Shown here: in pieces, positions 1 to 64,000 of the stretch | Layout of the letters: every line of letters begins with the position of its first letter | How positions within the stretch are numbered: the stretch's first letter is position 1 | Sequence record: PP410321 | Origin: Escherichia phage vB_EcoM_CUA3 | DNA length: 64,000 nt | Direction: 5' to 3' (one strand) | Made by a program: the position numbers and the translations under genes | The notes under the pieces: generated by a model | The model's input: only the letters and a program-made list of their open reading frames with translations | What the model was told of the DNA's origin: nothing | Database searches by the model: none

Positions 1-516
1 ATGTGTGAGATGAACTCTGCCGTCCAACGTCAAACTTCTTTCGCTGGGACTTATGCAGTAGCTAGTTCTCGTTGTGCTGCTATTCTCGCCGCTTCCGGTT
101 GGGTTGAGAAAAAGGAAGACCAAGACGAACTGGCTTATGGTGTATTAAAGAACGGCCTGCCACTTTATGCTGATATGAATAGTCCATGTGATTATGTTAT
201 TGTTGGTGTGAATGCTCAGATGGGTGAAGGACAGACGGTCGCATCTTTATATTATGCGCCTTATACGGAAGGTTTGAATGTGGTTGATGAAGAAGGTGAT
301 ACTTCAGTAGGTGAATTTAAGGTTATTGTTGACCCTGAAAGCTTACAACCTACAGTAGCATTGCTTGCTCGTTATGCATTGACTGCAAACCCTTATACCG
401 TCGCTAAGGACGATAAAGAAGCCCGCATTATTGATGGCTCTGATATGGACAAAATGGCTAACCAAAGCCAATTGAGTTCTTATCTTGGTGTTAAACTTCC
501 ACCTTTAGANANAAAN
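1..516 (+). CDS. 24: Head vertex / major capsid family protein, C-terminal part (5' end outside window; stop lies in ambiguous bases near 508-520)
   Basis: ORF from window edge; capsid-like sequence; sits immediately upstream of convergent rnlB as in T4 (24 then rnlB). Could be 23 instead of 24. Confidence 0.55.
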
Positions 517-522
517 NNAAAA

Positions 523-544
523 GGGACCTCACGGTCCCTTTATT
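523..544. terminator. Bidirectional rho-independent terminator between convergent genes 24 and rnlB
   Basis: GGGACC-tcac-GGTCCC hairpin followed by TTTATT on + and preceded by A/T-rich run giving a T-run on -. Confidence 0.6.
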
Positions 545-546
545 GT

Positions 547-1554
547 TTATTTGGATACTAATTCAATCCATACAGCTCGTAGCGTATCTTTAACACACTC
601 AATGAGCTGCTTTTTAACTTCAACAGGATTTTCGGCATCGGTTAATTCTAATTCTTCACGGGCCGCTTCTTCCAAAATATCTTGGACCGTCAGTCCCATT
701 ACCTTTCCAAAATCTTTAGGTGATACTTCACCAATCTTACTGATAACATTGTTAATACGGTTAACAGTCACATAATCAGTGAATTGCCACATCAAGTCCA
801 TATCGTCTTGGGACAATACCACTGCAACTTTAATAGGCTTGTCAGACTTTTTCTTCTCGCTGAATTTAGAGTTCTTACATTTAATCGCTACACGATTTCC
901 ATTAGGAAGCCAGATTGGAACATCAGGTTTCAGTACAAAGCCTTCAGCCGTAAATACTTTACCTTCAACCTTAGGAATAAAATCAGTCGAGTTAGCAATG
1001 GTTAAACCTGCATTATCCACTGCAAAATTATAATCTGGGATAACAGAATCAAAATCATTTGGAAGTTTAATAAGGTCTTCAAAGCTACCTGTGGCTAAGC
1101 ATGGAGCAACCTTAAACTTATGGATAATACAGAAAGCTTCCATAAGGGTATCAGTTAGAACAGATTCGGTGCCATCTTCTTTAGTAACACGGATATCAAA
1201 TACATAAAAGTCTTTATCGCCGTAATCCACATTCTTCTGGATACCTGTACCAGCGAACTCACCATAAATTTGATATGACTGATAATTAATAGATTCGATT
1301 AGATGTTGAACAGATTTAATAGAATCAGCATAGTTCTTAAGTACGATTTCATAGCCGTAGAAATCTTCAGCAGGGAGAATTGGTCCGGTGCGCTTGGCGC
1401 ATGTGACTGCGTCACGTTCTATGATTAAACTAAAGTTGGTTCCATGAATCTTCTCACGTGCTACCCATTCACCGCCAGTCAAACCATTAATACGGAGTTT
1501 TTCAATAAACTTATTGTTGTAGTGGTTTTCCAGACTGCTATATTTCTTGAACAT
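547..1554 (-). CDS. rnlB: RNA ligase 2 (Rnl2)
   Basis: 335 aa from ATG at 1554; near-collinear with T4 Rnl2 incl. [10 protein letters not shown] nucleotidyltransferase motif I lysine; ORF-track N-terminal extension is X from N-run. Confidence 0.9.
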
Positions 1555-2011
1555 ANNNNNNNNNNNNNNNNNNNNNNNNNNNNNNNNNNNNNNNNNNNNN
1601 NNNNNNNNNNNNNNNNNNNNNNNNNNNNNNNNNNNNNNNNNNNNNNNNNNNNNNNNNNNNNNNNNNNNNNNNNNNNNNNNNNNNNNNNNNNNNNNNNNNN
1701 NNNNNNNNNNNNNNNNNNNNNNNNNNNNNNNNNNNNNNNNNNNNNNNNNNNNNNNNNNNNNNNNNNNNNNNNNNNNNNNNNNNNNNNNNNNNNNNNNNNN
1801 NNNNNNNNNNNNNNNNNNNNNNNNNNNNNNNNNNNNNNNNNNNNNNNNNNNNNNNNNNNNNNNNNNNNNNNNNNNNNNNNNNNNNNNNNNNNNNNNNNNN
1901 NNNNNNNNNNNNNNNNNNNNNNNNNNAATCACCATAATAAATATAATTAAATAGAAGAGTTAGTATTCTTCTGTCACCAAGCCAAATGGTTTAACGGAAG
2001 GACCTAGACCC

Positions 2012-2037
2012 ATTATAACACATCTAAATTTAAAGCA
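2012..2037 (-). promoter_or_regulatory. Putative MotA-dependent middle promoter (MotA box TGCTTTA, 13 nt spacer, -10 TATAAT) reading leftward into masked region
   Basis: Minus strand reads aaTATGCTTTAAatttagatgtgtTATAATggg. Confidence 0.45.
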
Positions 2038-2039
2038 TA

Positions 2040-2249
2040 TTACTTTGAACCAGAACGCGCTTTGCGCCGAACCTTATTGNNNNNNNNNNNNNNNNNNNNN
2101 NNNNNNNNNNNNNNNNNNNNNNNNNNNNNNNNNNNNNNNNNNNNNNNNNNNNNNNNNNNNNNNNNNNNNNNNNNNNNNNNNAATTTTTTAGCAATATCAA
2201 TAAAATTCATACCAGATTCATGTAAAAAATGTACTTTAATCTTATCCAT
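2040..2249 (-). CDS. Small hypothetical protein (24.2/24.3 position), interrupted by N-run
   Basis: ATG at 2249, basic C-terminal tail; middle part masked. Confidence 0.25.
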   Translation of the reverse strand: MDKIKVHFLHESGMNFIDIAKKXXXXXXXXXXXXXXXXXXXXXXXXXXXXXXXXXXXNKVRRKARSGSK

Positions 2250-4282
2250 AACAATTCTCTTGTNNNNNNNNNNNNNNNNNNNNNNNNNNNNNNNNNNNNN
2301 NNNNNNNNNNNNNNNNNNNNNNNNNNNNNNNNNNNNNNNNNNNNNNNNNNNNNNNNNNNNNNNNNNNNNNNNNNNNNNNNNNNNNNNNNNNNNNNNNNNN
2401 NNNNNNNNNNNNNNNNNNNNNNNNNNNNNNNNNNNNNNNNNNNNNNNNNNNNNNNNNNNNNNNNNNNNNNNNNNNNNNNNNNNNNNNNNNNNNNNNNNNN
2501 NNNNNNNNNNNNNNNNNNNNNNNNNNNNNNNNNNNNNNNNNNNNNNNNNNNNNNNNNNNNNNNNNNNNNNNNNNNNNNNNNNNNNNNNNNNNNNNNNNNN
2601 NNNNNNNNNNNNNNNNNNNNNNNNNNNNNNNNNNNNNNNNNNNNNNNNNNNNNNNNNNNNNNNNNNNNNNNNNNNNNNNNNNNNNNNNNNNNNNNNNNNN
2701 NNNNNNNNNNNNNNNNNNNNNNNNNNNNNNNNNNNNNNNNNNNNNNNNNNNNNNNNNNNNNNNNNNNNNNNNNNNNNNNNNNNNNNNNNNNNNNNNNNNN
2801 NNNNNNNNNNNNNNNNNNNNNNNNNNNNNNNNNNNNNNNNNNNNNNNNNNNNNNNNNNNNNNNNNNNNNNNNNNNNNNNNNNNNNNNNNNNNNNNNNNNN
2901 NNNNNNNNNNNNNNNNNNNNNNNNNNNNNNNNNNNNNNNNNNNNNNNNNNNNNNNNNNNNNNNNNNNNNNNNNNNNNNNNNNNNNNNNNNNNNNNNNNNN
3001 NNNNNNNNNNNNNNNNNNNNNNNNNNNNNNNNNNNNNNNNNNNNNNNNNNNNNNNNNNNNNNNNNNNNNNNNNNNNNNNNNNNNNNNNNNNNNNNNNNNN
3101 NNNNNNNNNNNNNNNNNNNNNNNNNNNNNNNNNNNNNNNNNNNNNNNNNNNNNNNNNNNNNNNNNNNNNNNNNNNNNNNNNNNNNNNNNNNNNNNNNNNN
3201 NNNNNNNNNNNNNNNNNNNNNNNNNNNNNNNNNNNNNNNNNNNNNNNNNNNNNNNNNNNNNNNNNNNNNNNNNNNNNNNNNNNNNNNNNNNNNNNNNNNN
3301 NNNNNNNNNNNNNNNNNNNNNNNNNNNNNNNNNNNNNNNNNNNNNNNNNNNNNNNNNNNNNNNNNNNNNNNNNNNNNNNNNNNNNNNNNNNNNNNNNNNN
3401 NNNNNNNNNNNNNNNNNNNNNNNNNNNNNNNNNNNNNNNNNNNNNNNNNNNNNNNNNNNNNNNNNNNNNNNNNNNNNNNNNNNNNNNNNNNNNNNNNNNN
3501 NNNNNNNNNNNNNNNNNNNNNNNNNNNNNNNNNNNNNNNNNNNNNNNNNNNNNNNNNNNNNNNNNNNNNNNNNNNNNNNNNNNNNNNNNNNNNNNNNNNN
3601 NNNNNNNNNNNNNNNNNNNNNNNNNNNNNNNNNNNNNNNNNNNNNNNNNNNNNNNNNNNNNNNNNNNNNNNNNNNNNNNNNNNNNNNNNNNNNNNNNNNN
3701 NNNNNNNNNNNNNNNNNNNNNNNNNNNNNNNNNNNNNNNNNNNNNNNNNNNNNNNNNNNNNNNNNNNNNNNNNNNNNNNNNNNNNNNNNNNNNNNNNNNN
3801 NNNNNNNNNNNNNNNNNNNNNNNNNNNNNNNNNNNNNNNNNNNNNNNNNNNNNNNNNNNNNNNNNNNNNNNNNNNNNNNNNNNNNNNNNNNNNNNNNNNN
3901 NNNNNNNNNNNNNNNNNNNNNNNNNNNNNNNNNNNNNNNNNNNNNNNNNNNNNNNNNNNNNNNNNNNNNNNNNNNNNNNNNNNNNNNNNNNNNNNNNNNN
4001 NNNNNNNNNNNNNNNNNNNNNNNNNNNNNNNNNNNNNNNNNNNNNNNNNNNNNNNNNNNNNNNNNNNNNNNNNNNNNNNNNNNNNNNNNNNNNNNNNNNN
4101 NNNNNNNNNNNNNNNNNNNNNNNNNNNNNNNNNNNNNNNNNNNNNNNNNNNNNNNNNNNNNNNNNNNNNNNNNNNNNNNNNNNNNNNNNNNNNNNNNNNN
4201 NNNNNNNNNNNNNNNNNNNNNNNNNNNNNNNNNNNNNNNNNNNNNNNNNNNNNNNNNNNNNNNNNNNNNNNNNNNNNNNNNN

Positions 4283-5653
4283 ATGAATAATTCTACCGTT
4301 ACGAGATTCTTGTACATCAACCTCTGGATAATCGGCGACCATTTTTTGAAGAGTATAGCGATGGAGATAATATTCACTATCAGGGTCATCAGTTTTCCAG
4401 TCTTTACCTTCAAGTGTCATTTTCTGGATTTCATCCATAACCCACCAACCAGCCCAAATATAAGCTGAATTACGAACAGGAAGTGGATGTACATAAGGTA
4501 GTTCACCGTCAGGAACAGGAGCCACTTTAGCAGTAATTGTTACATTACCTGTTTTTTTGACCGTCACTGGGTTATAATCGGTTGCGGAAACCGCAACAGA
4601 AACTTCAATAACCTGCGAACCTTCAGCACTTGTATCGATTGCCAAAGTATCCGTGGTGCCTGCAACAGGTGAACCATCTTTCTTCCAAGAATATGCAAAA
4701 GTAGCACCAGCAGGGGCACCGGCTACGGTAGCTTTAAAAGAAGCTGGAATTCCTTCAGAGACATTAATAGACGGTGGCGTTAAGTTAACAGAAACACCCG
4801 TCATAGTCTTTTTAGTAATTGTTACACTTCCTGTTTTGGCAACGGTTAAATCTTTATAATCCGCACCTGTTAGGACTACCGAAACTTCAATAGAGTAAGA
4901 ACCTATTGTAGATGTATCGACAGCAAGAATATTGCTGCTTTCGCCTGGAATAATAGAACCATTTTTCTTCCAAGAATAAGTTGCATTTACACCGGAAGGA
5001 GCGCCGATTACATCCGCTTTAAACTGTGCAGATGAGTCTTTCTCTGTACTAATTGAGGCCGGCGTTAAAGTAACAGAAACACCTGACAAAGTTTTCTTAA
5101 CAAAAGTTACAGCAGCACCTTTAGTAGCGGTAGCCGAATTATATTCAGGGGCAGTAACGGTAACTTCACAGTTCAAAGTGTAATTTGCTTCTGCTGCTTC
5201 AGTTATGGTAATAGTTTTACCTGTTTGACCTGATATTACGCTAGTGTTACGTTTCCAAACATAAGCGATTGTTGCACCGGAAGGAGCACCTGTTACGTTA
5301 GCAGTAACAACCTGAGATTGGCCAATTTCTTTAGAAACGGAAGTAGGGTCTAAGGCCAAAGAAATGGTCNNNATGGTCTTATTAACTACGGTGACTTCAA
5401 AAGTATCTTCAGCTACCTCAGGTTCGCCTTCAGCTGGAGTAGAAGTTGCTACTACCTTTAAAACTTTCTTACCAGCCGGAGCCGCACCGGTATATTTCAA
5501 AACATTGGTTGCCTCTGGATTAGAAGCACCGCCAACGGTCCATACATATGTAATGGTTCCTTCTACAGCTGCACCTGTTGCGGTAGCAGTGTAGTTGGCA
5601 CTTTCGCCTATTTTTATAGACGCAGCACCGGCTATACTTACAGTAAAAGCCAT
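4283..5653 (-). CDS. hoc: Hoc outer capsid decoration protein with four Ig-like repeats (3' end masked)
   Basis: Starts MAFTVSIAG; four ~90 aa repeats each with xxYxWxxxG and ending VTVVNKT/VTFVKKT/VTITKKT/VTITAKV, then capsid-binding-like C-terminal segment running into N-run. Confidence 0.8.
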
Positions 5654-5662
5654 AGTTTACCC

Positions 5663-6334
5663 TTATTTTAAAGTTACGAAAGATGAATTACGTGTTTCAC
5701 GTACTAATACTGAACCATTACGATTAATGTAATAAATCAGACTGAATAGTGTTTGGTGGGCAGATGGGTGTTGGAAATCTTTAGGACGTTCTTTCCAATC
5801 AGGGGTTTCGGCAATCCATTGATAAATCCACCAAGGCACAGTACAATACCCTGGATTTTTACCAATGAGTAAAAGATTAGGGCTAAAATTTTCAGGCAAA
5901 GAGAATACAGGTTTTTCAGATTCAATAACATTGGTTACAGCCTCTTCGAATTTCTCTTCGATAAAAGGAGTATCTTCTTCAATAANNNNNNNNNNNNNNN
6001 NNNNNNNNNNNNNNNNAACTTCAACCACGGCCTCAGGGGCATCAAATAATAGGGTGGCCTCTTCTTTAGCGGGTTCAGCACCATCAATAAATTCGTTAGC
6101 ACCGGTAAGTTCATCAGCGGCGTCAATCAAATCAGAAATAGACAAACCTTCGGTTTCCGGAAGTGGTTCATCTGCCAAGGCTTTAAGGCCTTCAGAGATA
6201 TCGATAATCAAATTATCAAACGAACGGGTTTTCTTAAGTTTTAAACCGAACTGTTCGCCGTATTCGATTAACTTAGCTTTAGCTTCTTTTTTATCTTCGA
6301 GTGCACGAAGCTCTTCAATATATTGAGTATCCAT
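5663..6334 (-). CDS. inh: Inhibitor of prohead protease (Inh)-like protein
   Basis: 223 aa ORF directly downstream of hoc, upstream region carries late promoter; assignment mainly by T4 synteny (hoc-inh). Confidence 0.55.
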   Translation of the reverse strand: MDTQYIEELRALEDKKEAKAKLIEYGEQFGLKLKKTRSFDNLIIDISEGLKALADEPLPETEGLSISDLIDAADELTGANEFIDGAEPAKEEATLLFDAPEAVVEVXXXXXXXXXXXIEEDTPFIEEKFEEAVTNVIESEKPVFSLPENFSPNLLLIGKNPGYCTVPWWIYQWIAETPDWKERPKDFQHPSAHQTLFSLIYYINRNGSVLVRETRNSSFVTLK

Positions 6335-6353
6335 AATTAGTCTCTTGTTGGTG

Positions 6354-6361
6354 TATAAATA
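6354..6361 (+). promoter_or_regulatory. Late promoter TATAAATA for uvsW
   Basis: Exact TATAAATA 29 nt upstream of uvsW ATG. Confidence 0.6.
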
Positions 6362-6367
6362 TAACTA

Positions 6368-6375
6368 TATTTATA
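6368..6375 (-). promoter_or_regulatory. Late promoter TATAAATA (minus strand) for inh/hoc
   Basis: Reverse complement of tatttata; ~35 nt upstream of inh ATG; divergent with the uvsW late promoter. Confidence 0.5.
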
Positions 6376-6389
6376 ACTGAGAATTAGAC

Positions 6390-7886
6390 ATGCAAATTCA
6401 AGTACATTTTGATAATTTTAGTCATGTTCGTGTTGAGTGTGATGAATCCACCTTCTACGAACTCAGAGACTATTTCAGCTTTGAAGCTGATGGATATAAA
6501 TTTAACCCTAAATACCGATATGGACAATGGGATGGGAGAATTCGTCTTCTAGATTATAACCGTAAACTTCCATATGGTTTAGTCCCACAAATTAAAAAAT
6601 TCGCTGACCAGTTTGAATACTCTCTTTGGATAGACCCACGAATTCTTGAACAGGAAGATATTTCACGTGAAGATTTTGACTCATGGGTGGCTTCACAAGA
6701 GATTTATTCAGGTTCTACCAAGATTGAGCCACATTGGTATCAGAATGAAGCCGTATACAACGGCCTGACAAAACGACGCGCAATTCTGAATTTACCTACA
6801 TCTGCAGGTAAATCATTGATTCAGGCGCTCCTGAGTCGATATTACGTTGAGAACTACGAAGGTAAAATTCTTATCTTAGTTCCTACTACTGCACTCGTAG
6901 ACCAGATGATTAACGACTTCGTTGATTATCGTTTGTTCCCTAAAGCTGCTATGCTTGGTATTCGTTCAGGTACTGCTCGTGATTCCGATGCAATGATTTA
7001 TGTTTCAACTTATCAAACGGCTATTAAACAACCTAAAGAGTGGTTTGCCCAGTTTGGTATGTTTATGAACGACGAATGCCATTTAGCAACAGGTAAATCA
7101 ATTTCTACCATCATCGAAGGCCTTACCAATTGTATGTTTAAATTTGGTTTGTCAGGTTCTTTAAAAGACGGTAAAGCCAATTTAATGCAATACATGGGTT
7201 TATTTGGCGATGTGTTTAAACCTGTTTCCACCTCTCAATTGATGGAAGAAGGACAGGTCACTGATTTAAAAATAAACAGTATTTTCCTTCGTTATCCAGA
7301 CGAATTCACTGTTAAGATGAAAGGTAAAGATTACCAATCAGAAATTAAAGTCATTACTAAGGCTACTCGTCGTAATAAATGGGTTGCTAATTTAGCTGTT
7401 AAACTCGCTAAGAAAGAAGAGAACGTATTCTTGATGTTTAAAAACATCGAGCACGGTAAAACTCTTTTTGAAATGGTTAAAGAGCAACATAAAGAGGTTT
7501 ATTACGTATCAGGTGAAGTTAATACAGAAACTCGTAATGCTCTTAAAGTAATGGCGGAAAATGGTAAGGGTATTATTGTTGTGGCAAGTTATGGTGTATT
7601 TTCTACAGGTATTTCCGTTAAGAATCTCCATCATGTAATATTTGCACACCCAGTAAAATCTAAAATCATTGTACTCCAGACAATAGGTCGTGTGCTCCGT
7701 AAACATGCATCTAAAACAACTGCACAAGTTTGGGACATTATAGACGACATGGGCGTTAAGCCTAAATCAGCAAATGCTAAAAAGAAATATGTTCATTTGA
7801 ATTATGCATTAAAACATGCCTTAGAACGTATTCAACGTTATGCTGACGAGAAATTTAATTACGTAATGAAACAGGTGGATTTATGA
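6390..7886 (+). CDS. uvsW: UvsW SF2 DNA helicase
   Basis: 498 aa; Walker A LPTSAGKS, DECH box NDECH; near-collinear with T4 UvsW. Confidence 0.95.
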   Translation: MQIQVHFDNFSHVRVECDESTFYELRDYFSFEADGYKFNPKYRYGQWDGRIRLLDYNRKLPYGLVPQIKKFADQFEYSLWIDPRILEQEDISREDFDSWVASQEIYSGSTKIEPHWYQNEAVYNGLTKRRAILNLPTSAGKSLIQALLSRYYVENYEGKILILVPTTALVDQMINDFVDYRLFPKAAMLGIRSGTARDSDAMIYVSTYQTAIKQPKEWFAQFGMFMNDECHLATGKSISTIIEGLTNCMFKFGLSGSLKDGKANLMQYMGLFGDVFKPVSTSQLMEEGQVTDLKINSIFLRYPDEFTVKMKGKDYQSEIKVITKATRRNKWVANLAVKLAKKEENVFLMFKNIEHGKTLFEMVKEQHKEVYYVSGEVNTETRNALKVMAENGKGIIVVASYGVFSTGISVKNLHHVIFAHPVKSKIIVLQTIGRVLRKHASKTTAQVWDIIDDMGVKPKSANAKKKYVHLNYALKHALERIQRYADEKFNYVMKQVDL

Positions 7887-8110
7887 AGTCCTTTAAAGAA
7901 GTTATCTATGAAGCCTCTATTGAGAGCTTCATGTCTAAAATTAGTTCCTGTCAAACCATGGACGGTTTGGAGGAATTGGAGAAGTATTACAAAACTCGTA
8001 GTAAAGAAGCTGAGCTTCGAGATTCGGATGATATCAGCGTTCGTGATGCCCTAGCAGGTAAACGAGCTGAATTGGAGTCGATGGACGACGAGGAAGAGGA
8101 AGATTTCTAA
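7883..8110 (+). CDS. uvsW.1: UvsW.1 small acidic protein
   Basis: 75 aa, ATGA overlap with uvsW stop, acidic C-terminus. Confidence 0.7.
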   Translation: MKSFKEVIYEASIESFMSKISSCQTMDGLEELEKYYKTRSKEAELRDSDDISVRDALAGKRAELESMDDEEEEDF

Positions 8111-8118
8111 ACAAAAAA

Positions 8119-8140
8119 GGCCCAACCTTTCGGAAGGGCC
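8119..8140 (-). terminator. Hairpin terminator for leftward uvsY transcript
   Basis: Minus strand GGCCCttccgaaaggttGGGCC followed by TTTTTTGTTT. Confidence 0.5.
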
Positions 8141-8170
8141 AATAACCATAAAATGGCTATACACACTAGA

Positions 8171-8338
8171 CTAAAGTAGTAATTGGGTTTCGTTCAGCTG
8201 TTCTTCAGTGTTTTCCGTAACAGGCATGCTTTGAACGTAATTATAACATGAACCCGGATGAACCGGACCTTTTTCTGTTTCAACAACCAATGCAGCATCG
8301 ATTGGAGTTTTACAGACAACGCAAATCTTATCTGACAT
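8171..8338 (-). CDS. Small hypothetical protein (uvsY.-2 position)
   Basis: 55 aa MSDKICVVCKTPIDAALVVETEKGPVHPGSCYNY..., not in ORF track (below 60 aa); good coding look, ends before terminator. Confidence 0.45.
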   Translation of the reverse strand: MSDKICVVCKTPIDAALVVETEKGPVHPGSCYNYVQSMPVTENTEEQLNETQLLL

Positions 8339-8366
8339 GATTGTCTCCTTAGTTTAACTTACATAT

Positions 8367-8465
8367 CTATTTATTACTTGCTAAAGCGGCATTAATGAAT
8401 TCTTGGAGAAGTTTCATCTTATTAGCATCTACTTTAATGGGTTTGGTATTTTTAGTACGCCTCAT
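8367..8465 (-). CDS. Small hypothetical peptide (uvsY.-1 position)
   Basis: 32 aa MRRTKNTKPIKVDANKMKLLQEFINAALASNK; ATG overlaps uvsY stop (TAATG). Confidence 0.3.
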   Translation of the reverse strand: MRRTKNTKPIKVDANKMKLLQEFINAALASNK

Positions 8466-8899
8466 TATTTGCCGGCCTCAAATTGTCTCATCTCATGCAT
8501 GGTTTTAAGGTTAAACCCTCGCGCCTTAATAGCATCTAGTGCCGAACTACAAAAGTCTTGTAACAAAGCCCAATACTGGATTGATGTATCGATTTTAATC
8601 ACGCTAGAATCTGCAGCCATTACGGTCTTTAATTCTGACTTCTCGTATTGGTCCATACAAACCTCATCACCAGGCTCTCCACGTCCCGTGTAGAAATCTA
8701 ATCGCTTCTTAAGAGAGGTCTTTTTCTGGATTTCTAATCGCATTATCTCTTTCTTACAATTCGTATACAGTCTTAGCCATTTGCTGTGCAGCAAAACGTT
8801 GTTCTGTACTTCATACTGTAAACGAGTCCCATCAATCTTTAAATCTTCATCTAATGCATCTTGGAATGATTCCAATTTATATTCAATCTCTTTACTCAT
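8465..8899 (-). CDS. uvsY: UvsY recombination mediator
   Basis: Strong similarity to T4 UvsY from MSKEIEY...; ORF-track start 8932 is an upstream in-frame extension. Confidence 0.9.
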   Translation of the reverse strand: MSKEIEYKLESFQDALDEDLKIDGTRLQYEVQNNVLLHSKWLRLYTNCKKEIMRLEIQKKTSLKKRLDFYTGRGEPGDEVCMDQYEKSELKTVMAADSSVIKIDTSIQYWALLQDFCSSALDAIKARGFNLKTMHEMRQFEAGK

Positions 8900-8957
8900 C
8901 GCATGTTTCCTGTTGAATGACCATAGGACCATTATACACTATTTGTTTGTACAGCAA

Positions 8958-9347
8958 TTAACCACTTTGTGAGAGCTGGATTCTAATTTGCTCTAACGTA
9001 TCCGGGTCATCAACAATACTAAACTGGACGGTTACTATAATAGAGTTGTCATCATAAACAGGGGTAACGCCTACAGCAAGAGCAGAAATTCTAGGTTCGA
9101 AGTTCCGCACAGCGGAAACTATATTACGCTTAATGGTATCCGTGATTAATGGAGTAATATTCTCAAACAGTTGATTACTGATATCACATCCAAATTCAGG
9201 CATAAAAGGGCGAGAGCCTTTACGAGTAGTAATAATGCCTAACAAACTATTTTTTACTGCACGGGCCCCTGTAGCTTTAGCGACGTCTCTATTCCAAGAC
9301 GTCCTCATTTCAGGGTCTAAATCTGAATACATTTTATTGATATTCAT
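8958..9347 (-). CDS. 25: Baseplate wedge protein gp25 (GPW/lysozyme-like family)
   Basis: 129 aa, collinear with T4 gp25 (MNINKMYSDLDPEM...). Confidence 0.9.
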   Translation of the reverse strand: MNINKMYSDLDPEMRTSWNRDVAKATGARAVKNSLLGIITTRKGSRPFMPEFGCDISNQLFENITPLITDTIKRNIVSAVRNFEPRISALAVGVTPVYDDNSIIVTVQFSIVDDPDTLEQIRIQLSQSG

Positions 9348-9970
9348 TACATCACCTTAAAGAACTCTTTAAGTCCCTCAATAACGTGGACGGTATGCTC
9401 ACCACATTCACAAGAAATAGGTATGGCCAAAATAGGCTTAGGGGTGACTAGAGCATCATAAACTTCTTTTACATCTTTTTCTGTTATCACAGAATAAAGG
9501 TCGTCTAGTTCCGCATCACTTAAATCAGAAAGAAGAAGCTTTTCGCCGGCAGAAGTTAAAATATAATCGATACACCCTGCAACCATCATAGCCCTATTTT
9601 TGTCTTCAAAGAGCTTAGGATATCTGAACACTATTTTAAAGTTGCCAAAGTCCTTAATAACATCGGGCTCTTTACCTAATGTAGTGCGAGTTAACGTCAT
9701 AGGGACCACCTGTGAGCGACCACAACTACAAACCCACTCACGTTCTATATTCACTTCAGCCAATGAATGGGCCCACAGGTTTATCACCAGGAGCTCAGAT
9801 TCTTGCTTGTTTAAATCACGAGCATCTGTGCAATTCAAAATGAGTTCATTGATAAAGGACTCTATTCTGTCTTCTAATTTAGCTTGGAGCAAGTCCTTAT
9901 ACTCTCTGAGGGTAAATGCTCTGCATTTTATGGTCTTGTTTTTAATTTTTACGTCAAAAGTATAATTCAT
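9347..9970 (-). CDS. 26: Baseplate hub protein gp26
   Basis: 207 aa, position and size as T4 gp26; overlaps gp25 start. Confidence 0.8.
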   Translation of the reverse strand: MNYTFDVKIKNKTIKCRAFTLREYKDLLQAKLEDRIESFINELILNCTDARDLNKQESELLVINLWAHSLAEVNIEREWVCSCGRSQVVPMTLTRTTLGKEPDVIKDFGNFKIVFRYPKLFEDKNRAMMVAGCIDYILTSAGEKLLLSDLSDAELDDLYSVITEKDVKEVYDALVTPKPILAIPISCECGEHTVHVIEGLKEFFKVM

Positions 9971-9988
9971 TGTCTTCTCCTTTAAGCT

Positions 9989-10000
9989 TATTTATAAATA
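9989..10000. promoter_or_regulatory. Overlapping divergent late promoters (TATAAATA on both strands) for 26 (-) and 51 (+)
   Basis: cttaTTTATAAATAc: plus-strand TATAAATA at 9993-10000, minus-strand TATAAATA at 9989-9996. Confidence 0.55.
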
Positions 10001-10020
10001 CATCAATAAGAGGATACCCT

Positions 10021-10773
10021 ATGGCTAATATAGTACGTTGTGAAATGCCTGATGGAGTCCACCGATTTAAGCCTTTTACAGTAGCTGATTATCGTGATTT
10101 TATTTTGATTCGAAATGATATGAATAGTAAATCACCTGAAGAGCAAAAACAAATTTTAGATGAGTTACTGGAAGAATACTTTGGTGAGTACCCTGTGTCA
10201 TGGCGCCCATACATGTTTATTGAACTGTATACGTCATCTCTTGGCAAGACTAAAATTCCTATCCGATACACTTGCAGTAAGTGTGAAAAAGATAGACAAG
10301 TTTTATTTAATTTGAAGCAGGCTAAGTTGGACAACCCTACAATTGAAGTGGCCGGCTTAAAACTGACATTCAAATTCCCTGAAATAGAATATCATGATAA
10401 GTCTGAATTAATTTTGAATACCATCCAGTCAGTAGAAGATGAAAATGGGGTTTATAATTGGTCGGACCTTTCTGAAGAGGACCAGTTAGCTGTAATAGAT
10501 GCTATAGACTTATCTACTTTAGAAGATATAGTCAAACAAACCAGCCCTATTCATTTCGAGCTCAAATACGGGTGTTGTAATCGTAGAACAATTACATATA
10601 CCGATATTTTAGAGGTGTTTAAGCTTATAGTCAATCCGGATGAGATATTTTTATTTTACCAAATAAACCATTTACTGGTAAAGAACAATTATTCATTAGA
10701 AAGCATTATGCATATGATTCCAATCGAACGTGGTATTGCTTTGTCTTTGGTTGAAAAGGACCTTAAGAAATGA
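10021..10773 (+). CDS. 51: Baseplate hub assembly protein gp51
   Basis: Start [13 protein letters not shown] at ATG 10021 with RBS aagaGGAt; ORF-track start 9970 is an upstream extension through the promoter. Confidence 0.8.
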
Positions 10774-11939
10774 GTTCAAAAACTATGCAGCGTGAAGGCT
10801 TTCCTAATATCAGCATTCGCCTTTACGAAGATTATGACGCCTGGTTAGAGCATCGTTTTGTTGAACTAGGCGCGACATTTACTACCCTAACAATGCGAGA
10901 CGGCCTTTACGGTAGTAATGAAGGATTGCTCCAGTTTTATGATGCAAAAAACCTTCATACTAAAATGGATGGTGAACAAATTATCCAAGTTTCCGTTAAG
11001 AATGCCAACTCTGAACGTACCCAATCAAGAATTTACGGAAGTAAACACTTTGCAGTAGGGGTGGATTCTAAGGGCGACAATATCATAACAATACAACTCG
11101 CCCCTATCCACTTTTTAGAAAATCTTAAATTCGGACGTATGTTCTTCCCTAGCGTTCAAGAAACATTAACCGAAATGATTGGGGTTATTTATCAAGACCG
11201 CCCGTTACTTGCTCCTCCTTTGAACGGAATAAACGTTTACGTTCCTAATGTTCCTTGGTGTGATTCAATGGACAGATATATGGAATTTGTGCGAGAAGTA
11301 GGTATGGCTGTTGAATCCGATAAATTTGTATTTGTCTGGGAAGATATAGATGGTATTTCTATTATGGACTACGAATTTATGGTTAATCAAGAGCCTATCA
11401 ATTTTGTGGTGGGTGAGCCTCGTTTAATAGGCCAATACGTCCAAGATATGGATACCCCTATTGCATTTGATTTTGAGTGGCTAACTAAAGCTAACCAACA
11501 TACCAGAAAGCCGTATGAAAATGCTACAGTATACGCCCATTCGTTCCTAGATAAAAACGCTACACGAATTACTTTTGGTGATGGACAAAACAGTATATTG
11601 GTTTCTCGTTCAGGTGGATATTCTGATTATACCTACCGAAACGGATTTGAAGAAGCTGATAGATTAGTTACAATGGCCCAGTATGATGGTTATGCTCATT
11701 GCAAGGTATACGGAAACTTTGAGTTAACTCCAGGTGATAAGATTAATTTCTATGACCCTAAAAACCAATTCCAGTACGATTTTTATGTAGACGAAGTTAT
11801 TCATGAAGTGAGTAACAACACATCAATTACAAACCTTTATATGTTTACTAATGGTAAGCCTATTAAGATTGAAGAGCCACCGAAGGTTAAAAATGAACTT
11901 AAAACTGATACTCCCGATCAAGAAAATAACGCTGGGTGA
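10770..11939 (+). CDS. 27: Baseplate hub protein gp27
   Basis: 389 aa, T4 gp27-like size and position; ATGA overlap with gp51. Confidence 0.85.
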
Positions 11940-12414
11940 TAAAGAGATTTCCATTCCTAAATTGGGTCTTAAACACCAAAAATTGGTTAAAGATGAAAAA
12001 GACCCTTATAAAGCTCTTCATATATTAATGAATTCCATTTATAAGGGTTTAACTGCAGCGGAAACCGATTTCGCTGCTCTCCATCTTTTGGAATTCAATG
12101 GACGGTTAAAAGAAAAGGTGACTAAGGATGGATTTACGTATAACCTAAATGACCTTTATATCTGCCAACGTCTTGAATTCCAATTCCAAGGTAAAACGTT
12201 TAAATTTAAATCGCATGAACCGTTCCAAACATTTGGTCCTGTTGATAGCGTACTACAATCTCTTTATCTTGGTGATGATGTACCAGATTTTCTGGATATG
12301 CCTGCCTTTGTTGCTACATGGGCCGACGATATAACTTCTACTGTAGCTATCCCTGGTCCTAATGGTCCTATTAAAGGATTGCTTAAAATCATGGATATCT
12401 TAAATGAAGAATGA
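11893..12414 (+). CDS. 28: Baseplate hub distal subunit gp28
   Basis: Start at MNLKLILP chosen (173 aa); overlaps end of gp27. Confidence 0.75.
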
Positions 12415-14140
12415 ATCTAATCAGAATAGTTTTCGTCGCAATAAACTGATTGAAGAAATGGCTCCTCAGCGTCGTGCTGAGGCGCTAGCACAAACCCAGA
12501 ACGACGAATTAGGAAATATAACAGAAGCTTTATCAGAAACCCAGGCGGCGTCTGAATTGCTCTCTGAAGTTGTTGAAACAAAGTCTAATCAGATTATTAA
12601 TTCTGTAGACCGAGTAGATAAAAGTGTTCAAGATGTTGTCGCCGGAACAGAATTAACAGCCGAAGCTATATCAGAACAGACCCAACAATCTAAAGCTCTT
12701 TCGGAAGCATTAAACGAAAAGATTAATAAGCTTTCTAATATGTTGGAGGCTAAATTTTCTGGTATTTCTATACCACCAGACGGGAGCTCGTTAAAGGTTA
12801 TTGAAGACTCTATTCCGGAAGAACCTAAGGCCGAAACTCCTAAAGTTCCTGCTGTTGTTGAAGATATTCTTCCGCCTGAAGATAATAAACCTGACGCTGA
12901 ATTTGTACCAGAGCCTCCTAAAAATTCAAATGAAGGTAAAGAAGGTGATAAGTCTTCTCTTTCTGATAAAATCGAAGCCCTTACAAAAATAACCGAAAAA
13001 GGATTTAAAGCCTCTGTGGGTGTGGCTGATAGAATTTCAGGCATGCTTTTTAAGTATACCATTACCGCTGCCGCTGAAGCTGCTAAACTGGCTGCAGGTC
13101 TGGCCCTTTTAATATTTGGTATAGATGCTATTCGTGTATACTTCCAATATTTCATGGACCAATTTAATGAAGGGTGGAAGAAATTTAACGATAAGTTTAA
13201 AGAGTGGGGCCCTGTACTTGAAGGATTAATGACATGGGCCAAGAATGCTGAAGCTATGTTTAGCGAAAGAAATTGGTTAGGCCTGGCAGAAGCTATTATT
13301 CGTGGTATGGTTAATCTTACCAAAAATATGGCCCAACTTTTAATGCTCGGTATTTCTAAATTGATTTCAGCCATTTTAAGTAAAATACCTGGTATGGGTG
13401 ATTTAGCTGAAAACGTAGAGGCTTCCGCCTTAATGTCATATCAACAAAATACCGGAGCCACTTTAGATGACGAAGACCAGACTAAAGTAGCTAAGTACCA
13501 TGATAGACGTTCAGCCGAGGCTTTAGAAGCAGCCGAGAAAATGAATAAGAAGTATAAGGATAAACCTGAGCTTATAAACCAGGCAGAGAAATACGGTAAC
13601 CTTACTAAAGAACAAGCTGACCAATTACGCGCAGGTGGAATTGACACAAGCTTCCGTGACCTCCCTGAAGAAGAACGTTTAGAGTATTTCAAGAAACGTG
13701 ATAAAGCCCAGGCTGATATTATTCGTTTAACCCAAACTGCCGATAATATAATGAAGCCTGATTCTAAAGATATCGAAAATGCCAAGGCATTTAAAGCAGA
13801 TATCGAGAAACAATTGGCCGACCCTATTATGGCTAAAGGTGGAGCACCGAAGGACCTTAATATCCAGCAATTACTTGATAAGATGAATAAATCTTTAGAG
13901 AAATTTAATGAAGCTGAAAAGCCTAAACCTGCTTCTGTAGCGGAATCTCCTGAAAATACCCAGGTTAAAAAGGTTGATGAGCAAATGAGAGCAAAGGAAA
14001 ATGCTAAATATAGTCAGCAAGCTCCAACTCAAATAAATCAGCAAACGAATATCAAGAAAACGAGTAAGACCAGCTATAATTTGCCACCACAGTCTTCTAC
14101 TCCTGCTCCTGGTATGCGTCAAGCTACTAAAGTTAATTAG
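12404..14140 (+). CDS. 29: Baseplate hub / tail length determinator gp29
   Basis: 578 aa, coiled-coil and low-complexity rich, T4 gp29 position. Confidence 0.85.
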   Translation: MKNESNQNSFRRNKLIEEMAPQRRAEALAQTQNDELGNITEALSETQAASELLSEVVETKSNQIINSVDRVDKSVQDVVAGTELTAEAISEQTQQSKALSEALNEKINKLSNMLEAKFSGISIPPDGSSLKVIEDSIPEEPKAETPKVPAVVEDILPPEDNKPDAEFVPEPPKNSNEGKEGDKSSLSDKIEALTKITEKGFKASVGVADRISGMLFKYTITAAAEAAKLAAGLALLIFGIDAIRVYFQYFMDQFNEGWKKFNDKFKEWGPVLEGLMTWAKNAEAMFSERNWLGLAEAIIRGMVNLTKNMAQLLMLGISKLISAILSKIPGMGDLAENVEASALMSYQQNTGATLDDEDQTKVAKYHDRRSAEALEAAEKMNKKYKDKPELINQAEKYGNLTKEQADQLRAGGIDTSFRDLPEEERLEYFKKRDKAQADIIRLTQTADNIMKPDSKDIENAKAFKADIEKQLADPIMAKGGAPKDLNIQQLLDKMNKSLEKFNEAEKPKPASVAESPENTQVKKVDEQMRAKENAKYSQQAPTQINQQTNIKKTSKTSYNLPPQSSTPAPGMRQATKVN

Positions 14141-14142
14141 GA

Positions 14143-15237
14143 TTGACAATGAAAGTAAAAGAAATTGACATTGATATAGCCTCCTTATTTAAAGGAGGTT
14201 CAAAGACCTCCGCGGGCCAGTCTAAAGCTAAACCGGTCCAAACTACGGTAACTGCACAGTATCCAGCCGAAAGGGCCTCCGGCAATGATACCTCTACAGA
14301 TATGGTGTTAAGCGATTTATATAAAAATGGATTACTTTTTACAGCATATAATTTTAGCTCTCGTGTATCACCAGATTTGCGTAACGACCGTTCAAGCCAA
14401 ATGACTAAAAAGTTTTCAAAAGCCGCTAGTAAGCTTACTGGTAATAATGGCGGATTTAGTGCAGTTAAAAACTTGTTTAGTAACAACTCTAAAGGAGTTA
14501 AATTTGACAGCCAGGCTTTAGCCAATATTTTACTCCCACGTTCTAAATCTGACGTTGATTCGGTCACCCATAAATTTAATGATGTAGGCGAATCCTTAAT
14601 TACTAAAGGCGGTGGTACTGCTACAGGTATTTTGAGTAACGTTGCAAGTACTGCTGTATTTGGCGCATTGGAATCTGTAACCAATGGTGTAATGGCCGAT
14701 TCCGGTGAGCAAATATACACCACCGCTCGTAGTATGTATGCAGGGCCAGATAACCGTACTAAGGTATTCACTTGGGAAATGACCCCTAGAAATGCTCAAG
14801 ACCTTATTCAGATTATTAAAATATACGAAATCTTTAATTACTATTCTTATGGCGAAACTGGTAACTCAGCCTTCGCTGGTGAATTAAAAGAGAAGATTGA
14901 TACTTGGTACCGTTCCACGTTTAAAAAAGAAGCCATTGATAACTTTGATGGTAAACTATTAGGCGAAGGTATTACGAGCTTCCTTTCTAACGTTATTGTG
15001 GTAAGTAACCCAACTATTTGGTATATCAGAAACTTTGGCGATAGTAGTTCATATGATGGCCGTGAAGATATTTTCGGACCATGCCAAATCCAAAGTATAC
15101 GATTTGATAAAACTCCTGATGGGCATTTTAATGGTTTGGCTATTGCTCCTAACTTACCGTCCACGTTTAGTTTAGAAGTTACTTTCCGTGAAATCATTAC
15201 TTTGAACCGTGGCTCACTTTATACGGAAGGATTCTAA
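14143..15237 (+). CDS. 48: Baseplate tail tube cap gp48
   Basis: 364 aa, same length as T4 gp48, synteny. Confidence 0.85.
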   Translation: MTMKVKEIDIDIASLFKGGSKTSAGQSKAKPVQTTVTAQYPAERASGNDTSTDMVLSDLYKNGLLFTAYNFSSRVSPDLRNDRSSQMTKKFSKAASKLTGNNGGFSAVKNLFSNNSKGVKFDSQALANILLPRSKSDVDSVTHKFNDVGESLITKGGGTATGILSNVASTAVFGALESVTNGVMADSGEQIYTTARSMYAGPDNRTKVFTWEMTPRNAQDLIQIIKIYEIFNYYSYGETGNSAFAGELKEKIDTWYRSTFKKEAIDNFDGKLLGEGITSFLSNVIVVSNPTIWYIRNFGDSSSYDGREDIFGPCQIQSIRFDKTPDGHFNGLAIAPNLPSTFSLEVTFREIITLNRGSLYTEGF

Positions 15238-16190
15238 TGTATACTTTACAAGAATTTCAAAACCAGGCAATTAATATTGACCTGCAGAGGAATAACCTGT
15301 TTAGTGTAGTATTTGCTACAGTTCCTTCTTCTAAATCTCAAGCGCTCCTCGACCAGTTCGGTGGAGCCTTATTTAATAATATTCCTTTAAATACAGATTT
15401 GTTTGGCATTACTCAAGGAGAGTTGACCCAAGGTGTTACGACATTAGTGACAGCGGGCACTCAGAAGTTGATTCGTAAGTCAGGCATAAGTAAATATCTG
15501 ATTGGAGCTATGTCATCCAGGGTTGTGCAGAGCTTACTAGGAGAGTTTGAAGTAGGTACATATCTGATGGATTTTTTCAATATGGCCTATCCTACCGCAG
15601 GTCTTTTAGTCCATGCTGTTAAAATTCCAGATAATACCTTGAATTATGAAATGGATTTGAACCATAACTCGCCTAATATAAAAATTACTGGGAGAGAATA
15701 TTCTCCATTGGTATTAAGCTTCCGTATGGATTCTGAAGCTGCCAACTACCGTGCTTTTAATGATTGGGTCAACAGTGTCCAAGACCCTATTACACAGTTA
15801 AGAGCATTACCGGAGGATGTTGAAGCTGACATCCAAGTCAACCTTCATTCTCGTAATGGATTGCCGCATACAGTAGTAATGCTTAATGGATGTGTTCCTG
15901 TAGGTGTTTCTTCGCCTGAATTATCTTATGATGGCGATAACCAAATTGCTTCGTTTGATGTTACATTTGCTTATAGAAGTGTACAGACAGGTGCAGTTGG
16001 TAAACAAGCCGCTTATGAATGGCTGGAAGATAAAGTCCTTAAAGGCGTAGCAGGCATAAGTGAGAGTAACTCATTAAGTTCTTCTGTAGCTAAACTAAGC
16101 CGACTTTCAGGAGCTTCTAGTGGATTGACTGGATTGGTTAATACATTTGGTGGGCGTGCTATTAATAATGGGGTATCGAGGTTGTTATAA
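15237..16190 (+). CDS. 54: Baseplate tail tube initiator gp54
   Basis: 317 aa, synteny 48-54; ATG overlaps gp48 stop. Confidence 0.85.
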   Translation: MYTLQEFQNQAINIDLQRNNLFSVVFATVPSSKSQALLDQFGGALFNNIPLNTDLFGITQGELTQGVTTLVTAGTQKLIRKSGISKYLIGAMSSRVVQSLLGEFEVGTYLMDFFNMAYPTAGLLVHAVKIPDNTLNYEMDLNHNSPNIKITGREYSPLVLSFRMDSEAANYRAFNDWVNSVQDPITQLRALPEDVEADIQVNLHSRNGLPHTVVMLNGCVPVGVSSPELSYDGDNQIASFDVTFAYRSVQTGAVGKQAAYEWLEDKVLKGVAGISESNSLSSSVAKLSRLSGASSGLTGLVNTFGGRAINNGVSRLL

Positions 16191-16218
16191 CAAAAAAGGA
16201 GAGCGTATGCTCTCCTTT
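16188..16218. terminator. Bidirectional terminator between gp54 (+) and convergent minus-strand genes
   Basis: AAAAAA-GGAGAGC-gtat-GCTCTCC-TTT. Confidence 0.65.
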
Positions 16219-16224
16219 AGGGGG

Positions 16225-16515
16225 TTATTTGCGGAACGAGATAAAACCTGCAGCGGTCATTAATGGCTGCTTTTTAACAAAGACCGTAATAGAAATAGGA
16301 GCTTCAGATTCAAGCTGACCGGTTACTACGCCATTAAAGATATTTTCGGTTTGTTCGGGTTGTGAAAAATTTTCAACCGGACGTAAGTCGAACTGCTTGT
16401 CTTCACCGAAAACTCGACGTAATTCATTACCTACTGCACTGTCGAACTCTTCAGAAGCAGGGATAACGTTTTCAACTACCAACTCTTGACCATTAAAACG
16501 GAATGCAGATTTCAT
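16225..16515 (-). CDS. Hypothetical protein (alt-downstream position)
   Basis: 96 aa ORF, RBS present, between alt-like gene and terminator. Confidence 0.5.
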   Translation of the reverse strand: MKSAFRFNGQELVVENVIPASEEFDSAVGNELRRVFGEDKQFDLRPVENFSQPEQTENIFNGVVTGQLESEAPISITVFVKKQPLMTAAGFISFRK

Positions 16516-16572
16516 AATGTTCTCCTCATGTTTATGTAAGGTAATAGTACCACATCCTTGTTGTGATGTAAA

Positions 16573-18696
16573 CTACATTTTGAATTTATTTGATAAAGAA
16601 GAGATGTCCAAAGATGCAGCAAGGATTTCCATAGCCTCATTACTTTCTGAAACAGATTCTGAAATTAGGAATTCTTTAAACCCGTTCATCAATTTAACTT
16701 CACCGGTTTCCATCAAATGGTCACCATCGTAAACAGATTCACTGAGCTCTGAAGGAGACGTTACGGTAGCTTCCATAAGGTATTTGTGAGATACTCTATC
16801 GTTCATAGCAAAAGCCGCTACTTTATCAACCTTCAACAACAATCCACGCGGAAGGATAATTTCTGCTTCTTCGGCGTATTCTGTAAGGTCACCAGGAGCG
16901 ATAACTTTAACTGCTTCAGCACCTCTAATAACCATACCAATTTCGGCAATTCTATCTGCAGGACCTTCAGGTGCAATTGGATTACCAAACTCGTCTTCTT
17001 CCCATTCTACCTCTTCGTCATCGACTTCACCCACATCAGATGAACTACCGCTGGTCAATTTAAACAACTCATCAGCAGAGGATAAAGAACCTTCACCACC
17101 AACAAAAACGGCTTGGTTGTCGAGGGCCATATAATTTTTACCGAATTCACCAAAGATGTTAGGCTTTAATGAGGCTGATACAAAGTTCTTAAAGTAAAAT
17201 GTTTTGTTATCGATATTATGACGCAGAATTTTGTATGGCAAATCCTGACCACGATACAAAATAGTACCCTTAGGAAGTTTAATACCCTTAGTAAATGCTG
17301 AGTCTAAATCCTTAATCAATCTAATAGCCGTTGTATTGTTTTCGGATTCAGGTTTACCTAAAAGGAATAAGTTCATAGGAGCATATTCGGCCGCACAATA
17401 TTCAATAATGGCGTTACTTTCGTCTTTAGTCAAGCCCTTAGGTTTAATGAGCTCGCCTGAATAAGCATACGCATCACCAATAGAATCGTTAATCAGTTTA
17501 TAAACGGCTTCCATAGCGAAAGCAATTCGGGATGCTTTCTCTGAAGGAGTACCCTTAAAACGGGTGCTCAGGTTATTAACAATTTTCTTAATAATATCCA
17601 GACTATTGGTTGTATTGATTTGCGAAAGGCCGCTTAAAAGTCTATCGACTTCTGTATTAAAAAATGCCATATTTTTAGAGTAAATTTCAAACCCTTGTTT
17701 ATCTCTATTAGCATAGTTTAGTTTAAATTTACTATCGGTCATTAAAGCGTGCGTAAGAGCAATGGTGTATCTAAAGTTGGCAAGGTCCTCACTCTTAGAT
17801 TTAAACTGAGAGGCCTGACGCATTTTAGTAATAGCACCTTTTTTAAAGTTCTGGCTAATCTGTTCAATACCTTCGTTCTCAGGGCCTTCGGCCGAGTGAA
17901 CAGGGACAGAAGCTTCAAACTCGTTATAAACCTGCAATTCTTTAGGTGATAAAGTTTCAGGTTCAGCAGTAGAATACTGCGCTGCTGCAGCCATACGACG
18001 GGAAATCTTAGTACGAGAAATAACAGCCTTATCGGTACGTTTCTCTTCAACCTGTGCAATAGATGCTGCTACGGCTTCTACCTTACTTACGGCCTGGCCG
18101 GTTTTCTTAGAAACATAAACTTCACCGACTTTAGACTCAACCTTGGTATAAAGGTCCGCATCAATTTCAGGCATACCCTTGATATCTTCGATATTAGTGC
18201 CACGACGTGCTAAAAGAACGTATGTATGTTTACCACTAAACTGGAACATATCATCGACAACTTTAAACTTACCACCGGTACGTGCCATCGCCAAACGAGC
18301 TAATACACGCTGAACGGTAGGACCCTTACCTTTCATTTTCTTGGTAGGGAAACGGAACAGAACTGCGTCCATTTTAAGTTTATTTACTTGTTCATATATT
18401 GTATCGAAAATAGTATTCAATGCGCCAAGTGGGTCTGGACCAAGACCACCTTTGAGTTCAGCCGGAGCACCCTTGCTCGATAAACTCATTAGAATAACGT
18501 GGACATATTTGTCGCCGGGCTTAACCATTTTAATAGCGTCTCCTTGAGACGCATAAGATACCATACGAGCAACCAGGTTATCATTACCTGGTGCTTGGAT
18601 AGAGAAAATCTGTGGGATACCTGAGCCTGGCTTAAGATTTGTTACTGGATAGTTTTTAGCTGAATCACTATCAAAAACTTCGTTTAAATTTTCCAT
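16573..18696 (-). CDS. alt: Alt-like ADP-ribosyltransferase (virion-packaged), copy 1
   Basis: 707 aa; conserved blocks shared with T4 Alt; ART signature R (YRGQ), S-x-S (SAS) and E-x-E (EAEII) in C-terminal third. Confidence 0.8.
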   Translation of the reverse strand: MENLNEVFDSDSAKNYPVTNLKPGSGIPQIFSIQAPGNDNLVARMVSYASQGDAIKMVKPGDKYVHVILMSLSSKGAPAELKGGLGPDPLGALNTIFDTIYEQVNKLKMDAVLFRFPTKKMKGKGPTVQRVLARLAMARTGGKFKVVDDMFQFSGKHTYVLLARRGTNIEDIKGMPEIDADLYTKVESKVGEVYVSKKTGQAVSKVEAVAASIAQVEEKRTDKAVISRTKISRRMAAAAQYSTAEPETLSPKELQVYNEFEASVPVHSAEGPENEGIEQISQNFKKGAITKMRQASQFKSKSEDLANFRYTIALTHALMTDSKFKLNYANRDKQGFEIYSKNMAFFNTEVDRLLSGLSQINTTNSLDIIKKIVNNLSTRFKGTPSEKASRIAFAMEAVYKLINDSIGDAYAYSGELIKPKGLTKDESNAIIEYCAAEYAPMNLFLLGKPESENNTTAIRLIKDLDSAFTKGIKLPKGTILYRGQDLPYKILRHNIDNKTFYFKNFVSASLKPNIFGEFGKNYMALDNQAVFVGGEGSLSSADELFKLTSGSSSDVGEVDDEEVEWEEDEFGNPIAPEGPADRIAEIGMVIRGAEAVKVIAPGDLTEYAEEAEIILPRGLLLKVDKVAAFAMNDRVSHKYLMEATVTSPSELSESVYDGDHLMETGEVKLMNGFKEFLISESVSESNEAMEILAASLDISSLSNKFKM

Positions 18697-18699
18697 TAT

Positions 18700-20784
18700 T
18701 TACCCTTGGATGAATTTTTCTGGGATGTCATAGAGGTCTATGCATGAAGCCAAAAGAGGCAGTACGTCAAACCGTGTAGATTTAACAAATGAATCAAAAG
18801 ATACAGGGCTTTCGGAAGTATCGAAGTCATCTTGATATACAACCAATTCACCGGTTTCCATTAGTACGTCACCATCATACACTACAGATTCTTGAAGCTC
18901 ATCTGTCGTCATAACTTCAGCTTGAATGAGTTTTGTATTNNNNNNNNNNNNNNNNNNNNNNNNNNNNNNNNNNNNNNNNNNNNNNNNNNNNNNNNNNNNN
19001 NNNNNNNNNNNNNNNNNNNNNNNNNNNNNNNNNNNNNNNNNNNNNNNNNNNNNNNNNNNNNNNNNNNNNNNNNNNNNNNNNNNNNNNNNNNNNNNNNNNN
19101 NNNNNNNNNNNNNNNNNNNNNNNNNNNNNNNNNNNNNNNNNNNNNNNNNNNNNNNNNNNNNNNNNNNNNNNNNNNNNNNNNNNNNNNNNNNNNNNNNNNN
19201 NNNNTCTAAAAGACCTACACCGGCATGGGTAACACCAAAACGACCGAAAATAATAGGGGTCAGTGAAGTTGATACAAAGTTTCTAAAATAGAATACTTTA
19301 TTTTTNNNNNNNNNNNNNNNNNNNNNNNNNGTCATACTCTGTGCACGATAAACTGTGATGCCTTCAGGTAATCTATCGCCGTTTTCAAAAGCAGAATCCA
19401 AATTATTAACTGCAGATTCGATATCTTTTTCGCTCATAACTTCATAGTTCTGAGGATTATATCGTCCTAAAAGAAGGTTATTGATATCGNNNNNNNNNNN
19501 NNNNNNNNNNNNNNNNNNNNNNNNNNNNNNNNNNNNNNNNNNNNNNNNNNNNNNNNNNNNNANAGTAATATCAACCATAATACCGCCACCTACACCAGCA
19601 AAACTATAAACACGTTTTTTAATGAACTTGGTCTTAGCGGCTTTCCACTTAGACTCGGTCAATTCGTTCCAGAGGTCGTCAGGTTGACCTTTACGAGTTT
19701 TGTTATGCTTAGCCAGCCATTCGCCTTTATATTCTTCAAAAACTGTATTAATAACAGAGGCATATTTTTCTAGAGCTTTAACAGATGTCAAAGGTTCGTT
19801 TTTGATGGCTGTAAGGATTTTCTCTTTAATTTTCTCTTGGATTTCACCTATACCGTGAAGAGGAAACATTTTATAATCGTAATGCAACTCTTCAGCAGTG
19901 CCTTCAGCTACTATATTAGCAACCTTATTTTTAGCCGCAGGAGAATTGTTATTAGTAACCATTTCTTGGGCATCAGGGATTAATGGAGCTGTTGCCGGTT
20001 TATTAAAATCAGCGGCAGTGGCTTCATATTTCTTAAACAGTTCGCTTTCATTACGATAGGATTCTAAAGACTGGCTTGCCGCAATAGCACGTCGAGAAAT
20101 CTTAGTCTTGGTTATAACCATTTTATCGGTGCGACGTTCTTCAACTTTAGCAATACTGCCGGCAATAGCAGTTTCTTTAGTAACCTGCACGCCTTCTTTT
20201 TTAGAAATATAAACTTCACCGACATCAGAATCTACCTTAGTGTATAATTCGGAATTAATTCCAGGCATACCTTTGATATCTTCGATATCAGCTTGTTTAC
20301 GGACTACCAGGATGTAAGTATGTTTACCGGTAAATTGGTACATAGCCGGAACCACTTTAAAACGTCCACCGGTTTTCTGCGCTACCAAACGTTGGATAAT
20401 ACGTTGAACGATAGGGCCTTGACCTTTCATTTTCTTAGTAGGGAAACGGAACATCACGGCATCCATACGAAGCTTTTTAACTTGTTCGAATACTACGTCG
20501 AAAATGGTATTGATAGCATCAATAGGAGTAGGGCCTAAGCCACCTTTGAGTTCAGCCGGAGAACCTTTAGCTGAAAGGCTCATAAGGATAACGTGGGCGT
20601 ATTTATCACCTAATTTAACCTGTTTAATAGCATCGCCTTCAGAGGCATAAGATACCATACGAGCCACCAGTTGGGATTCGGCATCGCCAATCTTCCAAAT
20701 CTGTGGTACTTTAAGTTTTGGGTTTAAGTTTACAGTAGGCAGGGTGCCTTCAGACTCAAACACCTCATTCAATTGTTCGGTCAT
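18700..20784 (-). CDS. Alt-like ADP-ribosyltransferase, copy 2 (paralog; partly masked)
   Basis: 694 aa; N-terminal 230 aa collinear with copy 1; YRAQ and STS motifs present, E-x-E region masked. Confidence 0.75.
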   Translation of the reverse strand: MTEQLNEVFESEGTLPTVNLNPKLKVPQIWKIGDAESQLVARMVSYASEGDAIKQVKLGDKYAHVILMSLSAKGSPAELKGGLGPTPIDAINTIFDVVFEQVKKLRMDAVMFRFPTKKMKGQGPIVQRIIQRLVAQKTGGRFKVVPAMYQFTGKHTYILVVRKQADIEDIKGMPGINSELYTKVDSDVGEVYISKKEGVQVTKETAIAGSIAKVEERRTDKMVITKTKISRRAIAASQSLESYRNESELFKKYEATAADFNKPATAPLIPDAQEMVTNNNSPAAKNKVANIVAEGTAEELHYDYKMFPLHGIGEIQEKIKEKILTAIKNEPLTSVKALEKYASVINTVFEEYKGEWLAKHNKTRKGQPDDLWNELTESKWKAAKTKFIKKRVYSFAGVGGGIMVDITXXXXXXXXXXXXXXXXXXXXXXXXXDINNLLLGRYNPQNYEVMSEKDIESAVNNLDSAFENGDRLPEGITVYRAQSMXXXXXXXXXKNKVFYFRNFVSTSLTPIIFGRFGVTHAGVGLLXXXXXXXXXXXXXXXXXXXXXXXXXXXXXXXXXXXXXXXXXXXXXXXXXXXXXXXXXXXXXXXXXXXXXXXXXXXXXXXXXXXXXXXXXNTKLIQAEVMTTDELQESVVYDGDVLMETGELVVYQDDFDTSESPVSFDSFVKSTRFDVLPLLASCIDLYDIPEKFIQG

Positions 20785-20820
20785 AATAATTCCTCTTTAA
20801 TAACCGTATTTATGCCATAA

Positions 20821-20836
20821 AAGGCCCGAAGGCCTT
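20821..20836 (-). terminator. UUCG-tetraloop hairpin / terminator after the ligase operon
   Basis: Minus strand AAGGCC-UUCG-GGCCUU followed by TTTTAT. Confidence 0.5.
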
Positions 20837-21005
20837 AAAGTACTAATAATGTACGATATACTTCGAACTTAGGCCCCTTTTCATACCGGTCAAAAGTATC
20901 TTTGAAATCAGCAAAAGCGATTTCATTTTCAAANNNNNNNNNNNNNNNNNNNNNNNNNNNNNNNNNNNNNNNNNNNNNNNNNNNNGTTTCTAAATAAGCT
21001 TTCAT
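20835..21005 (-). CDS. Small hypothetical protein downstream of ligase (middle masked)
   Basis: ATG at 21005 one nt after ligase stop; C-terminal FENEIAFADFKDTFDRYEKGPKFEVYRTLLVL. Confidence 0.35.
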   Translation of the reverse strand: MKAYLEXXXXXXXXXXXXXXXXXXFENEIAFADFKDTFDRYEKGPKFEVYRTLLVL

Positions 21006-21006
21006 A

Positions 21007-22530
21007 TTATAGTCCAGTTTGAGACCAATCACCGAATACATCTTCAAATGAATCGGCTTCTGTTTTATCGAAGCGCCATCCTTTAATAATTATAAGGAAA
21101 ACACCTACAGTATCAGTACGTCCTTTAGAATGGACCCAACCATTACATTCACAATCGGCAATACGTCCAATCAACTTACCTTCACGAGCTTGTTTCATAA
21201 GAAGTTCGCGGTCCATATCAGGACGATCTTCTAAAGGAATTAATACCTTTTTGCCTGCTTTATTTTTCTTATGAGTAGTATCCTTAAAGCCGGAACCACA
21301 GTCGGTTGTAATACGACGACAACGTGATACTAACTCAACACCACCAATCTTATTAGGGTCTTTAGAGTGTTCATAGTAACCTACCACTTCTAAAGCAATA
21401 TCGATTACTTCTTTGAATTTAATAAGGTTTTTAGAACGACGGTTTTCCCAGTAGGAGTCCATGTTCTTAAGGATAATACCTTCCAGATTTTGGTCGATGT
21501 ATTTTTTATAAACGACTTTAGCTTCTTCGAGATTATTAACCCATTGNNNNNNNNNNNNNNNNNNNNNNNNNNNNNNNNNNNNNNNNNNNNNNNNNNNNNN
21601 NNNNNNNNNNNNNNNNNNNNNNNNNNNNNNNNNNNNNNNNNNNNNNNNNNNNNNNNNNNNNNNNNNNNCATCCAATGGAACATAGTCCCATGCCTGCAAT
21701 ACCATACCATCTGCTTCAGCTGGAGTAATGGTTCCTTGGAGGGCTTTATTAGCCAAACCATTTGAAGTAGAACGGTCGGCGACTGTCTGGAATTCCTTGG
21801 CTTTACTTAATTCTGGAAGTTCTTCATCAAACATACTAAACAAATCGTTAGCTGCTTTCGGTTCAACCTTAGGTGTATGGTAAACTAATTCACCATCAAT
21901 CATAACACCATTAGGATGACGCTGACGAGCTTCTTCAGTCATNNNNNNNNNNNNNNNNNNNNNNNNNNTAAGCCCTTGATATTCATTACCACCGCGAGTA
22001 AGGAATGTTACCCCATCGTTACGAACTTCAGCAAAGCAACGAGCACCGTCAGCTTTTAATTGAGCGAACGCTGGCCATTTAATATTTTTCTTAATCAGAG
22101 CTTCGTCATAAGAACTGGCCAACATCTGTGGTTGTTCAGGGATTAAACCTTTCCAAACCTTGTTAGCAATAGAAATCGATGCACCACATTCAAGGTCGCG
22201 CATCATTACACGACGTAATACCTCAGCGTCTGGACCCTTGGCATCGGCAATAATTTGGGCAAGTTCTTCAATAGCAGCATTACCTGTAATCTTACGGGTT
22301 GCTAGTGTGAACTCAGCGAAATCAAGAAGGTCTTCAAGTGTAATCATACCAAAGGACTGAGACGTAAATCCAGGTTCTGGCCACTTTTTAATACCATAGT
22401 TCAGACGACGGGTATAAGCCATACGATAAACACGTTTCAGAAGCTCGTTATCCTTTTCACGAGCAATAATAGCTTCTTTAGCTTTAGTAGAATCAATAGC
22501 AGCAATTTCGTTCAAAATATCTAAAATCAT
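21007..22530 (-). CDS. 30: ATP-dependent DNA ligase
   Basis: 507 aa; adenylation motif KADGAR; collinear with T4 gp30; three short N-masks inside. Confidence 0.9.
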   Translation of the reverse strand: MILDILNEIAAIDSTKAKEAIIAREKDNELLKRVYRMAYTRRLNYGIKKWPEPGFTSQSFGMITLEDLLDFAEFTLATRKITGNAAIEELAQIIADAKGPDAEVLRRVMMRDLECGASISIANKVWKGLIPEQPQMLASSYDEALIKKNIKWPAFAQLKADGARCFAEVRNDGVTFLTRGGNEYQGLXXXXXXXXXMTEEARQRHPNGVMIDGELVYHTPKVEPKAANDLFSMFDEELPELSKAKEFQTVADRSTSNGLANKALQGTITPAEADGMVLQAWDYVPLDXXXXXXXXXXXXXXXXXXXXXXXXXXXXXXXXXXXXXXXXXQWVNNLEEAKVVYKKYIDQNLEGIILKNMDSYWENRRSKNLIKFKEVIDIALEVVGYYEHSKDPNKIGGVELVSRCRRITTDCGSGFKDTTHKKNKAGKKVLIPLEDRPDMDRELLMKQAREGKLIGRIADCECNGWVHSKGRTDTVGVFLIIIKGWRFDKTEADSFEDVFGDWSQTGL

Positions 22531-22791
22531 TTTACCTTCNNNNNNNNNNNNNNNNNNNNNNNNNNNNNNNNNNNNNNNNNNNNNNNNNNNNNNNNNNNNN
22601 NNNNNNNNNNNNNNNNNNNNNNNNNNNNNNNNNNNNNNNNNNNNNNNNNNNNNNNNNNNNNNNNNNNNNNNNNNNNNNNNNNNNNNNNNNNNNNNNNNNN
22701 NNNNNNNNNNNNNNNNNNNNNNNNNNNNNNNNNNNNNNNNNNNNNNNNNNNNNNNNNNNNNNNNNNNNNAATTGTATGAACAACAAACATA

Positions 22792-23430
22792 TTAACCTCG
22801 AGCAATCCATTCAACTGCTGCATTATTACGAAGGGATTCGATGGCTGCGATATCGTCCCATGAATTAACCTTTACGGCTAAATTAGGTTTAAAGTCACGT
22901 TCACCACGAGCTAACCAATAAACTTGGATATCCATGAGAATATTAGATGCGGCATCACAGTGGTGAGCCAAATCATCGACATAAAACTTAATGCGTTTGC
23001 CGTATGTATTTTTAGCTCTTATGAACAGGTCTTCTTTTGATTCTGAATGACCACACATCAGAATCTCCTTGAATGCGCCAGGGAACAAAGCATTCAAATT
23101 GAATTGTCTATTCAGCAGAGCATCAATTGAGTCGCCTAGCGCAGTCACGGCTACAAAATCGAAGTCTTTTTTTAGCTTGTTGATGTGTTTTAATGCGTCC
23201 ATGTAAGGAGACAGATAACGAATAAAATCCGACTGATTATATTTCTCGATTAAACGTGCGCCTAATTCGTCGTCACAATTAAACAGTTCGCCTGGAGATA
23301 AGAAACGTTCGTCCTGAATCATATTCAAAATATGTTCTAAAGGCAAATTATATTTCTGTGCGAAATAAGGCAAGCCGGACTGCCAACTCAAACATACTCC
23401 ATCGATATCTGTTAAGATAACTGGTTTCAT
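22792..23430 (-). CDS. HAD-superfamily phosphatase-like protein (30.1/30.2 position)
   Basis: 212 aa; HAD motif I ILTDIDGV, motif II VAVTA, motif IV YVDD. Confidence 0.6.
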   Translation of the reverse strand: MKPVILTDIDGVCLSWQSGLPYFAQKYNLPLEHILNMIQDERFLSPGELFNCDDELGARLIEKYNQSDFIRYLSPYMDALKHINKLKKDFDFVAVTALGDSIDALLNRQFNLNALFPGAFKEILMCGHSESKEDLFIRAKNTYGKRIKFYVDDLAHHCDAASNILMDIQVYWLARGERDFKPNLAVKVNSWDDIAAIESLRNNAAVEWIARG

Positions 23431-23894
23431 AATAAATCTCTCAATTTGTTTAGGATGTCGATAAACTCTTTTTCAGTTAGTATTGTATCACATTCTTTGA
23501 GGTGGCTTGCCATTGAATGCTTTAAAACCTTACCTTTAGTGGCTTGTAAAGCTTCTCGGAATCCTTTGTTCTGGAGCGCTGCTTCAAAATATGCATTTGT
23601 ATACAACTCTTTCCATGCTGCAGAGTATCTTGAAAAGGGAATTCCAAGCCAGAAAAGCGTCCCACGGTCCGCAGCTCTTGCATAAGCTCTTCCACTTTGC
23701 TGGGCGGCCAATCCGGACATCCTAAATATACGTTTTTGTTGTTCAACATTTTTCACCTTACATCCTTGGAGGAATCCTTCGAGTCCACCAAATTGGATAC
23801 CATCCATAACGAAAGGCCATTTAGCAAAGTTACTTAATGCGCATGATGGCCACGGAAAGTTACTTCTAATTTCTAACTCAGACATCTTTGACAC
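23427..23894 (-). CDS. Hypothetical protein with NADAR/YbiA-like N-terminal motif (30.3 position)
   Basis: 155 aa; LSNFAKWPFVMDGIQF resembles the SNFxxWPxxxDG signature of NADAR proteins; assignment tentative. Confidence 0.45.
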   Translation of the reverse strand: MSKMSELEIRSNFPWPSCALSNFAKWPFVMDGIQFGGLEGFLQGCKVKNVEQQKRIFRMSGLAAQQSGRAYARAADRGTLFWLGIPFSRYSAAWKELYTNAYFEAALQNKGFREALQATKGKVLKHSMASHLKECDTILTEKEFIDILNKLRDLL

Positions 23895-24093
23895 TTATAA
23901 TTTCGACATCAGCCCAATGTCCGTAACCCGGGAGTCGGTCTTCAATGGATAAACCGCCGTCGTGTTTAGGCATTTTAATTGTCATGATATAAGGTTCTAA
24001 ATGGTCTGCCGTATGAGGAGAAACATCGGTCACACGATAAGTCACTTCAACCATTTCCGTACCTAACAATTTCTGAATCAGTTTCTTAACCAT
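23878..24093 (-). CDS. Hypothetical protein
   Basis: 71 aa ORF, tight packing with neighbours. Confidence 0.4.
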   Translation of the reverse strand: MVKKLIQKLLGTEMVEVTYRVTDVSPHTADHLEPYIMTIKMPKHDGGLSIEDRLPGYGHWADVEIISVKDV

Positions 24094-24288
24094 ATTATCC
24101 TCGCTTCAAACATTTGATTACAGACAATTCAGAACCCATGCGAACGTCTTCGGTGCCATCGACCCATAAGACTAAATACGCTTCTTTAATTACAANACNA
24201 CCGAATTTAAAAGCAGGTAGAACCTTGGAAATCATTCCAGGAATACCCACACCTTTTAGCTGAACAGTTTGTGATAAGAATAGTTGCA

Positions 24289-24576
24289 TTAGAACCTCAT
24301 CTGAAAGCCGTGTGATTTAACATTACCACCATAGATGTCAGAGGTATTGACTTCACGAGCAGCACTTGGGTCGATATTGATATCACGGTTGAGCTTAGTG
24401 ATTGCCAGGGTATCACGACCATTAACAGTACGAAATTCTACTGGACAAACCACATCAGCATAAGCCTTAATAGATTCACGAGTAGGCTGTTTGTCGGCAG
24501 GAACGTCTTTACCTGCTTTAGAGAAAACAACTTCACAGAAATTTTTACGAGTATCGAAATAAGTGGTCATAAACAT
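24289..24576 (-). CDS. Hypothetical protein
   Basis: 95 aa ORF; adjacent 64 aa ORF 24095-24289 carries ambiguous bases. Confidence 0.4.
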   Translation of the reverse strand: MFMTTYFDTRKNFCEVVFSKAGKDVPADKQPTRESIKAYADVVCPVEFRTVNGRDTLAITKLNRDINIDPSAAREVNTSDIYGGNVKSHGFQMRF

Positions 24577-24689
24577 AATATTTTNNCCTCANNNNNNNNN
24601 NNGTCTATAGTATCACGCCTACCGGAGATGTACACCCTTTTTTAAAGATTTAGAAACAAAAATGGGACTCCGAAGAGTCCCATAACTTA

Positions 24690-24849
24690 TGCNNGANCTT
24701 TACCAAAGCAAGCAGCATCTGCACGCAATACTGCGCGAGCACGAGCTTGAAGCTTATCAACTAACGGATTGATACGCTTGTTGGACGCACGCTTGTAACC
24801 AGCGCGTTTAGAGGTACCGTCAACTACTTTAACTTCTTTCTTAGCCATG
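24690..24849 (-). CDS. Small basic hypothetical protein (30.9 position), 3' end in ambiguous bases
   Basis: MAKKEVKVVDGTSKRAGYKRASNKRINPLVDKLQARARAVLRADAACFGK, RBS AGAGATATA..ATG weak; not in ORF track. Confidence 0.3.
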
Positions 24850-25115
24850 TTNTATATCTCTTAAATTAGGATGCAGGACTTATTGACATTGCCTGCGCAA
24901 GCCCTCAAGGGGAACATAGGTTTAGGATATTTAACGACAGGATAACCATAAACCTCGTCATCATANNNNNNNNNNNNNNNNNNNNNNNNNNNNNNNNNNN
25001 NNNNNNNNNNNNNNNNNNNNNNNNNNNNNNNNNNNNNNNNNNNNNNNNNNNNNNNNNNNNNNNNNNNNNNNNNNNNNNNNNNNNNNNNNNNNNNNNNNNN
25101 NNNNNNNNNNNNNAT

Positions 25116-25451
25116 TCAAGAGGTACACCGTAAAANNNNNNNNNNNNNNNNNNNNNNNNGATTCGTAAATCGATAATCAGACAATTCGACGGCTCCTCGA
25201 TTTAACTTAAGGGTAATAATAAAATGACGTACTGCTTTACGAGCTGCAGAAGCCAGAGGCTTAGCATATTTCAGTTCATCTTTAGCTTCCAGTTCAGTAG
25301 CCAGAACAGCCTGAGCAGGATTCAGATGTTTGAAATAACGCAGGATTTCCAGTGCTTCGGCTTCAACATCAATAGATGCGCCGTAGTTTTCGTGACCGTT
25401 GTTCCAAGCGTTGCGTTGCAGTTCAAGAGCGTGATTCAGATGTTTGTTCAT
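25116..25451 (-). CDS. rIII: rIII lysis-inhibition accessory protein (3' end runs into mask)
   Basis: MNKHLNHALELQRNAWNNGHENYGASIDVEAEALEILRYFKHLNPAQAVLA... matches T4 rIII. Confidence 0.8.
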   Translation of the reverse strand: MNKHLNHALELQRNAWNNGHENYGASIDVEAEALEILRYFKHLNPAQAVLATELEAKDELKYAKPLASAARKAVRHFIITLKLNRGAVELSDYRFTNXXXXXXXXXLRCTS

Positions 25452-25597
25452 TTTAGATTCTCAATTCGAGATAAAGATTGGTGGACACGTTCTTCTGAAT
25501 TTCACTTCCTTTCGGCAAGTCTCTCAGTTGTAGTCCACCGCTTAGGATTATCNNNNNNNNNNNNNNNNNNNNNAGCCAATCCATATTATTATTTATA

Positions 25598-25921
25598 TCA
25601 CTTATAAAGACACGGAATAGCTTTATAGTGACAGGTAACGAATTTTTGTTTAATTTCTTTAGGCTGCTTAATACCGAGCGCAACTAAAGGATGAGGCACG
25701 TTAGCAATCTTACCAACAGGAAGTGGAGTCAAATCACCTACTTCACAAAAACCTTCAGGGACATCAGGTCCTACAGAATAAATTTCACAAAGTTCAGGGA
25801 TTTCACCTTGATGAAGTTTGCCAATAACGATACCAGATGCAGTAGTTTCTTCATCACCAGCTTGTTTTGGTTCGGAAACGAGAATAACATATTCTCCGAC
25901 CGCTTTAATAGGAAGTTCCAT
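25598..25921 (-). CDS. 31: gp31 co-chaperonin (GroES analogue)
   Basis: 107 aa; C-terminal [23 protein letters not shown] as in T4 gp31. Confidence 0.85.
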
Positions 25922-25952
25922 ATTTAATCCATGTTGTTTTGTTGATAGATTA

Positions 25953-25977
25953 ATAATAACACGCTATTCTTAAAGCA
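25953..25977 (-). promoter_or_regulatory. MotA-dependent middle promoter for gene 31
   Basis: Minus strand TATGCTTTAAg + 12 nt + TATTAT, 30 nt upstream of gene 31 ATG. Confidence 0.5.
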
Positions 25978-25979
25978 TA

Positions 25980-26246
25980 TTACAGGACAAGCAGAGTTTC
26001 AGTCTGGAGCCCGTTAATAGAAATCAGTTTATCGAAACGGAACGAGCGCCAGTCATTAACCTTGGTGTCAAATACACGGATATAATTAACCGGTTCTTTA
26101 TTAGCTTCCGGGCCTGGTGCTTGAATTTCTTTATACGGGAGAAGGTCTAGGTCGCGAGTACAAGTCATACGACGAACGCTACCATCCGCCTTTTCAAACA
26201 GAACTTCGTGAGTACCCCACAGACAGAATAGTCTTGGCTTTTTCAC
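25980..26246 (-). CDS. Hypothetical protein (31.1 position)
   Basis: 88 aa ORF. Confidence 0.45.
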   Translation of the reverse strand: MKKPRLFCLWGTHEVLFEKADGSVRRMTCTRDLDLLPYKEIQAPGPEANKEPVNYIRVFDTKVNDWRSFRFDKLISINGLQTETLLVL

Positions 26247-26282
26247 GGAGCCTAATAGTTTCTTGTTCAGTTAAAATCATAA

Positions 26283-26516
26283 TTATTCCAGAATAGTTTT
26301 AATAGTGGTTGCATTACGCTCTTTTAGAGCTCTTAATAGGCTATGGCAATTATCAAGAATAGGTACTGTTTTGTAATTCATGTTGGCATAAACCCACTCG
26401 GATTTATAGTACGATTTCCATCGAGAGAAAAAGTACTTTTTGTATTCTACCGAATAGGCTACTAAACTTTCACCTTTTGAGTTCAGACCTGAAAACTTCA
26501 CTAATCGAAATTTCAT
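26283..26516 (-). CDS. Hypothetical protein (31.2 position)
   Basis: 77 aa ORF, start adjacent to cd stop. Confidence 0.45.
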   Translation of the reverse strand: MKFRLVKFSGLNSKGESLVAYSVEYKKYFFSRWKSYYKSEWVYANMNYKTVPILDNCHSLLRALKERNATTIKTILE

Positions 26517-27061
26517 TATTCACCACAATAGTTTTGAATTGATTCCCAGTTCAGAGAACGGAGACCGGTACGGTTATACTGGATAACTTCGATGCCTGAT
26601 TCACGGAGGATGTCATCCCAACCTTCAGGATTTCGGTCATAGAGCTCAGCATAAACCAATGTTTTAATTCCGGACTGTGCAATAGATTTAGCACAATCAG
26701 CACATGGTGATAGTGTCACGTACATCGTAGCACCGTCAATAGAACTTCCAGTACGAGCTGCAAACAAAATAGCATTCAGCTCGGCATGGATTTCATTTTT
26801 AGAAGACCACGCGGCATGAGCCATACGGTGTTCTTTAAGAAGAACCGATTTATGGGACATTCTTGCGGGGTCATACACAACACGAGTCCAGTCCTGTTCC
26901 ACCGCATGGTCACAACAGTTCACACCGCCAGACGGCGAGCCATTATACCCTGTAGAAATAATGCGACCATTCTTTTCAATAACGGCACCCACTTTCCATG
27001 AACAACATTTTGATTCCTGAGAAATCAGATAGGCAATCTGAAGATATGTACTTGCTTTCAT
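26516..27061 (-). CDS. cd: dCMP deaminase
   Basis: 181 aa; zinc-binding HAELNA and PCADCA motifs. Confidence 0.9.
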   Translation of the reverse strand: MKASTYLQIAYLISQESKCCSWKVGAVIEKNGRIISTGYNGSPSGGVNCCDHAVEQDWTRVVYDPARMSHKSVLLKEHRMAHAAWSSKNEIHAELNAILFAARTGSSIDGATMYVTLSPCADCAKSIAQSGIKTLVYAELYDRNPEGWDDILRESGIEVIQYNRTGLRSLNWESIQNYCGE

Positions 27062-27291
27062 TCTACGAACACTCGCTGCGCTTCGACCAGACCATCAGAA
27101 CCAAGTTTTAACTGGGTAATCTGGTCGCCATTTTTAGGATTAACGATAACCAATACCGCACGTGGTGATTCCTGAATTACTCGCAGAGTTGCATCAGGAA
27201 AACGTACAGAAACCTTATTAATCAAAGCCTGAGCAAATTCTTTAACTTTAACTTGGAACTGCTCTACAGTAATAGATTGTTCGCTCAGCAT
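27058..27291 (-). CDS. Hypothetical protein (cd.1 position)
   Basis: 77 aa, ATGA overlap with cd. Confidence 0.45.
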   Translation of the reverse strand: MLSEQSITVEQFQVKVKEFAQALINKVSVRFPDATLRVIQESPRAVLVIVNPKNGDQITQLKLGSDGLVEAQRVFVE

Positions 27292-27956
27292 CAGATGGTC
27301 TCCAACTTAAGTTGTTTGGTAGTGGTAGCTTGGGTAACGTCGCCTTTAACAATATAACACACTTGTTGGAACGAACTGGTCAAAAGCTCTTCGGCCTGAC
27401 GATCGGCTTGTTCCTTTGTGTTATGACGAGAATGAACTTCAATCTTACCATTTTTAACGATAAGCACTTTCCAATCGGCAGTGGTTTTTACTGGTTTAGG
27501 TTCCGGCTTTACGGCAATACTCGTAGTAGCCAATGGACGTACCACTTCAATAAAGTAATCGAATTCATGGCCAAAAAAGCCTGATGAATTAAAAAGAACA
27601 GCATTTGCATCATCAGGATTACCTGTGAATTTGCTAGGGTCGACAAACATCATCTCGTCATATACACGAATTCTGCTTACACGTTCACGTCCATTATGGT
27701 AATCAATTTCAACTTCAAACGGGTTCATACCTACATACTTGGCAAAAGCTGTATTGAGGCCGTAAGCACCGTTATTAGTGAATTTGTTTTTAGTGTATTC
27801 ACTACCGAACTTATAAAACTTACGCTCTTCAAAGAACTTGCTCATTTCGATTTCCTCATTTGTTTCGGTAGGACTACTATACCACAGTCCTACCATGATG
27901 TAAACACTTAAATTGCTTCGACCACTACTGTTTGTTTCTGGAAGTCCATTTTGCAT
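27291..27956 (-). CDS. Hypothetical protein (start uncertain)
   Basis: 221 aa ORF; internal ATG MSKFFEERKFYKF may be true start. Confidence 0.5.
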   Translation of the reverse strand: MQNGLPETNSSGRSNLSVYIMVGLWYSSPTETNEEIEMSKFFEERKFYKFGSEYTKNKFTNNGAYGLNTAFAKYVGMNPFEVEIDYHNGRERVSRIRVYDEMMFVDPSKFTGNPDDANAVLFNSSGFFGHEFDYFIEVVRPLATTSIAVKPEPKPVKTTADWKVLIVKNGKIEVHSRHNTKEQADRQAEELLTSSFQQVCYIVKGDVTQATTTKQLKLETI

Positions 27957-28186
27957 GAAATAGCCAAAATGTGGTTATCAATTTTAAATGGGACGATTGC
28001 AAATGCTGCACCAGACGTGAGTTGAACAGTGATTGCATCAACTGCATCCGGGAACATGATTTCCAGAATAGCAGACAAACGACCATGCACTTTTAGTTCA
28101 GTCGACGTGTCGACAGGTTCGTATAGGTAATCAGATACAATCTGACTAAAAACCACTTTAACAATTTCAGAATAAGTAGGGAACAT
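27908..28186 (-). CDS. Hypothetical protein
   Basis: 92 aa ORF in cd-pseT small-gene string. Confidence 0.4.
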   Translation of the reverse strand: MFPTYSEIVKVVFSQIVSDYLYEPVDTSTELKVHGRLSAILEIMFPDAVDAITVQLTSGAAFAIVPFKIDNHILAISCKMDFQKQTVVVEAI

Positions 28187-28193
28187 AATTACC

Positions 28194-28409
28194 TCAGTGT
28201 ACTGTATGGACCTTCACGTTAACAATAAACCGGTCAACGACTTCAGTCAGAGGAACAAACTCAACATAGTACTCGCCTTTGTAACGTTCATTCAAGTCAT
28301 TACGGAGAGCTGCTAGAGAGTTAATGAGGGTAGGAGACATATTCTGTCCTACCAGTTTCTGAAGCTCTTTATAAGCTTCTTCTTCAACTTCATGGTGTTT
28401 GTTATACAT
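28194..28409 (-). CDS. Hypothetical protein
   Basis: 71 aa ORF. Confidence 0.4.
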   Translation of the reverse strand: MYNKHHEVEEEAYKELQKLVGQNMSPTLINSLAALRNDLNERYKGEYYVEFVPLTEVVDRFIVNVKVHTVH

Positions 28410-28598
28410 AATATTCTTCCAGGTAGTCTAGTAGTTCAGTGGCAGATTTAAAGATACCACCATCGACCTTTTCTTCANNNNNATAGTCCATTACATCCAG
28501 GCCAATACGTCCATCAGTTAAAGGCCATACGCCGAAGAAAAAGCATTTACGTTTTTCAATTTCTTCGATTGTACGAAAAATCTTTTCGATATTATTCA

Positions 28599-28599
<1 letters not shown>
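28402..28599 (-). CDS. Hypothetical protein
   Basis: 65 aa ORF, starts at pseT stop. Confidence 0.35.
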
Positions 28600-29820
<1,221 letters not shown>

Positions 29821-29824
<4 letters not shown>

Positions 29825-30288
29825 ACACCAAGCTCCTTATAAAGTTCTTCGCGACAGGTTTTAAGGATTTTACCAGTTTCATAAGCTGCACTTTCAGAAA
29901 CATCGCCAAGTGCAGCAGCAGATTGCATTTGACCATGGCGTTTAGCCGCGTATTCAAAACTTTTTACTAGCTCACGAATACGTTCTTTTTCNNNNNNNNN
30001 NNNNNNNNNNNNNNNNNNNNNNNNNNNNNNNNNNNNNNNNNNNNNNNNNNNNNNNNNNNNNNNNNNNNNNNNNNNNNNNNNNNNNNNNNNNNNNNNNNNN
30101 NNNNNNNNNNNNNNNNNNNNNNNNNNNNNNNNNNNNNNNNNNNNNNNNNNNNNNNNNNNNNNNNNNNNNNNNNNNNNNNNNNNNNNNNNNNNNNNNNNNN
30201 NNNNNNNNNNNNNNNNNNNNNNNNNNNNNNNNNNNNNNNNNNNNNNNNNNNNNNNNNNNNNNNNNNNNNNNNNNNNNNNNNNNNNCAT
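29821..30288 (-). CDS. Hypothetical protein (middle masked)
   Basis: ATG at 30288 behind GAGGAA RBS and early promoter; C-terminal 56 aa visible. Confidence 0.35.
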
Positions 30289-30316
30289 TTCCTCAAATTT
30301 TATAATCCGTAGGAGC

Positions 30317-30346
30317 ATTATACTCTGCTCCCAAGAGTTTGTAAAC
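30317..30346 (-). promoter_or_regulatory. Early promoter (GTTTAC, 18 nt, TATAAT)
   Basis: Minus strand GTTTACaaactcttgggagcagagTATAAT. Confidence 0.5.
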
Positions 30347-30449
30347 TACTTTCCAAAAAGACCATGCATACACATGCTGAACACAATCCCAAAACAAAAG
30401 AATGCAGCGCCAAATNNNNNNNNNNNNNNNNNNNNNNNNNNNNNNTCAA

Positions 30450-30740
30450 TCATTTGCACTTCTCCTCTTTTAGTCCGGAACGATAATAACATAACATAGA
30501 TTTTTGGTCTTGTACATATCTTTTTACGTCATTCAACCAAATACGATGTTCTTGTGAGTCTTCAAATGGCATACCGACCCACGCCTTACCATCGATTACC
30601 TTAACCTGCCATTTAACATTATGTTCGGCGATAGGTTGTGGCCATGAAGGATGTAGTTGTTGTTTAGGCGCTACAGGAACATCCTGGGCACATCCAACTA
30701 ACAAGCCAATAGATAATACTACTGCAGCTGATTTAATCAT
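30450..30740 (-). CDS. Outer-membrane spanin (o-spanin lipoprotein)
   Basis: 96 aa; signal peptide with lipobox LLVGC; T4 pseT.2 position. Confidence 0.7.
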   Translation of the reverse strand: MIKSAAVVLSIGLLVGCAQDVPVAPKQQLHPSWPQPIAEHNVKWQVKVIDGKAWVGMPFEDSQEHRIWLNDVKRYVQDQKSMLCYYRSGLKEEKCK

Positions 30741-31090
30741 TCTGTAATGCTCCTGAAGTCTTCTGTAAAGGAATCGAAGGACTTGTTGATTTGTTTTTCG
30801 ACCAATCCTGGCTTACTTGCCACCACGTGCGCCTTCTTCGAATCTTTACGGAGCTTTTCATTTTCTACCTTAATTTTATCCATTCGGGCGTTCATTTCAG
30901 TAGTACGGAATTCAATATCAGAGTATTGACCACGAAGGTCCTCTACAGCTTCAGCGTTCTGTTTAGCCGCTTCCTGGGTCGTTTTCAGTTCTTCAGTAAG
31001 GGTATCAATACGGCTTGATTGATATGAAATCAGACCATAAGCACCTACTGCAAGAGCTCCAGCTAAAAGGTAAATATTTAATTTAGACAT
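30737..31090 (-). CDS. Inner-membrane spanin (i-spanin)
   Basis: 117 aa; N-terminal TM helix then coiled-coil; ATGA overlap with o-spanin; T4 pseT.3 position. Confidence 0.7.
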   Translation of the reverse strand: MSKLNIYLLAGALAVGAYGLISYQSSRIDTLTEELKTTQEAAKQNAEAVEDLRGQYSDIEFRTTEMNARMDKIKVENEKLRKDSKKAHVVASKPGLVEKQINKSFDSFTEDFRSITE

Positions 31091-31578
31091 TTGGTAATAA
31101 TCTCGATGATGTCATCACGCGACAGGGAGTTGATAAGAACCGTTTTAGGGTTTTCACACTGGATTTTATACGTTTCAAACATCACGCACAATTCTTCAGC
31201 GGTATGGTAAGGGCTGGAAATGCCAAGGCGATTAAACTTGTCGCTTAATGGGTCGCAAATCAAATAGAAAGTGATTCCTGCGATTTTAACATTAGGCTGA
31301 CTGATATTAATGAACACCTCGGCATCATACTTAGAAAGGTTGTTTTGGAGAAACTCTACCATAGAGTTAACTGCTTCAGGCATGGCCTCGCGCTTTTCTT
31401 CTGCATAGCGGGTAGAGTATTCTTTTTGCTTGATTTTCTTTTTAGCATTTTTGGCTAAAGTAACACGAAGATCGGTTAGGTAACCTACTGCACGAGAACC
31501 TTTAAAAACTTGGATACCGTCGGTAGAGTCACCAAAAGCTTTAACAACCATTTCGTTAGTAATCATTTGCATATTCAT
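31078..31578 (-). CDS. alc: Alc host-transcription shutoff protein
   Basis: 166 aa, position between spanins and rnlA as T4 alc. Confidence 0.75.
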   Translation of the reverse strand: MNMQMITNEMVVKAFGDSTDGIQVFKGSRAVGYLTDLRVTLAKNAKKKIKQKEYSTRYAEEKREAMPEAVNSMVEFLQNNLSKYDAEVFINISQPNVKIAGITFYLICDPLSDKFNRLGISSPYHTAEELCVMFETYKIQCENPKTVLINSLSRDDIIEIITKCLN

Positions 31579-31608
31579 TTTGTTTTCTCCTCATTAGTTG
31601 GTAGGTCT

Positions 31609-31637
31609 ATACTAACACATCATGAGGAGATGTAAAC
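31609..31637 (-). promoter_or_regulatory. Early promoter (GTTTAC, 17 nt, TAGTAT) for alc
   Basis: Minus strand GTTTACatctcctcatgatgtgtTAGTAT followed by conserved leader CCAACTAATGAGGAG. Confidence 0.55.
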
Positions 31638-32785
31638 TACTCTATCACAATTTCTTTCAAATATTTTTCAGGGATTTGGGCCTTATGATTTTTCAAGAAC
31701 ACAGAGTTAATCTGGTCTACGACCGTATCATAATTAATACCGCCTACGTACGCCTGCATAAGAATAGAGAACAGCCCTGGGAAGTCTTTGAGGATTAACT
31801 GACCTGTAACAGCGTAGTCCTTACGGTCACGACCCTTGAGCTGAGAATATGCTGCTTCTAACAAAGCCAATGACTGTTCTAAGTAGTCTAAATGGATACG
31901 TTCAAATGCGTTGATTTTCTCAATAGCAAACGAATCTGTGCTGAACAAACCTCGGAGGTCATCAGTTCCGCCAGCCACTACAACTTCAAACAAACGCTCG
32001 TTATTGTTAATGGAATCTTTGGTATGATGTAGTGCGCTATACCAAGCGGTTTTGAGTTTAAAGAAAGTGCCATCTTTAAGTACAAAGATAAAGCCTTCAA
32101 TACCCTCTTGTTTGCGAATGTTGTCAACAAAATCGCCTTCAGAGAGTTCGTAGCTTTTAACCAAATGCTTACGCAGGGCGCCATCTTTAAACAGTTCAGA
32201 GTAAGGGATATACTCACCCGTTTCGTTATTACGAACGTTCAGTAAGATAAGGTTTGTTTCTTGGTAAGCCAGCACAATACGGTTAGTAGGCGAAACATAC
32301 TCGAGGTTGCATGTATACCCGGCTTTGGTGATTTCTTCTAAACGGGCCGCGAAGGCTTCGTTTTCAGGGAGACGAAGGAAACGTAAGGAATCATGCACCA
32401 TCGACGAATGGATAGAGCCTTTAGATTTAACGGAAAGATATTGTCTGTCCATGAAGGTAGAAATCAAGGAACCATCTTCCTTAGCCATTACGAGGTCGAT
32501 ATTTTCTTTTGATAAATCCAAACCGATAGTCAATGGGTTTTCATCGAGATTAAAGAACTTTTGCATAGGACGAGCAGCGATACGTACAGGACCGTTCTCG
32601 TCCATCTCAAACATAATGCCTCGACACTCTAGCGCGCCGTCTTCCAACCAATCACTGTACGATGCATAGTTATAACTAAAGATGCGATAGTTGACTCCTA
32701 GCGCACTCTGGAAGTCTTTAAAGAAGAACTTAGATTTAGTTGAGTTTTTAACCAAAGCCATCAAGTTATCATATAATTCAATCAT
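31637..32785 (-). CDS. rnlA: RNA ligase 1
   Basis: 382 aa; adenylation motif KEDGSL; collinear with T4 Rnl1. Confidence 0.9.
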   Translation of the reverse strand: MIELYDNLMALVKNSTKSKFFFKDFQSALGVNYRIFSYNYASYSDWLEDGALECRGIMFEMDENGPVRIAARPMQKFFNLDENPLTIGLDLSKENIDLVMAKEDGSLISTFMDRQYLSVKSKGSIHSSMVHDSLRFLRLPENEAFAARLEEITKAGYTCNLEYVSPTNRIVLAYQETNLILLNVRNNETGEYIPYSELFKDGALRKHLVKSYELSEGDFVDNIRKQEGIEGFIFVLKDGTFFKLKTAWYSALHHTKDSINNNERLFEVVVAGGTDDLRGLFSTDSFAIEKINAFERIHLDYLEQSLALLEAAYSQLKGRDRKDYAVTGQLILKDFPGLFSILMQAYVGGINYDTVVDQINSVFLKNHKAQIPEKYLKEIVIE

Positions 32786-33195
32786 TGCTTTATCCTATGT
32801 TGGGTATTCCAAGGTGGATTAAATTTCTTTATGAACATTGGCTCTTCAAGAGACATGGTCTCAACTGACATAGTTCCAAGTTCGTTAGTCATCGACAGAT
32901 TAAAGCACTGTCTAGCATAGAACTCTACCTTTTTACCTGCCATTAACGCTTCATGAATCAGAATGGACTTGGTCGAATCCGACGTTTGGTCCTTACGATT
33001 AATAGCGGTTCGGTAGTAGTTGATGCGTTTACGAAGATTTTTGGTCTTCCCGATGTAGACTAGTATATCATCAACCGCTATAGCATATATGACATTTTGT
33101 TTATTTGGAACCGTGATAGGGGCTATAGTAGCATCTGTTTGGAGCTCCAGTGTAACGTACTTGATAAAGCTAAATTCATCTGCGATTTCTTTCAT
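32782..33195 (-). CDS. denA: Endonuclease II (GIY-YIG-like)
   Basis: 137 aa from MKEIADEF; VYIGKT motif; ORF-track start 33219 would place a GC hairpin inside the coding region. Confidence 0.8.
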   Translation of the reverse strand: MKEIADEFSFIKYVTLELQTDATIAPITVPNKQNVIYAIAVDDILVYIGKTKNLRKRINYYRTAINRKDQTSDSTKSILIHEALMAGKKVEFYARQCFNLSMTNELGTMSVETMSLEEPMFIKKFNPPWNTQHRIKQ

Positions 33196-33203
33196 AGCAA
33201 TAA

Positions 33204-33217
33204 GGGGCCGAAGCCCC
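33204..33217 (-). promoter_or_regulatory. UUCG-tetraloop hairpin between nrdB and denA
   Basis: Minus strand GGGGC-UUCG-GCCCC. Confidence 0.5.
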
Positions 33218-33222
33218 ATTCC

Positions 33223-34392
33223 TTAAAAATATTTCTTGTATGACGCCATTACTTTTTCATCGACATCATTATCAATTTGTGCTACAAGGTAAGAACTGAT
33301 TTCCACTTCCTGAGGGGCAGCCTGTACAGAATCAGAGTTCAGGTATTCGCGAATCCAAGGGTAAGGATGGCGAGTAGGGGCATCAGTAATAGGACATGGT
33401 AAGCCACATTGCTTCATACGAGAAACTGTCAGGTAATCGACAAAAGCACCCATGTTCTGAGTATTTAATCCAGGGCAAGTACCATCTTTGAACAGGTGAG
33501 CGGCCCATTCTTTTTCTTGACGGTTAACTTCCATGAAAATATCAACTGCTTCTTGTTCGCATTCTTGAGCAATTTTAACCCATTCATCGCCATCAGTACC
33601 AAGTTGGAGTTGACGAATAATGTACTGAGTACCTTTAAGGTGAAGCTGTTCATCACGTGCAATGAACTTCATAATCTTAGCATTGCCTTCCATGATTTCC
33701 ATGTTCTTATGGAAGTTAAAGGTGCATGCGAAAGATACATAAAAGCGAATAGCTTCCAATGCGTTGATTACGTGCAGGCAAAGGTAAAGAGAACGCATTA
33801 GTTCGTATTTGGCAGTTTTAACACCTTCACTGAACTCATGGTATTCTTCTAAAGCATTTTGGTATTTACGGGTTTTCTCAATAACATCATCATAATAGCG
33901 ACCAATAGATTCAGCACGTTTCATGATAGCATCATCTAACAGAATTTCATCAAATACTTTAGATGGGTCTGTATAGAGGTTACGCATGATATGGGTATAT
34001 GAACGAGAGTGAATAGTCTCACTAAAGGTCCATGTAGCCACCCATGTATCAAGGCTAGGGTCCGAAATCAAGGCTTGAAGTGCAGCAGAAGGAGCACGCC
34101 CTTGGATACTGTCCAGAAGTGATTGATACTTCAGATTATTGGTAAAAATATTTTGTTGGAACTCTGGGAGCTTATTAAACTGGGCTGCATCCATCATCAA
34201 GTTAACTTCTTCAGGACGCCAGAAAAAACTCAACTGCTTTTCACAAAGCTCTTCGAATACTTTATGACGTTGGATATCGTAACGAGCAATACCCAATCCT
34301 GAACCAAAGAACATCGGTTCGACTAAAACATCAACTGGGGTAGTATTAAAAACTGTAGACATATTATTCTCAATTGTTAGTGACTCATCCAT
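33223..34392 (-). CDS. nrdB: Ribonucleotide reductase small subunit (aerobic), intron-less
   Basis: 389 aa continuous ORF with di-iron/tyrosyl radical family features; no intervening sequence. Confidence 0.95.
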   Translation of the reverse strand: MDESLTIENNMSTVFNTTPVDVLVEPMFFGSGLGIARYDIQRHKVFEELCEKQLSFFWRPEEVNLMMDAAQFNKLPEFQQNIFTNNLKYQSLLDSIQGRAPSAALQALISDPSLDTWVATWTFSETIHSRSYTHIMRNLYTDPSKVFDEILLDDAIMKRAESIGRYYDDVIEKTRKYQNALEEYHEFSEGVKTAKYELMRSLYLCLHVINALEAIRFYVSFACTFNFHKNMEIMEGNAKIMKFIARDEQLHLKGTQYIIRQLQLGTDGDEWVKIAQECEQEAVDIFMEVNRQEKEWAAHLFKDGTCPGLNTQNMGAFVDYLTVSRMKQCGLPCPITDAPTRHPYPWIREYLNSDSVQAAPQEVEISSYLVAQIDNDVDEKVMASYKKYF

Positions 34393-34415
34393 GAGTCAAT
34401 TATAATCAGATTTTA

Positions 34416-36671
34416 TTAAAGCTTACAAGCTGCGCAATCGTCGGCTTTAGGAGTTTCGATTTCGTAATCGTCAGTACCAGAGCCATCACGGGTGTTATGA
34501 TAATAAAGGTTCTTACCACCGTAGTACCAGAAATACAGAAGGTCATCAAGCATTACAGACATCGGAACTTTTCCTTTTGGAAAAATTTGTGGGTCGTAAT
34601 ATGTATTTGCTGATGCCGATTGACACACCCATTTCAACGCTATCGCCACTTGGGTAAGATAAGGTTTATTACCTTTCTTAGCGAGGGTCCAAGCGTAATC
34701 ATAAAGGCCTTGGTTATATTCTACATTAGGAACTACCTGACGGAAGTTACCTTCTTTAGATTCTTTAATACTTACCGGACCACGCGGAGGTTCGATACCG
34801 TTTGTAGAGTTGGAAACCTGGCTGCTTGATTCACATGGCATAAGTGCTGATAATGTGCTATTACGGATGCCATGTTTAGCCAAGTCTTCCCGCAACGTCG
34901 CCCAGTCACAAACATAGTTAGGGGCTGCGATTTGGTCAATCTTTTTATTGTACCAGTCGATAGGAAGCTCGCCTCGAGACCATTTAGTGTCTGAATAATA
35001 CTCGCAAGGTCCTTTTTCTTCGGCCAACTTGATTGATGCTCGGATAAGTCCATATTGTAATCTCTCAAACAGTTCATGAGTTAAATCGTTTGCGTCTTCA
35101 TAAGAAGCAAAGTTTGAAGCCAACCATGCAGCGTAGTTAGTAACACCAACACCCAAGTTACGACGTTTCTTAGCCTTCAGAGCTTCAGGAACAGGATAAT
35201 CTTGGTAGTCTAACAAGTTATCAAGTGCACGTACCTGGACTTCAGCGAGTTCGTTGATTTTGTCTTGGTCTTGCCAATCAAAGTTATCCAACACGAATGC
35301 AGACAAAGTACACAATCCGATTTCAGCGTCCGGACTATTCACGTCAGTAGTTGGGATAGCAATTTCACAACACAAGTTGCTCTGGCGAATAGGAGCTTTC
35401 TCACGAATAAATGGTGTGAAGTTGTTAGTGTTATCAACGAACTGTGGATAAATTCGTGCAGTGCCTGAACGTTCGGTCATGAACAATTCGAAGAGGTCGC
35501 GTGCTTTAATACGTTTCTTACGAATACTAGGGTCTTTTTCAGCCGCTTCATACAATTCACGGAAACGTTCTTGGTCTTCGAAATAAGAATAATAAAGCTC
35601 ACCACCCATTTCATGAGGACTGAACAACGTGATGTAATCATTCTTACCGAAACGTTCCATCATAAGGTCGTTCAACTGGATTCCGTAGTCCATATGACGA
35701 ATACGGTTCTCATCGACGCCTTTGTTATTTTTCAGAACGAGCAGATTTTCAACTTCCAAATGCCAAATAGGATAATAAGCAGTAGCAGCGCCGCCACGGA
35801 TTCCACCTTGTGAACATGATTTAACAGCAGTCTGGAAATGCTTCCAGAATGGAATAACACCGGTATGTTTGACTTCACCCATGCCAATACGAGAACCTTC
35901 AGCACGAATCATACCAACGTTGATACCAATACCTGCACGTTTAGAAATGTATTCAATTATTGAGTTCGCAGTTTTGTTAATAGATTTCAGCGAGTCACCT
36001 GCTTCAATAACAACACAAGAACTAAATTGACGGGTTGGAGTACGTGCTCCGGCCATAATAGGAGTAGGCAACGAAACCTGACGAGTACTTACAGCGTCAT
36101 AAAAACGAATAATATGTGCTAAACGGTTACCTGGCTCGTCTTGGTGTAAGGCCATACCAATACACATGATAGCGAACTGAGGAGTTTCATAGATTTTACC
36201 GGTTGTTTTATCTTTAACCAGATATTTCTCTTTCAGCTGCATTGCACCAGCATAGGTTAATTCGAAATCGCGTTCATGCTTGATATGAGATTCTAAGAAA
36301 GTAATTTCTTCTGCAGAATATCGAGACAGCAATTCAGGGTCATATTTACCTTCGTTAACACAATAGGAAATATGGTCAATAAAACTACGCGGTTCAAACT
36401 GGCCGTAAACTTCTTTACGCAGTGCAAACATCAATTGCTTTGCAGCAACATACTGATAGTCAGGCTCTTCAACCGAGATAAGGTTGGCTGCTACCTTAAC
36501 AGTCAGATTTTGGATATCTTTGGTAGTCATACCATCACGAAGGTGGGTTTTGATTTCTTCATATAATTCATAGGGGTCGATTTGGGTTCCTTCACAACCC
36601 CAAGTCAGAACTTTAATAATTTTTTGTGCGTCAAAATCTTGGGATACACCACTACTCTTTTGTACTTGCAT
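34416..36671 (-). CDS. nrdA: Ribonucleotide reductase large subunit (aerobic)
   Basis: 751 aa continuous ORF; class I RNR active-site region NLCCEI...CESSSQ. Confidence 0.95.
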   Translation of the reverse strand: MQVQKSSGVSQDFDAQKIIKVLTWGCEGTQIDPYELYEEIKTHLRDGMTTKDIQNLTVKVAANLISVEEPDYQYVAAKQLMFALRKEVYGQFEPRSFIDHISYCVNEGKYDPELLSRYSAEEITFLESHIKHERDFELTYAGAMQLKEKYLVKDKTTGKIYETPQFAIMCIGMALHQDEPGNRLAHIIRFYDAVSTRQVSLPTPIMAGARTPTRQFSSCVVIEAGDSLKSINKTANSIIEYISKRAGIGINVGMIRAEGSRIGMGEVKHTGVIPFWKHFQTAVKSCSQGGIRGGAATAYYPIWHLEVENLLVLKNNKGVDENRIRHMDYGIQLNDLMMERFGKNDYITLFSPHEMGGELYYSYFEDQERFRELYEAAEKDPSIRKKRIKARDLFELFMTERSGTARIYPQFVDNTNNFTPFIREKAPIRQSNLCCEIAIPTTDVNSPDAEIGLCTLSAFVLDNFDWQDQDKINELAEVQVRALDNLLDYQDYPVPEALKAKKRRNLGVGVTNYAAWLASNFASYEDANDLTHELFERLQYGLIRASIKLAEEKGPCEYYSDTKWSRGELPIDWYNKKIDQIAAPNYVCDWATLREDLAKHGIRNSTLSALMPCESSSQVSNSTNGIEPPRGPVSIKESKEGNFRQVVPNVEYNQGLYDYAWTLAKKGNKPYLTQVAIALKWVCQSASANTYYDPQIFPKGKVPMSVMLDDLLYFWYYGGKNLYYHNTRDGSGTDDYEIETPKADDCAACKL

Positions 36672-37092
36672 AATTTCCTCAATATGTTAGGTTCTACATC
36701 TATAATAACATAGAACCTGTTAAGCATGGACTGATATTTATAGNNNNNNNNNNNNNNNNNNNNNNNNNNNNNNNNNNNNNNNNNNNNNNNNNNNNNNNNN
36801 NNNNNNNNNNNNNNNNNNNNNNNNNNNNNNNNNNNNNNNNNNNNNNNNNNNNNNNNNNNNNNNNNNNNNNNNNNNNNNNNNNNNNNNNNNNNNNNNNNNN
36901 NNNNNNNNNNNNNNNNNNNNNNNNNNNNNNNNNNNNNNNNNNNNNNNNNNNNNNNNNNNNNNNNNNNNNNNNNNNNNNNNNNNNNNNNNNNNNNNNNNNN
37001 NNNNNNNNNNNNNNNNNNNNNNNNNNNNNNNNNNNNNNNNAAATTCAGCCCAATCATAATAACCAAAAATAAGGTACCAGCAATTTGAATTT

Positions 37093-37949
37093 TCATACAG
37101 CCATCTTAGCCTTAATAGTAGGGTGTGATTCATAACCNNNNNNNNNNNNNNNNNNNNNNNNNNNNNNNNNNNNNNNNNNNNNNNNNNNNNNNNNNNNNNN
37201 NNNNNNNNNNNNNNNNNNNNAATTAATTTCCAGTTCACAAAGCTCTTTAGGCTCACGACGAAGAACTTCTTGGCATTGTTCAACGTGATTAGAATAGATG
37301 TGCGTATTGCCGCCTGAGAACACTAAATCGCCCGGAATAAGATTACACATCTTAGCTACAATATGCACAAGAGCGGCGTAAGAGGCGATATTAAATGGCA
37401 ATCCTAAGAACACGTCAACAGAACGTTGGTACCACTGGAGGTCAAGATGTCCATTACGAACGTTGAACTGGTAAAAACAATGGCACGGTGGAAGAGCCAT
37501 CCGGTTGATTTCAGCCGGGTTCCATGCGGATACGATTTGACGTCGGTCATTAGGCATCTTTTTAATACGGTTGATGATTTCTACAACCTGGTCGACACCA
37601 CCAAAATCTCGCCATTGTTTCCCATATACCGGACCGAGTTCACCACTATGATAACCTAGGTCTTTGGCCTGATTTTCATAGTTCTCGTCCCAAATAGTTT
37701 TGCCATCAATTAATGAACCGTGAGTACGGAAACGAAGGTCATTAACGTTAGTTGAACCCGAAAGGAACCAAAGGAGTTCAGCAATACAGGCTTTCCATGC
37801 TAATTTTTTAGTTGTTACCGCAGGAAAGCCTTTAGTTAAATCAAAACGTAATTTAGTACCGAACAGTGCAATTGTACCAGTGCCGGTACGGTCGTCGGTT
37901 TCGTAGCCATTTTCCAGGATATCTTTAATTAAAAATTGGTATTGTTTCA

Positions 37950-37950
<1 letters not shown>
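37093..37950 (-). CDS. td: Thymidylate synthase, intron-less
   Basis: Start MKQYQ at ATG 37950; active-site PPCH; 83 nt mask inside but frame continuous; ORF-track TTG extension not used. Confidence 0.95.
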
Positions 37951-39567
<1,617 letters not shown>

Positions 39568-39593
39568 TTTATTCTCCTCAAGTTGATAAGGCT

Positions 39594-39623
39594 ATAGTAT
39601 CACTACCATAGCCTTAGGTAAAC
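39594..39623 (-). promoter_or_regulatory. Early promoter (GTTTAC, 18 nt, TACTAT)
   Basis: Conserved cassette ...GTTTACctaaggctatggtagtgaTACTATagcc. Confidence 0.5.
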
Positions 39624-39625
39624 AC

Positions 39626-39853
39626 TTATTTTTGAATTAAGCCCATATAAAATTCAGCGTCTTCAGCATGCATACCATCGCAATATTCATCAGCCATAAA
39701 GCGGGTAAGGTCTTCAAGAGGACCTTGAACTTCAATTTGCATACTAAAGAATTGTGTGTCTTTGATATAAGTCATAGTCAAAGAAGGATAACGATTACGG
39801 ATAACTTCGTAAGTGTATTCAAAATCAACGATATCGATATTAACCTTAGCCAT
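39626..39853 (-). CDS. Hypothetical protein
   Basis: 75 aa from MAKVNIDIV with GAGGAAAAT RBS; ORF-track start 39871 lies in leader. Confidence 0.5.
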
Positions 39854-39885
39854 TTTATTTTCCTCACTCATTAGTTGATAGGTCT

Positions 39886-39914
39886 ATAGTATCATGCCTA
39901 TAGACCTTGTAAAC
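39886..39914 (-). promoter_or_regulatory. Early promoter (GTTTAC, 17 nt, TACTAT)
   Basis: GTTTACaaggtctataggcatgaTACTATagacctatcaactaatgag. Confidence 0.55.
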
Positions 39915-39916
39915 AC

Positions 39917-40177
39917 TTATTTTTGAATTTTATCGAGCCACTTACCGAGTTTAATCATTTCCTTAGTGGCTTTTTCCATACTTCTGAATTTAACCAGTAA
40001 AGGTTGGGCATCAACACCCATAACCAAAGTGGTTACAAGACTATGTTCACCTACAAGCCATAACGAATACGTTTGAATATCGAGCCCGTAATTTCGGTCT
40101 TTATGGACCCGTACACCCATTACTTCAAATTTCTCACTGGCTTTTTCTACTGCATCCAGGAAATCATCTTTGGTCAT
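39917..40177 (-). CDS. Hypothetical protein
   Basis: 86 aa from MTKDDFLD; upstream in-frame extension overlaps neighbouring gene. Confidence 0.45.
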   Translation of the reverse strand: MTKDDFLDAVEKASEKFEVMGVRVHKDRNYGLDIQTYSLWLVGEHSLVTTLVMGVDAQPLLVKFRSMEKATKEMIKLGKWLDKIQK

Positions 40178-40178
40178 A

Positions 40179-40562
40179 TTAGGCCTTAAAAGTTTTTTGC
40201 AAAAGTTCAATGATTTGGTCGACGTTCTGTTCAGTGACAATGCAATGGATTTGGGTCACGCCAGCCTTAGTAACAGGTTCGTCAACTTCATCTTGTTCGA
40301 CGTATTCACGGAAGCAATAGAACTCATCTTCATGCAATTCAAAATATTCCTCTAGTGTCCCGTCTGAACTAAAAACCTCACCATTCGCACATTTGATTTT
40401 AGTTACAAATTCGTCCCCATCCGAGGTCATAACGTCCTTTACTTCAAACCAGCCACCGTTTTCTTGGATAATATCGACCATATCATTATTATTGATAGGG
40501 CTGATATTGATAAAAGATTTGATACGCTCAGGACGAAGTTCGTATTTTTTACCGATTTCCAT
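40179..40562 (-). CDS. Hypothetical acidic protein, paralog A
   Basis: MEIGKKYELRP...ELLQKTFKA; paralogous to 40567-40938. Confidence 0.5.
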   Translation of the reverse strand: MEIGKKYELRPERIKSFINISPINNNDMVDIIQENGGWFEVKDVMTSDGDEFVTKIKCANGEVFSSDGTLEEYFELHEDEFYCFREYVEQDEVDEPVTKAGVTQIHCIVTEQNVDQIIELLQKTFKA

Positions 40563-40566
40563 TTTT

Positions 40567-40938
40567 TTAAATTCCAAAGGTAGATTTAATCAAGGCAACA
40601 ACTTCTGCCGCATTTTTGTGATTTACCTGTACATTGATAGTTTGGATATCAACAGCAGGAGCATCGCCATCAACTTCCAGGAAGTGGCAGAATTCCCATT
40701 CACCAAGTTCAAAGTACTCATCAACATCACCCATACTATTCAGGATGGTGCCATCTTTCATTTCAACTTTTTCAACAAAATAATCGCCATCAATATAGCA
40801 CATATCCAGGACTTTGAAGGAATTACCATGTTGTTCCATCNATCNNNNNATNCGCGNNNNNNAATTGTCATCAGGACTACCAGCGATGAATTGTTTTTTG
40901 GCAGCAGGGTCTAATACGTAAAATTTACCGATTTCCAT
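40567..40938 (-). CDS. Hypothetical acidic protein, paralog B
   Basis: MEIGKFYVLDP...ALIKSTFGI; shares termini and EYFEL motif with paralog A. Confidence 0.5.
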   Translation of the reverse strand: MEIGKFYVLDPAAKKQFIAGSPDDNXXXXXXXXMEQHGNSFKVLDMCYIDGDYFVEKVEMKDGTILNSMGDVDEYFELGEWEFCHFLEVDGDAPAVDIQTINVQVNHKNAAEVVALIKSTFGI

Positions 40939-40967
40939 TTTTATTTCCTCATGTAGTTGATAGGTCT

Positions 40968-40996
40968 ATAGTATCATGTTTAAAGGCATTGTAAAC
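40968..40996 (-). promoter_or_regulatory. Early promoter (GTTTAC, 17 nt, TACTAT)
   Basis: GTTTACaatgcctttaaacatgaTACTATagacctatcaactacatgagg. Confidence 0.55.
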
Positions 40997-41048
40997 CATT
41001 AAATGCCAAAAAGGGAAGACCGAAGTCTTCCCATTATAAATCAATAAC

Positions 41049-41954
41049 TTATAGACCAGCTAACAGGTCGTCCAGACCATCGTCATCAGAAGGACTTACT
41101 GATGGTTCAGGAGTAGTGGAACGGGTCGGTGTAGACGGTTTGGAATCATATGCATCAAGGTCTGCACTGAATGCGTCCAGGTCATCACCAATCTTATCAG
41201 CAGCTGCAGAAGCTTTAGCGGCAGCACCACCAAGAGCAGCAGTACCAACAACTTTCTTAAACTTGGCTTCGTTAGTTTCAAAGGATTTGAACTCGAGCAG
41301 TTTAGAAAGGTCGTGCATTTCTTCCATCAATTTAGCTTGGTAAGCTTCATCATTGATGTTAGGAATTTCAGACTGACCCATGAATTTGGAATCGTCGTAG
41401 TTTTTGAAGTCACCAACTTTCTTAGATTTCAGTACGAAGTTAGCACCATCAAACGGACATGTTACGTCAACCGGCACTTCACCAATATCGGTATCAACTT
41501 CAACCATCTGGTTGATTTTATCCATAATTTTCTGACCGAAACGGAATTTAAACACTTTACCTTCGTTAGCAGGCACTGCACTATCCTTAATAACAAGGAT
41601 GTTAGCCCAGAAGGAAGTTTTACGTTTCATCAGTTTGTATTCGGCGTTATTGGTATTATAGGTATCGTTCTGGTTCATGTATTTACATACAGGACAAGAA
41701 TCGAAATCACCGTGAGTAGACGTACAGTTTTCAATGTACCATTGACCATTTTTCTTAAAGCCGTGGTTAACGAGCTTAACGAATGGAGATGGATTTTCTT
41801 CGTTTTTCGAAGGTAGGAAACGAATTACCGCAGTACCAACACCATTGTCGTCTTTCAATTTCCATTCAGCTTTATCATCGGAAGAGAAAGAAGAGCCACC
41901 TTTCATTGCAGACAGTTGAGCAGCCAGTTGGGAAGGGTCTTTACGTTTGAACAT
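41049..41954 (-). CDS. 32: Single-stranded DNA-binding protein gp32
   Basis: 301 aa, same length as T4 gp32; collinear core; acidic C-terminal tail. Confidence 0.95.
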
Positions 41955-42019
41955 ATTATTTACCTTAGCAGATTTTAGCAGTTGTATTTTATTAACAGTT
42001 TTTAACAGATTAAGTTAGT

Positions 42020-42044
42020 ATATTAACACATTTGATATGAAGCA
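42020..42044 (-). promoter_or_regulatory. Possible MotA-box middle promoter for gene 32
   Basis: Minus strand ATGCTTCA + 12 nt + TAATAT. Confidence 0.35.
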
Positions 42045-42698
42045 TTAAAACTTACAAGATTTGATAGTTTCAATGAACAATTTACGAGCTTCTAAATTAT
42101 CGATTATAAGAATTTTCTTATAAGCATTTAATTTAGTCGAATACTTAGACCACACTAAATCGTTGGTCTGTTCATCATGTTTATTTATTATATCCATAAA
42201 TGAATCAAGCAAAATAAACGTTTCGAACGAAATAACATTCGATTGAAGGAGCTTAAAAATATAGCTCGAGTTAACTTTTTTATTATAATCAAAAATTTCA
42301 GAAAGCGCTTGAACTTCCACTTTCTTACTGAAATAATAGATGTTTTTGATATCATCCTCAAAAACTTGTTTTATTCTTTTAAGTCTACCGATATATTCTC
42401 GGTAAAAGACTAAGGCGTCAGCATCACTGATGTCGCCAATCCATGCGTCTTGGTTAGCCACCAAGTTACTCATGAAGATAAGAGCAAGCTCTTTCAAAGT
42501 GTATTTATCACTCAATTTCTCGAAGAAATATTTGTCACGACGTTTTTGGTAAGCCGTATCAGAGATTCGCATGACCCAGTTGTATTTGATAACGTCGTAT
42601 TTGGCGTTGAAGTGATGTTTGAGCATTAAGTATAGTGAATATACGCTCTTACCATTCACCATACGGTTATTGTTTGGTGGCATGCGAATCTTAATCAT
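42045..42698 (-). CDS. 59: gp59 helicase loader
   Basis: 217 aa, same length as T4 gp59, long collinear identity. Confidence 0.9.
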   Translation of the reverse strand: MIKIRMPPNNNRMVNGKSVYSLYLMLKHHFNAKYDVIKYNWVMRISDTAYQKRRDKYFFEKLSDKYTLKELALIFMSNLVANQDAWIGDISDADALVFYREYIGRLKRIKQVFEDDIKNIYYFSKKVEVQALSEIFDYNKKVNSSYIFKLLQSNVISFETFILLDSFMDIINKHDEQTNDLVWSKYSTKLNAYKKILIIDNLEARKLFIETIKSCKF

Positions 42699-42997
42699 AA
42701 CAAGAAATCCAGGGTATTAGTTTTTTGCGTTCGTGCCATTGAAGGACGAAGCAAGTTATCATCAATGGCCTCGTTCATAATTTTATCAATAATTCCTGCA
42801 GGCAAATAACGAGCAAAGTTACCTTCAGGGATGCTGTTCTCTTCCAACCATGCGGTAGCCGCTTCGAGATAGCTACATCCTTCAGCCTCAACAAAGGCCT
42901 CAATATCAAGGCCGTTCTGTTGTTTATTTACCAATACATGGACAGGTTCAGAAGCGGTATTAACCGCTCCATCAAAATCATTCAAAGATTGTGTCAT
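42695..42997 (-). CDS. 33: Late-transcription accessory protein gp33
   Basis: 100 aa acidic protein between 59 and dsbA (T4 synteny). Confidence 0.6.
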   Translation of the reverse strand: MTQSLNDFDGAVNTASEPVHVLVNKQQNGLDIEAFVEAEGCSYLEAATAWLEENSIPEGNFARYLPAGIIDKIMNEAIDDNLLRPSMARTQKTNTLDFLL

Positions 42998-43247
42998 ACA
43001 GTTCTACCACTTCAGTTTTTTCGTCTTCGAAACGTTCACGGGTGCCTTTATGATACAGGGAGAACAGCTGGTTAAACATTTTACCGTCGACACCAAGTTC
43101 AGTCTTAGCACGGTCTTTGATATCTTTAATTTCATCACCGTAGGCTTCCATTTTTAATTTAGTATCGGAAGCGGTTTTAATCAACTGGGCCAGGGTATTA
43201 CCATGTTCTTCTTGATTGAATTCAACTTTCACTTTTTCTTTAGCCAT
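42978..43247 (-). CDS. dsbA: DsbA dsDNA-binding protein
   Basis: Start MAKEKVKVEF; position between 33 and rnh. Confidence 0.7.
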   Translation of the reverse strand: MAKEKVKVEFNQEEHGNTLAQLIKTASDTKLKMEAYGDEIKDIKDRAKTELGVDGKMFNQLFSLYHKGTRERFEDEKTEVVELYDTIFE

Positions 43248-43257
43248 TATATTCACC

Positions 43258-44205
43258 TTAATAAAAATCAGCTACTGTAGCAGTTAGTTTAGACAAACCG
43301 GATTTAACGAAATAAGGATAAACTTTAGATTTCGAAGGTTTGTTATACGTATTATATCTTTCAGTAATTAAAGCAACAATATCATCCGGAATAAAGTCCA
43401 TATCAATTAAGATTTGGTTTTCACAGAAACGTTCATATTGTTCCTCAGTAAGAAGTGTTTTAATTATATCATGGTCATAATAATTCAGAGCAATTGCTTC
43501 AAGCTCTTTAGCACGAGTACTTGGAGTACGTTCACCTTCAACCATAGTCAACCAATAATCACCACGAACTTTAATACTTGCAACGTTATCCTTGCGGTCA
43601 CCTTTAATAACCTTAGTTACGCAATCAAGCAAAGCATCACCGGATTTTGTTTTGACGAATTTTTTCTGCATTGGAGACCATTGTTTTACCCCAGGGAATT
43701 TATGAAGCTGGGTAAAGTCACCATCAGAAGAACCAATCATAACCGGATGGCCTTTAGCCGTAAGGATTCGAGTCAACACAGCAATATGGTCATCAGCCTC
43801 GATTGTATCGATATTCATAACAATATAAGGCATGTTTTGTTCCAATTCATCCACAATAATATGCATTGCAGTGAATAAGCCTTCCCAATCAAATGGTGAT
43901 TCGTCACGTGCCTTGGCACGGTTTTTCTTATAATAAGAAGAATAACGACGACGCCAATAACCTGATTTAGAGTTATCAACACAAATGATTAGCTGGTTGT
44001 AACCTTGTTTTTTAAAGTCTTTAATGTTTTTCTTGATTGAATTCAACACGAGGTGTCGAAGCATTGCTGTGGTTACTTTAGGAAATCCAGCATTTTCACC
44101 AAATTCTTGGAAGGCCGCCGCCATAATTATTTGGCTGAAATCCAGGAGTAAAAATCCATCTTTTTGTTGGTCTTCTTCAGGAAGTAAAAAATCTAAATCG
44201 TTCAT
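43258..44205 (-). CDS. rnh: RNase H / FEN-family 5'-3' exonuclease
   Basis: 315 aa, acidic active-site residues and helical arch as in T4 RNase H. Confidence 0.9.
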   Translation of the reverse strand: MNDLDFLLPEEDQQKDGFLLLDFSQIIMAAAFQEFGENAGFPKVTTAMLRHLVLNSIKKNIKDFKKQGYNQLIICVDNSKSGYWRRRYSSYYKKNRAKARDESPFDWEGLFTAMHIIVDELEQNMPYIVMNIDTIEADDHIAVLTRILTAKGHPVMIGSSDGDFTQLHKFPGVKQWSPMQKKFVKTKSGDALLDCVTKVIKGDRKDNVASIKVRGDYWLTMVEGERTPSTRAKELEAIALNYYDHDIIKTLLTEEQYERFCENQILIDMDFIPDDIVALITERYNTYNKPSKSKVYPYFVKSGLSKLTATVADFY

Positions 44206-44236
44206 ATGAACCTCTGTCCAATTAGTGTAGAAGGTT

Positions 44237-44265
44237 ATTATATCATGACCCTAGAAGAAGTAAAC
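44237..44265 (-). promoter_or_regulatory. Early promoter (GTTTAC, 17 nt, TATAAT) for rnh
   Basis: Exact consensus on minus strand. Confidence 0.6.
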
Positions 44266-44272
44266 ACTTTGC

Positions 44273-44280
44273 TATAAATA
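44273..44280 (+). promoter_or_regulatory. Late promoter TATAAATA for gene 34
   Basis: Exact TATAAATA 33 nt upstream of gene 34 ATG. Confidence 0.6.
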
Positions 44281-44312
44281 GTTCTATACCCTGAAAACGA
44301 AAAGGAAATAAA

Positions 44313-47300
44313 ATGGCTGATATTTTAAAACCTGCATTCCGTGCTACATCCGGACTCGATGCTGCGGGCGAGAAAGTTATCAATGTTGCCAAAGCCGATT
44401 ACAATGTACTAGATGATGGCGTCAACGTTGAATTCTTTATAGATGAGAACACCATCCAGGCGTACGACGAGACGCGCGGATATAAGAAAGGGTTTGCAGT
44501 AATCCATGACCAACGTATTTGGGTTGCTCAACGTGATATCGATGCGCCAGCTGGAACTTTTGTACCTGGTTATTGGACCGCTACCCGTACTGACCCTAAG
44601 TGGATTACCGTAGCATCTCCTACTCGCCAGTTGGCTTCCGGTGAATATATTGCAGTGGATTCTGCGGCTAGCTTTACTACATTTACTCTGCCTCCGAACC
44701 CTACAGACGGTGATACCATTGTAATCAAAGATATCGGTGGTCGTGTAGGTTATAATGAAATCAAAGTTCAATCTAGTTCTGCACCTGGTGGTGGTAACCA
44801 GAAAATTGTTCGATTTGGTAATCAGTTCTCTGAAACTCTGATAACCAAACCTTTTTCTTATAACATGCTTATCTTTGCTAATCGTTTATGGCATTTCTGG
44901 GAAGCTGGTAACGAAGAACGTGGTATTCGTGTAGAGCCTAACACCGCTCAGTTCCAAGCTCAAGCAGGTGATAACGTTTTACGTCGTTATACTTCTGGTG
45001 CAGTAATTAAATTTACTCTTCCTAAGTATGCGAACCAAGGTGATATGGTTAAAACCGTTGATATCGATGGTCTTGGAAGTAAGTTCCATTTAATCGTTGA
45101 AACGTTTGATGCATCGTCTTCATTAGGTAAGCCCGACCAGCATAGCATGGAATTCCGTACCTCCGGTGATGGATTCTTTGTTTATAACTCTGTTGAAAAA
45201 ATGTGGTATGTTTGGGACGGCGATCGTCAAACTCGTTTACGTGTAATTCGTGACGATGTTGAGCTCTTGGCTAATGAAAGCGTTATCGTTTTTGGTCCTA
45301 ATAATACGACCCCACAAACTATTAATATCACTTTACCTACTAACGTAGCGCAAGGCGATACTATTAAAATCGCATTGAACTACCTTCGTAAAGCTCAGAC
45401 CGTAAATATTAAGGCCGCTGTAGGAGATAAGATTGCTTCTTCGGTTCAATTACTCCAGTTCCCTAAACGTTCGGAATATCCACCAGATACTGAATGGGTT
45501 CTGAATGACGTACTGACCTTTAATGGTAACTTAAGTTATACTCCGGTTATTGAACTTAGCTATATCGAAGATACCACCACAGGTGGAAAATATTGGGTTG
45601 TTGCTCAGAACGTTCCTACTGTAGAACGTGTCGATTCTAAGGACGATTTAACTCGTGCTCGTCTTGGTGTTATTGCCCTTGCGTCTCAGACTCAGGCAAA
45701 CGTCGACCATGAAAATAATCCTGAGAAAGAACTTGCAATTACTCCGCAGACTTTAGCCAATCGTGTAGCGACCGAAACTCGTCGTGGTATTGCTCGTATT
45801 GCTACAACAGCTCAAGTTAACCAGAACACGACTTTCGCTTTCCAGGACGATTTGATTATTTCTCCTAAGAAATTAAACGAACGTACTGCTACCGAAACTC
45901 GTCGCGGTGTCGCTGAAATTGCTACGCAACAGGAAACTGATGCTGGTGTTGATGATACAACCATTATCACTCCTAAGAAGCTACAGACGCGCCAGGGAAC
46001 TGAAACCCTGTCTGGTATAGTAAAATATNNNNNNNNNNNNNNNNNNNNNNNNNNNNNNNNNNNNNNNACTGTAGGTACCAACGTTTATAATAAGAACNNN
46101 NNNNNTTTAGTTATTTCTCCTAAAGCTTTAGACCAGTATAAAGCTNNNNNNNNNNNNNNNNNNNNNNNNNNNNNNNNNNNNNNNNNNNNNNNNNNNNNNN
46201 NNNNNNNNNNNNNNNNNNNNNNNNNNNNNNNNNNNNNNNNNNNNNNNNNNNNNNNNNNNNNNNNNNNNNNNNNNNNNNNNNNNTTAATTGAAATTGCTAC
46301 GCAAGCAGAGACTGATGCTGGAACTGATTATACTCGTGCGGTAACGCCCAAGACGTTAAATGATAGGAAGGCTACAGANNGATTAACTGGTATTGCTCGT
46401 ATTGGTACTCAAGTAGAATTTGATGCAGGTGTATTAGATAATGTTATTTCAACTCCGTTGAAAATTAAAACAAGATTTAATGATACTGCTAGAACTTCTG
46501 TCTCAGCAGCCAGTGGTTTGGTTGAATCAGGAACCTTATGGAACCATTATACACTAGATATCCGTGAAGCAAGTAATACCCAACGTGGTACGGCTCGTTT
46601 GGCTACCCAAACTGAAGTTAATNNNNNNNNNNNNNNNNNNNNNNNNNNNNNNNNNNNNNNNNNNNNNNNNNNNNNNNNNNNNNNNNNNNNNNNNNNNNNN
46701 NNNNNNNNNNNNNNNNNNNNNNNNNNNNNNNNNNNNNNNNNNNNNNNNNNNNNNNNNNNNNNNNNNNNNNNNNNNNNNNNNNNNNNNNNNNNNNNNNNNN
46801 NNNNNNNNNNNNNNNNNNNNNNNNNNNNNNNNNNNNNNNNNNNNNNNNNNNNNNNNNNNNNNNNNNNNNNNNNNNNNNNNNNNNNNNNNNNNNNNNNNNN
46901 NNNNNNNNNNNNNNNNNNNNNNNNNNNNNNNNNNNNNNNNNNNNNNNNNNNNNNNNNNNNNNNNNNNNNNNNNNNNNNNNNNNNNNNNNNNNNNNNNNNN
47001 NNNNNNNNNNNNNNNNNNNNNNNNNNNNNNNNNNNNNNNNNNNNNNNNNNNNNNNNNNNNNNNNNNNNNNNNNNNNNNNNNNNNNNNNNNNNNNNNNNNN
47101 NNNNNNNNNNNNNNNNNNNNNNNNNNNNNNNNNNNNNNNNNNNNNNNNNNNNNNNNNNNNNNNNNNNNNNNNNNNNNNNNNNNNNNNNNNNNNNNNNNNN
47201 NNNNNNNNNNNNNNNNNNNNNNNNNNNNNNNNNNNNNNNNNNNNNNNNNNNNNNNNNNNNNNNNNNNNNNNNNNNNNNNNNNNNNNNNNNNNNNNNNNNN

Positions 47301-48281
47301 NNNNNNNNNNNNNNNNNNNNNNNNNNNNNNNNNNNNNNNNNNNNNNNNNNNNNNNNNNNNNNNNNNNNNNNNNNNNNNNNNNNNNNNNNNNNNNNNNNNN
47401 NNNNNNNNNNNNNNNNNNNNNNNNNNNNNNNNNNNNNNNNNNNNNNNNNNNNNNNNNNNNNNNNNNNNNNNNNNNNNNNNNNNNNNNNNNNNNNNNNNNN
47501 NNNNNNNNNNNNNNNNNNNNNNNNNNNNNNNNNNNNNNNNNNNNNNNNNNNNNNNNNNNNNNNNNNNNNNNNNNNNNNNNNNNNNNNNNNNNNNNNNNNN
47601 NNNNNNNNNNNNNNNNNNNNNNNNNNNNNNNNNNNNNNNNNNNNNNNNNNNNNNNNNNNNNNNNNNNNNNNNNNNNNNNNNNNNNNNNNNNNNNNNNNNN
47701 NNNNNNNNNNNNNNNNNNNNNNNNNNNNNNNNNNNNNNNNNNNNNNNNNNNNNNNNNNNNNNNNNNNNNNNNNNNNNNNNNNNNNNNNNNNNNNNNNNNN
47801 NNNNNNNNNNNNNNNNNNNNNNNNNNNNNNNNNNNNNNNNNNNNNNNNNNNNNNNNNNNNNNNNNNNNNNNNNNNNNNNNNNNNNNNNNNNNNNNNNNNN
47901 NNNNNNNNNNNNNNNNNNNNNNNNNNNNNNNNNNNNNNNNNNNNNNNNNNNNNNNNNNNNNAAGTTAAATCACCTGGTACATTAACCCAGTTCGGTAATA
48001 CNNNNNNNNNNNNNNNNNNNNNNNNNNNNNNNNNNNNNNNNNNNNNNNNNNNNNNNNNNNNNNNNNNNNNNNNNNNNNNNNNNNNNNNNNNNNNNNNNNN
48101 NNNNNNNNNNNNNNNNNNNNNNNNNNNNNNNNNNNNNNNNNNNNNNNNNNNNNNNNNNNNNNNNNNNNNNNNNNNNNNNNNNNNNNNNNNNNNNNNNNNN
48201 NNNGATTGGCTGCGTATTGGTAACGTTCGTATAATTCCAGACCCAGTAACTCGTTCTGTTAAATTCGAATGGATTGAATAA
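44313..48281 (+). CDS. 34: Long tail fibre proximal subunit gp34 (several internal masks)
   Basis: 1322 aa; N-terminal and repeated TATETRRGVAEIATQ-type motifs as in T4 gp34; C-terminal RIGNVRIIPDPVTRSVKFEWIE. Confidence 0.9.
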   Translation: MADILKPAFRATSGLDAAGEKVINVAKADYNVLDDGVNVEFFIDENTIQAYDETRGYKKGFAVIHDQRIWVAQRDIDAPAGTFVPGYWTATRTDPKWITVASPTRQLASGEYIAVDSAASFTTFTLPPNPTDGDTIVIKDIGGRVGYNEIKVQSSSAPGGGNQKIVRFGNQFSETLITKPFSYNMLIFANRLWHFWEAGNEERGIRVEPNTAQFQAQAGDNVLRRYTSGAVIKFTLPKYANQGDMVKTVDIDGLGSKFHLIVETFDASSSLGKPDQHSMEFRTSGDGFFVYNSVEKMWYVWDGDRQTRLRVIRDDVELLANESVIVFGPNNTTPQTINITLPTNVAQGDTIKIALNYLRKAQTVNIKAAVGDKIASSVQLLQFPKRSEYPPDTEWVLNDVLTFNGNLSYTPVIELSYIEDTTTGGKYWVVAQNVPTVERVDSKDDLTRARLGVIALASQTQANVDHENNPEKELAITPQTLANRVATETRRGIARIATTAQVNQNTTFAFQDDLIISPKKLNERTATETRRGVAEIATQQETDAGVDDTTIITPKKLQTRQGTETLSGIVKYXXXXXXXXXXXXXTVGTNVYNKNXXXLVISPKALDQYKAXXXXXXXXXXXXXXXXXXXXXXXXXXXXXXXXXXXXXXXXXXXXXXLIEIATQAETDAGTDYTRAVTPKTLNDRKATXXLTGIARIGTQVEFDAGVLDNVISTPLKIKTRFNDTARTSVSAASGLVESGTLWNHYTLDIREASNTQRGTARLATQTEVNXXXXXXXXXXXXXXXXXXXXXXXXXXXXXXXXXXXXXXXXXXXXXXXXXXXXXXXXXXXXXXXXXXXXXXXXXXXXXXXXXXXXXXXXXXXXXXXXXXXXXXXXXXXXXXXXXXXXXXXXXXXXXXXXXXXXXXXXXXXXXXXXXXXXXXXXXXXXXXXXXXXXXXXXXXXXXXXXXXXXXXXXXXXXXXXXXXXXXXXXXXXXXXXXXXXXXXXXXXXXXXXXXXXXXXXXXXXXXXXXXXXXXXXXXXXXXXXXXXXXXXXXXXXXXXXXXXXXXXXXXXXXXXXXXXXXXXXXXXXXXXXXXXXXXXXXXXXXXXXXXXXXXXXXXXXXXXXXXXXXXXXXXXXXXXXXXXXXXXXXXXXXXXXXXXXXXXXXXXXXXXXXXXXXXXXXXXXXXXXXXXXXXXXXXXXXXXXXXXXXXXXXXXXXXXXXXXXXXXXXXXXXXXXVKSPGTLTQFGNXXXXXXXXXXXXXXXXXXXXXXXXXXXXXXXXXXXXXXXXXXXXXXXXXXXXXXXXXXXXXXXXXXXXDWLRIGNVRIIPDPVTRSVKFEWIE

Positions 48282-48289
48282 GAGGTAAT

Positions 48290-49044
48290 ATGGAAAGATT
48301 TATGGCTGAATTTGGACAAGATTACGTTCAAATTCCTGTACTATCTGAAAATAATGCCGTTAGTTATAAACTTAGTATAGCAGGGAGCTGTACTAAGTCC
48401 ACTAAAAAGGCTTATATTAAATTTCAAGATGAGGACTTCGGTCCNNNNNNNNNNNNNNNNNNNNNNNNNNNNNNNNNNNNNNNNNNNNNNNNNNNNNNNN
48501 NNNNNNNNNNNNNNNNNNNNNNNNNNNNNNNNNNNNNNNNNNNNNNNNNNNNNNNNNNNNNNNNNNNNNNNNNNNNNNNNNNNNNNNNNNNNNNNNNNNN
48601 NNNNNNNNNNNNNNNNNNNNNNNNNNNNNNNNNNNNNNNNNNNNNNNNNNNNNNNNNNNNNNNNNNNNNNNNNNNNNNNNNNNNNNNNNNNNNNNNNNNN
48701 NNNNNNNNNNNNNNNNNNNNNNNNNNNNNNNNNNNNNNNNNNNNNNNNNNNNNNATGGAACACGTTCTTTATAACGACGGCGTTTTAGTTGAAGATGTTT
48801 CAACTCCATTAGAAGTNNNNNNNNNNNNNNNNNNNNNNNNNNNNNNNNNNNNNNNNNNNNNNNNNNNNNNNNNNNNNNNNNNNNNNNNNNNNNNNNNNNN
48901 NNNNNNNNNNNNNNNNNNNNNNNNNNNNNNNNNNNNNNNNACTCCTTGTGCGGATTATAANATGGTTCCTGGGGATTTCTTTTATCTTAAATTCCAAATG
49001 ACTTATGACCAGGCTTTAAAAGATTTAGGGACGACCCAGATGTC
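48290..49044 (+). CDS. 35: Long tail fibre hinge protein gp35 (mostly masked; true 3' end not visible)
   Basis: Starts 6 nt after gp34 stop; expected gp35 and gp36 fill 48290-50140 but are largely N. Confidence 0.5.
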
Positions 49045-50143
49045 NNNNNNNNNNNNNNNNNNNNNNNNNNNNNNNNNNNNNNNNNNNNNNNNNNNNNNNN
49101 NNNNNNNNNNNNNNNNNNNNNNNNNNNNNNNNNNNNNNNNNNNNNNNNNNNNNNNNNNNNNNNNNNNNNNNNNNNNNNNNNNNNNNNNNNNNNNNNNNNN
49201 NNNNNNNNNNNNNNNNNNNNNNNNNNNNNNNNNNNNNNNNNNNNNNNNNNNNNNNNNNNNNNNNNNNNNNNNNNNNNNNNNNNNNNNNNNNNNNNNNNNN
49301 NNNNNNNNNNNNNNNNNNNNNNNNNNNNNNNNNNNNNNNNNNNNNNNNNNNNNNNNNNNNNNNNNNNNNNNNNNNNNNNNNNNNNNNNNNNNNNNNNNNN
49401 NNNNNNNNNNNNNNNNNNNNNNNNNNNNNNNNNNNNNNNNNNNNNNNNNNNNNNNNNNNNNNNNNNNNNNNNNNNNNNNNNNNNNNNNNNNNNNNNNNNN
49501 NNNNNNNNNNNNNNNNNNNNNNNNNNNNNNNNNNNNNNNNNNNNNNNNNNNNNNNNNNNNNNNNNNNNNNNNNNNNNNNNNNNNNNNNNNNNNNNNNNNN
49601 NNNNNNNNNNNNNNNNNNNNNNNNNNNNNNNNNNNNNNNNNNNNNNNNNNNNNNNNNNNNNNNNNNNNNNNNNNNNNNNNNNNNNNNNNNNNNNNNNNNN
49701 NNNNNNNNNNNNNNNNNNNNNNNNNNNNNNNNNNNNNNNNNNNNNNNNNNNNNNNNNNNNNNNNNNNNNNNNNNNNNNNNNNNNNNNNNNNNNNNNNNNN
49801 NNNNNNNNNNNNNNNNNNNNNNNNNNNNNNNNNNNNNNNNNNNNNNNNNNNNNNNNNNNNNNNNNNNNNNNNNNNNNNNNNNNNNNNNNNNNNNNNNNNN
49901 NNNNNNNNNNNNNNNNNNNNNNCCTGGTAACACCCCTACTAAAGCCCAAGTAGGTTTNGCGATNGTAGATAACGCAAAACAGGTCCAAATAAATAATAGT
50001 AACATACAANNNNNNNNNNNNNNNNNNNNNNNNNNNNNNNNNNNNNNNNNNNNNNNNNNNNNNNNNNNNNNNNNNNNNNNNNNNNNNNNNNNNNNNNNNN
50101 NNNNNNNNNNNNNTNAAGATTTTGGATATTATTAAGAGGCATT

Positions 50144-53100
50144 ATGGCTACTTTAAANNNNATCCAATTTAAAAGAAGTAAANNNNNNNNNNNNNNNNNN
50201 NNNNNNGCCCAGTTAGATGAAGGTGAACTGGCTATTAACTTNNNNNNNNNNNNNNNNNNNNNNNNNNNNNNNNNNNNNNNNNNNNNNNNNNNNNNNNNNN
50301 NNNNNNNNNNNNNNNNNNNNNNNNNNNNNNNNNNNNNNNNNNNNNNNNNNNNNNNNNNNNNNNNNNNNNNNNNNNNNNNNNNNNNNNNNNNNNNNNNNNN
50401 NNNNNNNNNNNNNNNNNNNNNNNNNNNNNNNNNNNNNNNNNNNNNNNNNNNNNNNNNNNNNNNNNNNNNNNNNNNNNNNNNNNNNNNNNNNNNNNNNNNN
50501 NNNNNNNNNNNNNNNNNNNNNNNNNNNNNNNNNNNNNNNNNNNNNNNNNNNNNNNNNNNNNNNNNNNNNNNNNNNNNNNNNNNNNNNNNNNNNNNNNNNN
50601 NNNNNNNNNNNNNNNNNNNNNNNNNNNNNNNNNNNNNNNNNNNNNNNNNNNNNNNNNNNNNNNNNNNNNNNNNNNNNNNNNNNNNNNNNNNNNNNNNNNN
50701 NNNNNNNNNNNNNNNNNNNNNNNNNNNNNNNNNNNNNNNNNNNNNNNNNNNNNNNNNNNNNNNNNNNNNNNNNNNNNNNNNNNNNNNNNNNNNNNNNNNN
50801 NNNNNNNNNNNNNNNNNNNNNNNNNNNNNNNNNNNNNNNNNNNNNNNNNNNNNNNNNNNNNNNNNNNNNNNNNNNNNNNNNNNNNNNNNNNNNNNNNNNN
50901 NNNNNNNNNNNNNNNNNNNNNNNNNNNNNNNNNNNNNNNNNNNNNNNNNNNNNNNNNNNNNNNNNNNNNNNNNNNNNNNNNNNNNNNNNNNNNNNNNNNN
51001 NNNNNNNNNNNNNNNNNNNNNNNNNNNNNNNNNNNNNNNNNNNNNNNNNNNNNNNNNNNNNNNNNNNNNNNNNNNNNNNNNNNNNNNNNNNNNNNNNNNN
51101 NNNNNNNNNNNNNNNNNNNNNNNNNNNNNNNNNNNNNNNNNNNNNNNNNNNNNNNNNNNNNNNNNNNNNNNNNNNNNNNNNNNNNNNNNNNNNNNNNNNN
51201 NNNNNNNNNNNNNNNNNNNNNNNNNNNNNNNNNNNNNNNNNNNNNNNNNNNNNNNNNNNNNNNNNNNNNNNNNNNNNNNNNNNNNNNNNNNNNNNNNNNN
51301 NNNNNNNNNNNNNNNNNNNNNNNNNNNNNNNNNNNNNNNNNNNNNNNNNNNNNNNNNNNNNNNNNNNNNNNNNNNNNNNNNNNNNNNNNNNNNNNNNNNN
51401 NNNNNNNNNNNNNNNNNNNNNNNNNNNNNNNNNNNNNNNNNNNNNNNNNNNNNNNNNNNNNNNNNNNNNNNNNNNNNNNNNNNNNNNNNNNNNNNNNNNN
51501 NNNNNNNNNNNNNNNNNNNNNNNNNNNNNNNNNNNNNNNNNNNNNNNNNNNNNNNNNNNNNNNNNNNNNNNNNNNNNNNNNNNNNNNNNNNNNNNNNNNN
51601 NNNNNNNNNNNNNNNNNNNNNNNNNNNNNNNNNNNNNNNNNNNNNNNNNNNNNNNNNNNNNNNNNNNNNNNNNNNNNNNNNNNNNNNNNNNNNNNNNNNN
51701 NNNNNNNNNNNNNNNNNNNNNNNNNNNNNNNNNNNNNNNNNNNNNNNNNNNNNNNNNNNNNNNNNNNNNNNNNNNNNNNNNNNNNNNNNNNNNNNNNNNN
51801 NNNNNNNNNNNNNNNNNNNNNNNNNNNNNNNNNNNNNNNNNNNNNNNNNNNNNNNNNNNNNNNNNNNNNNNNNNNNNNNNNNNNNNNNNNNNNNNNNNNN
51901 NNNNNNNNNNNNNNNNNNNNNNNNNNNNNNNNNNNNNNNNNNNNNNNNNNNNNNNNNNNNNNNNNNNNNNNNNNNNNNNNNNNNNNNNNNNNNNNNNNNN
52001 NNNNNNNNNNNNNNNNNNNNNNNNNNNNNNNNNNNNNNNNNNNNNNNNNNNNNNNNNNNNNNNNNNNNNNNNNNNNNNNNNNNNNNNNNNNNNNNNNNNN
52101 NNNNNNNNNNNNNNNNNNNNNNNNNNNNNNNNNNNNNNNNNNNNNNNNNNNNNNNNNNNNNNNNNNNNNNNNNNNNNNNNNNNNNNNNNNNNNNNNNNNN
52201 NNNNNNNNNNNNNNNNNNNNNNNNNNNNNNNNNNNNNNNNNNNNNNNNNNNNNNNNNNNNNNNNNNNNNNNNNNNNNNNNNNNNNNNNNNNNNNNNNNNN
52301 NNNNNNNNNNNNNNNNNNNNNNNNNNNNNNNNNNNNNNNNNNNNNNNNNNNNNNNNNNNNNNNNNNNNNNNNNNNNNNNNNNNNNNNNNNNNNNNNNNNN
52401 NNNNNNNNNNNNNNNNNNNNNNNNNNNNNNNNNNNNNNNNNNNNNNNNNNNNNNNNNNNNNNNNNNNNNNNNNNNNNNNNNNNNNNNNNNNNNNNNNNNN
52501 NNNNNNNNNNNNNNNNNNNNNNNNNNNNNNNNNNNNNNNNNNNNNNNNNNNNNNNNNNNNNNNNNNNNNNNNNNNNNNNNNNNNNNNNNNNNNNNNNNNN
52601 NNNNNNNNNNNNNNNNNNNNNNNNNNNNNNNNNNNNNNNNNNNNNNNNNNNNNNNNNNNNNNNNNNNNNNNNNNNNNNNNNNNNNNNNNNNNNNNNNNNN
52701 NNNNNNNNNNNNNNNNNNNNNNNNNNNNNNNNNNNNNNNNNNNNNNNNNNNNNNNNNNNNNNNNNNNNNNNNNNNNNNNNNNNNNNNNNNNNNNNNNNNN
52801 NNNNNNNNNNNNNNNNNNNNNNNNNNNNNNNNNNNNNNNNNNNNNNNNNNNNNNNNNNNNNNNNNNNNNNNNNNNNNNNNNNNNNNNNNNNNNNNNNNNN
52901 NNNNNNNNNNNNNNNNNNNNNNNNNNNNNNNNNNNNNNNNNNNNNNNNNNNNNNNNNNNNNNNNNNNNNNNNNNNNNNNNNNNNNNNNNNNNNNNNNNNN
53001 NNNNNNNNNNNNNNNNNNNNNNNNNNNNNNNNNNNNNNNNNNNNNNNNNNNNNNNNNNNNNNNNNNNNNNNNNNNNNNNNNNNNNNNNNNNNNNNNNNNN

Positions 53101-54286
53101 NNNNNNNNNNNNNNNNNNNNNNNNNNNNNNNNNNNNNNNNNNNNNNNNNNNNNNNNNNNNNNNNNNNNNNNNNNNNNNNNNNNNNNNNNNNNNNNNNNNN
53201 NNNNNNNNNNNNNNNNNNNNNNNNNNNNNNNNNNNNNNNNNNNNNNNNNNNNNNNNNNNNNNNNNNNNNNNNNNNNNNNNNNNNNNNNNNNNNNNNNNNN
53301 NNNNNNNNNNNNNNNNNNNNNNNNNNNNNNNNNNNNNNNNNNNNNNNNNNNNNNNNNNNNNNNNNNNNNNNNNNNNNNNNNNNNNNNNNNNNNNNNNNNN
53401 NNNNNNNNNNNNNNNNNNNNNNNNNNNNNNNNNNNNNNNNNNNNNNNNNNNNNNNNNNNNNNNNNNNNNNNNNNNNNNNNNNNNNNNNNNNNNNNNNNNN
53501 NNNNNNNNNNNNNNNNNNNNNNNNNNNNNNNNNNNNNNNNNNNNNNNNNNNNNNNNNNNNNNNNNNNNNNNNNNNNNNNNNNNNNNNNNNNNNNNNNNNN
53601 NNNNNNNNNNNNNNNNNNNNNNNNNNNNNNNNNNNNNNNNNNNNNNNNNNNNNNNNNNNNNNNNNNNNNNNNNNNNNNNNNNNNNNNNNNNNNNNNNNNN
53701 NNNNNNNNNNNNNNNNNNNNNNNNNNNNNNNNNNNNNNNNNNNNNNNNNNNNNNNNNNNNNNNNNNNNNNNNNNNNNNNNNNNNNNNNNNNNNNNNNNNN
53801 NNNNNNNNNNNNNNNNNNNNNNNNNNNNNNNNNNNNNNNNNNNNNNNNNNNNNNNNNNNNNNNNNNNNNNNNNNNNNNNNNNNNNNNNNNNNNNNNNNNN
53901 NNNNNNNNNNNNNNNNNNNNNNNNNNNNNNNNNNNNNNNNNNNNNNNNNNNNNNNNNNNNNNNNNNNNNNNNNNNNNNNNNNNNNNNNNNNNNNNNNNNN
54001 NNNNNNNNNNNNNNNNNNNNNNNNNNNNNNNNNNNNNNNNNNNNNNNNNNNNNNNNNNNNNNNNNNNNNNNNNNNNNNNNNNNNNNNNNNNNNNNNNNNN
54101 NNNNNNNNNNNNNNNNNNNNNNNNNNNNNNNNNNNNNNNNNNNNNNNNNNNNNNNNNNNNNNNNNNNNNNNNNNNNNNNNNNNNNNNNNNNNNNNNNNNN
54201 NNNNNNNNNNNNNNNNNNNNNNNNNNNNNNNNNNNNNNNNNNNNNNNNNNNNNNNNNNNNNNNNNNNNNNNTATAAATATCTTTAA
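50144..54286 (+). CDS. 37: Long tail fibre distal subunit gp37 N-terminus, followed by ~4 kb mask (rest of gp37 and possibly gp38)
   Basis: MATL..IQFKRSK...AQLDEGELAIN matches T4 gp37 N-terminus; remainder not visible. Confidence 0.55.
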   Translation: MATLXXIQFKRSKXXXXXXXXAQLDEGELAINXXXXXXXXXXXXXXXXXXXXXXXXXXXXXXXXXXXXXXXXXXXXXXXXXXXXXXXXXXXXXXXXXXXXXXXXXXXXXXXXXXXXXXXXXXXXXXXXXXXXXXXXXXXXXXXXXXXXXXXXXXXXXXXXXXXXXXXXXXXXXXXXXXXXXXXXXXXXXXXXXXXXXXXXXXXXXXXXXXXXXXXXXXXXXXXXXXXXXXXXXXXXXXXXXXXXXXXXXXXXXXXXXXXXXXXXXXXXXXXXXXXXXXXXXXXXXXXXXXXXXXXXXXXXXXXXXXXXXXXXXXXXXXXXXXXXXXXXXXXXXXXXXXXXXXXXXXXXXXXXXXXXXXXXXXXXXXXXXXXXXXXXXXXXXXXXXXXXXXXXXXXXXXXXXXXXXXXXXXXXXXXXXXXXXXXXXXXXXXXXXXXXXXXXXXXXXXXXXXXXXXXXXXXXXXXXXXXXXXXXXXXXXXXXXXXXXXXXXXXXXXXXXXXXXXXXXXXXXXXXXXXXXXXXXXXXXXXXXXXXXXXXXXXXXXXXXXXXXXXXXXXXXXXXXXXXXXXXXXXXXXXXXXXXXXXXXXXXXXXXXXXXXXXXXXXXXXXXXXXXXXXXXXXXXXXXXXXXXXXXXXXXXXXXXXXXXXXXXXXXXXXXXXXXXXXXXXXXXXXXXXXXXXXXXXXXXXXXXXXXXXXXXXXXXXXXXXXXXXXXXXXXXXXXXXXXXXXXXXXXXXXXXXXXXXXXXXXXXXXXXXXXXXXXXXXXXXXXXXXXXXXXXXXXXXXXXXXXXXXXXXXXXXXXXXXXXXXXXXXXXXXXXXXXXXXXXXXXXXXXXXXXXXXXXXXXXXXXXXXXXXXXXXXXXXXXXXXXXXXXXXXXXXXXXXXXXXXXXXXXXXXXXXXXXXXXXXXXXXXXXXXXXXXXXXXXXXXXXXXXXXXXXXXXXXXXXXXXXXXXXXXXXXXXXXXXXXXXXXXXXXXXXXXXXXXXXXXXXXXXXXXXXXXXXXXXXXXXXXXXXXXXXXXXXXXXXXXXXXXXXXXXXXXXXXXXXXXXXXXXXXXXXXXXXXXXXXXXXXXXXXXXXXXXXXXXXXXXXXXXXXXXXXXXXXXXXXXXXXXXXXXXXXXXXXXXXXXXXXXXXXXXXXXXXXXXXXXXXXXXXXXXXXXXXXXXXXXXXXXXXXXXXXXXXXXXXXXXXXXXXXXXXXXXXXXXXXXXXXXXXXXXXXXXXXXXXXXXXXXXXXXXXXXXXXXXXXXXXXXXXXXXXXXXXXXXXXXXXXXXXXXXXXXXXXXXXXXXXXXXXXXXXXXXXXXXXXXXXXXXXXXXXXXXXXXXXXXXXXXXXXXXXXXXXXXXXXXXXXXXXXXXXXXXXXXXXXXXXXXXXXXXYKYL

Positions 54287-54297
54287 AGGAGAAAAGT

Positions 54298-54951
54298 ATG
54301 GAACCAAAAGTAGGATTTTCATTATCAGACCTACTTTTTGGACTTCTTGATAGAATTTTTAAAGATACTTCTTCCGGGAAAGTAGTTTTTTCCCGGGTCC
54401 TAGTCGTAATATTATTGTTCTTTATGGCATTGGTTTGGTATAAAGGCGAGTATATTCTAAACTTTTATAAAGAGACTACTTATGCCTCTTATACTGAAAT
54501 GATTAGACAAGACCAGGACAATAGATTTAAAATTGCGGCTATCGAGCAGCTCCGAATAGTGCATTCTTCTTCAGGCGCAGACTTCACAGCAATATATTCT
54601 TTTAGGCCAACCAACATGAATTATTTTGTGGATATGGTAGCTTATGAGGGTAAATTACCGGAAACGGTAGACGCAAAAAATACGGGAGGATTTCCGATTG
54701 ACAAAACGTCAGTAGAGTATATGGCGGGAGTTAACGGGAATTATTTTGAATCATCTACTGAATCGGTGTTTCTCCCTACAAAAGAGAAAACCCATTTCAC
54801 TTATATGTTTTCGTGCCCGTTTTTTAATTTGGATAACATCTATGCCGGTTCGATATCATTATACTGGTATGACATCAAACCGGATTTAGGATTTCCTAGA
54901 CTTTCGTCTATGTGTGGTCAGGCCGGGAGGACATTAGGTCGAACTCGTTAA
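54298..54951 (+). CDS. t: Holin T
   Basis: 217 aa; single N-terminal TM; collinear with T4 holin t (DLLFGLLDRIFKD..., YSFRP.N.NYFVD..AYEGKLP, SCP.FNLDNIYAG). Confidence 0.9.
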   Translation: MEPKVGFSLSDLLFGLLDRIFKDTSSGKVVFSRVLVVILLFFMALVWYKGEYILNFYKETTYASYTEMIRQDQDNRFKIAAIEQLRIVHSSSGADFTAIYSFRPTNMNYFVDMVAYEGKLPETVDAKNTGGFPIDKTSVEYMAGVNGNYFESSTESVFLPTKEKTHFTYMFSCPFFNLDNIYAGSISLYWYDIKPDLGFPRLSSMCGQAGRTLGRTR

Positions 54952-55223
54952 AAATTGGAGGTATACATCATTAGATAACGGTGTATATCTTCATACCCTT
55001 CATTAAATTGCTCAATAAGAGTATCACGTTCATCTTCAGTTAAAGACTTAAAGAGTTTATTAAAAGATAGGCTGTTAAGTTCCTTTCCATGCTCATTACG
55101 AATACCCAACTCATTCAAAAAGGCAATAAACTCATCACGGCGTTGCATGATGTCTTCACAATCCGTTTTAATCAAAATAGAAACAATAGTAGCAATTTCG
55201 GAAACGATTTCAATTTTAGTCAT
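54948..55223 (-). CDS. asiA: Anti-sigma70 factor AsiA
   Basis: 91 aa; collinear with T4 AsiA (IFAFLNELG..., EQFNEGYEDIHRYL). Confidence 0.85.
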   Translation of the reverse strand: MTKIEIVSEIATIVSILIKTDCEDIMQRRDEFIAFLNELGIRNEHGKELNSLSFNKLFKSLTEDERDTLIEQFNEGYEDIHRYLMMYTSNF

Positions 55224-55264
55224 AATATTCTCTTCAATTCAGTACGTCATTATCTGATAGGGCT

Positions 55265-55293
55265 ATATTAACATATCTTTAGGAATTGTAAAC
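55265..55293 (-). promoter_or_regulatory. Early promoter (GTTTAC, 17 nt, TAATAT) for asiA
   Basis: Minus strand GTTTACaattcctaaagatatgtTAATAT. Confidence 0.5.
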
Positions 55294-55437
55294 AGGTTCT
55301 TCATTCTTTTTAACATATTCCTGGTACATTTCTTCGATAGGTTCTCGGAACTTAAAATCAGCTCTTAGGAATTCCTCAAAGCACTCCTGCTCACGCGTAC
55401 GCATACCTGTTACAGTGTTCTCTAAGTTATGACTCAT
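55279..55437 (-). CDS. Small acidic hypothetical protein
   Basis: 52 aa MSHNLENTVTGMRTREQECFEEFLRADFKFREPIEEMYQEYVKKNEEPVYNS; not in ORF track. Confidence 0.35.
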   Translation of the reverse strand: MSHNLENTVTGMRTREQECFEEFLRADFKFREPIEEMYQEYVKKNEEPVYNS

Positions 55438-55818
55438 ANNNNNNNNNNNNNNNNNNNNNNNNNNNNNNNNNNNNNNNNNNNNNNNNNNNNNNNNNNNNNN
55501 NNNNNNNNNNNNNNNNNNNNNNNNNNNNNNNNNNNNNNNNNNNNNNNNNNNNNNNNNNNNNNNNNNNNNNNNNNNNNNNNNNNNNNNNNNNNNNNNNNNN
55601 NNNNNNNNNNNNNNNNNNNNNNNNNNNNNNNNNNNNNNNNNNNNNNNNNNNNNNNNNNNNNNNNNNNNNNNNNNNNNNNNNNNNNNNNNNNNNNNNNNNN
55701 NNNNNNNNNNNNNNNNNNNNNNNNNTCATACCCTTTACCCTTATGTTTCTGTTTACGCTTAGACTCTTTAAAATTTTTCTTCTTATCTTTATGGACGGAA
55801 GCCTTATTGAAATCGTGC

Positions 55819-56100
55819 TTAGCTACCAGATTGATCACGTAATTTCCTTAATTGATATTCAAGAGAACTGATAATTTCTTTATTAGTTGCAATATACATA
55901 TCACGTAGGAATGGCTTCAACCCTTCCATATTTCCATGGATTGTCTTAGAACTAATATTCTTTATATATTCATGGTCTAAAGCATCCCATGCCGGCTGGT
56001 TGACATAAGTTCCCCAGTTATCTTCCACCATAACATTCAGACGTTTAATATGGTTGATATGGGCTTCGATTGCATCAATCTGGAGTTGTTTAAGATTCAT
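55819..56100 (-). CDS. Hypothetical protein (arn-region)
   Basis: 93 aa ORF, starts at stop of upstream gene. Confidence 0.5.
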   Translation of the reverse strand: MNLKQLQIDAIEAHINHIKRLNVMVEDNWGTYVNQPAWDALDHEYIKNISSKTIHGNMEGLKPFLRDMYIATNKEIISSLEYQLRKLRDQSGS

Positions 56101-56588
56101 TAGTAAAGGTCCTCAGAGTAAAGTTCTTTTTCACTACCACCGCGTTCAATACGAACTTGATTAGCATATGTTGCAATAATCATTGCTTCTTCGCGAGTCC
56201 AATAATTTGAGTATTGGTCGATAAATCCTTGGTCATCACCGCAAACATGCTCTGACACAAGTTTATCACTTACTTGGTCAAGCACTTCTGCCATATCTTT
56301 TGAATAATGACGAGCTCCTGGAATAACCAGAGTCCCACCGTCTTTTAACTTAAAGCGATTGGCTGCGCATACAATTCGACGTTGGTATTTTTCATTGTTG
56401 TTCCAATAAGCAATCTGCCAACAGATTTCCGGGACCTCTTCTAAAATATCCTCTTCCGAATATTCAGCGTAATCACCGTAGGCCTGTAATTTAGCTGCTA
56501 GACTTTCGGGTGTCTCACGAGAAAGAGCTTTATCTAACAAGGCCATTCGGTCTTTAAAGGATAATTCTTTACCTTTTAATGGATTCAT
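56100..56588 (-). CDS. Hypothetical protein, 162 aa (arn-region)
   Basis: Clean ORF; motifs RIVCAANRF and [10 protein letters not shown] of unknown family. Confidence 0.55.
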
Positions 56589-56944
56589 TTCACAATTACC
56601 TTATAACCNNNNNNNNNNNNNNNNNNNNNNNNNNNNNNNNNNNNNNNNNNNNNNNNNNNNNNNNNNNNNNNNNNNNNNNNNNNNNNNNNNNNNNNNNNNN
56701 NNNNNNNNNNNNNNNNNNNNNNNNNNNNNNNNNNNNNNNNNNNNNNNNNNNNNNNNNNNNNNNNNNNNNNNNNNNNNNNNNNNNNNNNNNNNNNNNNNNN
56801 NNNNNNNNNNNNNNNNNNNNNNNNNNNNNNNNNNNNNNNNNNNNNNNNNNNNNNNNNNNNNNNNNNNNNNNNNNGCTCTTCAATCAATTTAAGGGAATGG
56901 GCTTCGCCGTCCCAGTTAAGTTCCATCGGGATCATTTGAACCAT
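56585..56944 (-). CDS. Hypothetical protein (mostly masked)
   Basis: N-terminal [23 protein letters not shown] and C-terminal GYKVIVK visible; frame continuity depends on mask length. Confidence 0.3.
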
Positions 56945-57261
56945 CCTTTAACACGTTGCCATAAAGTTTTCTGTTGAGCTTTATTAACACCAATTGAACG
57001 AATAACCGGTTGTGATTCCTGGTATTCTTTGTAGTCGGCTTTATAGACTTCATAAGCGGCCGGAACAAAGGTGCTGATGGCAGCCATAAAGTTCTTACGA
57101 ATTCCCATAGAAGCTTCAGAACCGCCACGGATGATTAAGTATTTACCCGCTTTAATCTTAACAATACTTCCAAGATAAGCGCCATGGTACCAAATATCCC
57201 AACCTTCTTGAGTAGGTTCTGCACAACGACGAAGTTCATTAACAATATTCAGCTTGTTCAT
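56932..57261 (-). CDS. Hypothetical protein (motA.1 position)
   Basis: 109 aa ORF downstream of motA. Confidence 0.5.
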   Translation of the reverse strand: MNKLNIVNELRRCAEPTQEGWDIWYHGAYLGSIVKIKAGKYLIIRGGSEASMGIRKNFMAAISTFVPAAYEVYKADYKEYQESQPVIRSIGVNKAQQKTLWQRVKGWFK

Positions 57262-57279
57262 AATAATTTCCTCAGTCAG

Positions 57280-57912
57280 TTAAATTGCGTTGGTTACGGT
57301 TTTGATAACTTCAGATGATACGTTTTGGAAGTCGATATAAGTATTCTTACCACCAGTCTTAATCTTAACATCAAGATTCAAAGAAGTAAACACTTGTTTT
57401 TCTTTATCGGTCATATTATAACCGAAGATACGCATCATTCCGTCACGACGGACTTCGATTTGACGAATACCGTTGGTACGTTTAGCGAATCGAACTTCAA
57501 GATTGCTACGGTTTTCAGCGATTTCACGAATCTCGATACGGTCTTCTAACAAAGATTTAACTTCATCAGCCAGTACCACCATTTCAGGAGTAACACCACG
57601 TGAACTGCGAGTTTTACGTTTTTCCAACATCTCTGGAGCATTTTCAGAAGCGAACAGGTCAGCAGCTTTTTGAACTAAGTCCATTGCTTCACCTGTAGCC
57701 ACCAGCCCATCGCCAGATTTTTCGATAAATCCTTTCTTAATCAATACACCGATGTTAGAGTTAACTACCGCAGCACTAAATTGCTCACTCAGGGCTTCAC
57801 GGACTTCGCCTGAAGTGATGAAGTTATGCTTGATGATATGTACTAAGATCGAAGCAGTTTTTTCATTCAGGGCGTCTTCAGAAGCTTTGATGATATAAGT
57901 AATTTTAGACAT
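57280..57912 (-). CDS. motA: MotA middle-transcription activator
   Basis: 210 aa; collinear with T4 MotA (MSKITYIIKAS..., NSNIGVLIKKGFIEKSGDGL). Confidence 0.9.
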   Translation of the reverse strand: MSKITYIIKASEDALNEKTASILVHIIKHNFITSGEVREALSEQFSAAVVNSNIGVLIKKGFIEKSGDGLVATGEAMDLVQKAADLFASENAPEMLEKRKTRSSRGVTPEMVVLADEVKSLLEDRIEIREIAENRSNLEVRFAKRTNGIRQIEVRRDGMMRIFGYNMTDKEKQVFTSLNLDVKIKTGGKNTYIDFQNVSSEVIKTVTNAI

Positions 57913-57949
57913 TTTAATCTCCGNNNNNNNTCATTTATTTGATAGGTCT

Positions 57950-57978
57950 ATAGTATCATGTTTAAAGCAGAAGTAAAC
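57950..57978 (-). promoter_or_regulatory. Early promoter (GTTTAC, 17 nt, TACTAT) for motA
   Basis: GTTTACttctgctttaaacatgaTACTATagacctatcaaataaatga. Confidence 0.55.
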
Positions 57979-58294
57979 TTTATTTTGAGCTCTTTTTCAA
58001 GAGCTCTNNTNNNNNNNNNNNNNNNNNNNNNNNNNNNNNNNNNNNNNNNNNNNNNNNNNNNNNNNNNNNNNNNNNNNNNNNNNNNNNNNNNNNNNNNNNN
58101 NNNNNNNNNNNNNNNNNNNNNNNNNNNNNNNNNNNNNNNNNNNNNNNNNNNNNNNNNNNNNNNNNNNNNNNNNNNNNNNNNNNNNNNNNNNNNNNNNNNN
58201 NNNNNNNNNNNNNNNNNNNNNNNNNNNNNNNNNNNNNNNNNNNNNNNNNNNNNNNNNNNNNNNNNNNNNNNNNNNNNNNNNNTTTGATAGGTCT

Positions 58295-58323
58295 ATAGTA
58301 TCATGTTTAAAGCAGANGTAAAC
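58295..58323 (-). promoter_or_regulatory. Early promoter, near-identical duplicate of the motA promoter
   Basis: Same ~40 nt cassette 345 nt upstream of the first copy; drives masked gene(s) at 58009-58282. Confidence 0.5.
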
Positions 58324-58347
58324 ACTTTTTTGCACTAAACCCAAAAA

Positions 58348-58363
58348 GGAACCCGAAGGTTCC
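58348..58363 (-). terminator. UUCG-tetraloop hairpin directly after a small ORF
   Basis: Minus strand GGAACC-UUCG-GGUUCC followed by TTTTTGGG. Confidence 0.5.
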
Positions 58364-58468
58364 TTACTTTTTAAAGTGAGCTGCTATTAAACCTATAGCT
58401 AAGCCTGTCGCCAGGCCTAGGATAACAGCAAAGATACAGAGTAACAAGAACTCGACTCCAAGGCTCAT
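58364..58468 (-). CDS. Hydrophobic micro-protein (34 aa) translationally coupled to gp52
   Basis: MSLGVEFLLLCIFAVILGLATGLAIGLIAAHFKK; ATGA overlap with gene 52 stop. Confidence 0.35.
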   Translation of the reverse strand: MSLGVEFLLLCIFAVILGLATGLAIGLIAAHFKK

Positions 58469-59844
58469 AGAGCCTCCAAATCTTTAACATACTCAGTTAC
58501 AACATCAGTGGTTTTCCAGTATTGATGCTCTTCTTTCTTGGCCTTAGCTTCGAGGGCTAATTTCTTGGCTTCGTCAGAGGTAATATGGAAAATGTTCATT
58601 GCTACGAGTTTATCAGCATATTCACCATAGACTTTATTACCAGCTAATTCTTCGGTTAAAACCTTACGGGTCTTACCTTGGATAACCACTACGCCATCAA
58701 TAACATCTTTGATAAATGTGGCTTTAGCCAGCGCCAGTTTGAAAGCTTCTTCGGTTTCGATGATTTTACCATCAATACGTTTTTGTACAAAGGTCTTACG
58801 GACCTCAACGAAATCGCGAATCAGTTCAACTGCATCTTCGTAAACCTTGAGTTTACCTTTCTCATTAATGACGGTCAGGTTTTGTGAACGACGTTCTATT
58901 AACCCGAAGTCCTTCATGATTTTTTCGTGCTTCTTGTTTTCTTCAGTAGGCAATTCATATTCTTTACGAATCTTAACCTTGAAGCCGAAACCATTCTCGT
59001 CACAGTCGTCGTCATACGTGATATACCCTTTGTCTTCTAAAGGATCCAACACCTTAGCTACGTACGTTTCACGGTCGTATTTGTACGGGATTTCTGTGAT
59101 ATGCATTTGGGTTCGAGATGTGAACTTATACGTTCCACGAATCTCATAACTACCCGGTTCAATCTCAACAACATCACCGCGGAATTCAGGATAAGCCACC
59201 TTAGGCTTGGTTACTCGTTTTTCCTGAAGAACTTGCAACACAGCTTTCTTAACAGAATCAAAACTATGAGGAAGAATATTAGTTGCATAACCAGTTGCAA
59301 TACCGGAAACACCATTAAGAAGAACAGTAGGAATAATAGGCAGATAAAAAGCCGGTGGCTTATGTTCGACATCCGCATGAACCGGAGCATATTCTGTGTC
59401 CTTATAAACCTTTGCGAAATTAGTTCCAATTCGTGCAAAAATATAACGAGAGGCTGCAGCCTTTTGAACCAAACGAGAACCAAAGTTACCTTGCCCATCC
59501 AAAAGTGGGAAGTTGTTGTTCCATGTGTTAGCCATCAGAGCACCTGCTTCTTGAGCAGAGCCTTCACCGTGGTGATATCCAAGGTCGGCTACACCGCCTG
59601 CAATAGAAGCCAGTTTGTGGAATTTTTCTTTATTGCCACGAGCCATATCAAGACAACGAGCAACTACAAAACGTTGCACAGGTTTAAAGCCGTCAATCAT
59701 ATTTGGAATGGCACGGTTTTCGACAGTATACATGGCATAAGCCAGCGCTTCGTTGTCAATAATGCTTTTTAAGTCACGACGAGTAAAAGTATCATCGTAA
59801 ACATCTAAAGCCTGTTTAAAAAGGGTATCAATTACATCAGCCAT
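58465..59844 (-). CDS. 52: DNA topoisomerase II medium subunit gp52
   Basis: 459 aa; GyrA-like N-terminal breakage-reunion domain (FKPVQRFVV...), T4 synteny motA-52. Confidence 0.9.
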   Translation of the reverse strand: MADVIDTLFKQALDVYDDTFTRRDLKSIIDNEALAYAMYTVENRAIPNMIDGFKPVQRFVVARCLDMARGNKEKFHKLASIAGGVADLGYHHGEGSAQEAGALMANTWNNNFPLLDGQGNFGSRLVQKAAASRYIFARIGTNFAKVYKDTEYAPVHADVEHKPPAFYLPIIPTVLLNGVSGIATGYATNILPHSFDSVKKAVLQVLQEKRVTKPKVAYPEFRGDVVEIEPGSYEIRGTYKFTSRTQMHITEIPYKYDRETYVAKVLDPLEDKGYITYDDDCDENGFGFKVKIRKEYELPTEENKKHEKIMKDFGLIERRSQNLTVINEKGKLKVYEDAVELIRDFVEVRKTFVQKRIDGKIIETEEAFKLALAKATFIKDVIDGVVVIQGKTRKVLTEELAGNKVYGEYADKLVAMNIFHITSDEAKKLALEAKAKKEEHQYWKTTDVVTEYVKDLEAL

Positions 59845-59848
59845 AATT

Positions 59849-59989
59849 TTACCATACTAGTGAATGAATAACCATAATAACATCGGAAATAAAAAGCACA
59901 ACTTGGATAAGCCCGAATATTACCCCATAATACAGTGCTACTAATAAAGCAGCAAGGGCTAACGAGTAGCCCAAGATTTTCTTAATCAT
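59849..59989 (-). CDS. Hydrophobic micro-protein (46 aa)
   Basis: MIKKILGYSLALAALLVALYYGVIFGLIQVVLFISDVIMVIHSLVW; between ndd and 52 (ac/stp/52.1 position). Confidence 0.35.
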   Translation of the reverse strand: MIKKILGYSLALAALLVALYYGVIFGLIQVVLFISDVIMVIHSLVW

Positions 59990-60143
59990 TTTTAATCATC
60001 TTAAGTAAGCCGACAGAAGTAGAAAGCACCCAGGCAATAAACAGAAAACTTAAGAATACTGGACCTGGGGTCCACACGCCTAAAAAGAAGCAAACCGAAC
60101 AGACAATAGCCATAATAAGTTCAATAAAAACCAGAATAACCAT
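59982..60143 (-). CDS. Hydrophobic micro-protein (53 aa)
   Basis: MVILVFIELIMAIVCSVCFFLGVWTPGPVFLSFLFIAWVLSTSVGLLKMIKND; GAGGAAA RBS preceded by GCGUC-UUCG-GACGC hairpin. Confidence 0.4.
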   Translation of the reverse strand: MVILVFIELIMAIVCSVCFFLGVWTPGPVFLSFLFIAWVLSTSVGLLKMIKND

Positions 60144-60230
60144 ATTTTCCTCATTAGCGTCCGAAGACGCCTTTGGTTTTAAGATTGTTACGATAGAACT
60201 GCATCACATGTTCGTTATGGAAATTACTCA

Positions 60231-60680
60231 TTAGTAAGCCTGCAGAACGAATTTAAAGTTATCAGCCAATATACGGTTCATTTCTTCCAGAGTCTGAAGG
60301 TCGGAACTATGGTTGCGAGTGAAAGCCATTGCAATTTGACCTTTACCAAAGCCTGTAGTCAGTGGTTTCATTTTAGAAGCAGGTACATAAAGAACTTCGT
60401 ACACTACGCCATTCACAGCCATGGTACGAGCTGATTGTGAACGTTTCTTACGAATGTTAGCCACAATACCATCAAGACCTTGAGCTGAACGTTGGTTGCC
60501 GACATAAAAGCGTGCAGCTACGACACGAGAATCCGCTCCACCTTTAACAAAGAAGTAGAAGCCAGGTTGAGCAGAGATTTCTTTAGAAGGTTTACCATTT
60601 TGGTATTCACCGTTCTTAACATAAGCAACAGTAGTAGCACCAGCAGACAGAACGTTACGGCGAGTCATATAAGTATTCAT
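60231..60680 (-). CDS. ndd: Nucleoid disruption protein Ndd
   Basis: 149 aa; [10 protein letters not shown] and C-terminal [16 protein letters not shown]...[18 protein letters not shown] as in T4 Ndd. Confidence 0.75.
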
Positions 60681-60757
60681 ATCAATTTCCTCAGTAGATT
60701 AATGTTTTGTTATCCAGTCAACGAGAACCATTATAACATGATTCTCGAGGTTGTAAA

Positions 60758-61102
60758 CTATTTTTGTAGCTGTTCTAAAATAAATCCGCTCGTATAAAAA
60801 GAAGCATTATAAACCTTATTCAGAGGGTGCAAAGCACGTCCGTATGTATCACGTAATTCTTTGATAACATTTTCATAACTCACATAGTAAGCACTACGAT
60901 AGTCAGGGTCCATGCTCATACGGAATTTGATGAATCGATAAAAACCTGTATCCGGGTCTTGAACGAAAACGAAATCCGCACTTGCCATAGTTTTTAAATC
61001 TAGCCCAGTAACCAGTTCTTGATTGAAGGCCGCCAATGCCTCTTTAAGACTGAGCTGCTCAAAGAACATAACCTTAGCATTACCAAAAAATACTTTAGAC
61101 AT
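60758..61102 (-). CDS. Hypothetical protein (ndd.1 position)
   Basis: 114 aa ORF. Confidence 0.45.
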   Translation of the reverse strand: MSKVFFGNAKVMFFEQLSLKEALAAFNQELVTGLDLKTMASADFVFVQDPDTGFYRFIKFRMSMDPDYRSAYYVSYENVIKELRDTYGRALHPLNKVYNASFYTSGFILEQLQK

Positions 61103-61514
61103 AATATTTTCCTNNNNTATTCAGCGTCNNNNNNNNNNNNNNNNNNNNNNNNNNNNNNNNNNNNNNNNNNNNNNNNNNNNNNNNNNNNNNNNNNNNNNNN
61201 NNNNNNNNNNNNNNNNNNNNNNNNNNNNNNNNNNNNNNNNNNNNNNNNNNNNNNNNNNNNNAAAGGAGAAATGCGAATCAATTGTTGCCCATTATGTAAT
61301 ACAAAGCTCTCACCAACTGCGACATCTTTAAAAAGTTTCATAATATTTTCCTCAGAATTAAAGAANNNNNNNNNNNNNNNNNNNNNNNNNNNNNNNNNNN
61401 NNNNNNNNNNNNNNNNNNNNNNNNNNNNNNNNNNNNNNNNNNNNNNNNNNNNNNNNNNNNNNNNNNNNNNNNNNNNNNNNNNNNNNNNNNNNNNNNNNNN
61501 NCATAATATTTTCC

Positions 61515-61631
61515 TCAGAAGTTAAAGAATACACGTACATGGTCAATCATAAAAACGATTGGGAAAATGCTCAATACCAAAAATAACACAAACATGTTCC
61601 AAATTGCTTTAAGTAAGTTTTTCATAATCAT
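61515..61631 (-). CDS. Hydrophobic micro-protein (38 aa)
   Basis: MIMKNLLKAIWNMFVLFLVLSIFPIVFMIDHVRVFFNF; GGAG RBS; behind early promoter. Confidence 0.3.
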   Translation of the reverse strand: MIMKNLLKAIWNMFVLFLVLSIFPIVFMIDHVRVFFNF

Positions 61632-61651
61632 CTCCATTAGTTGATATGTCT

Positions 61652-61680
61652 ATAATATCATGATTAATGGAGATGTATAC
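61652..61680 (-). promoter_or_regulatory. Early promoter variant (GTATAC, 17 nt, TATTAT)
   Basis: Cassette with conserved leader CAACTAATGGAG. Confidence 0.4.
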
Positions 61681-62062
61681 TGATTTATGCCAATTTCCAC
61701 AACAATAAACTAAAACATGCACAAATCACTGGGATACAGGTCAACCAAATAAGGCACCACATTTTGCTACTCAAAATACCACCTCTTTAATTTCAATNNN
61801 NNNNNNNNNNNNNNNNNNNNNNNNNNNNNNNNNNNNNNNNNNNNNNNNNNNNNNNNNNNNNNNNNNNNNNNNNNNNNNNNNNNNNNNNNNNNNNNNNNNN
61901 NNNNNNNNNCGAAGAAATTTACAATCAGAAAGAGATAACTCNGTAATATCANCTTCACCTGATGCATCATACATAGCAGCAACAACCATACCTGTAACTT
62001 TATGTTTAGCGTAATATAATTTGATATCCATTTTGTTTTCCTCTCATGTAGTTGATAGGAAG

Positions 62063-62092
62063 ATAGTAACACCNTCCATGGCGTATGTAAAC
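62063..62092 (-). promoter_or_regulatory. Early promoter (GTTTAC, 18 nt, TACTAT)
   Basis: GTTTACatacgccatgga.ggtgtTACTATcttcctatcaactacatgagagg. Confidence 0.45.
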
Positions 62093-62106
62093 ACTTATTT
62101 TTAAAA

Positions 62107-62625
62107 TTATAAGGCGAGATACCAGCCGTTATAATTGCTCTTACGGACTAGTTTTTTGATGGATTCTCTGTCACCAGAGAACTTAGGAGTGAACAGGACG
62201 TCGCCTGCCTCATTTACTGAAGTGTCGAATATAATTATACAATCTGCAACTTTATGATTCAAGAGCGGTCCCAGGTTTATCCCTGTTCCATAAGGGAAGT
62301 CACCTGAGTATCCTGTGGTGCAGGAAATCCACTTAGAATCTGACTGATGGGTCTTGACCTCTACACGTAGTCCACAGTACATAGGATGAGCTAAAACATC
62401 CCAGGCGTAAGTGTAAGGGTCGTCATGGTCTTCCAGACCACTATTAACATATCCTTTCAACCAATCAGCAACCATGTACTCGGCATACGTTGCAATGACA
62501 CACCGAGTCAATACTTCTTTCTTATCTTGGGATGGGTCTTGACTTAAGGAATACAACATGGTATCCTTAATCTTGACCTTCATTTCACCCGTTAAATCAG
62601 ATGTCTTCAGGGTAAATGTCGGCAT
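62107..62625 (-). CDS. Hypothetical protein, possibly endonuclease IV-like (denB position); true start may be in mask
   Basis: 172 aa visible from MPTFTLKT; assignment by position between ndd-region and rIIB only. Confidence 0.4.
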   Translation of the reverse strand: MPTFTLKTSDLTGEMKVKIKDTMLYSLSQDPSQDKKEVLTRCVIATYAEYMVADWLKGYVNSGLEDHDDPYTYAWDVLAHPMYCGLRVEVKTHQSDSKWISCTTGYSGDFPYGTGINLGPLLNHKVADCIIIFDTSVNEAGDVLFTPKFSGDRESIKKLVRKSNYNGWYLAL

Positions 62626-62915
62626 CNNNNNNNNNNNNNNNNNNNNNNNNNNNNNNNNNNNNNNNNNNNNNNNNNNNNNNNNNNNNNNNNNNNNNNNNNN
62701 NNNNNNNNNNNNNNNNNNNNNNNNNNNNNNNNNNNNNNNNNNNNNNNNNNNNNNNNNNNNNNNNNNNNNNNNNNNNNNNNNNNNNNNNNNNNNNNNNNNN
62801 NNNNNNNNNNNNNNNNNNNNNNNNNNNNNNNNNNNNNNNNNNNNNNNNNNNNNNNNNNNNNNNNNNNNNNNNNNNNNNNNNNNNNNNNTCACCGACATTC
62901 AGGTAATTAATCATT

Positions 62916-63113
62916 TTACTCACCGAAATAAGAAATACGAACCCCTAAACAATGAGCATAAGCACCCATCGCATCCAGTTGTGCGACCAGTAGCCCTTGT
63001 TGACGGATATCAAGAGTTTCAAAAACACCACCTTTAATAAACTCTTCGAGAGCATTAATTTTAAGAACTAACTGGTCGTATTCTTCAATTACACGTGCTT
63101 GGTAACCTAACAT
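62916..63113 (-). CDS. Hypothetical protein
   Basis: 65 aa; RBS GAGGAA preceded by GGAGGC-UUCG-GCCUCC hairpin at 63126-63141. Confidence 0.4.
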   Translation of the reverse strand: MLGYQARVIEEYDQLVLKINALEEFIKGGVFETLDIRQQGLLVAQLDAMGAYAHCLGVRISYFGE

Positions 63114-63151
63114 AATTCCTCNTTAGGAGGCCGAAGCCTCCGTTTATTGAT

Positions 63152-64000
63152 TTAGTATTTGTATTCGTTTGCGAACTGTTCAGTGACGTCTTCCAGAACT
63201 TCATAATAACATACACGCATTTTAGCATCGCCATAATCGACCGGGATACTAACAACATCACGTGGGTTAACTTTGCAAGAAACTACTTTACAGTTAGAGT
63301 TACCAAAATGACCGATATAACTACGAGAGCAAACATGCAGACCACTTGAACAAGTTACCGTGTCGTCATTATTTACACGTGAACGTGGCATTTTAACAGG
63401 TTTGCCTGGCGAGTTATCAAACGTACCGGTACGGCAGTCGGTATAATCAGAGTTAACAACTTTCCACGCGATAAAGTGACCATCTTCAGTGATTTTGATA
63501 TCGTTCGCGACCAGGAAGTCGAACAGACGTTGTACGGCTTTTTCACTTGGGTTTTCTAACAGATTCTCAAGGAACGGCAGGTAGAATTCGAAGTCTTCAC
63601 CATTTTCCATTGAGGTAATAATACGGTCAATCAACCCTGAACGCAATTCGATACCTTGATAAACCAGACGTCCGCCTTCAATACGAACGTTACCTTTAAC
63701 GAAAGCCTTAACAGCTTCTTTAATGGAAATCAGTTTAATCGCATCGTCAAAACGAGATTCTTTAAGAGCCTGTACGATGGCATCAAAGTGTTTGTTCTTA
63801 TTAGTGGTGTTCCATACTGTACGACCTTCAGTGATGGATACGAATTTAGAACTCGCGTTCCAAATAATTTCAGGACGAGAACCACCAATAGTGGCTTCAA
63901 CCGGAACTATACGAGGTTCATTAGGAACGGTTACCGTAATATTTCCAGTAATAACCACTTGAGAACGTTTAGCTTCTTCAGCATTTTTAATGACTTTACG
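63152..64000 (-). CDS. rIIB: rIIB (C-terminal ~283 aa; 5' end outside window)
   Basis: Frame open to window edge; C-terminal region CSSGLHVCS...VNPRDVVSIP...YYEVLEDVT consistent with T4 rIIB. Confidence 0.8.
   Translation of the reverse strand, partial: RKVIKNAEEAKRSQVVITGNITVTVPNEPRIVPVEATIGGSRPEIIWNASSKFVSITEGRTVWNTTNKNKHFDAIVQALKESRFDDAIKLISIKEAVKAFVKGNVRIEGGRLVYQGIELRSGLIDRIITSMENGEDFEFYLPFLENLLENPSEKAVQRLFDFLVANDIKITEDGHFIAWKVVNSDYTDCRTGTFDNSPGKPVKMPRSRVNNDDTVTCSSGLHVCSRSYIGHFGNSNCKVVSCKVNPRDVVSIPVDYGDAKMRVCYYEVLEDVTEQFANEYKY

Follow-up and report, generated by a model that had tools for sequence, protein, structure and literature searches.

A full-length orthologue of T4 gene 30.3 (adfN), predicted to encode an anti-DarT1 NADAR enzyme, in a JS98/JS10-like T-even Escherichia phage

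The window (i.e., the whole stretch of 64,000 nucleotides of Escherichia phage vB_EcoM_CUA3, record PP410321, that was analysed) carries an intact orthologue of T4 gene 30.3 (adfN), which very probably acts as an anti-DarT1 ADP-ribosylglycohydrolase, a reading to which we assign a probability of roughly 0.92. Orthology, synteny, completeness of the gene, fold and conservation of the catalytic residues are established in this analysis; the activity and the counter-defence role of this particular allele, with its 22 substitutions relative to the T4 protein, would follow by transfer from T4. The function of the gene is already published, and the NADAR/anti-DarT reading, supported as it is, brings no new biology.

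A previous reading of this DNA, made from its letters alone (the original prediction), had described a 155-aa product of an ORF at 23427..23894 and had assigned it to the 30.3 position. The assignment holds, in that the order 30 (ligase)/30.1/30.2/30.3/30.4/30.5/30.6/30.9 is identical in the window, in JS10 and in T4. The minus-strand ORF exists too, starting from a GTG codon, but translation most likely begins at the ATG at 23885 and yields 152 aa. The features of the locus are the following:

23427..23885 (-): adfN (gene 30.3) coding sequence, 152 aa plus a TGA stop, encoding a predicted phage-type NADAR DNA ADP-ribosylglycohydrolase
23886..23894 (-): in-frame GTG extension (M-S-K), the source of the 155-aa count, probably untranslated
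23427..23430 (-): ATGA overlap between the adfN TGA stop and the gene 30.2 ATG, read in the sequence and typical of translational coupling
23878..23885 (-): overlap ATGTCTGA, with the adfN ATG 8 nt inside the end of gene 30.4, read in the sequence
24662..24683 (-): terminator-like hairpin after gene 30.9, from a consensus scan and the sequence, with a 9-bp stem (5 G-C pairs) and a T-run

The ATG at 23885 is preferred because the annotated orthologues of JS10 and T4 both measure 459 nt (152 aa) and the T4 protein aligns over residues 1-152 with no gaps, and it is further supported by an alignment of 62 family sequences, which begins at or after this codon. Numbering from it also brings the residues into agreement with the published catalytic E36 and K43. 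The GTG at 23894 was rejected as a start, given that the orthologues begin at the ATG and that the ORF listing simply takes the first ATG, GTG or TTG after a stop. The adfN ORF is free of masked bases (N).

Genes 30.6 to 30 probably form one transcription unit, since the ends of their ORFs abut or overlap, and the hairpin at 24662..24683 marks the upstream limit of this tight block (30.6-30.5-30.4-30.3-30.2-30.1-30). The sigma-70 promoter scan of 20500-26500 was uninformative, with 8 sites found versus 13 expected by chance. By eye, a weak, sub-threshold sigma-70-like pair (TGTACA-16 nt-TACTAT, 24595..24640, minus strand) can be seen between the 30.9 terminator and the 30.6 ATG; the DNA just downstream of it is masked, and N also occupies part of the sequence just ahead of 30.6. 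As a whole, the window carries 71 runs of N (13,527 bases, about 21%), including some near adfN (e.g., 21547-21668, 22540-22769, 24592-24602 and 24966-25113); most of 30.1 is hidden in this way, together with the rIII region, the DNA upstream of 30.6 and parts of the ligase gene (30). Outside this block, gene 31.1 (25980..26246, minus strand, 88 aa) matches the Pfam family WYL_2 (Sm-like SH3 beta-barrel) with E=1e-11, and its T4 counterpart is annotated as an 'SH3 beta-barrel fold-containing protein'.

At the sequence level, the family assignment is unambiguous with respect to the T4 protein and indirect with respect to NADAR proteins in general. The window protein and T4 gp30.3 have the same length and an identity of 86%, aligning ungapped over 152/152 residues, and the former matches PHROG 652. 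Of the two Pfam profiles named along with the original prediction, Phage_30_3 (PF08010) was matched with E=5e-65 and 217.9 bits (cut-off 36) over profile positions 2-138 of 138, whereas NADAR (PF08719) gave no match at E<=10, and neither did it for T4 gp30.3. The profile of the YbiA-type domain, TIGR02464, reaches only E=0.036 and 14.3 bits, far under its cut-off of 73.7. A phmmer search against PDB sequences returned YbiA (2b3w) with a non-significant E=0.33, located exactly over the motif LSNFAKWPFVMDGIQFGGLEGFLQGCK, and the profile built from the 62 family sequences returned YbiA alone, with E=0.017. When those 62 members were scanned singly with PF08719, 21 reached E<=1, the best with 1.5e-7 and 32.3 bits (cut-off 35.1). 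The gp30.3 family is thereby a separate Pfam family, whose link to NADAR is real but transitive and below threshold; sequence comparison is suggestive of NADAR membership, at a non-significant level, and structure and relatives are needed to sustain it. The PADLOC search gave no match, with no model fitting the window protein, as expected because that library covers defence proteins and not anti-defence ones.

It is the predicted structure that makes the link. The 62-sequence alignment served as input for an AlphaFold2 model of high confidence (mean pLDDT 94.7, pTM 0.90), which was compared with the PDB by Foldseek. The top match was YbiA (2b3w; E=1e-4, TM 0.69), followed within the top three by the Phytophthora NADAR with ADP-ribose (8bau) and the Geobacter lovleyi NADAR/DarG1 (8bat), the remainder being noise. 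According to this model, the window protein has the NADAR (YbiA) fold, with a helical core flanked by small sheets. The NADAR/YbiA-like resemblance first proposed at the level of a motif is thus borne out, both by these three being the sole matches of the model and by the 21 of the 62 relatives that reach PF08719; the window protein itself lacks a PF08719 match, and its predicted fold is related, not unrelated, to that of YbiA.

The peptide originally quoted as a NADAR signature is found exactly at residues 17-43, counted from the ATG, and it contains both residues known to be catalytic in T4. Together with other elements relevant for activity, it maps as follows:

23757..23837 (-): N-terminal NADAR signature LSNFAKWPFVMDGIQFGGLEGFLQGCK, residues 17-43, including E36 and K43, aligning with YbiA residues 29-55
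23778..23780 (-): catalytic E36, contacting ADP-ribose, codon GAA (verified), invariant in the 62 relatives
23757..23759 (-): catalytic K43, contacting ADP-ribose, codon AAG (verified), invariant in the 62 relatives
23517..23519 (-): H123, the histidine of phage-type NADARs in the last beta-strand, codon CAT (verified), invariant in the 62 relatives
23433..23474 (-): C-terminal alpha-helix, residues 138-151, intact, a helix in the AlphaFold2 model

Within the signature, L17, S18, N19, F20, F25, E36, G37, F38, Q40 and K43 are invariant across the 62 relatives, in an alignment that reaches down to 36% identity. In T4 AdfN, the substitutions E36A and K43A each abolish the function (PMC11257639), and in the Phytophthora NADAR (PnNADAR) the residues contacting ADP-ribose are E43 and K50 (PMC11543638). 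K43 corresponds to K50 of PnNADAR, and E36 would be the counterpart of its E43 because the E-x6-K spacing is identical. As for the residue of the last strand, it is a Glu in YbiA-type proteins, an Asp in DarG1 (the DarT1-associated type) and a His in phage NADARs (PMC11125620, PMC11543638). The last strand of the model comprises residues 120-122, with H123 at its end, and this residue is taken as the family-distinguishing histidine on the basis of the statements in those papers and of the predicted structure.

Could this allele be inactive nonetheless, or shifted in its specificity, and so give no protection against the E. coli DarTG1 tested? There are precedents in the adfN of RB69 and in the allele-specific AdfA. 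In RB69, a frameshift deletes the last 15 residues of AdfN, and this natural inactive allele gives no protection and leaves the phage sensitive to DarTG1 (PMC11257639). Furthermore, 7 of the 22 substitutions that separate the window protein from T4 AdfN fall within the last 30 residues. Against this, the window AdfN is full length (152 aa) and has no frameshift, its C-terminal helix (residues 138-151) is confidently predicted (block-mean pLDDT ~92-98), all 24 invariant positions of the family are kept, and 142 of the 152 positions are conservative with respect to T4, so that the loss or change of function is judged very unlikely.

Removal of ADP-ribose from the bases of nucleic acids, and with it a defence against DarT-type toxins, was the possible function that the original prediction had suggested for a phage NADAR; experiments with the T4 orthologue (86% identical) have demonstrated it, with the precision that it applies to DarT1 (guanine) and not to DarT2 (thymine). 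In vitro, T4 gp30.3 is active on guanosine-ADPr and leaves thymidine-ADPr intact (PMC11125620, Toxins 2024). The structures of NADARs were solved, and their guanine de-ADP-ribosylation shown, by Schuller et al. in 2023 (PMC11543638), who credit the NADAR superfamily and its His-bearing phage branch to the bioinformatics of de Souza and Aravind. The DarTG1 resistance of T-even phages was mapped by Johannesman et al. to gene 30.3, renamed adfN (bioRxiv 2024, PMC11257639; Nat Commun 2025, PMC11825919), for anti-DarT factor NADAR, which is necessary and sufficient against DarTG1 during T-even infection (PMC11257639, PMC11825919) and acts enzymatically on DNA, without binding DarT1 (PMC11825919). 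Consistently, T4 mutants with a transposon in adfN disappear on DarTG1 hosts, the gene being essential only when DarTG1 is present and dispensable on E. coli K-12 (bioRxiv 10.1101/2025.11.20.689424).

Transferred to the window phage, these data would give the following picture. Upon infection of a host carrying DarTG1, DarT1 would ADP-ribosylate guanines in the phage DNA and block its replication. AdfN, a minimal, core-only N-glycohydrolase of predicted NADAR fold, would be produced from the early/middle gene block downstream of rIII and would cleave the bond between the N2 of guanine and ADP-ribose, with E36, K43 and the phage-type H123 placed around the distal ribose, thereby restoring replicable DNA. 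It would behave as an orphan antitoxin-like enzyme, neither binding nor blocking the toxin.

The main role of AdfN might, alternatively, be to reverse or tune the ADP-ribosylation for which transferases of the phage itself are responsible, or else to process ADP-ribose linked to RNA, the reversal of DarT1 activity being secondary. Two tandem genes for Alt-like ADP-ribosyltransferases are indeed found 3-7 kb from adfN, but Alt-type enzymes modify arginine in proteins, not guanine, and the proximity of Alt and 30.3 in every T-even genome amounts to conserved gene order and not to specific functional evidence, which is probably all that the distance in the window reflects. RNA G-ADPr is likewise a substrate of all NADAR families in vitro, the T4 protein included (PMC12945103), and DNA may not be the sole substrate of AdfN because of this activity; in the summary table of the same work, the T4 enzyme is absent from the NADARs that reverse cytidine-ADPr (PMC12945103). 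The full effectiveness of AdfN in T-even infections only (PMC11825919) could be read in the same direction, whereas the dispensability of T4 adfN on K-12, and its being essential only with DarTG1 (bioRxiv 10.1101/2025.11.20.689424), argues for the opposite and makes a main role of this kind very unlikely. The Alt-like paralogues themselves (16573..18696 and 18700..20784, both on the minus strand) are 707 and 694 aa long, are 39% identical to each other and each match PF03496; T4 has a single alt gene here, and an 'alta' is annotated in JS10.

E. coli YbiA (2b3w; PF08719, TIGR02464), to which a role in the damage control of riboflavin intermediates is assigned, differs from the window protein in sequence (identity ~20%) and in having its family-defining Glu where the latter has His. 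That the window protein were itself a YbiA-type metabolic N-glycosidase, destroying reactive intermediates of the riboflavin pathway or similar small molecules and not acting on nucleic acids, is extremely improbable in view of the 14.3 bits obtained with TIGR02464 (cut-off 73.7), the replacement of that last-strand Glu by His in all 62 relatives, and the DNA de-ADP-ribosylation activity and DarTG1 phenotype of the T4 orthologue.

Among the known systems, the closest to the window AdfN is T4 gp30.3/AdfN (PF08010; the 'phage NADAR' of Schuller et al. 2023), with which it shares its 152 aa and its slot between 30.2 and 30.4, E36, K43 and the last-strand His, the core-only NADAR fold and the intact C-terminal helix. 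The differences are the 22 substitutions and the phage itself, which is JS98/JS10-like (Dhakavirus) and not a Tequatrovirus. In contrast to DarG1 (the BC4488 family; 8bat, E. coli C7 NADAR), the window gene is an orphan, with 30.2 and 30.4 as neighbours and no adjoining darT or ADP-ribosyltransferase gene, and the protein has His in place of the catalytic Asp and is devoid of the N-terminal helix and sheets that DarG1 has in addition (PMC12945103). Other phage counter-defences against DarTG are AdfA (RB69 gp61.2 type), AdfB (ICP1) and AdfM (PMC11257639, bioRxiv 10.1101/2025.11.20.689424). AdfM (T4 tk.4) is a macrodomain directed against the thymine-ADPr of DarTG2/DarT2, whereas AdfN is a NADAR directed against the guanine-ADPr of DarT1 (bioRxiv 10.1101/2025.11.20.689424).

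The T4 protein also differs from DarG1 in that it cannot substitute for it as an antitoxin, i.e., uninfected E. coli are not rescued from DarT1 by T4 AdfN (PMC11125620, PMC11825919), and it barely helps non-T-even phages, its full effect being seen only in T-even infection (PMC11825919). Some T-even-specific requirement therefore seems to exist, which is not due to DNA modification and for which an extra T-even protein has been suggested (PMC11825919). Might that missing partner be encoded by a gene translationally coupled to adfN? In the window, the leading candidate would be the neighbouring gene:

22792..23430 (-): gene 30.2, 212 aa, phrog_420, its ATG overlapping the adfN stop (ATGA)

Besides the ATGA coupling, gp30.2 co-occurs with adfN in 22/82 fetched loci, and some of its features weakly resemble those of a hydrolase. 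Seven homologues have invariant D8xD10G, T96, K132/K140 and D152D153, resembling the four motifs of HAD phosphatases, and weak matches to 5'(3')-deoxyribonucleotidases were obtained by phmmer (2jao, E=0.19) and, as the only one in a Pfam scan at E<=10, with PF06941 (NT5C, E=0.1). At E<=0.01, the Pfam scan of gp30.2 gave no match, a search of the PDB with the 7-sequence profile returned no match, and the single-sequence AlphaFold2 model was of low confidence (pLDDT 37.5), so that gp30.2 as a HAD hydrolase is a weak lead, drawn from sequence motifs. If it were the partner, gp30.2 might make the substrate accessible to AdfN or clear away the ADP-ribose that is released. The proposal is a long shot, given HAD matches of just E=0.1-0.2 and the rescue of RB69 by ectopic AdfN alone, although RB69 may provide its own 30.2. 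The T4 and L007 versions of gp30.2 have an extra C-terminal tail of ~60-65 aa, from which the window gp30.2 differs by having none.

Regarding the phage that bears adfN, the 2 kb around the gene share ~94% identity with JS10, JS98, Bp7 and related Escherichia phages, and JS10 is classified within Straboviridae, Tevenvirinae, Dhakavirus, which identifies the window phage as a JS98/JS10-like (Dhakavirus) T-even phage. In the comparison of 22792..23885, the gp30.2 protein is 100% identical to those of JS98 and JS10; for the adjoining AdfN, the best identity among the fetched viral contigs is 95%, and that to the nearest protein-cluster representatives is 91-92%. This difference between the two neighbouring proteins suggests local mosaicism, with a junction that separates 30.2 from 30.3.

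Inside adfN, there is also an ORF in the +1 frame (23522..23749, minus strand, 75 aa), with the position and length of the 30.3' annotated in T4, to which it is 60% identical. As a functional overlapping gene, 30.3' was rejected: a stop interrupts the JS10 and JS98 versions, and the ATG is not conserved. No sign of selection on it was seen either: synonymous shuffling yields an open run of this length in 20% of the shuffles for the window and in 8.5% for T4. Furthermore, between the window and T4 the overlap has no reduction in synonymous differences (23/65 codons versus 25/65), and the reading of 30.3' as a selected overlapping gene is unsupported by these comparisons.

AdfN is a clear example of how a phage can take an antitoxin-like enzyme to reverse a chemical attack on its DNA. 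The activity and the role of the family were shown experimentally between 2023 and 2025, the bioinformatic link to NADAR being earlier. With its adfN intact, this JS98/JS10-like phage should resist DarTG1-type defence, which would be useful when choosing phages against hosts that carry DarTG1.

What the first reader, a model, noticed from the sequence alone, without database searches (positions are those of the whole stretch)
30317..62092. Family of near-identical early promoter plus leader cassettes on the minus strand
At least eleven intergenic sites carry the same ~45 nt cassette when read on the minus strand: GTTTAC, 17-18 nt, TA(C/T)TAT, then AGACCTATCAACTAATGAGGA and the ATG. Sites: 30317, 31609, 39594, 39886, 40968, 44237, 55265, 57950, 58295, 61652, 62063. 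This fits the T4 early promoter consensus (GTTTAC / TATAAT), but here the conservation extends through the transcribed leader and ribosome-binding site. The motA copy is duplicated almost exactly 345 nt upstream (58295). The extended conservation suggests a shared leader element or recombination-spread promoter modules.
Basis: partly seen in the sequence, partly recalled or inferred. Interest (0 to 1): 0.45.

Follow-up and report, generated by a model that had tools for sequence, protein, structure and literature searches.

The report
T4-type early promoter cassettes (PeSL-like)
These are the strong early promoters of a JS98-like T4-type coliphage, packaged as short repeated promoter-plus-ribosome-site cassettes; this kind of element is already described in relatives, and here too they mark spots where small genes are gained and lost.

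Summary
The window is a Dhakavirus (JS98-like T4-type coliphage). All 11 listed sites exist on the minus strand directly upstream of early-gene start codons, far above chance. I found four more: 60758, 27905, 24635 and 16573. "Near-identical" is overstated. The -10 plus 12 nt core is shared by 8 sites, and the full 21-nt leader by only 3.

T4 has the same extended consensus (TAcTATA..cTATCAAcTA), so conservation past the -10 is an ancestral T-even early-promoter trait and not a separate leader RNA. The 3' leader is the Shine-Dalgarno plus A-rich stretch, which matches the published RegB/S1 target.

The recombination idea holds. The two identical copies flanking the small ORF upstream of motA bound a cassette present 0, 1 or 2 times in sister phages, with junctions inside the repeat. 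The tandem copies evolve in concert. This matches the published PeSL elements of Arbiol 2010 and Comeau 2014.

One extra result: the 5' half of the -35/-10 spacer is specifically complementary to its own downstream sequence, in both JS98 and T4 (z about -9.5). It pairs either with the discriminator or, in about 20-25% of promoters (here alc and ndd.4), with the Shine-Dalgarno. In that subset only read-through transcripts would have a blocked ribosome site.

The parts
62029..62112 (-). Cassette upstream of orf262-like gene (86 aa). -35 GTTTAC 62092-62087; -10 TACTAT 62068-62063; leader CTTCCTATCAAC...GAGAGGAAAACAAAATG. Only a weak hairpin inside the spacer.
   Evidence: In UGJNEcP3 a full and a partial copy of this cassette flank an inserted ORF.
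61623..61700 (-). Cassette upstream of ndd.4-like small membrane protein. -35 GTATAC 61680-61675; -10 TATTAT 61657-61652. Type B: the last base of the -35 hexamer plus the spacer 5' half, CATCTCCATTA (61675-61665), pairs with TAATGGAGATG (61639-61629), which contains the SD.
   Evidence: MFE -17.6, z -4.0. The T4 orthologue has a different stem with the same topology.
60678..60778 (-). Type A stem CGAGAAUC/GGUUCUCG enclosing the -10. The stop codon TAG of the upstream ORF overlaps the G of GTTTAC.
   Evidence: z -1.9
58283..58343 (-). Upstream copy of the duplicated cassette, driving the orf253-like small ORF (leader and ORF masked by N). -35 at 58323-58318; -10 TACTAT 58300-58295.
58346..58365 (-). 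Intrinsic terminator-like hairpin AAGGAACCTTCGGGTTCCTT plus T-run after gene 52, immediately upstream of cassette 58323.
57910..57998 (-). motA cassette. -35 57978-57973; -10 TACTAT 57955-57950; SD CGGAGATTAAAATG, one mismatch from the RegB/S1 consensus. No significant hairpin. The spacer holds a MotA-box-like TGCTTTA.
55221..55313 (-). asiA cassette. -35 55293-55288; -10 TAATAT; leader AGCCCTATCAGATAATGACG... No significant structure.
   Evidence: z -0.6
44203..44285 (-). rnh cassette. -35 44265-44260; -10 TATAAT; divergent leader. No significant structure.
   Evidence: z 0.0
41013..41032 (-). Intrinsic terminator-like hairpin GGGAAGACTTCGGTCTTCCC plus T-run after gene 32, upstream of cassette 40996.
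40936..41016 (-). frd.2a-like cassette. -35 40996-40991; -10 TACTAT; exact AGACCTATCAAC. No significant structure.
39851..39934 (-). frd.3-like cassette. -35 39914-39909. Type A: AGGUCUAUAG pairs with CUAUAGACCU, with the extended -10 in the loop.
   Evidence: MFE -15.6, z -3.4
39565..39643 (-). frd.1-like cassette. -35 39623-39618. Type A: 13-bp stem UAAGGCUAUGGUA/UACUAUAGCCUUA. The SD region GGAGAATAAAA matches the T4 RegB/S1 consensus exactly.
   Evidence: (MFE -18.2, z -3.45)
31576..31657 (-). alc cassette. -35 31637-31632; -10 TAGTAT. Type B: spacer TCTCCTCAT (31630-31622) pairs with ATGAGGAGA (31594-31586), which is the SD.
   Evidence: MFE -16.8, z -4.3.
30287..30366 (-). Cassette of the TATAAT/CGGATTATAAA subfamily, upstream of a partly masked ORF. 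Type A stem UGGGAGC/GCUCCUA.
   Evidence: z -2.6. Paralogues JS98 39466 and T4 7215 show compensatory changes.
27843..27925 (-). Type A stem GGUAGGACU/AGUCCUACC.
   Evidence: z -2.7
24574..24655 (-). Cassette (GTGTAC) upstream of the 30.6 homologue; leader partly masked. In JS98 the same promoter drives 30.8, and 843 bp (genes 30.7 and 30.8) lie between it and 30.6.
16513..16593 (-). Cassette downstream of alt, driving a 96-aa ORF. -35 16573-16568; -10 TACTAT.
   Evidence: (z -1.1)

Best explanation
The sites are sigma-70-dependent early promoters of a JS98-like (Dhakavirus) T4-type phage. Each is organised as a compact intergenic cassette. It begins with the stop codon of the preceding gene and an A-rich UP-like stretch. 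Then come -35 GTTTAC, a 17-18 nt spacer ending in TGn, -10 TAcTAT, a conserved discriminator and start region (AGACCT|ATCAAC), a short leader, SD plus an A-rich stretch, and the ATG.

The similarity between copies has three sources. (1) An extended early-promoter consensus is shared with T4, and is therefore functional and ancestral. (2) The consensus T-even ribosome site doubles as the RegB/S1 cleavage target. (3) There has been recent duplication, gene conversion and homologous recombination between cassettes. This recombination also inserts, deletes and swaps the small genes the cassettes flank, as PeSL elements do.

Many cassettes also carry a stem-loop whose 5' arm is the first half of the spacer. 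That arm lies upstream of the predicted transcription start, so the stem can form only in RNA read through from an upstream promoter. In one class (type A) it encloses the -10. In another (type B; alc and ndd.4 here) it pairs with the Shine-Dalgarno. For type B the inferred consequence is that only transcripts started at the gene's own early promoter are translatable and open to RegB.

Shown: the sequence architecture, the complementarity statistics, and the comparative indel and concerted-evolution patterns. Inferred: start sites, early timing, RNA-level action and the translational effect.
For: Identity of the genome: the window is 90-98% identical over most aligned blocks to JS98 and other Dhakavirus genomes.

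All 15 sites are on the early-gene strand, 20-50 nt upstream of an ATG.

Consensus: JS98 (42 promoters) and T4 (29 promoters) share GTTTAC...TGnTAcTATA..cTATCAAcTA, with 0.4-1.2 bits per position from -6 to +8. The exact AGACCTATCAA version occurs almost only in about 8 Dhakavirus genomes in IMG/VR.

Literature: T4 early promoters are UP/-35/TGn/-10 promoters with additional consensus regions (PMC2988021). PeSL cassettes are described in RB49/phi1, T4/PST and KVP40/nt-1, with PeSL-like sequences noted in JS98 (PMC2839356 and PMC4122927). The RegB/S1 target is GGAGRAYARAA (PMC1702504); 15 of 42 JS98 leaders and 11 of 29 T4 leaders match within one mismatch.

Recombination: the interval between gene 52 and motA holds 0 extra cassettes in NC-G, UGJNEcP3 and fDHCT2, 1 in the window and JS98, and 2 in IME08. 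The junctions lie inside the identical 41-nt promoter. Tandem copies share lineage-specific substitutions in JS98, IME08 and the Mosigvirus HX01. In UGJNEcP3 an ORF insertion is flanked by a full and a partial cassette. Synteny breaks against JS98 occur at 28 of 111 gene starts with a cassette and 46 of 356 without one (OR 2.3, p = 0.003).

Stem-loops: the spacer 5' half pairs with its own downstream sequence far better than with that of other promoters. In JS98 the values are -8.05 versus -4.27 kcal/mol (z -9.5, p < 5e-5). In T4 they are -8.4 versus -3.8 (z -9.4). Six of the 11 unmasked window cassettes fold with z of -2.6 or lower, and a seventh reaches -1.9.

Cognate-specific SD occlusion of at least 4 kcal/mol is seen in 9 of 42 JS98 promoters and 7 of 29 T4 promoters. 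It affects the same genes in both genera (motB.2, modB, nrdC.8, regB, denV, ndd.4), and the stem sequences differ in five of the six. regB orthologues from other lineages show covarying arms.
Against: There are no transcription start or timing data for this phage. The +1 position is assumed to be 7 nt after the -10.

Four of the 11 foldable window cassettes have no significant structure. About a third of the genome-wide promoters have none either.

Averaged over all promoters, cognate upstream sequence does not occlude the SD more than non-cognate upstream sequence (Wilcoxon p 0.66 and 0.93). SD occlusion is therefore a property of a subset.

Comparing sense and antisense stability does not discriminate RNA-level from DNA-level selection.

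The stem position is not conserved between lineages for alc. One regB lineage has only type A.

Many indels in the same region are not bounded by promoters. One is flanked by an RBS-leader repeat, one by stp paralogues, and one has no obvious repeat. The enrichment tests count related genomes, so the events are not independent.
Confidence: 0.85

Rival explanations
1. The conserved segment after the -10 is a distinct cis-acting leader RNA element, such as a regulator-binding site, an sRNA target or a riboswitch-like structure, shared by many early mRNAs.
For: Conservation continues into transcribed sequence (ATCAACTA...). The 3' part of many leaders matches the RegB/S1 recognition sequence GGAGRAYARAA, so part of the leader is a known protein-recognised RNA site.
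Against: The best-conserved bases, AGACCT, lie upstream of the predicted start. The leader is 20-45 nt long and is predicted to be open in the promoter's own transcripts, with a mean opening energy of 2.9 kcal/mol. Rfam gives no hit. Only 3 sites share the full 21-mer. T4 shows the same consensus, and there it is regarded as part of the promoter.
Confidence: 0.07
2. The similarity is pure functional convergence. Each promoter was independently optimised for host RNA polymerase and ribosomes, and recombination between copies played no part.
For: The consensus is shared across genera. T4 early promoters are known to be selected for extreme strength.
Against: Different cassettes carry identical 17-nt spacers, which polymerase does not read base by base; examples are 57978/58323 and JS98 49264/49576. 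Tandem copies share lineage-specific substitutions, which indicates concerted evolution. Presence/absence polymorphisms have junctions inside the repeat. The same cassette sits upstream of different genes in T4 and JS98: AAACTCTTGGGACC...GGTCCC is at T4 motB and at JS98 55.2.
Confidence: 0.08
3. The stem-loops act as transcription terminators or attenuators for upstream transcription, which is the function proposed for PeSL stem-loops, and not through the ribosome-binding site.
For: One RB49/phi1 PeSL stem-loop reduced downstream lacZ expression about as much as rrnB T1 (PMC2839356). For alc the stem is present in several lineages at different positions relative to the promoter. That fits a position-independent role in read-through RNA.
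Against: The spacer-based stems here are not followed by a U-run. True terminators (UUCG hairpin plus T-run) occur as separate elements upstream of only two window cassettes. The specific, gene-conserved pairing with the SD and its flanks in type B is not needed for termination.
Confidence: 0.2
4. The inverted repeats work at the DNA level. They could form cruciforms or hairpins that modulate promoter melting or supercoiling response, or that attract recombination enzymes such as endonuclease VII. Alternatively they could be by-products of quasi-palindrome templated mutation.
For: Most stems are perfect Watson-Crick pairs with no clear excess of G-U on the sense strand. The cassettes are recombination sites. 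The PeSL authors speculated about a stem-loop-binding recombination protein.
Against: Type B arms are separated by 25-30 nt, which is unfavourable for cruciform extrusion but ordinary for RNA. [quoted passage not shown] Conservation of SD pairing for the same genes in T4 and JS98 points to an RNA-level effect.
Confidence: 0.12

Closest known systems
PeSL (promoter-early stem-loop) cassettes of T4-type phages (Arbiol et al. 2010, PMC2839356; Comeau et al. 2014, PMC4122927)
   Same: [quoted passage not shown] They contain an AT-rich stretch and a strong sigma-70 early promoter, with a stem-loop between -35 and -10 or overlapping the -10. They occur in many copies per genome, are concentrated in variable regions, and flank small ORFs that are present or absent between close relatives with crossovers inside the motif. 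The T4/PST promoter consensus TTTACW-N17-TAYWAT matches. The 2010 paper already notes PeSL-like sequences in JS98.
   Different: This is the Dhakavirus sequence variant (AGACCTATCAA after the -10, stems not of the GGGG/CCCC type). Mini-circles were not tested. A class whose 3' arm is the Shine-Dalgarno is not mentioned in either PeSL paper. About a third of the promoters here have no detectable stem.
Bacteriophage T4 early promoters (UP / -35 GTTTAC / TGn / -10 TAtAAT with additional consensus regions; Hinton 2010, PMC2988021)
   Same: The -35 hexamer, spacer length, extended -10, A-rich upstream stretch and the downstream ..CTATCAAC.. motif are the same. Orthologous genes are served: motA, asiA, ndd, rnh, frd.x.
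   Different: The preferred spacer is 17 nt in JS98-like phages and 18 nt in T4. The discriminator is AGACCT, against ACAACT or TACCCT in T4. Activity and timing have not been tested for this phage.
Promoter-inside-hairpin translational control of T4 late genes e, soc, 49 and I-TevI (Uzan and Miller 2010, PMC3014915)
   Same: The topology is the same as in type B cassettes. The SD is paired with a segment that lies upstream of the proximal promoter's start point. Long read-through transcripts are therefore closed and proximal transcripts are open.
   Different: In the known cases the internal promoter is a late (gp55) promoter, and the effect is to delay expression. Here the internal promoter is an early sigma-70 promoter, the 5' arm is its own -35/-10 spacer, and the predicted effect is to confine translation to the immediate-early burst. 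This has not been tested experimentally.
RegB/S1 cleavage sites in T4 early mRNAs (GGAGRAYARAA; Durand et al. 2006, PMC1702504)
   Same: The 3' part of many leaders is GGAGAATAAAA or a close variant. Window cassette 39623 matches exactly and motA has one mismatch. T4 motA and regB mRNAs are known targets.
   Different: Only a minority of the window cassettes fit: 2 of 12 readable leaders are within one mismatch (read by eye from the leaders). Many have GGAA, which RegB cuts poorly.

Membership tests
T4-type early promoter | -35 hexamer GTTTAC, 17-18 nt spacer, -10 TAnnAT | tested here: met
   15 minus-strand sites. The JS98 and T4 consensus sequences are compared.
T4-type early promoter | Extended -10 (TGn) and an A-rich UP-like stretch at about -40 to -50 | tested here: met
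   TG is present at -15/-14 in 13 of 15 window sites; 30346 and 55293 lack it at that position. The A-rich columns carry 0.4-1.0 bits.
T4-type early promoter | Located upstream of early genes and oriented with them | tested here: met
   The downstream genes are orthologues of T4 motA, asiA, ndd, alc, rnh, frd.1/.2/.3 and ndd.4.
T4-type early promoter | Primary 5' ends immediately after infection; sigma-70 dependence; shut-off after a few minutes | not testable with these tools
   This needs dRNA-seq, 5' RACE or in vitro transcription.
PeSL cassette | Composite motif running from the upstream stop codon through an AT-rich stretch and the promoter to the SD and ATG, repeated many times per genome | tested here: met
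   The stop codon overlaps or abuts the -35 in 8 of 15 window cassettes.
PeSL cassette | Stem-loop within or next to the promoter | tested here: met
   Six of the 11 foldable window cassettes have z of -2.6 or lower, and a seventh has -1.9. Genome-wide self-versus-cross tests give z of about -9.5 in JS98 and T4. The stem is absent in about a third of promoters.
PeSL cassette | Association with indels or replacements between close relatives, with crossovers inside the motif | tested here: met
   The gene 52-motA locus has 0, 1 or 2 extra cassettes. UGJNEcP3 has an insertion flanked by cassette copies. Breaks are enriched at cassettes with OR 2.3, p = 0.003.
PeSL cassette | Formation of circular excision products (mini-circles) during infection | not testable with these tools
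   This needs inverse PCR on infected cells or virions.
PeSL cassette | Stem-loop acts as a terminator or attenuator | tested here: inconclusive
   The spacer-based stems have no U-run after them. Separate canonical terminators sit upstream of two cassettes.
RBS-sequestering hairpin with an internal promoter (T4 e/soc/49/I-TevI type) | SD and/or AUG paired in long transcripts, with the 5' arm upstream of the proximal start site | tested here: met
   This is a prediction only. Window cassettes 31637 and 61680 show it. The opening-energy penalty is at least 4 kcal/mol and cognate-specific in 9 of 42 JS98 promoters and 7 of 29 T4 promoters.
RBS-sequestering hairpin with an internal promoter (T4 e/soc/49/I-TevI type) | The internal promoter is a late (gp55, TATAAATA) promoter | tested here: not met
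   The internal promoters are sigma-70 early type. The cassettes work like this family but are not members of it.
RegB/S1 target site | Single-stranded GGAG followed by an A-rich stretch (GGAGRAYARAA) in the intergenic leader | tested here: inconclusive
   Cassette 39623 matches exactly and motA has one mismatch. Most other window leaders have GGAA or at least 2 mismatches.

The most novel reading that the evidence does not exclude
In roughly a fifth to a quarter of T-even early promoters, including alc and ndd.4 in this window, the -35/-10 spacer (or the -10/discriminator region) doubles as an anti-Shine-Dalgarno sequence. This holds for the same genes in T4 and JS98: regB, modB, motB.2, nrdC.8, denV and ndd.4. 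Transcription starts downstream of that arm, so only mRNAs started at the gene's own early promoter have an open ribosome site and an exposed RegB target. Read-through RNA from upstream early or middle promoters is translationally silent and shielded from RegB. This would hard-wire these proteins to the first minutes of infection. It is the mirror image of the known late-gene hairpins (e, soc, 49, I-TevI). I did not find it described in the PeSL papers or in the 2010 T4 post-transcriptional review.
Probability: 0.3. Interest if true: 0.6.

Novelty: new member of a known kind. Interest (0 to 1): 0.33.

Why it matters
It re-identifies T4-type early promoters and their PeSL-like cassette organisation in a JS98-like phage, and is useful mainly for annotation. 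Several cassettes precede ORFs that are unannotated in JS98, and they show where this phage group gains and loses small early genes.

The follow-up adds one testable idea. The non-contacted half of the promoter spacer is under selection to pair with downstream RNA, sometimes with the ribosome-binding site itself. If true, this gives T-even phages a cheap way to make translation depend on which promoter produced the mRNA. It would bear on an old question, namely how synthesis of immediate-early proteins such as RegB is confined to the first minutes while the same genes continue to be transcribed from upstream. It can be tested directly in T4 with existing genetics.

Tried and rejected
1. Rfam scan of the whole window at gathering thresholds gave no hit. 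No known RNA family overlaps the cassettes.

2. I compared sense and antisense folding, and G-U counts, on 148 unique cassettes to decide between RNA-level and DNA-level selection. The result was marginal and contradictory: a difference of -0.55 kcal/mol (p = 0.04), but more G-U pairs in the antisense folds. I treat this as inconclusive.

3. I tested whether cognate upstream sequence occludes the SD more than non-cognate upstream sequence across all promoters. It does not (p 0.66 and 0.93). Only a subset shows the effect, so I dropped the idea that SD occlusion is a general property of the cassettes.

4. I considered the MotA-box-like TGCTTTA in the motA promoter spacer as a hybrid middle promoter. 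I rejected this because it lies 7 nt from the -10, not the 11-13 nt required.

5. I considered a transposon- or MITE-like mobile element. There are no terminal inverted repeats or target duplications, and the junctions fit homologous exchange between repeats.

6. Not all indels are promoter-bounded. One is flanked by a 27-nt RBS-leader repeat, one by duplicated stp genes, and one has no evident repeat.

The T4 RefSeq record carries no promoter annotation. The Miller 2003 review is not held in the library.

Full report
**What the window is.** A 6-kb and a 7.2-kb segment match Escherichia phage JS98 and other Dhakavirus genomes (Straboviridae, Tevenvirinae). Most aligned blocks are 90-98% identical to JS98, with numerous indels and one block (t/asiA) at 76%. 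The gene order follows the JS98 annotation: alt, 30, 31, cd, pseT, alc, rnlA, nrd, td, frd, 32, 59, 33, rnh, then the tail-fibre genes on the other strand, then asiA, arn, motA, 52, ndd, denB, rIIB. About 13.5 kb of the window is masked as N in 71 runs. This hides some leaders.

**Checking the observation.** All eleven coordinates are real. Each is the + strand start of a minus-strand match made of a GTTTAC-like hexamer, a 17-18 nt spacer and a TAnnAT hexamer, followed by SD and ATG. The strict pattern occurs 7 times against 0.17 expected. The -10 plus the next 12 nt (TACTATAGACCTATCAAC, at most 3 mismatches) occurs 8 times on the minus strand against 0.05 expected.

The description "same ~45 nt cassette" is too strong. 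The 21-nt leader is matched within 3 mismatches at only three sites. Sites 30317, 44237 and 55265 have other -10 hexamers and unrelated leaders.

Four further sites of the same kind were missed: 60758 (ndd), 27905, 24635 and 16573. None lies on the + strand.

The cassettes nearly fill their intergenic gaps. In eight of fifteen, the stop codon of the preceding ORF overlaps or abuts the -35 (TAG-TTTAC or TAAGT-GTTTAC). Two are preceded by canonical UUCG-hairpin plus T-run terminators, at 58365-58346 and 41032-41013.

**Is the extended conservation special to this phage?** No. I collected 42 promoters from JS98 and 29 from T4. The two consensus sequences are almost superimposable:
- JS98: AaAaAA.tGTTTACATc..C...CaTGaTAcTATAGaCCTATCAAcTa
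- T4: A.AAA.ttGTTTACAt......TgTGGTAcTATA.aacTATCAAcTA

Positions -6 to +8 carry 0.4-1.2 bits each.

Conservation through the discriminator and the first transcribed bases is therefore an ancestral feature of T-even early promoters. [quoted passage not shown] Only the exact AGACCTATCAA variant is lineage-specific. In IMG/VR it is found almost only in about eight Dhakavirus genomes, roughly ten copies in each.

The 3' part of the leader is the SD plus an A-rich stretch. The T4 RegB/S1 cleavage target is GGAGRAYARAA, most often GGAGAAUAAAA (PMC1702504). Fifteen of 42 JS98 leaders and 11 of 29 T4 leaders match within one mismatch. In the window, the frd.1-like cassette (39623) matches exactly and motA has one mismatch. 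Rfam finds nothing in the window. There is no need to invoke a separate leader RNA element.

**Recombination-spread modules.** [quoted passage not shown] They were described in RB49/phi1 and later in T4/PST and KVP40/nt-1 as sites of homologous exchange that insert, delete and swap small genes. PeSL-like sequences were noted in JS98 (PMC2839356; PMC4122927).

The duplicated cassette at 57978 and 58323 is a clean example.
- Between the gene 52 terminator and motA, phages NC-G, UGJNEcP3 and fDHCT2 have a single promoter.
- The window and JS98 have promoter, orf253, hairpin, promoter.
- IME08 has a further promoter-plus-ORF unit.
- In every case the junction lies within the identical 41-nt promoter.

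The orf253 homologue is present in 17 Dhakavirus records and 77 Mosigvirus records. In Mosigvirus HX01 it is again flanked by two near-identical promoters.

The two tandem copies share lineage-specific substitutions: AACATGATACTAT in JS98, AACGTGTTATTAT in IME08, and GCTTCA...ATATTAT in HX01 (alignment A1). This is concerted evolution.

Other examples are as follows.
- UGJNEcP3 has an ORF inserted between a full and a -35-less copy of the 62092-type cassette.
- fDHCT2 replaces the sequence upstream of the orf262 start codon with a different cassette.
- The window lacks 30.7 and 30.8, so the JS98 30.8 promoter is fused to 30.6.
- The same cassette (AAACTCTTGGGACC...GGTCCC) precedes motB in T4 and 55.2 in JS98.

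Across about eight Dhakavirus genomes, synteny breaks relative to JS98 occur at 28 of 111 gene starts that have a cassette and at 46 of 356 that do not (OR 2.3, p = 0.003). A cruder control gave OR 2.9.

Two caveats apply. The events are shared among related genomes, so they are not independent. Other short repeats also mediate indels, including a 27-nt RBS-leader repeat and duplicated stp genes.

**Stem-loops.** Reading the cassettes showed that the first half of the -35/-10 spacer is often the reverse complement of sequence further downstream. To test this, I joined each promoter's spacer 5' half to the remainder of every promoter and measured the gain in folding energy.
- JS98: cognate combinations gain -8.05 kcal/mol and non-cognate ones -4.27 (permutation z -9.5, p < 5e-5).
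- T4: -8.4 against -3.8 (z -9.4).

In the window, six of eleven fully readable cassettes fold with z between -2.6 and -4.3. A seventh reaches -1.9, and four show nothing.

Two main classes appear.
- Type A: the stem encloses the extended -10, and its 3' arm is the discriminator and +1 region. Window examples are 39914 (AGGUCUAUAG/CUAUAGACCU), 39623, 27905, 30346 and 60758.
- Type B: the 3' arm is the Shine-Dalgarno and its flanks. Window examples are alc at 31637 (UCUCCUCAU/AUGAGGAGA) and ndd.4 at 61680 (CAUCUCCAUUA/UAAUGGAGAUG).

Compensatory differences between paralogues and orthologues are frequent.
- GGGACC/GGTCCC against GGGAGC/GCTCC.
- T4 20612 against T4 57990.
- regB: AUCUCCUGUAG/CUACAGGAGAU in Dhakavirus, UUUUCCUCUUGACUG/CAGUUAAGAGGAGAA in T4, and a 15-bp UUUCUCCUCUUUAUG/CAUAAAGAGGAGAAA in another lineage.

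**What the stems might do.** The 5' arm lies upstream of the predicted start (+1 taken as 7 nt after the -10). The stem can therefore exist only in RNA read through from an upstream promoter.

Predicted energies to open the SD-AUG window rise between own-promoter and read-through transcripts: from 2.9 to 6.3 kcal/mol in JS98 and from 3.4 to 6.9 in T4. Most of that rise is generic, however. Compared with non-cognate upstream sequences, a cognate-specific penalty of at least 4 kcal/mol is seen in only 9 of 42 JS98 promoters and 7 of 29 T4 promoters. Two and none, respectively, go the other way, and the overall test is not significant.

The affected genes largely coincide in the two genera: motB.2, modB, nrdC.8, regB, denV and ndd.4. 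That is six shared out of seven in each genome's list, among about 19 promoter pairs present in both sets. By my own hand count, the hypergeometric p is about 0.002. The stems differ in sequence in five of the six.

This topology is that of the known T4 hairpins at e, soc, 49 and I-TevI, where a late promoter sits inside the hairpin (PMC3014915). Here the internal promoter is an early one. The predicted effect is to confine translation, and exposure of the GGAG to RegB, to transcripts made from the gene's own early promoter. Neither PeSL paper mentions pairing with the SD, and the 2010 review lists only the late-gene cases.

For type A stems I cannot choose between three roles: an attenuator (as proposed for PeSLs), an RNA-stability or insulating hairpin, or a DNA-level role.
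- The stems lack a U-run.
- Sense-versus-antisense statistics are inconclusive.
- The position of the stem differs between lineages for alc.

**Verdict.** The finding is real but ordinary in kind. It consists of T4-type early promoters in PeSL-like cassettes of a JS98-like phage. The "beyond T4" conservation is in fact shared with T4, and the recombination idea is supported and already published for relatives. The most interesting residue is the spacer-encoded complementarity, especially the gene-conserved anti-SD subset. This rests on sequence statistics and comparative evidence only.

Noticed in passing
window 57950-57978 and 58295-58323 (-); L069 833-873 and 1156-1196; L006 about 23633-23674: The spacer of the motA promoter, and of its tandem twin, contains a MotA-box-like TGCTT(T/C)A in Dhakavirus and Mosigvirus. 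T4's motA promoter has the inverted AAAGCA. The box is only 7 nt from the -10, so it is not a middle promoter. It could be a site for MotA autoregulation or early shut-off.
   Followed up: partly
window 2012-2037, 21373-21397, 25953-25977, 43351-43375, 59927-59951 (all -): There are middle-promoter-like sites (TGCTTTA, 11-13 nt, TAnnnT): 6 matches against 1.3 expected, five of them on the early-gene strand.
   Followed up: no
window 60229/60230; L001 about 44056-44446 (JS98 166056-166446): JS98 carries two stp-like paralogues, each followed by a UUCG hairpin and an RBS. The window and several relatives have one. This is a 464-bp deletion between the paralogous repeats and is not promoter-mediated.
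   Followed up: partly
L001 about 45770-45907 (JS98 167769-167906): A small ORF present in JS98 is flanked by 27-nt direct repeats consisting only of the RBS leader (TTCTGAGGAAAATATTATG). NC-G, IME08, UGJNEcP3 and fDHCT2 lack it. The conserved ribosome-site leader alone can therefore serve as a recombination substrate.
   Followed up: partly
L001 about 42011-42030 (3' end of JS98 orf253); masked in the window (58011-58282): The last codons of orf253 read AAAGACCTATCAATCTAA, which resembles the AGACCTATCAA segment that follows the -10 in the cassettes. This may be a relic of an older exchange.
   Followed up: no
window 61623-61639; JS98 168029-168041; T4 166749-166764: ndd.4 is annotated in JS98 and T4 as starting at an ATG that overlaps the GGAG (ATGGAG...). 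The ATG 12-15 nt downstream has proper SD spacing and is the more likely start.
   Followed up: no
L003 about 3740-3790 (IME08, upstream of motA): IME08 has a third, degenerate cassette (TATACA AAGGTCTATGATAATGT TATTAT AGACCTATCAAATAAATGG) in front of motA. It follows an extra unannotated ORF that begins ATGAAAACCTTA.
   Followed up: partly
JS98 136610, 49576, 52687 and 72621 (L001, L007, L008); window 29821-30318: Several strong cassettes in JS98 are followed by SD+ATG and an ORF that the RefSeq record does not annotate. These are probably missed small early genes.
   Followed up: no
JS98 12541 and T4 13186 (modB promoters): This is a third hairpin arrangement. The 5' arm is the -10/discriminator region itself (GACCUC, or GAUAGCUUC in T4), and it pairs with the SD (GGAGGUC, or GGAGGCUAUC in T4). 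The 5' arm is again excluded from the promoter's own transcript.
   Followed up: partly
window, whole: 13,527 of the 64,000 bases are N, in 71 runs. The largest are 50242-54271 and 2264-4282. These runs mask parts of genes and three cassette leaders.
   Followed up: yes

Follow-up and report, generated by a model that had tools for sequence, protein, structure and literature searches.

Two small open reading frames lie side by side on the minus strand of the frd-32 island in the window (the whole 64,000-nucleotide stretch of phage DNA analyzed here), and the resemblance between their products raises the questions of whether they are true paralogs, how long ago the two copies parted, how they are transcribed, and what their products might do during infection. 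Our reading, to which we assign a probability of roughly 0.85, is that these are the genes frd.2a and frd.2b of a JS98/JS10-like Dhakavirus, a tandem pair of paralogs of ancient origin whose T4 counterpart is the early gene frd.2.

Identity of the locus and of the two FRD2 genes

A megablast comparison of positions 39600-41050 with GenBank phages returned JS10, JS98, and MN04 at ≈94% identity and 100% coverage. By its sequence, the window comes from a T4-type coliphage of the JS98/JS10 kind, in the genus Dhakavirus of the Tevenvirinae. The minus strand carries all of the frd-32 island genes discussed here, and in the sense of transcription the island reads 59, 32, frd.2a, frd.2b, ORF86, frd.3, an N-masked stretch with frd.1 at its 5′ end, frd, and td. 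The genes are as follows.

42045-42698, minus strand: gene 59
41049-41954, minus strand: gene 32
40567-40938, minus strand: frd.2a, 123 aa (Pfam FRD2; a-type subfamily; JS10 annotation)
40179-40562, minus strand: frd.2b, 127 aa from MEIGKKY (Pfam FRD2; T4 Frd.2 ortholog; JS10 annotation)
39917-40177, minus strand: ORF86, 86 aa, phrog_4423 (PHROGs, E = 1e-49; synteny)
39626-39871, minus strand: frd.3 homolog, 81 aa from the ATG at 39871 (Pfam Phage_FRD3, E = 3.5e-38; JS10 annotation)
start at 39567, minus strand: frd.1 homolog, at the 5′ end of the N-masked stretch
38153-38734, minus strand: frd

The JS10 record has a 75-aa version of Frd.3, compared with the 81 aa read here. Runs of N at 38731-39567, 38367-38459, and 40841-40863 give rise to artificial long ORFs, and residues 26–33 of Frd.2a are partly masked by N. 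What had been listed as a gene at 38731 was rejected as an artificial 278-aa ORF that reads through an N run; JS10 has frd.1 and two more small ORFs at that place. An Rfam scan of 38500-42500 found known RNA families to be absent.

The first-pass annotation had described the ORFs at 40179-40562 and 40567-40938 as small acidic paralogs and had proposed an alignment of the two products as a check. The alignment bears this description out. BLASTP aligns Frd.2a with Frd.2b over the whole of both proteins (35% identity, 53% positives, E = 1e-20), well above chance-level similarity in short motifs, and the two proteins have in common a MEIGK(K/F)Y.L.P start, an EYFEL.E.EF..F.E core, and an L..TF tail. 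Both are acidic, with a pI of 4.3–4.5 and 21–28 acidic as against 9–12 basic residues. Values of dN/dS between 0.08 and 0.21, measured against JS10 and dhabil, place frd.2a and frd.2b under purifying selection. Because the similarity far exceeds chance, both are judged to be real genes, and the dN/dS values mark both as functional.

Family membership is equally clear. Frd.2a matches Pfam FRD2 (PF03197) at 106 bits (E = 1.7e-30) and Frd.2b at 131.2 bits (E = 2.4e-38), relative to a curated whole-protein gathering threshold of 29 bits, and both proteins match phrog_622. When the FRD2 profile was run against all ORFs of the window, no member beyond these two was detectable by sequence. When 1.84 billion representative proteins were searched exhaustively with the HMM, 48 clusters were returned, ≈38 of them of 85–138 aa, and no convincing cellular FRD2 homolog was among them; the family seems to be restricted to T4-like phages. 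Matches to giant RTX/HCBP_related and LRR proteins in that search were set aside as spurious, their scores being sums of weak repeats with no single stretch passing. The GenBank records of JS10 and JS98 already name the pair frd.2a and frd.2b, with the product given as "Frd.2 conserved hypothetical protein," so that the genes, the Pfam family, and the a/b naming are all known. With public annotations and a named Pfam family behind it, the pair carries little weight as a discovery.

Transcription of the island

Four regulatory elements were located around these genes.

41013-41032, minus strand: intrinsic terminator hairpin GGGAAGACTTCGGTCTTCCC followed by TTTTT, after gene 32 (terminator scan, RNA fold)
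40954-41001, minus strand: early-promoter cassette copy 3, upstream of frd.2a (repeat family, promoter scan, regular expression)
39872-39919, minus strand: early-promoter cassette copy 2, upstream of frd.3 and overlapping the ORF86 stop codon (repeat family, promoter scan, regular expression)
39580-39627, minus strand: early-promoter cassette copy 1, upstream of frd.1 (repeat family, regular expression)

JS10, dhabil, and VR5 conserve the gene 32 terminator, which ends the transcription unit lying upstream. Cassette copy 3 comprises a −35 element TTTACA at 40990-40995, a TG-extended −10 element TACTAT at 40968-40973, and the leader CCTATCAAC...GAGGAAAT, and no other promoter was found for frd.2a, frd.2b, and ORF86. 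The frd.2a stop and the frd.2b start are separated by 4 nt and the frd.2b stop and the ORF86 start by 1 nt, and the promoter scan found no promoter-like site on the minus strand between 40562 and 40938. Because the genes are separated by gaps of only 4 and 1 nt, with no promoter-like site between them, there is strong reason to regard frd.2a-frd.2b-ORF86 as one early operon that starts just past the gene 32 terminator. Gaps this short would favor coupled translation.

The repeat search found three local cassettes only, 65–100% identical. Two of the three are called by a sigma-70 scan (TTTACA, a 16-nt spacer, and TG-extended TACTAT), and all three fit the regular expression GTTTAC...TGATACTATAG.CCTATCAAC. 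Repeated cassettes that join an early promoter to a stem-loop, termed PeSL (promoter-early stem-loop), have been described in hyperplastic regions of T4-type phages (Arbiol 2010, PMC2839356; Comeau 2014, PMC4122927), and our data strongly favor the view that frd.3 and frd.1 are each equipped with a near-identical cassette of the PeSL type. The earlier statement that each gene has its own early promoter cassette holds for frd.2a and for the gene at 39626 (frd.3); it fails for frd.2b, which has none, and the ORF at 38731 is artificial. Nor is frd.2b transcribed independently, since its promoter is that of frd.2a. The description of the genes as early is reasonable, given a promoter of the early sigma-70 type of T4 and the published description of T4 frd.2 as early (PMC12152347).

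Two of the cassettes can also be folded. Copy 2 contains a 10-bp hairpin at 39880-39907 that extends over the spacer and the −10 element (−15.4 kcal/mol, z = −4.4), and copy 1 contains a 13-bp hairpin at 39587-39616 over the same elements (−18 kcal/mol, z = −4.8). The arms are GGTCTATAG...CTATAGACC and AAGGCTATGGTAG...CTATAGCCTT, and the arm outside the −10 box varies between the two cassettes in a compensating manner. Neither the cassette behind gene 32 nor the VR5 cassette at the frd.3 position has the hairpin; the spacer ...TTTAAACATGA is found there instead. Cassette-like promoters number nine on the minus strand of the window by regular expression. Six distant cassettes of the form GTTTAC...TG.TA(C/T)(A/T)AT lie on this strand at 57978, 58323, 60758, 62092, 44265, and 16573, and two of them, at 57978 and 58323, nearly match the copy behind gene 32 letter for letter.

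The third gene of the putative operon, ORF86, encodes a near-invariant protein of pI 8 (dN/dS 0–0.04). It always lies 1 nt behind the last FRD2 gene, of either type, in Dhakavirus and Gaprivervirus relatives, and the T4 island is without it. A PDB sequence-profile search with ORF86 gave zero matches. ORF86 may be a functional partner of Frd.2.

Age of the duplication and variation in copy number

The frd-32 island was taken from ten other phages, and every FRD2 copy in it was located by HMM. Frd.2b is 65% identical to T4 Frd.2, 64% identical to one copy from an S16-like Salmonella phage, and 62% identical to one copy from the Gaprivervirus MN01. Frd.2a is 84–92% identical to the a-type proteins of JS10, VR5, and MN01 and 66% identical to the second S16-like copy. 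Any a-type compared with any b-type gives 33–38% identity in the family alignment, with 37% for the two copies of the window. In a neighbor-joining analysis, the a clade, whose members include VR5, Gaprivervirus, and one S16-like copy, has 100% bootstrap support, and the b clade, which includes T4 Frd.2 and the other S16-like copy, has 99%. The codon-aligned DNA of frd.2a and frd.2b is 49% identical, which is near saturation. These relationships argue strongly that frd.2b is the ortholog of T4 frd.2 and that frd.2a represents a sister subfamily. The duplication appears to be older than the split of Dhakavirus, Gaprivervirus, and S16-like phages; that it predates several Tevenvirinae genera follows, as we infer, from a and b clades that span genera and from the DNA identity of 49%.

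Present-day phages differ in how many copies they carry. The a-then-b tandem order is seen also in the S16-like contig, and the Mosigvirus ATK47 has a tandem FRD2 pair, a-like then b-like, of which the first copy is unannotated. A single FRD2 copy is found in T4, JS09, X20, and KM16. Among closer relatives, the a+b state is found in the window, JS10, and JS98 (16 megablast records with a query coverage of at least 80%), the b-only state in dhabil, and the a-only state in VR5; IME08, C6, and PSD2002 are probably b only as well, judged from a coverage of 75%. After an ancient duplication, copies would have been lost or reshuffled lineage by lineage. The comparison with dhabil draws attention to a repeat at the two gene starts.

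40924-40942, minus strand: 19-nt direct repeat AAAAATGGAAATCGGTAAA at the frd.2a start (repeat search; dhabil alignment)
40548-40566, minus strand: 19-nt direct repeat AAAAATGGAAATCGGTAAA at the frd.2b start (repeat search, 376-nt spacing; dhabil alignment)

Relative to dhabil, the window has 376 extra bases that are bracketed by this perfect repeat, which consists of the A-rich leader and the MEIGK codons of each copy. The alignment with VR5 shows one whole gene, frd.2b, neither more nor less, inserted after the stop codon of frd.2a, with TAA microhomology at the indel. The order of the island differs further afield, being 32 – frd.3 – frd.2 – frd.1 in T4 and 32 – b-type – frd.3 – a-type – ORF84 – frd.1 in MN01.

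These data bear on two other histories of the pair. The first-pass annotation had spoken of a local duplication, and as far as paralogy and duplication at some time are concerned, the claim stands; a local event in the present phage does not agree with clades that span genera at 100% and 99% support or with a DNA identity of 49%. A recent tandem duplication in the present phage lineage, followed by fast divergence, would fit two adjacent genes of similar length on the same strand and the 19-nt identical stretch common to both starts. That stretch is nevertheless accounted for by the MEIGK codons and the A-rich leader, a leader that T4 has too. The closest kin of each copy lie in other genera (65% between b and T4, 66% between a and the S16-like copy, compared with 37% between a and b), the tree contradicts a recent origin with bootstrap values of 100% and 99%, the DNA of the two copies agrees at only 49%, and dN/dS values of 0.1–0.2 give no sign of accelerated divergence. 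We therefore regard a recent duplication as highly improbable.

A less remote alternative treats the a and b types as alternative cassettes, or alleles, of one slot behind gene 32, with the two-copy state produced by out-of-register recombination of a-only and b-only phages through short shared sequences. VR5 (a) and dhabil (b) do have the same flanks, namely the gene 32 terminator, promoter cassette, FRD2 gene, and ORF86; each indel removes precisely one gene, at the 19-nt repeat (376 bp) in one case and at the TAA microhomology in the other; and the island order varies between genera, as expected under PeSL-mediated shuffling (PMC2839356, PMC4122927). The tandem state could accordingly be secondary, joined by recombination, instead of ancestral. 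However, with a-then-b in the S16-like contig and a-like-then-b-like in ATK47, an ancestral tandem pair with repeated single losses is the simpler history, and we consider the allelic origin unlikely, at about the level of one chance in a few. An ancient tandem duplication remains our preferred reading. With its three states, the frd-32 island offers a clean natural case of a T4-type hyperplastic region in which single genes are gained and lost, and the a-only, b-only, and a+b natural variants could serve in the search for a phenotype of Frd.2, a conserved early protein of T4.

Other features of the island and of its relatives were observed alongside. Relative to JS10 and dhabil, dS is 0.16–0.42 in frd.2a, frd.2b, and ORF86 and ≈0.045 in the adjoining gene 32, and because the former values are 4–9 times that of gene 32, the comparison points to a mosaic ancestry of the island. 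In ATK47, the unannotated FRD2 gene (locus 2501-2863) lies immediately upstream of the annotated frd.2, and the first ≈43 residues of the two copies are roughly 60–70% identical (by eye, from the alignment) and the remainder is divergent, which suggests gene conversion or partial duplication between the tandem copies. Mosigvirus Frd.2, compared with that of T4, is 83% identical in the C-terminal module and only 30% identical in the N-terminal barrel; it looks like a domain mosaic or, alternatively, like a protein whose tail is far more constrained than its barrel. The a-type FRD2 gene of phage pEC-M719-6WT.2 (locus 2462-2932) contains an internal tandem duplication of ≈22 residues (VDTQTIHVQVNHKNAAEV DGDAP) that covers the linker and the C-terminal strand.

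Predicted structure of the FRD2 proteins

Structure prediction had been proposed as a further check on the pair. AlphaFold2, run on the family alignments, produced models of both proteins with a pLDDT of ≈87 (86.9 for Frd.2b and 86.7 for Frd.2a; pTM 0.66). The order of elements is the same in both: β1, two helices, β2–β5, a short helix, an acidic linker, and a C-terminal segment. In the Frd.2a model one of the two helices is resolved, residues being masked there. The strands of the Frd.2b model span residues 6–9, 38–47, 50–58, 63–65, and 84–86, with equivalents in Frd.2a; the linker at 91–96 has a low pLDDT, and the C-terminal segment closes with a 12-residue helix. From these models, FRD2 proteins are predicted to begin with an SH3/LSm-like barrel, built of five strands and two inserted helices over ≈88 residues, to continue with a disordered acidic linker, and to end in a C-terminal module of ≈28 residues with a strand and a helix. 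Between Frd.2a and Frd.2b, identity is 45% in the barrel and 21% in the C-terminal module.

Foldseek searches of the PDB with both models returned nothing at E ≤ 0.001, the best values being 0.26–0.31. The weak matches were to the Tudor domains of PcrA/UvrD and 53BP1, chromodomains, FeoA, the LSm domain of Edc3 (E = 1.9–2.6), and eS4. Because no PDB match reached E ≤ 0.001 and the matches were equally weak across barrels, the proteins were not assigned to the LSm, Tudor, or SH3 families. Against BFVD, Foldseek gave 50 matches at E ≤ 1e-3, all of them T4-like phage proteins, and with the Frd.2b model it retrieved GoF of phage VR7 at E = 1.1e-5 with a probability of 1.00. A PDB sequence-profile search with the FRD2 alignment gave chance-level matches only (MRCK kinase, E = 0.03) and no Sm motifs, and hhalign of the FRD2 profile with the single sequences of T4 GoF and MotB.1 gave probabilities of 1.7% and 0.3%.

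Possible functions of the pair

Functional information comes from T4. An amber mutation in T4 frd.2 leaves the efficiency of plating near 1 (PMC12152347). In a CRISPRi-ART screen, frd.2 was the only T4 "Fit" gene of unknown function, a gene-level call that is marginal, with a score of 0.83 (p = 0.027) as against 3.29 for gene 32. In the work on the related T4 proteins, mRNA was stabilized only by the gain-of-function mutant GoF(D25Y), and wild-type GoF and MotB.1 were without effect (PMC12152347).

We picture Frd.2a and Frd.2b as what would be small acidic non-enzymatic adaptors made in the first minutes of infection. The barrel would probably bind a host or phage macromolecule. The C-terminal module, the strand of which is without a partner in the monomer model, would pair or oligomerize, and, with tails this divergent, each copy would have partners of its own.

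More specific roles can be weighed against the same observations. Early, small, acidic proteins whose copy number varies among close relatives, encoded where mobile promoter cassettes flank a hyperplastic region, might be effectors of anti-defense or host takeover, as the first-pass annotation had proposed for loci of this kind, with a presence or absence that tracks the host defense repertoire. Both copies are, however, under purifying and not diversifying selection. Scans with Pfam, PHROGs, NCBIfam, and PADLOC and the literature gave no link between FRD2 and defense, the domain scans returning only FRD2, and neither similarity to characterized anti-defense proteins nor a literature link speaks for such a role; the T4 frd.2 amber mutant is without phenotype on laboratory strains (PMC12152347), strains that lack most defense systems. 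We hold this role to be doubtful. Marginally less probable still are Hfq-like RNA chaperones that would bind RNA directly through an LSm fold. A pI of 4.3–4.5 and 21–28 acidic as against 9–12 basic residues are unfavorable for RNA binding, and direct binding is disfavored because both Frd.2 copies are strongly acidic. Wild-type GoF and MotB.1 were inert in the reporter assay, and Frd.2 is not among the proteins reported for it (PMC12152347). The PDB matches are nonsignificant and favor Tudor, SH3, FeoA, and eS4 barrels as much as LSm, and the sequence search detects no Sm motifs.

More speculative again is a specialized pair, in which the C-terminal modules direct homo- or hetero-oligomerization and different host targets, and the a, b, and a+b polymorphism reflects selection by host strain-specific factors such as defense systems or the RNA-decay machinery. 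If this long shot were true, the slot would be a small host-range or counter-defense switch in T4-type phages.

Comparison with known systems

The nearest counterparts of the pair, read as ancient tandem paralogs of frd.2, are those of JS98 (EF469154) and JS10 (EU863409), in which frd.2a and frd.2b have the same order and spacing and the island DNA is ≈94% identical. Protein identity to the window copies is 92% for the a copy and 88% for the b copy. The differences are point differences only, and the window represents another isolate of the same phage group.

The promoter cassettes share with PeSL elements a repeated, near-identical early promoter combined with a stem-loop, placed beside small ORFs that vary in presence and order among relatives. 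The local cassettes also match the T4/PST promoter type, TTTACW-N17-TAYWAT. They differ in that the stem-loop of two local copies lies inside the promoter, over the spacer and the −10 element, with no separate upstream terminator. JS98 and JS10 are unmentioned in the PeSL papers (PMC2839356, PMC4122927).

At the level of the fold, Kim et al. 2025 (PMC12152347) place T4 Frd.2, GoF, and MotB.1 in one group of early proteins, for which an LSm-like/SH3-like domain is predicted at the N terminus, and they report that GoF and MotB.1 run as monomer and dimer. Our models resemble this family in the bent five-stranded antiparallel barrel, the flexible linker, and the variable C-terminal domain, a likeness between predictions only. 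In sequence, by contrast, T4 GoF and MotB.1 are without detectable similarity to FRD2 (hhalign below 2%), which accords with the published view that these sequences differ greatly (PMC12152347). The only functional data for the family come from the GoF gain-of-function mutant and not from Frd.2 (PMC12152347).

T4 Frd.2 itself, the founding member of the family, is 65% identical to Frd.2b across the whole protein. The two agree in size, both start with MEIGKKYEL, and both carry the C-terminal module GVT.IHCIV...NVD.II.LL.KTFK. T4 frd.2 likewise lies in the frd-32 island and has an early-type promoter. T4 differs from the window in having a single frd.2 copy, located after frd.3, whereas the order in the window is 32 – frd.2a – frd.2b – ORF86 – frd.3 – frd.1. 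Frd.2a is more distant from T4 Frd.2, at 35% identity and with an unlike C-terminal module, yet it still scores above the Pfam threshold for the family.

Follow-up and report, generated by a model that had tools for sequence, protein, structure and literature searches.

The asiA–motA interval of a Dhakavirus is a copy of the T-even arn operon and encodes an Arn.3 protein with a CmdA-like N-terminal helix pair

The window analyzed here, a 64,000-nucleotide stretch of the Escherichia phage vB_EcoM_CUA3 genome (sequence record PP410321), is identified by homology as belonging to a Dhakavirus, and the interval between its asiA and motA genes is the Dhakavirus copy of the T-even arn operon. We favor a joint reading wherein this operon is expressed as a single transcript, its genes serve in counter-defense, and Arn.3 is a two-part protein that, more speculatively, would act by docking onto a partner. 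The probability that we assign to this joint reading is roughly 0.55. The locus itself is already known, as the cluster has been deposited and annotated in phage JS10 and in dozens of related phages, where its genes bear T4 names. As a sequence feature, the arn interval of the window adds nothing to these records, and its value is that of a pointer. The genes arn.2 to arn.4 belong to the approximately 100 genes of T4 that still lack a function, and the core domain of Arn.3 ranks among the more widely distributed domains confined to phages, with thousands of clusters.

The assignment is based on comparison with JS10 (EU863409, nucleotides 162610 to 164592) and other Dhakavirus genomes, with which the interval is co-linear gene for gene. 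The JS10 and window sequences of the arn interval are equal in length, align without gaps, and are 96.4% identical over the unmasked bases. They differ by point changes only, and the window in effect represents a further isolate from one species-level group; the Arn.2 proteins are identical, and the Arn.3 proteins differ at six of 162 residues. Two portions of the interval are masked (55439 to 55725, 287 nt; 56609 to 56874, 266 nt), and their sum of 553 nt agrees with the figure of about 550 nt given in an earlier note on this DNA. The two genes that are mostly hidden by these masks, an Arn-like acidic ORF and a 116-aa ORF, were placed and characterized by proxy from the co-linear JS10 record.

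Seven tightly packed minus-strand genes lie between motA and asiA (Table 1). In order of transcription these are arn.4, the 116-aa ORF, arn.3, arn.2, a 39-aa DUF7230 ORF, the Arn-like acidic ORF, and an asiA.1-like ORF. We regard the ORFs of the interval as genuine genes rather than chance reading frames because each matches a PHROG family (E values between 1e-31 and 1e-73), because their phage homologues number in the hundreds, and because the stop and start codons of neighboring genes overlap, with ATGA joining the 116-aa ORF to both arn.4 and arn.3, and TAATG joining the stop of arn.3 to the start of arn.2. The flanking AsiA and MotA proteins are 52% and 51% identical, respectively, to their T4 counterparts.

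Table 1. Genes and protein segments of the asiA–motA interval and its flanks, in window coordinates.
Feature	Coordinates	Strand	Remarks
asiA (anti-sigma-70 factor), downstream flank of the island	54948..55223	-	Pfam AsiA E 1.6e-22; PHROG 1166
52-aa acidic ORF, asiA.1-like	55279..55437	-	PHROG 5245 E 1.3e-31; counterpart of JS10 EpJS10_0245
93-aa acidic ORF, Arn-like (probable), almost fully masked	55448..55729	-	Inferred from JS10 EpJS10_0246
39-aa very basic ORF, DUF7230 / PHROG 1359	55719..55838	-	GTG start overlapping the end of arn.2; 3′ end masked
arn.2 orthologue, 93 aa	55819..56100	-	PHROG 1844 E 1.2e-40; annotated arn.2 in JS10
arn.3 orthologue, 162 aa, two modules	56100..56588	-	PHROG 839 E 6.8e-73; annotated arn.3 in JS10
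Arn.3 core, residues 51-162, PF26092 type	56103..56438	-	Ends with C-terminal SEDLY
Arn.3 residues 9-40, CmdA-like helix pair	56469..56564	-	PADLOC PDLC04070 PD-T4-9_B
116-aa ORF, PHROG 14178	56585..56935	-	Middle masked; 119 aa if the upstream ATG at 56944 is used
arn.4 orthologue, 109 aa, basic (pI 9.7)	56932..57261	-	PHROG 1594 E 2.7e-53; PF26821
motA (middle-transcription activator), upstream flank	57280..57912	-	MotA_activ E 2.4e-38; MotCF E 1.1e-13

The earlier note had listed five of these ORFs and considered them unassignable to known families. All five are present on the minus strand, four at the coordinates in Table 1 and the fifth, corresponding to the 116-aa ORF, at 56585 to 56944, while the 39-aa basic ORF and the masked 93-aa ORF had been missed. 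The claim that they could not be assigned must be withdrawn, as BLASTP shows that three of the proteins have clear orthologues in T4: the 93-aa protein corresponds to Arn.2 (38% identity along its full length, E 2e-21), the 162-aa protein to Arn.3 (73% identity, 162 versus 152 aa, E 3e-85) and the 109-aa protein to Arn.4 (78% identity across the 68 aa of the T4 annotation, E 3e-39). All three are annotated under these names in JS10. The 52-aa protein has its N-terminus in common with T4 AsiA.1. The note was correct that the interval occupies the position of arn and arn.1-4 between asiA and motA in the T4 annotation, and its description of an island of functionally uncharacterized accessory early/middle genes still applies, given that a June 2026 preprint lists the functions of arn.1-4 as unknown. 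It had named clear homology of all ORFs to T4 products with established functions as the finding that would speak against it; the homology to T4 arn products is indeed clear, but the established functions are absent.

The T4 arn operon (NC_000866, 161163 to 162833) comprises asiA.1, arn, arn.1, arn.2, arn.3 and arn.4, and the window matches it in position, in strand, and in the TAATG overlap of arn.3 and arn.2. Arn.2 and Arn.4 are also syntenic with their T4 counterparts; in the window, too, arn.3 lies between arn.4 and arn.2, but with one extra ORF inserted between arn.4 and arn.3. Several differences distinguish the two operons. The window lacks arn.1 and adds both the 39-aa DUF7230 ORF and the 116-aa PHROG 14178 ORF, the latter having no counterpart in T4. 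Its Arn.4 is 109 aa in length rather than the 68 aa annotated in T4, and the position of Arn is taken by a very diverged acidic ORF whose JS10 proxy belongs to PHROG 8202 and not to PHROG 3151.

The genes of the interval are probably carried on one early/middle transcript that would run on from motA, with their translation coupled, because arn.4 lies only 18 nt behind motA and because the stop and start codons overlap as described above. The 18-nt gap includes a GAGGA ribosome-binding site. In phage T2, arn.4 through arn are described as forming a single transcript of five genes (June 2026 preprint). Unconstrained duplex energies for pairing with ArcZ did not improve on those of shuffled controls, direct inspection found that the ArcZ site of T4 is not conserved in the window, and neither an Rfam scan nor a repeat search returned any RNA elements or repeats.

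The AlphaFold2 model of Arn.3 is a confident alpha/beta structure (mean pLDDT 89.1, pTM 0.71), and its core is predicted with pLDDT values of 91 to 98 at residues 51 to 140 and 151 to 160, and 84 at residues 141 to 150. Homologues of Arn.3 are tagged with the precomputed Pfam entry PF26092. The motifs RIVCAAN, GARH, QGFIDQ, TREEA and the C-terminal SEDLY are all present in the window protein and form invariant or nearly invariant columns across sets of 73 and 147 sequences. Among the 147 diverse representatives, H93, G120, F121, R131, L155 and E158 are invariant; near-invariant residues are R92, Q119, D123, Q143, S157 and Y161. The conserved-looking motifs to which the earlier note had drawn attention, including GDDQGF, do hold the most conserved residues of the family (A74, A75, R92, H93, Q119, G120, F121 and D123).

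Judged from its sequence relatives, the core of about 95 aa is a widespread, phage-restricted domain that extends from T4-type phages to phiKZ. It is represented by 4352 clusters at E ≤ 1e-3, whereas a survey of Bacteria and Archaea that covered 185,579 species, with one genome each, yielded only 10 loci. Proteins with two copies in tandem exist, wherein the first copy is degenerate. We propose that the core would be a dimeric enzyme or small-ligand binder whose substrate bears phosphate, for instance a nucleotide or RNA, because His, Arg, Glu, Gly, Phe, Gln and Asp residues are invariant or nearly so, because SEDLY is strictly C-terminal, and because tandem duplications occur naturally. The earlier note had seen in the 162-aa protein a suggestion of an alpha/beta nucleotide-binding enzyme; neither fold nor profile similarity to known nucleotide-binding (Rossmann-type) domains was found. 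Arg, His, Asp and Glu among the invariant residues are compatible with nucleotide binding but are not evidence for it.

Searches for a solved structural relative of the core found none, and those of Pfam, NCBIfam and PDB sequences with Arn.3 gave nothing above noise. Comparison with BFVD recovered only uncharacterized phage proteins and weak, unconvincing fragments of 'large polyvalent protein' entries. Matches to Prok-E2_B, DNA_gyraseB and AcrIC5 were sub-threshold and were rejected as the identity of Arn.3. The label 'anti-restriction nuclease' found in many records was also set aside as a function, as it is merely propagated from the gene name arn.x. The additional regions of ten long Arn.3 fusion proteins match no Pfam domain, and among approximately 45 non-T4 loci compared, no neighbor gene of the core recurs across lineages.

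The N-terminal module of Arn.3 resembles a component of PD-T4-9, also called CmdTAC, which is a toxin-antitoxin-chaperone system (Vassallo 2022, 2024). Its antitoxin, CmdA, consists of an N-terminal helix pair followed by an unstructured tail terminating in LAA. Window Arn.3 matches positions 2 to 33 of the 77-position PD-T4-9_B model with an E value of 2e-9, a similarity that involves one profile HMM and about 32 residues; the T4 protein, whose N-terminus is 10 aa shorter, scores 0.0026. The same model is matched by 16 of 73 Arn.3 family members (best E 2e-12), and in many Arn.3 proteins the match begins at residue 1. Helices are predicted at residues 10 to 22 and 26 to 35 of the AlphaFold2 model. 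The identity of the '_B' model as CmdA was deduced from the operon order RCP66309-11 and the operon length of 1214 bp. The CmdA sequence was not recovered by blastn against E. coli genomes, tblastn against plasmids, IMG/VR pattern scans or a PDB profile search, and a word-indexed protein search for CmdA returned two Arn.3 fragments only. Among the other N-terminal extensions of the Arn.3 family, none matches a PADLOC model, and the remaining island proteins have no PADLOC match below E 0.01.

Because CmdA sequences differ widely between CmdTAC homologues, a module shared by Arn.3 and CmdA is the more notable. Both proteins have an N-terminal helix pair of about 33 residues. In CmdA this pair is joined to an unstructured chaperone-addiction (ChAD) tail and the LAA sequence, a ClpXP degron, whereas Arn.3 is without both and instead has a folded, conserved C-terminal domain (pLDDT above 90) ending in SEDLY. 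Furthermore, Arn.3 is not encoded beside an ADP-ribosyltransferase or a SecB-like gene as in CmdTAC, its neighbors being the 116-aa ORF and arn.2. The same helical module is also found inside an unrelated 320-aa protein of the Klebsiella siphophage Geezett, and the segment is therefore possibly a generic helical adaptor.

We envision the arn-cluster genes as a dispensable accessory set whose collective job would most likely be to counter host defenses. This role is suggested because Arn, the one member that has been characterized, inhibits McrBC, because the neighboring genes function in host takeover, and because a T4 screen reports no arn.x gene among the fitness genes that lack a known function. 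The June 2026 preprint, which also reports the inhibition of McrBC, describes the other arn genes as possibly acting in counter-defense. The T4 screen used CRISPRi-ART and named frd.2 as the sole T4 fitness gene of unknown function. More speculatively, the helix pair would let Arn.3 dock with an ADP-ribosyltransferase toxin of the CmdT kind, or with a related partner, and the core might then act on a substrate or product of the docked toxin. Against this step, T4 and other phages with the module are still sensitive to CmdTAC, and the escape mutants of T4 lie outside arn.3.

A specific version of this scheme holds that the Arn.3 proteins of T-even coliphages counter CmdTAC-type RNA-targeting toxins, wherein a captured, degron-free copy of the toxin-binding helices of CmdA would target the core, taken as a phage-specific enzyme domain of novel fold, and the core would either neutralize the toxin or mend the RNA that it damages. 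We consider this version a long shot. Bas35 and Bas38, which are resistant, carry Arn.3 with the module, and so do the sensitive Bas36, Bas42 and T4; no pattern of Arn.3 alleles separates CmdTAC-resistant from sensitive BASEL phages. If it were true, the finding would provide a function for one of the largest uncharacterized phage domain families, as well as the first known eraser or blocker of mRNA ADP-ribosylation. The CmdA-like module offers a concrete and cheap experimental link between Arn.3 and a defense that restricts T-even phages, and a negative result would also narrow the search.

Alternatively, Arn.3 could be a dedicated anti-CmdTAC or anti-ART-toxin factor whose helix pair is a stable CmdA surrogate that neutralizes CmdT-type mRNA ADP-ribosyltransferases after degradation of the antitoxin. 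The alignment to the CmdA model from residue 1 of many Arn.3 proteins and the absence of the tail and degron that destabilize CmdA would fit such a role, as would the fact that CmdTAC acts only on Tevenvirinae, which are the phages whose Arn.3 bears the module. T4 AdfN (gp30.3) is a conceptual precedent, being a stand-alone antitoxin relative in a T-even phage, active against DarTG1; it is a NADAR enzyme that reverses DNA ADP-ribosylation by DarT1. However, AdfN is related to an entire enzymatic antitoxin and has proven activity, whereas Arn.3 shares only the short, non-enzymatic CmdA module, and its core has neither a NADAR nor a macrodomain fold. We judge a dedicated factor to be unlikely, since CmdTAC protects strongly against T4, T2, T6 and 10 of 12 BASEL T-even phages, wherein module-bearing phages are still restricted 100- to 100,000-fold, and since CmdTAC-escape mutants of T4 map to alt.-3 and not to arn.3. 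Moreover, the module spans only about 32 aa and also occurs in a Klebsiella siphophage protein, and the idea of a dedicated factor does not explain the attachment of a large conserved core.

The core might also be an RNA-repair, RNA-end or nucleotide-processing enzyme that would permit recovery from RNA-targeting toxins of the host, for example anticodon nucleases or toxins that ADP-ribosylate RNA, with or without the N-terminal module. Such an activity is suggested by the Stephanstirmvirinae, wherein the core gene resides in an RNA-repair-type cluster (cREC_REC, core, Metallophos_2, RNA_lig_T4_1, AAA_33). In phages alia and DE16 and at locus L057, the core falls between cREC_REC (E 3e-14) and the metallophosphoesterase, followed by an RNA ligase of the T4-Rnl1 type (E 5.7e-14) and the AAA_33 kinase. 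Arg, His, Asp and Glu are abundant among the conserved residues, and a few homologue records carry the putative names 'tRNA processing enzyme' or 'polynucleotide kinase'. This proposal is nonetheless unlikely, as the RNA-repair context was seen in one subfamily only, and elsewhere the core is surrounded by genes for replication and nucleotide metabolism, among which no partner recurs; arn.3 does not adjoin pseT or rnlA in T4-type phages, and the fold is unlike that of any known RNA-repair enzyme. It is similarly improbable that the cluster is unrelated to defense and encodes small host-takeover or regulatory proteins that work alongside AsiA, MotA and topoisomerase, with the CmdA-like segment as a generic dimerization or adaptor motif. 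The location between asiA and motA, adjoining gene 52, is consistent with this possibility, as are the Arn.3-like gene of Ackermannviridae, which also follows topoisomerase II subunit genes, the basic character of Arn.4 with its AP2/WGR-like sheet-plus-helix fold, and the recurrence of the helical module in unrelated phage proteins. Arguing against this possibility, the extreme conservation of polar residues among phages of very different hosts points to a universal small-molecule or nucleic-acid substrate over a host-specific protein partner, the arn genes do not feature among the uncharacterized genes that affect fitness in T4, and Arn, encoded in this operon, has proven anti-restriction activity.

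The masked 93-aa acidic ORF is probably a distantly related homologue of Arn, a DNA mimic that inhibits McrBC. Only its ATG, at 55727 to 55729, is visible in the window. The proxy protein EpJS10_0246 matches PHROG 8202 (E 2e-42) and, weakly but over its full length, the Arn family PHROG 3151 (E 0.0026), and T4 Arn matches PHROG 8202 weakly in return (E 0.0054). Alignment of the proxy to Arn with hhalign gave a P value of 5e-4 and a probability of 32% over 81 co-linear columns; the Pfam model DM_Arn (PF22134) does not match the proxy. The proxy occupies the arn position and resembles T4 Arn (92 aa, pI 4.55) in size and acidity, with 93 aa, a pI of 4.05, and 21 Asp plus Glu versus 6 Lys plus Arg residues.

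A PADLOC match of Arn.4 to REase_II (E 0.018) was dismissed as chance-level. The 52-aa ORF adjoins asiA in the same place as T4 AsiA.1, to which it aligns over the N-terminal 28 aa only (43% identity, E 4e-5). Its best PHROG is 5245, which T4 AsiA.1 in turn matches weakly, while PHROG 3762, the family of T4 AsiA.1, matches the 52-aa ORF with E 0.0074. The visible ends of the 116-aa ORF, including ...GYKVIVK, match JS10 EpJS10_0250, a protein assigned to PHROG 14178 with E 9.5e-61. The first 37 codons of the 39-aa ORF are unmasked, and their translation, VINLVAKHDFNKASVHKDKKKNFKESKRKQKHKGKGY, equals residues 1 to 37 of EpJS10_0247, which matches Pfam DUF7230 (E 3.5e-12) and PHROG 1359 (E 1.6e-22). 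An AAGGA Shine-Dalgarno sequence is located 5 nt upstream of its GTG start codon.

The interval between asiA and motA is, with a probability that we place at about 0.95, a copy of the T-even arn operon. Gene order at ~55 to 58 kb is that of T-even phages, with holin t on the plus strand followed on the minus strand by asiA, a series of small ORFs, motA, and gene 52. A megablast search with positions 54900 to 57950 matched 663 phage records, and the best matches were the Dhakavirus phages UP19, JS10, MN04, and dhaeg, at 94 to 96% identity. Because the JS10 match is exactly equal in length and is 96.4% identical without gaps over 2491 unmasked bases, JS10 can be used as a proxy for both masked stretches (55439–55725 and 56609–56874). 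These total 553 nt, in agreement with the ~550 nt stated in an earlier note made from the sequence alone, whose observation of an ORF island between asiA and motA is likewise confirmed. The locus is already known: annotated Dhakavirus genomes carry a near-identical copy, and its genes have named orthologues in T4.

Genes of the island, read along the minus strand from motA toward asiA
Gene	Position	Strand	Product	Remarks
arn.4	56932–57261	-	109 aa	
116-aa ORF	56585–56935	-	116 aa	Middle masked; 119 aa with upstream ATG at 56944
arn.3	56100–56588	-	162 aa	
arn.2	55819–56100	-	93 aa	
Basic ORF	55719–55838	-	39 aa	GTG start; Pfam DUF7230
Acidic ORF	55448–55729	-	93 aa	Masked
52-aa ORF	55279–55437	-	52 aa	Shares start of AsiA.1

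The earlier note had judged these ORFs unassignable to known families, which proved wrong. BLASTP comparison with T4 identifies the 162-aa protein as Arn.3 (73% identity, E 3e-85), the unmasked 93-aa protein as Arn.2 (38% identity from end to end, E 2e-21), and the 109-aa protein as Arn.4 (78% identity across the 68 residues of the T4 annotation, E 3e-39). The 52-aa protein has only its first 28 residues in common with T4 AsiA.1 (E 4e-5). Every ORF of the island has a strong PHROG family, each labelled "unknown function". The part of the earlier interpretation that stands is that these genes have no established function, and arn.1-4 are explicitly described as being of unknown function in a June 2026 preprint.

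The masked acidic ORF was judged through its JS10 counterpart, and is probably a very diverged Arn. PHROG cross-matches between the JS10 93-aa protein and T4 Arn are reciprocal and nearly full length but weak (E 0.0026 and 0.0054). When two shallow alignments are compared locally with hhalign, P is 5e-4 across 81 co-linear columns. The two proteins are equal in length, occupy alike operon positions, and have a similar EDY(I/F)(D/E) C-terminus; the pI of the JS10 protein is 4.05. No match to the Pfam DM_Arn model was obtained with the JS10 protein.

Neighboring genes of the island overlap via ATGA or TAATG, and motA and arn.4 lie only 18 nt apart, with a GAGGA ribosome-binding site in the gap. 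This arrangement suggests that the island is one translationally coupled transcription unit continuing from motA. In phage T2, the genes from arn.4 to arn are described as forming a single five-gene transcript (2026 preprint on T2). Neither Rfam families nor notable repeats were found in the island region by an Rfam scan and a repeat search.

In the T4 reference (NC_000866, 162627–162966), Arn.4 has 68 aa and is followed by a 133-nt gap to motA, whereas in the window, JS10, the BASEL collection phages Bas35, Bas36, Bas38, and Bas42, and almost all other homologues the protein has 107 to 114 aa, mostly 109. The N-terminal 41 residues of the long forms are highly conserved, and arn.4 of the T4 laboratory strain seems to be 5′-truncated or otherwise damaged. 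The first ~20 residues (56876–56944) of the masked 116/119-aa ORF coincide with the N-terminus of Arn.3 homologues from other phages (P0021, P0022, and P0029; MIPMELDWDG.GF..K.IEE). This shared segment suggests an origin or insertion of the extra gene through recombination at the arn.3 5′ end.

The last codons of T4 arn.2 hold CCAGGGAAAT, a perfect complement of the ArcZ seed AUUUCCCUGG. The corresponding sequence at 55836–55850 (minus strand) is TTAAGGAAAT, in which only six contiguous ArcZ pairs are left, and the site is therefore not clearly conserved in this phage. TTAAGGAAAT precedes the GTG of the DUF7230 ORF by 5 nt and resembles a Shine–Dalgarno sequence for it.

In a CRISPRi-ART screen of T4, frd.2 is listed as the sole fitness gene without a known function; by implication, arn.2-4 are dispensable on a laboratory host. 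We slightly favor the view that the island is an accessory operon with a general role in counter-defence. Any specific mechanism for Arn.3 is at this point improbable.

The conserved unit of Arn.3 is a C-terminal core of ~95 residues, a very widespread uncharacterised phage domain on which the island gives one concrete, cheaply testable lead. A word-indexed search returned 379 homologues (E ≤ 0.001), an exhaustive profile search gave 4352 representative clusters at 50% identity, and tblastn found Arn.3 in 1603 phage records, including those of T4-type phages of many hosts, Ackermannviridae, Stephanstirmvirinae, phiKZ (PHIKZ245), other jumbo phages, and some small phages. In contrast, only 10 loci came from a scan that covered one genome per species for 185,579 species of bacteria and archaea; the domain is essentially phage-restricted.

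Among 147 diverse representatives, H93, G120, F121, R131, L155, and E158 of the core are invariant, and V72, A74, A75, R92, M98, Q119, D123, A134, A138, Q143, S157, L160, and Y161 are at least 90% conserved. In all homologue sequences examined, the C-terminal end is SE(D/N/G)L(Y/H) or lies at most one residue away, as in P0096, which extends one residue beyond. The AlphaFold2 model of Arn.3 is confident (mean pLDDT 89; 91 to 98 across most of the core), with dips to 84 at residues 141 to 150 and 69 at the last residue, and predicts a beta meander followed by a helix, a strand, a helix, and a packed C-terminal tail. Several natural proteins carry two tandem core copies, the first of which lacks the Arg and Gln residues. 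Tandem copies wherein the catalytic-looking residues of the first have degenerated suggest that the core works as a dimer, and are the pattern that an obligate dimer having a catalytic or ligand site should show. Family members with two core copies include P0178, P0181, P0182, P0202, and P0234; in P0001, a 203-aa Arn.3, it is the CmdA-like N-terminal module that is duplicated in tandem.

No neighbor of the core gene recurs across lineages among the ~45 loci compared from outside the T4 group. It is surrounded by genes of replication and nucleotide metabolism (DnaB, thymidylate synthase, ligase, topoisomerase, dUTPase, NADAR, and NAPRTase). In Ackermannviridae, it follows the genes for the large and medium subunits of topoisomerase II, in Salmonella phage kage (L004, 1–3282) at a distance of two small ORFs; the Ackermannviridae arrangement echoes gene 52–motA–arn of T-even phages and may reflect ancestral synteny. 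In Stephanstirmvirinae, including phages alia and DE16, the core gene sits inside an RNA-repair-type cluster (L057, 3450–6226) in the order cREC_REC (E 3e-14), core, Metallophos_2, a T4-Rnl1-type RNA ligase (E 5.7e-14), and an AAA_33 kinase, with an ATP-dependent DNA ligase further downstream. This placement, in one subfamily only, is a hint that the core could be linked to RNA-directed chemistry.

The lead concerns the N-terminal module. A PADLOC scan of the island proteins gave one significant match, in which Arn.3 residues 9 to 40 align with positions 2 to 33 of the 77-position model PDLC04070 "PD-T4-9_B" (E 2e-9). This model is matched by 16 of 73 Arn.3 family members (best E 2e-12). For individual alleles, E is 2e-12 for P0106, 6e-8 for Bas36, 6e-7 for Bas38, 3e-6 for Bas35, and only 0.0026 for T4, and many alleles pair residue 1 with position 1 of the model. 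Since only 3 of the 147 diverse core-domain proteins have the module, it is an add-on in T4-type phages; no other PADLOC family matched among these 147. Its named carriers are phages of Escherichia, Yersinia, Citrobacter, and Shigella, alongside several metagenomic proteins. PD-T4-9 is CmdTAC, which restricts Tevenvirinae only, and wherein CmdT is an mRNA ADP-ribosyltransferase and CmdC a SecB-like chaperone that the T4 capsid protein titrates away. From the protein order (RCP66309-11) and the size of the whole operon (1214 bp), we infer that "_B" is the antitoxin CmdA. CmdA sequences are "widely variable" across CmdTAC homologues, which makes it more notable that coliphage Arn.3 and an E. coli CmdA should share an N-terminus.

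Arn.3 has the helices of the CmdA N-terminus, predicted at residues 10 to 22 and 26 to 35, but lacks the unstable tail and degron of CmdA. It could thereby act as a stable antitoxin surrogate or, alternatively, its helices might dock the core onto a CmdT-like toxin. The general strategy has a precedent in T4 AdfN, an orphan antitoxin-like NADAR protein acting against DarTG1. Nevertheless, a role for Arn.3 as an anti-CmdTAC factor is unlikely, and we regard it as a lead rather than a finding. CmdTAC reduces plating of T4, T2, T6, and 10 of 12 BASEL T-even phages by 100- to 100,000-fold, and in the arn regions compared, Arn.3 with the module is present both in resistant Bas35 (WilhelmHis) and Bas38 (AugustSocin) and in sensitive Bas36 (Paracelsus) and Bas42 (AndreasVesalius). 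Indeed, the arn segment of sensitive Bas36 is nearly identical to that of resistant Bas35, and CmdTAC-escape mutants of T4 map to alt.-3. The likeness to CmdA is a profile match rather than a pairwise one to an actual CmdA, and a further copy of the module lies within a 320-aa Klebsiella phage Geezett protein in which no other domain is recognisable; the module may therefore be a generic helical adaptor. In this Pro/Glu-rich Jedunavirus protein (gp63; L101, 2189–3151), the module FEERLGLLDKALTKETPESLAEKLQSY occupies residues 105 to 132 (PADLOC E 2.7e-9) and is followed by a short motif, PWDERIHS, common to many Klebsiella, Vibrio, and Edwardsiella phages.

Matches to a MotA-box-like middle-promoter pattern (TGCTTNA, 10–14 nt, TANNNT) number 14 in the whole window, against 5.0 ± 2.3 expected. 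The minus-strand match upstream of gene 52 (59927–59951) is well placed for that gene, and another within arn.3 (56260–56284, minus strand) could drive arn.2 and downstream genes or be due to chance. A 34-aa hydrophobic ORF (58364–58468) adjoins gene 52 at the motA.1 position of T4. Between it and the mask upstream of motA lies a perfect 8-bp GC-rich hairpin (58346–58365; AAGGAACC-CGAA-GGTTCCTT), flanked by T-rich sequence on both strands and likely a bidirectional terminator or RNA-stability element. Long masked stretches hide, at 58011–58282, an ORF that lies from motA to gene 52 (JS10 EpJS10_0253, 75 aa) and, at 50144–54286, nearly the whole of a large ORF on the plus strand immediately before holin t, the position of distal tail-fibre genes 37 and 38 in T4 and BASEL T-even phages.
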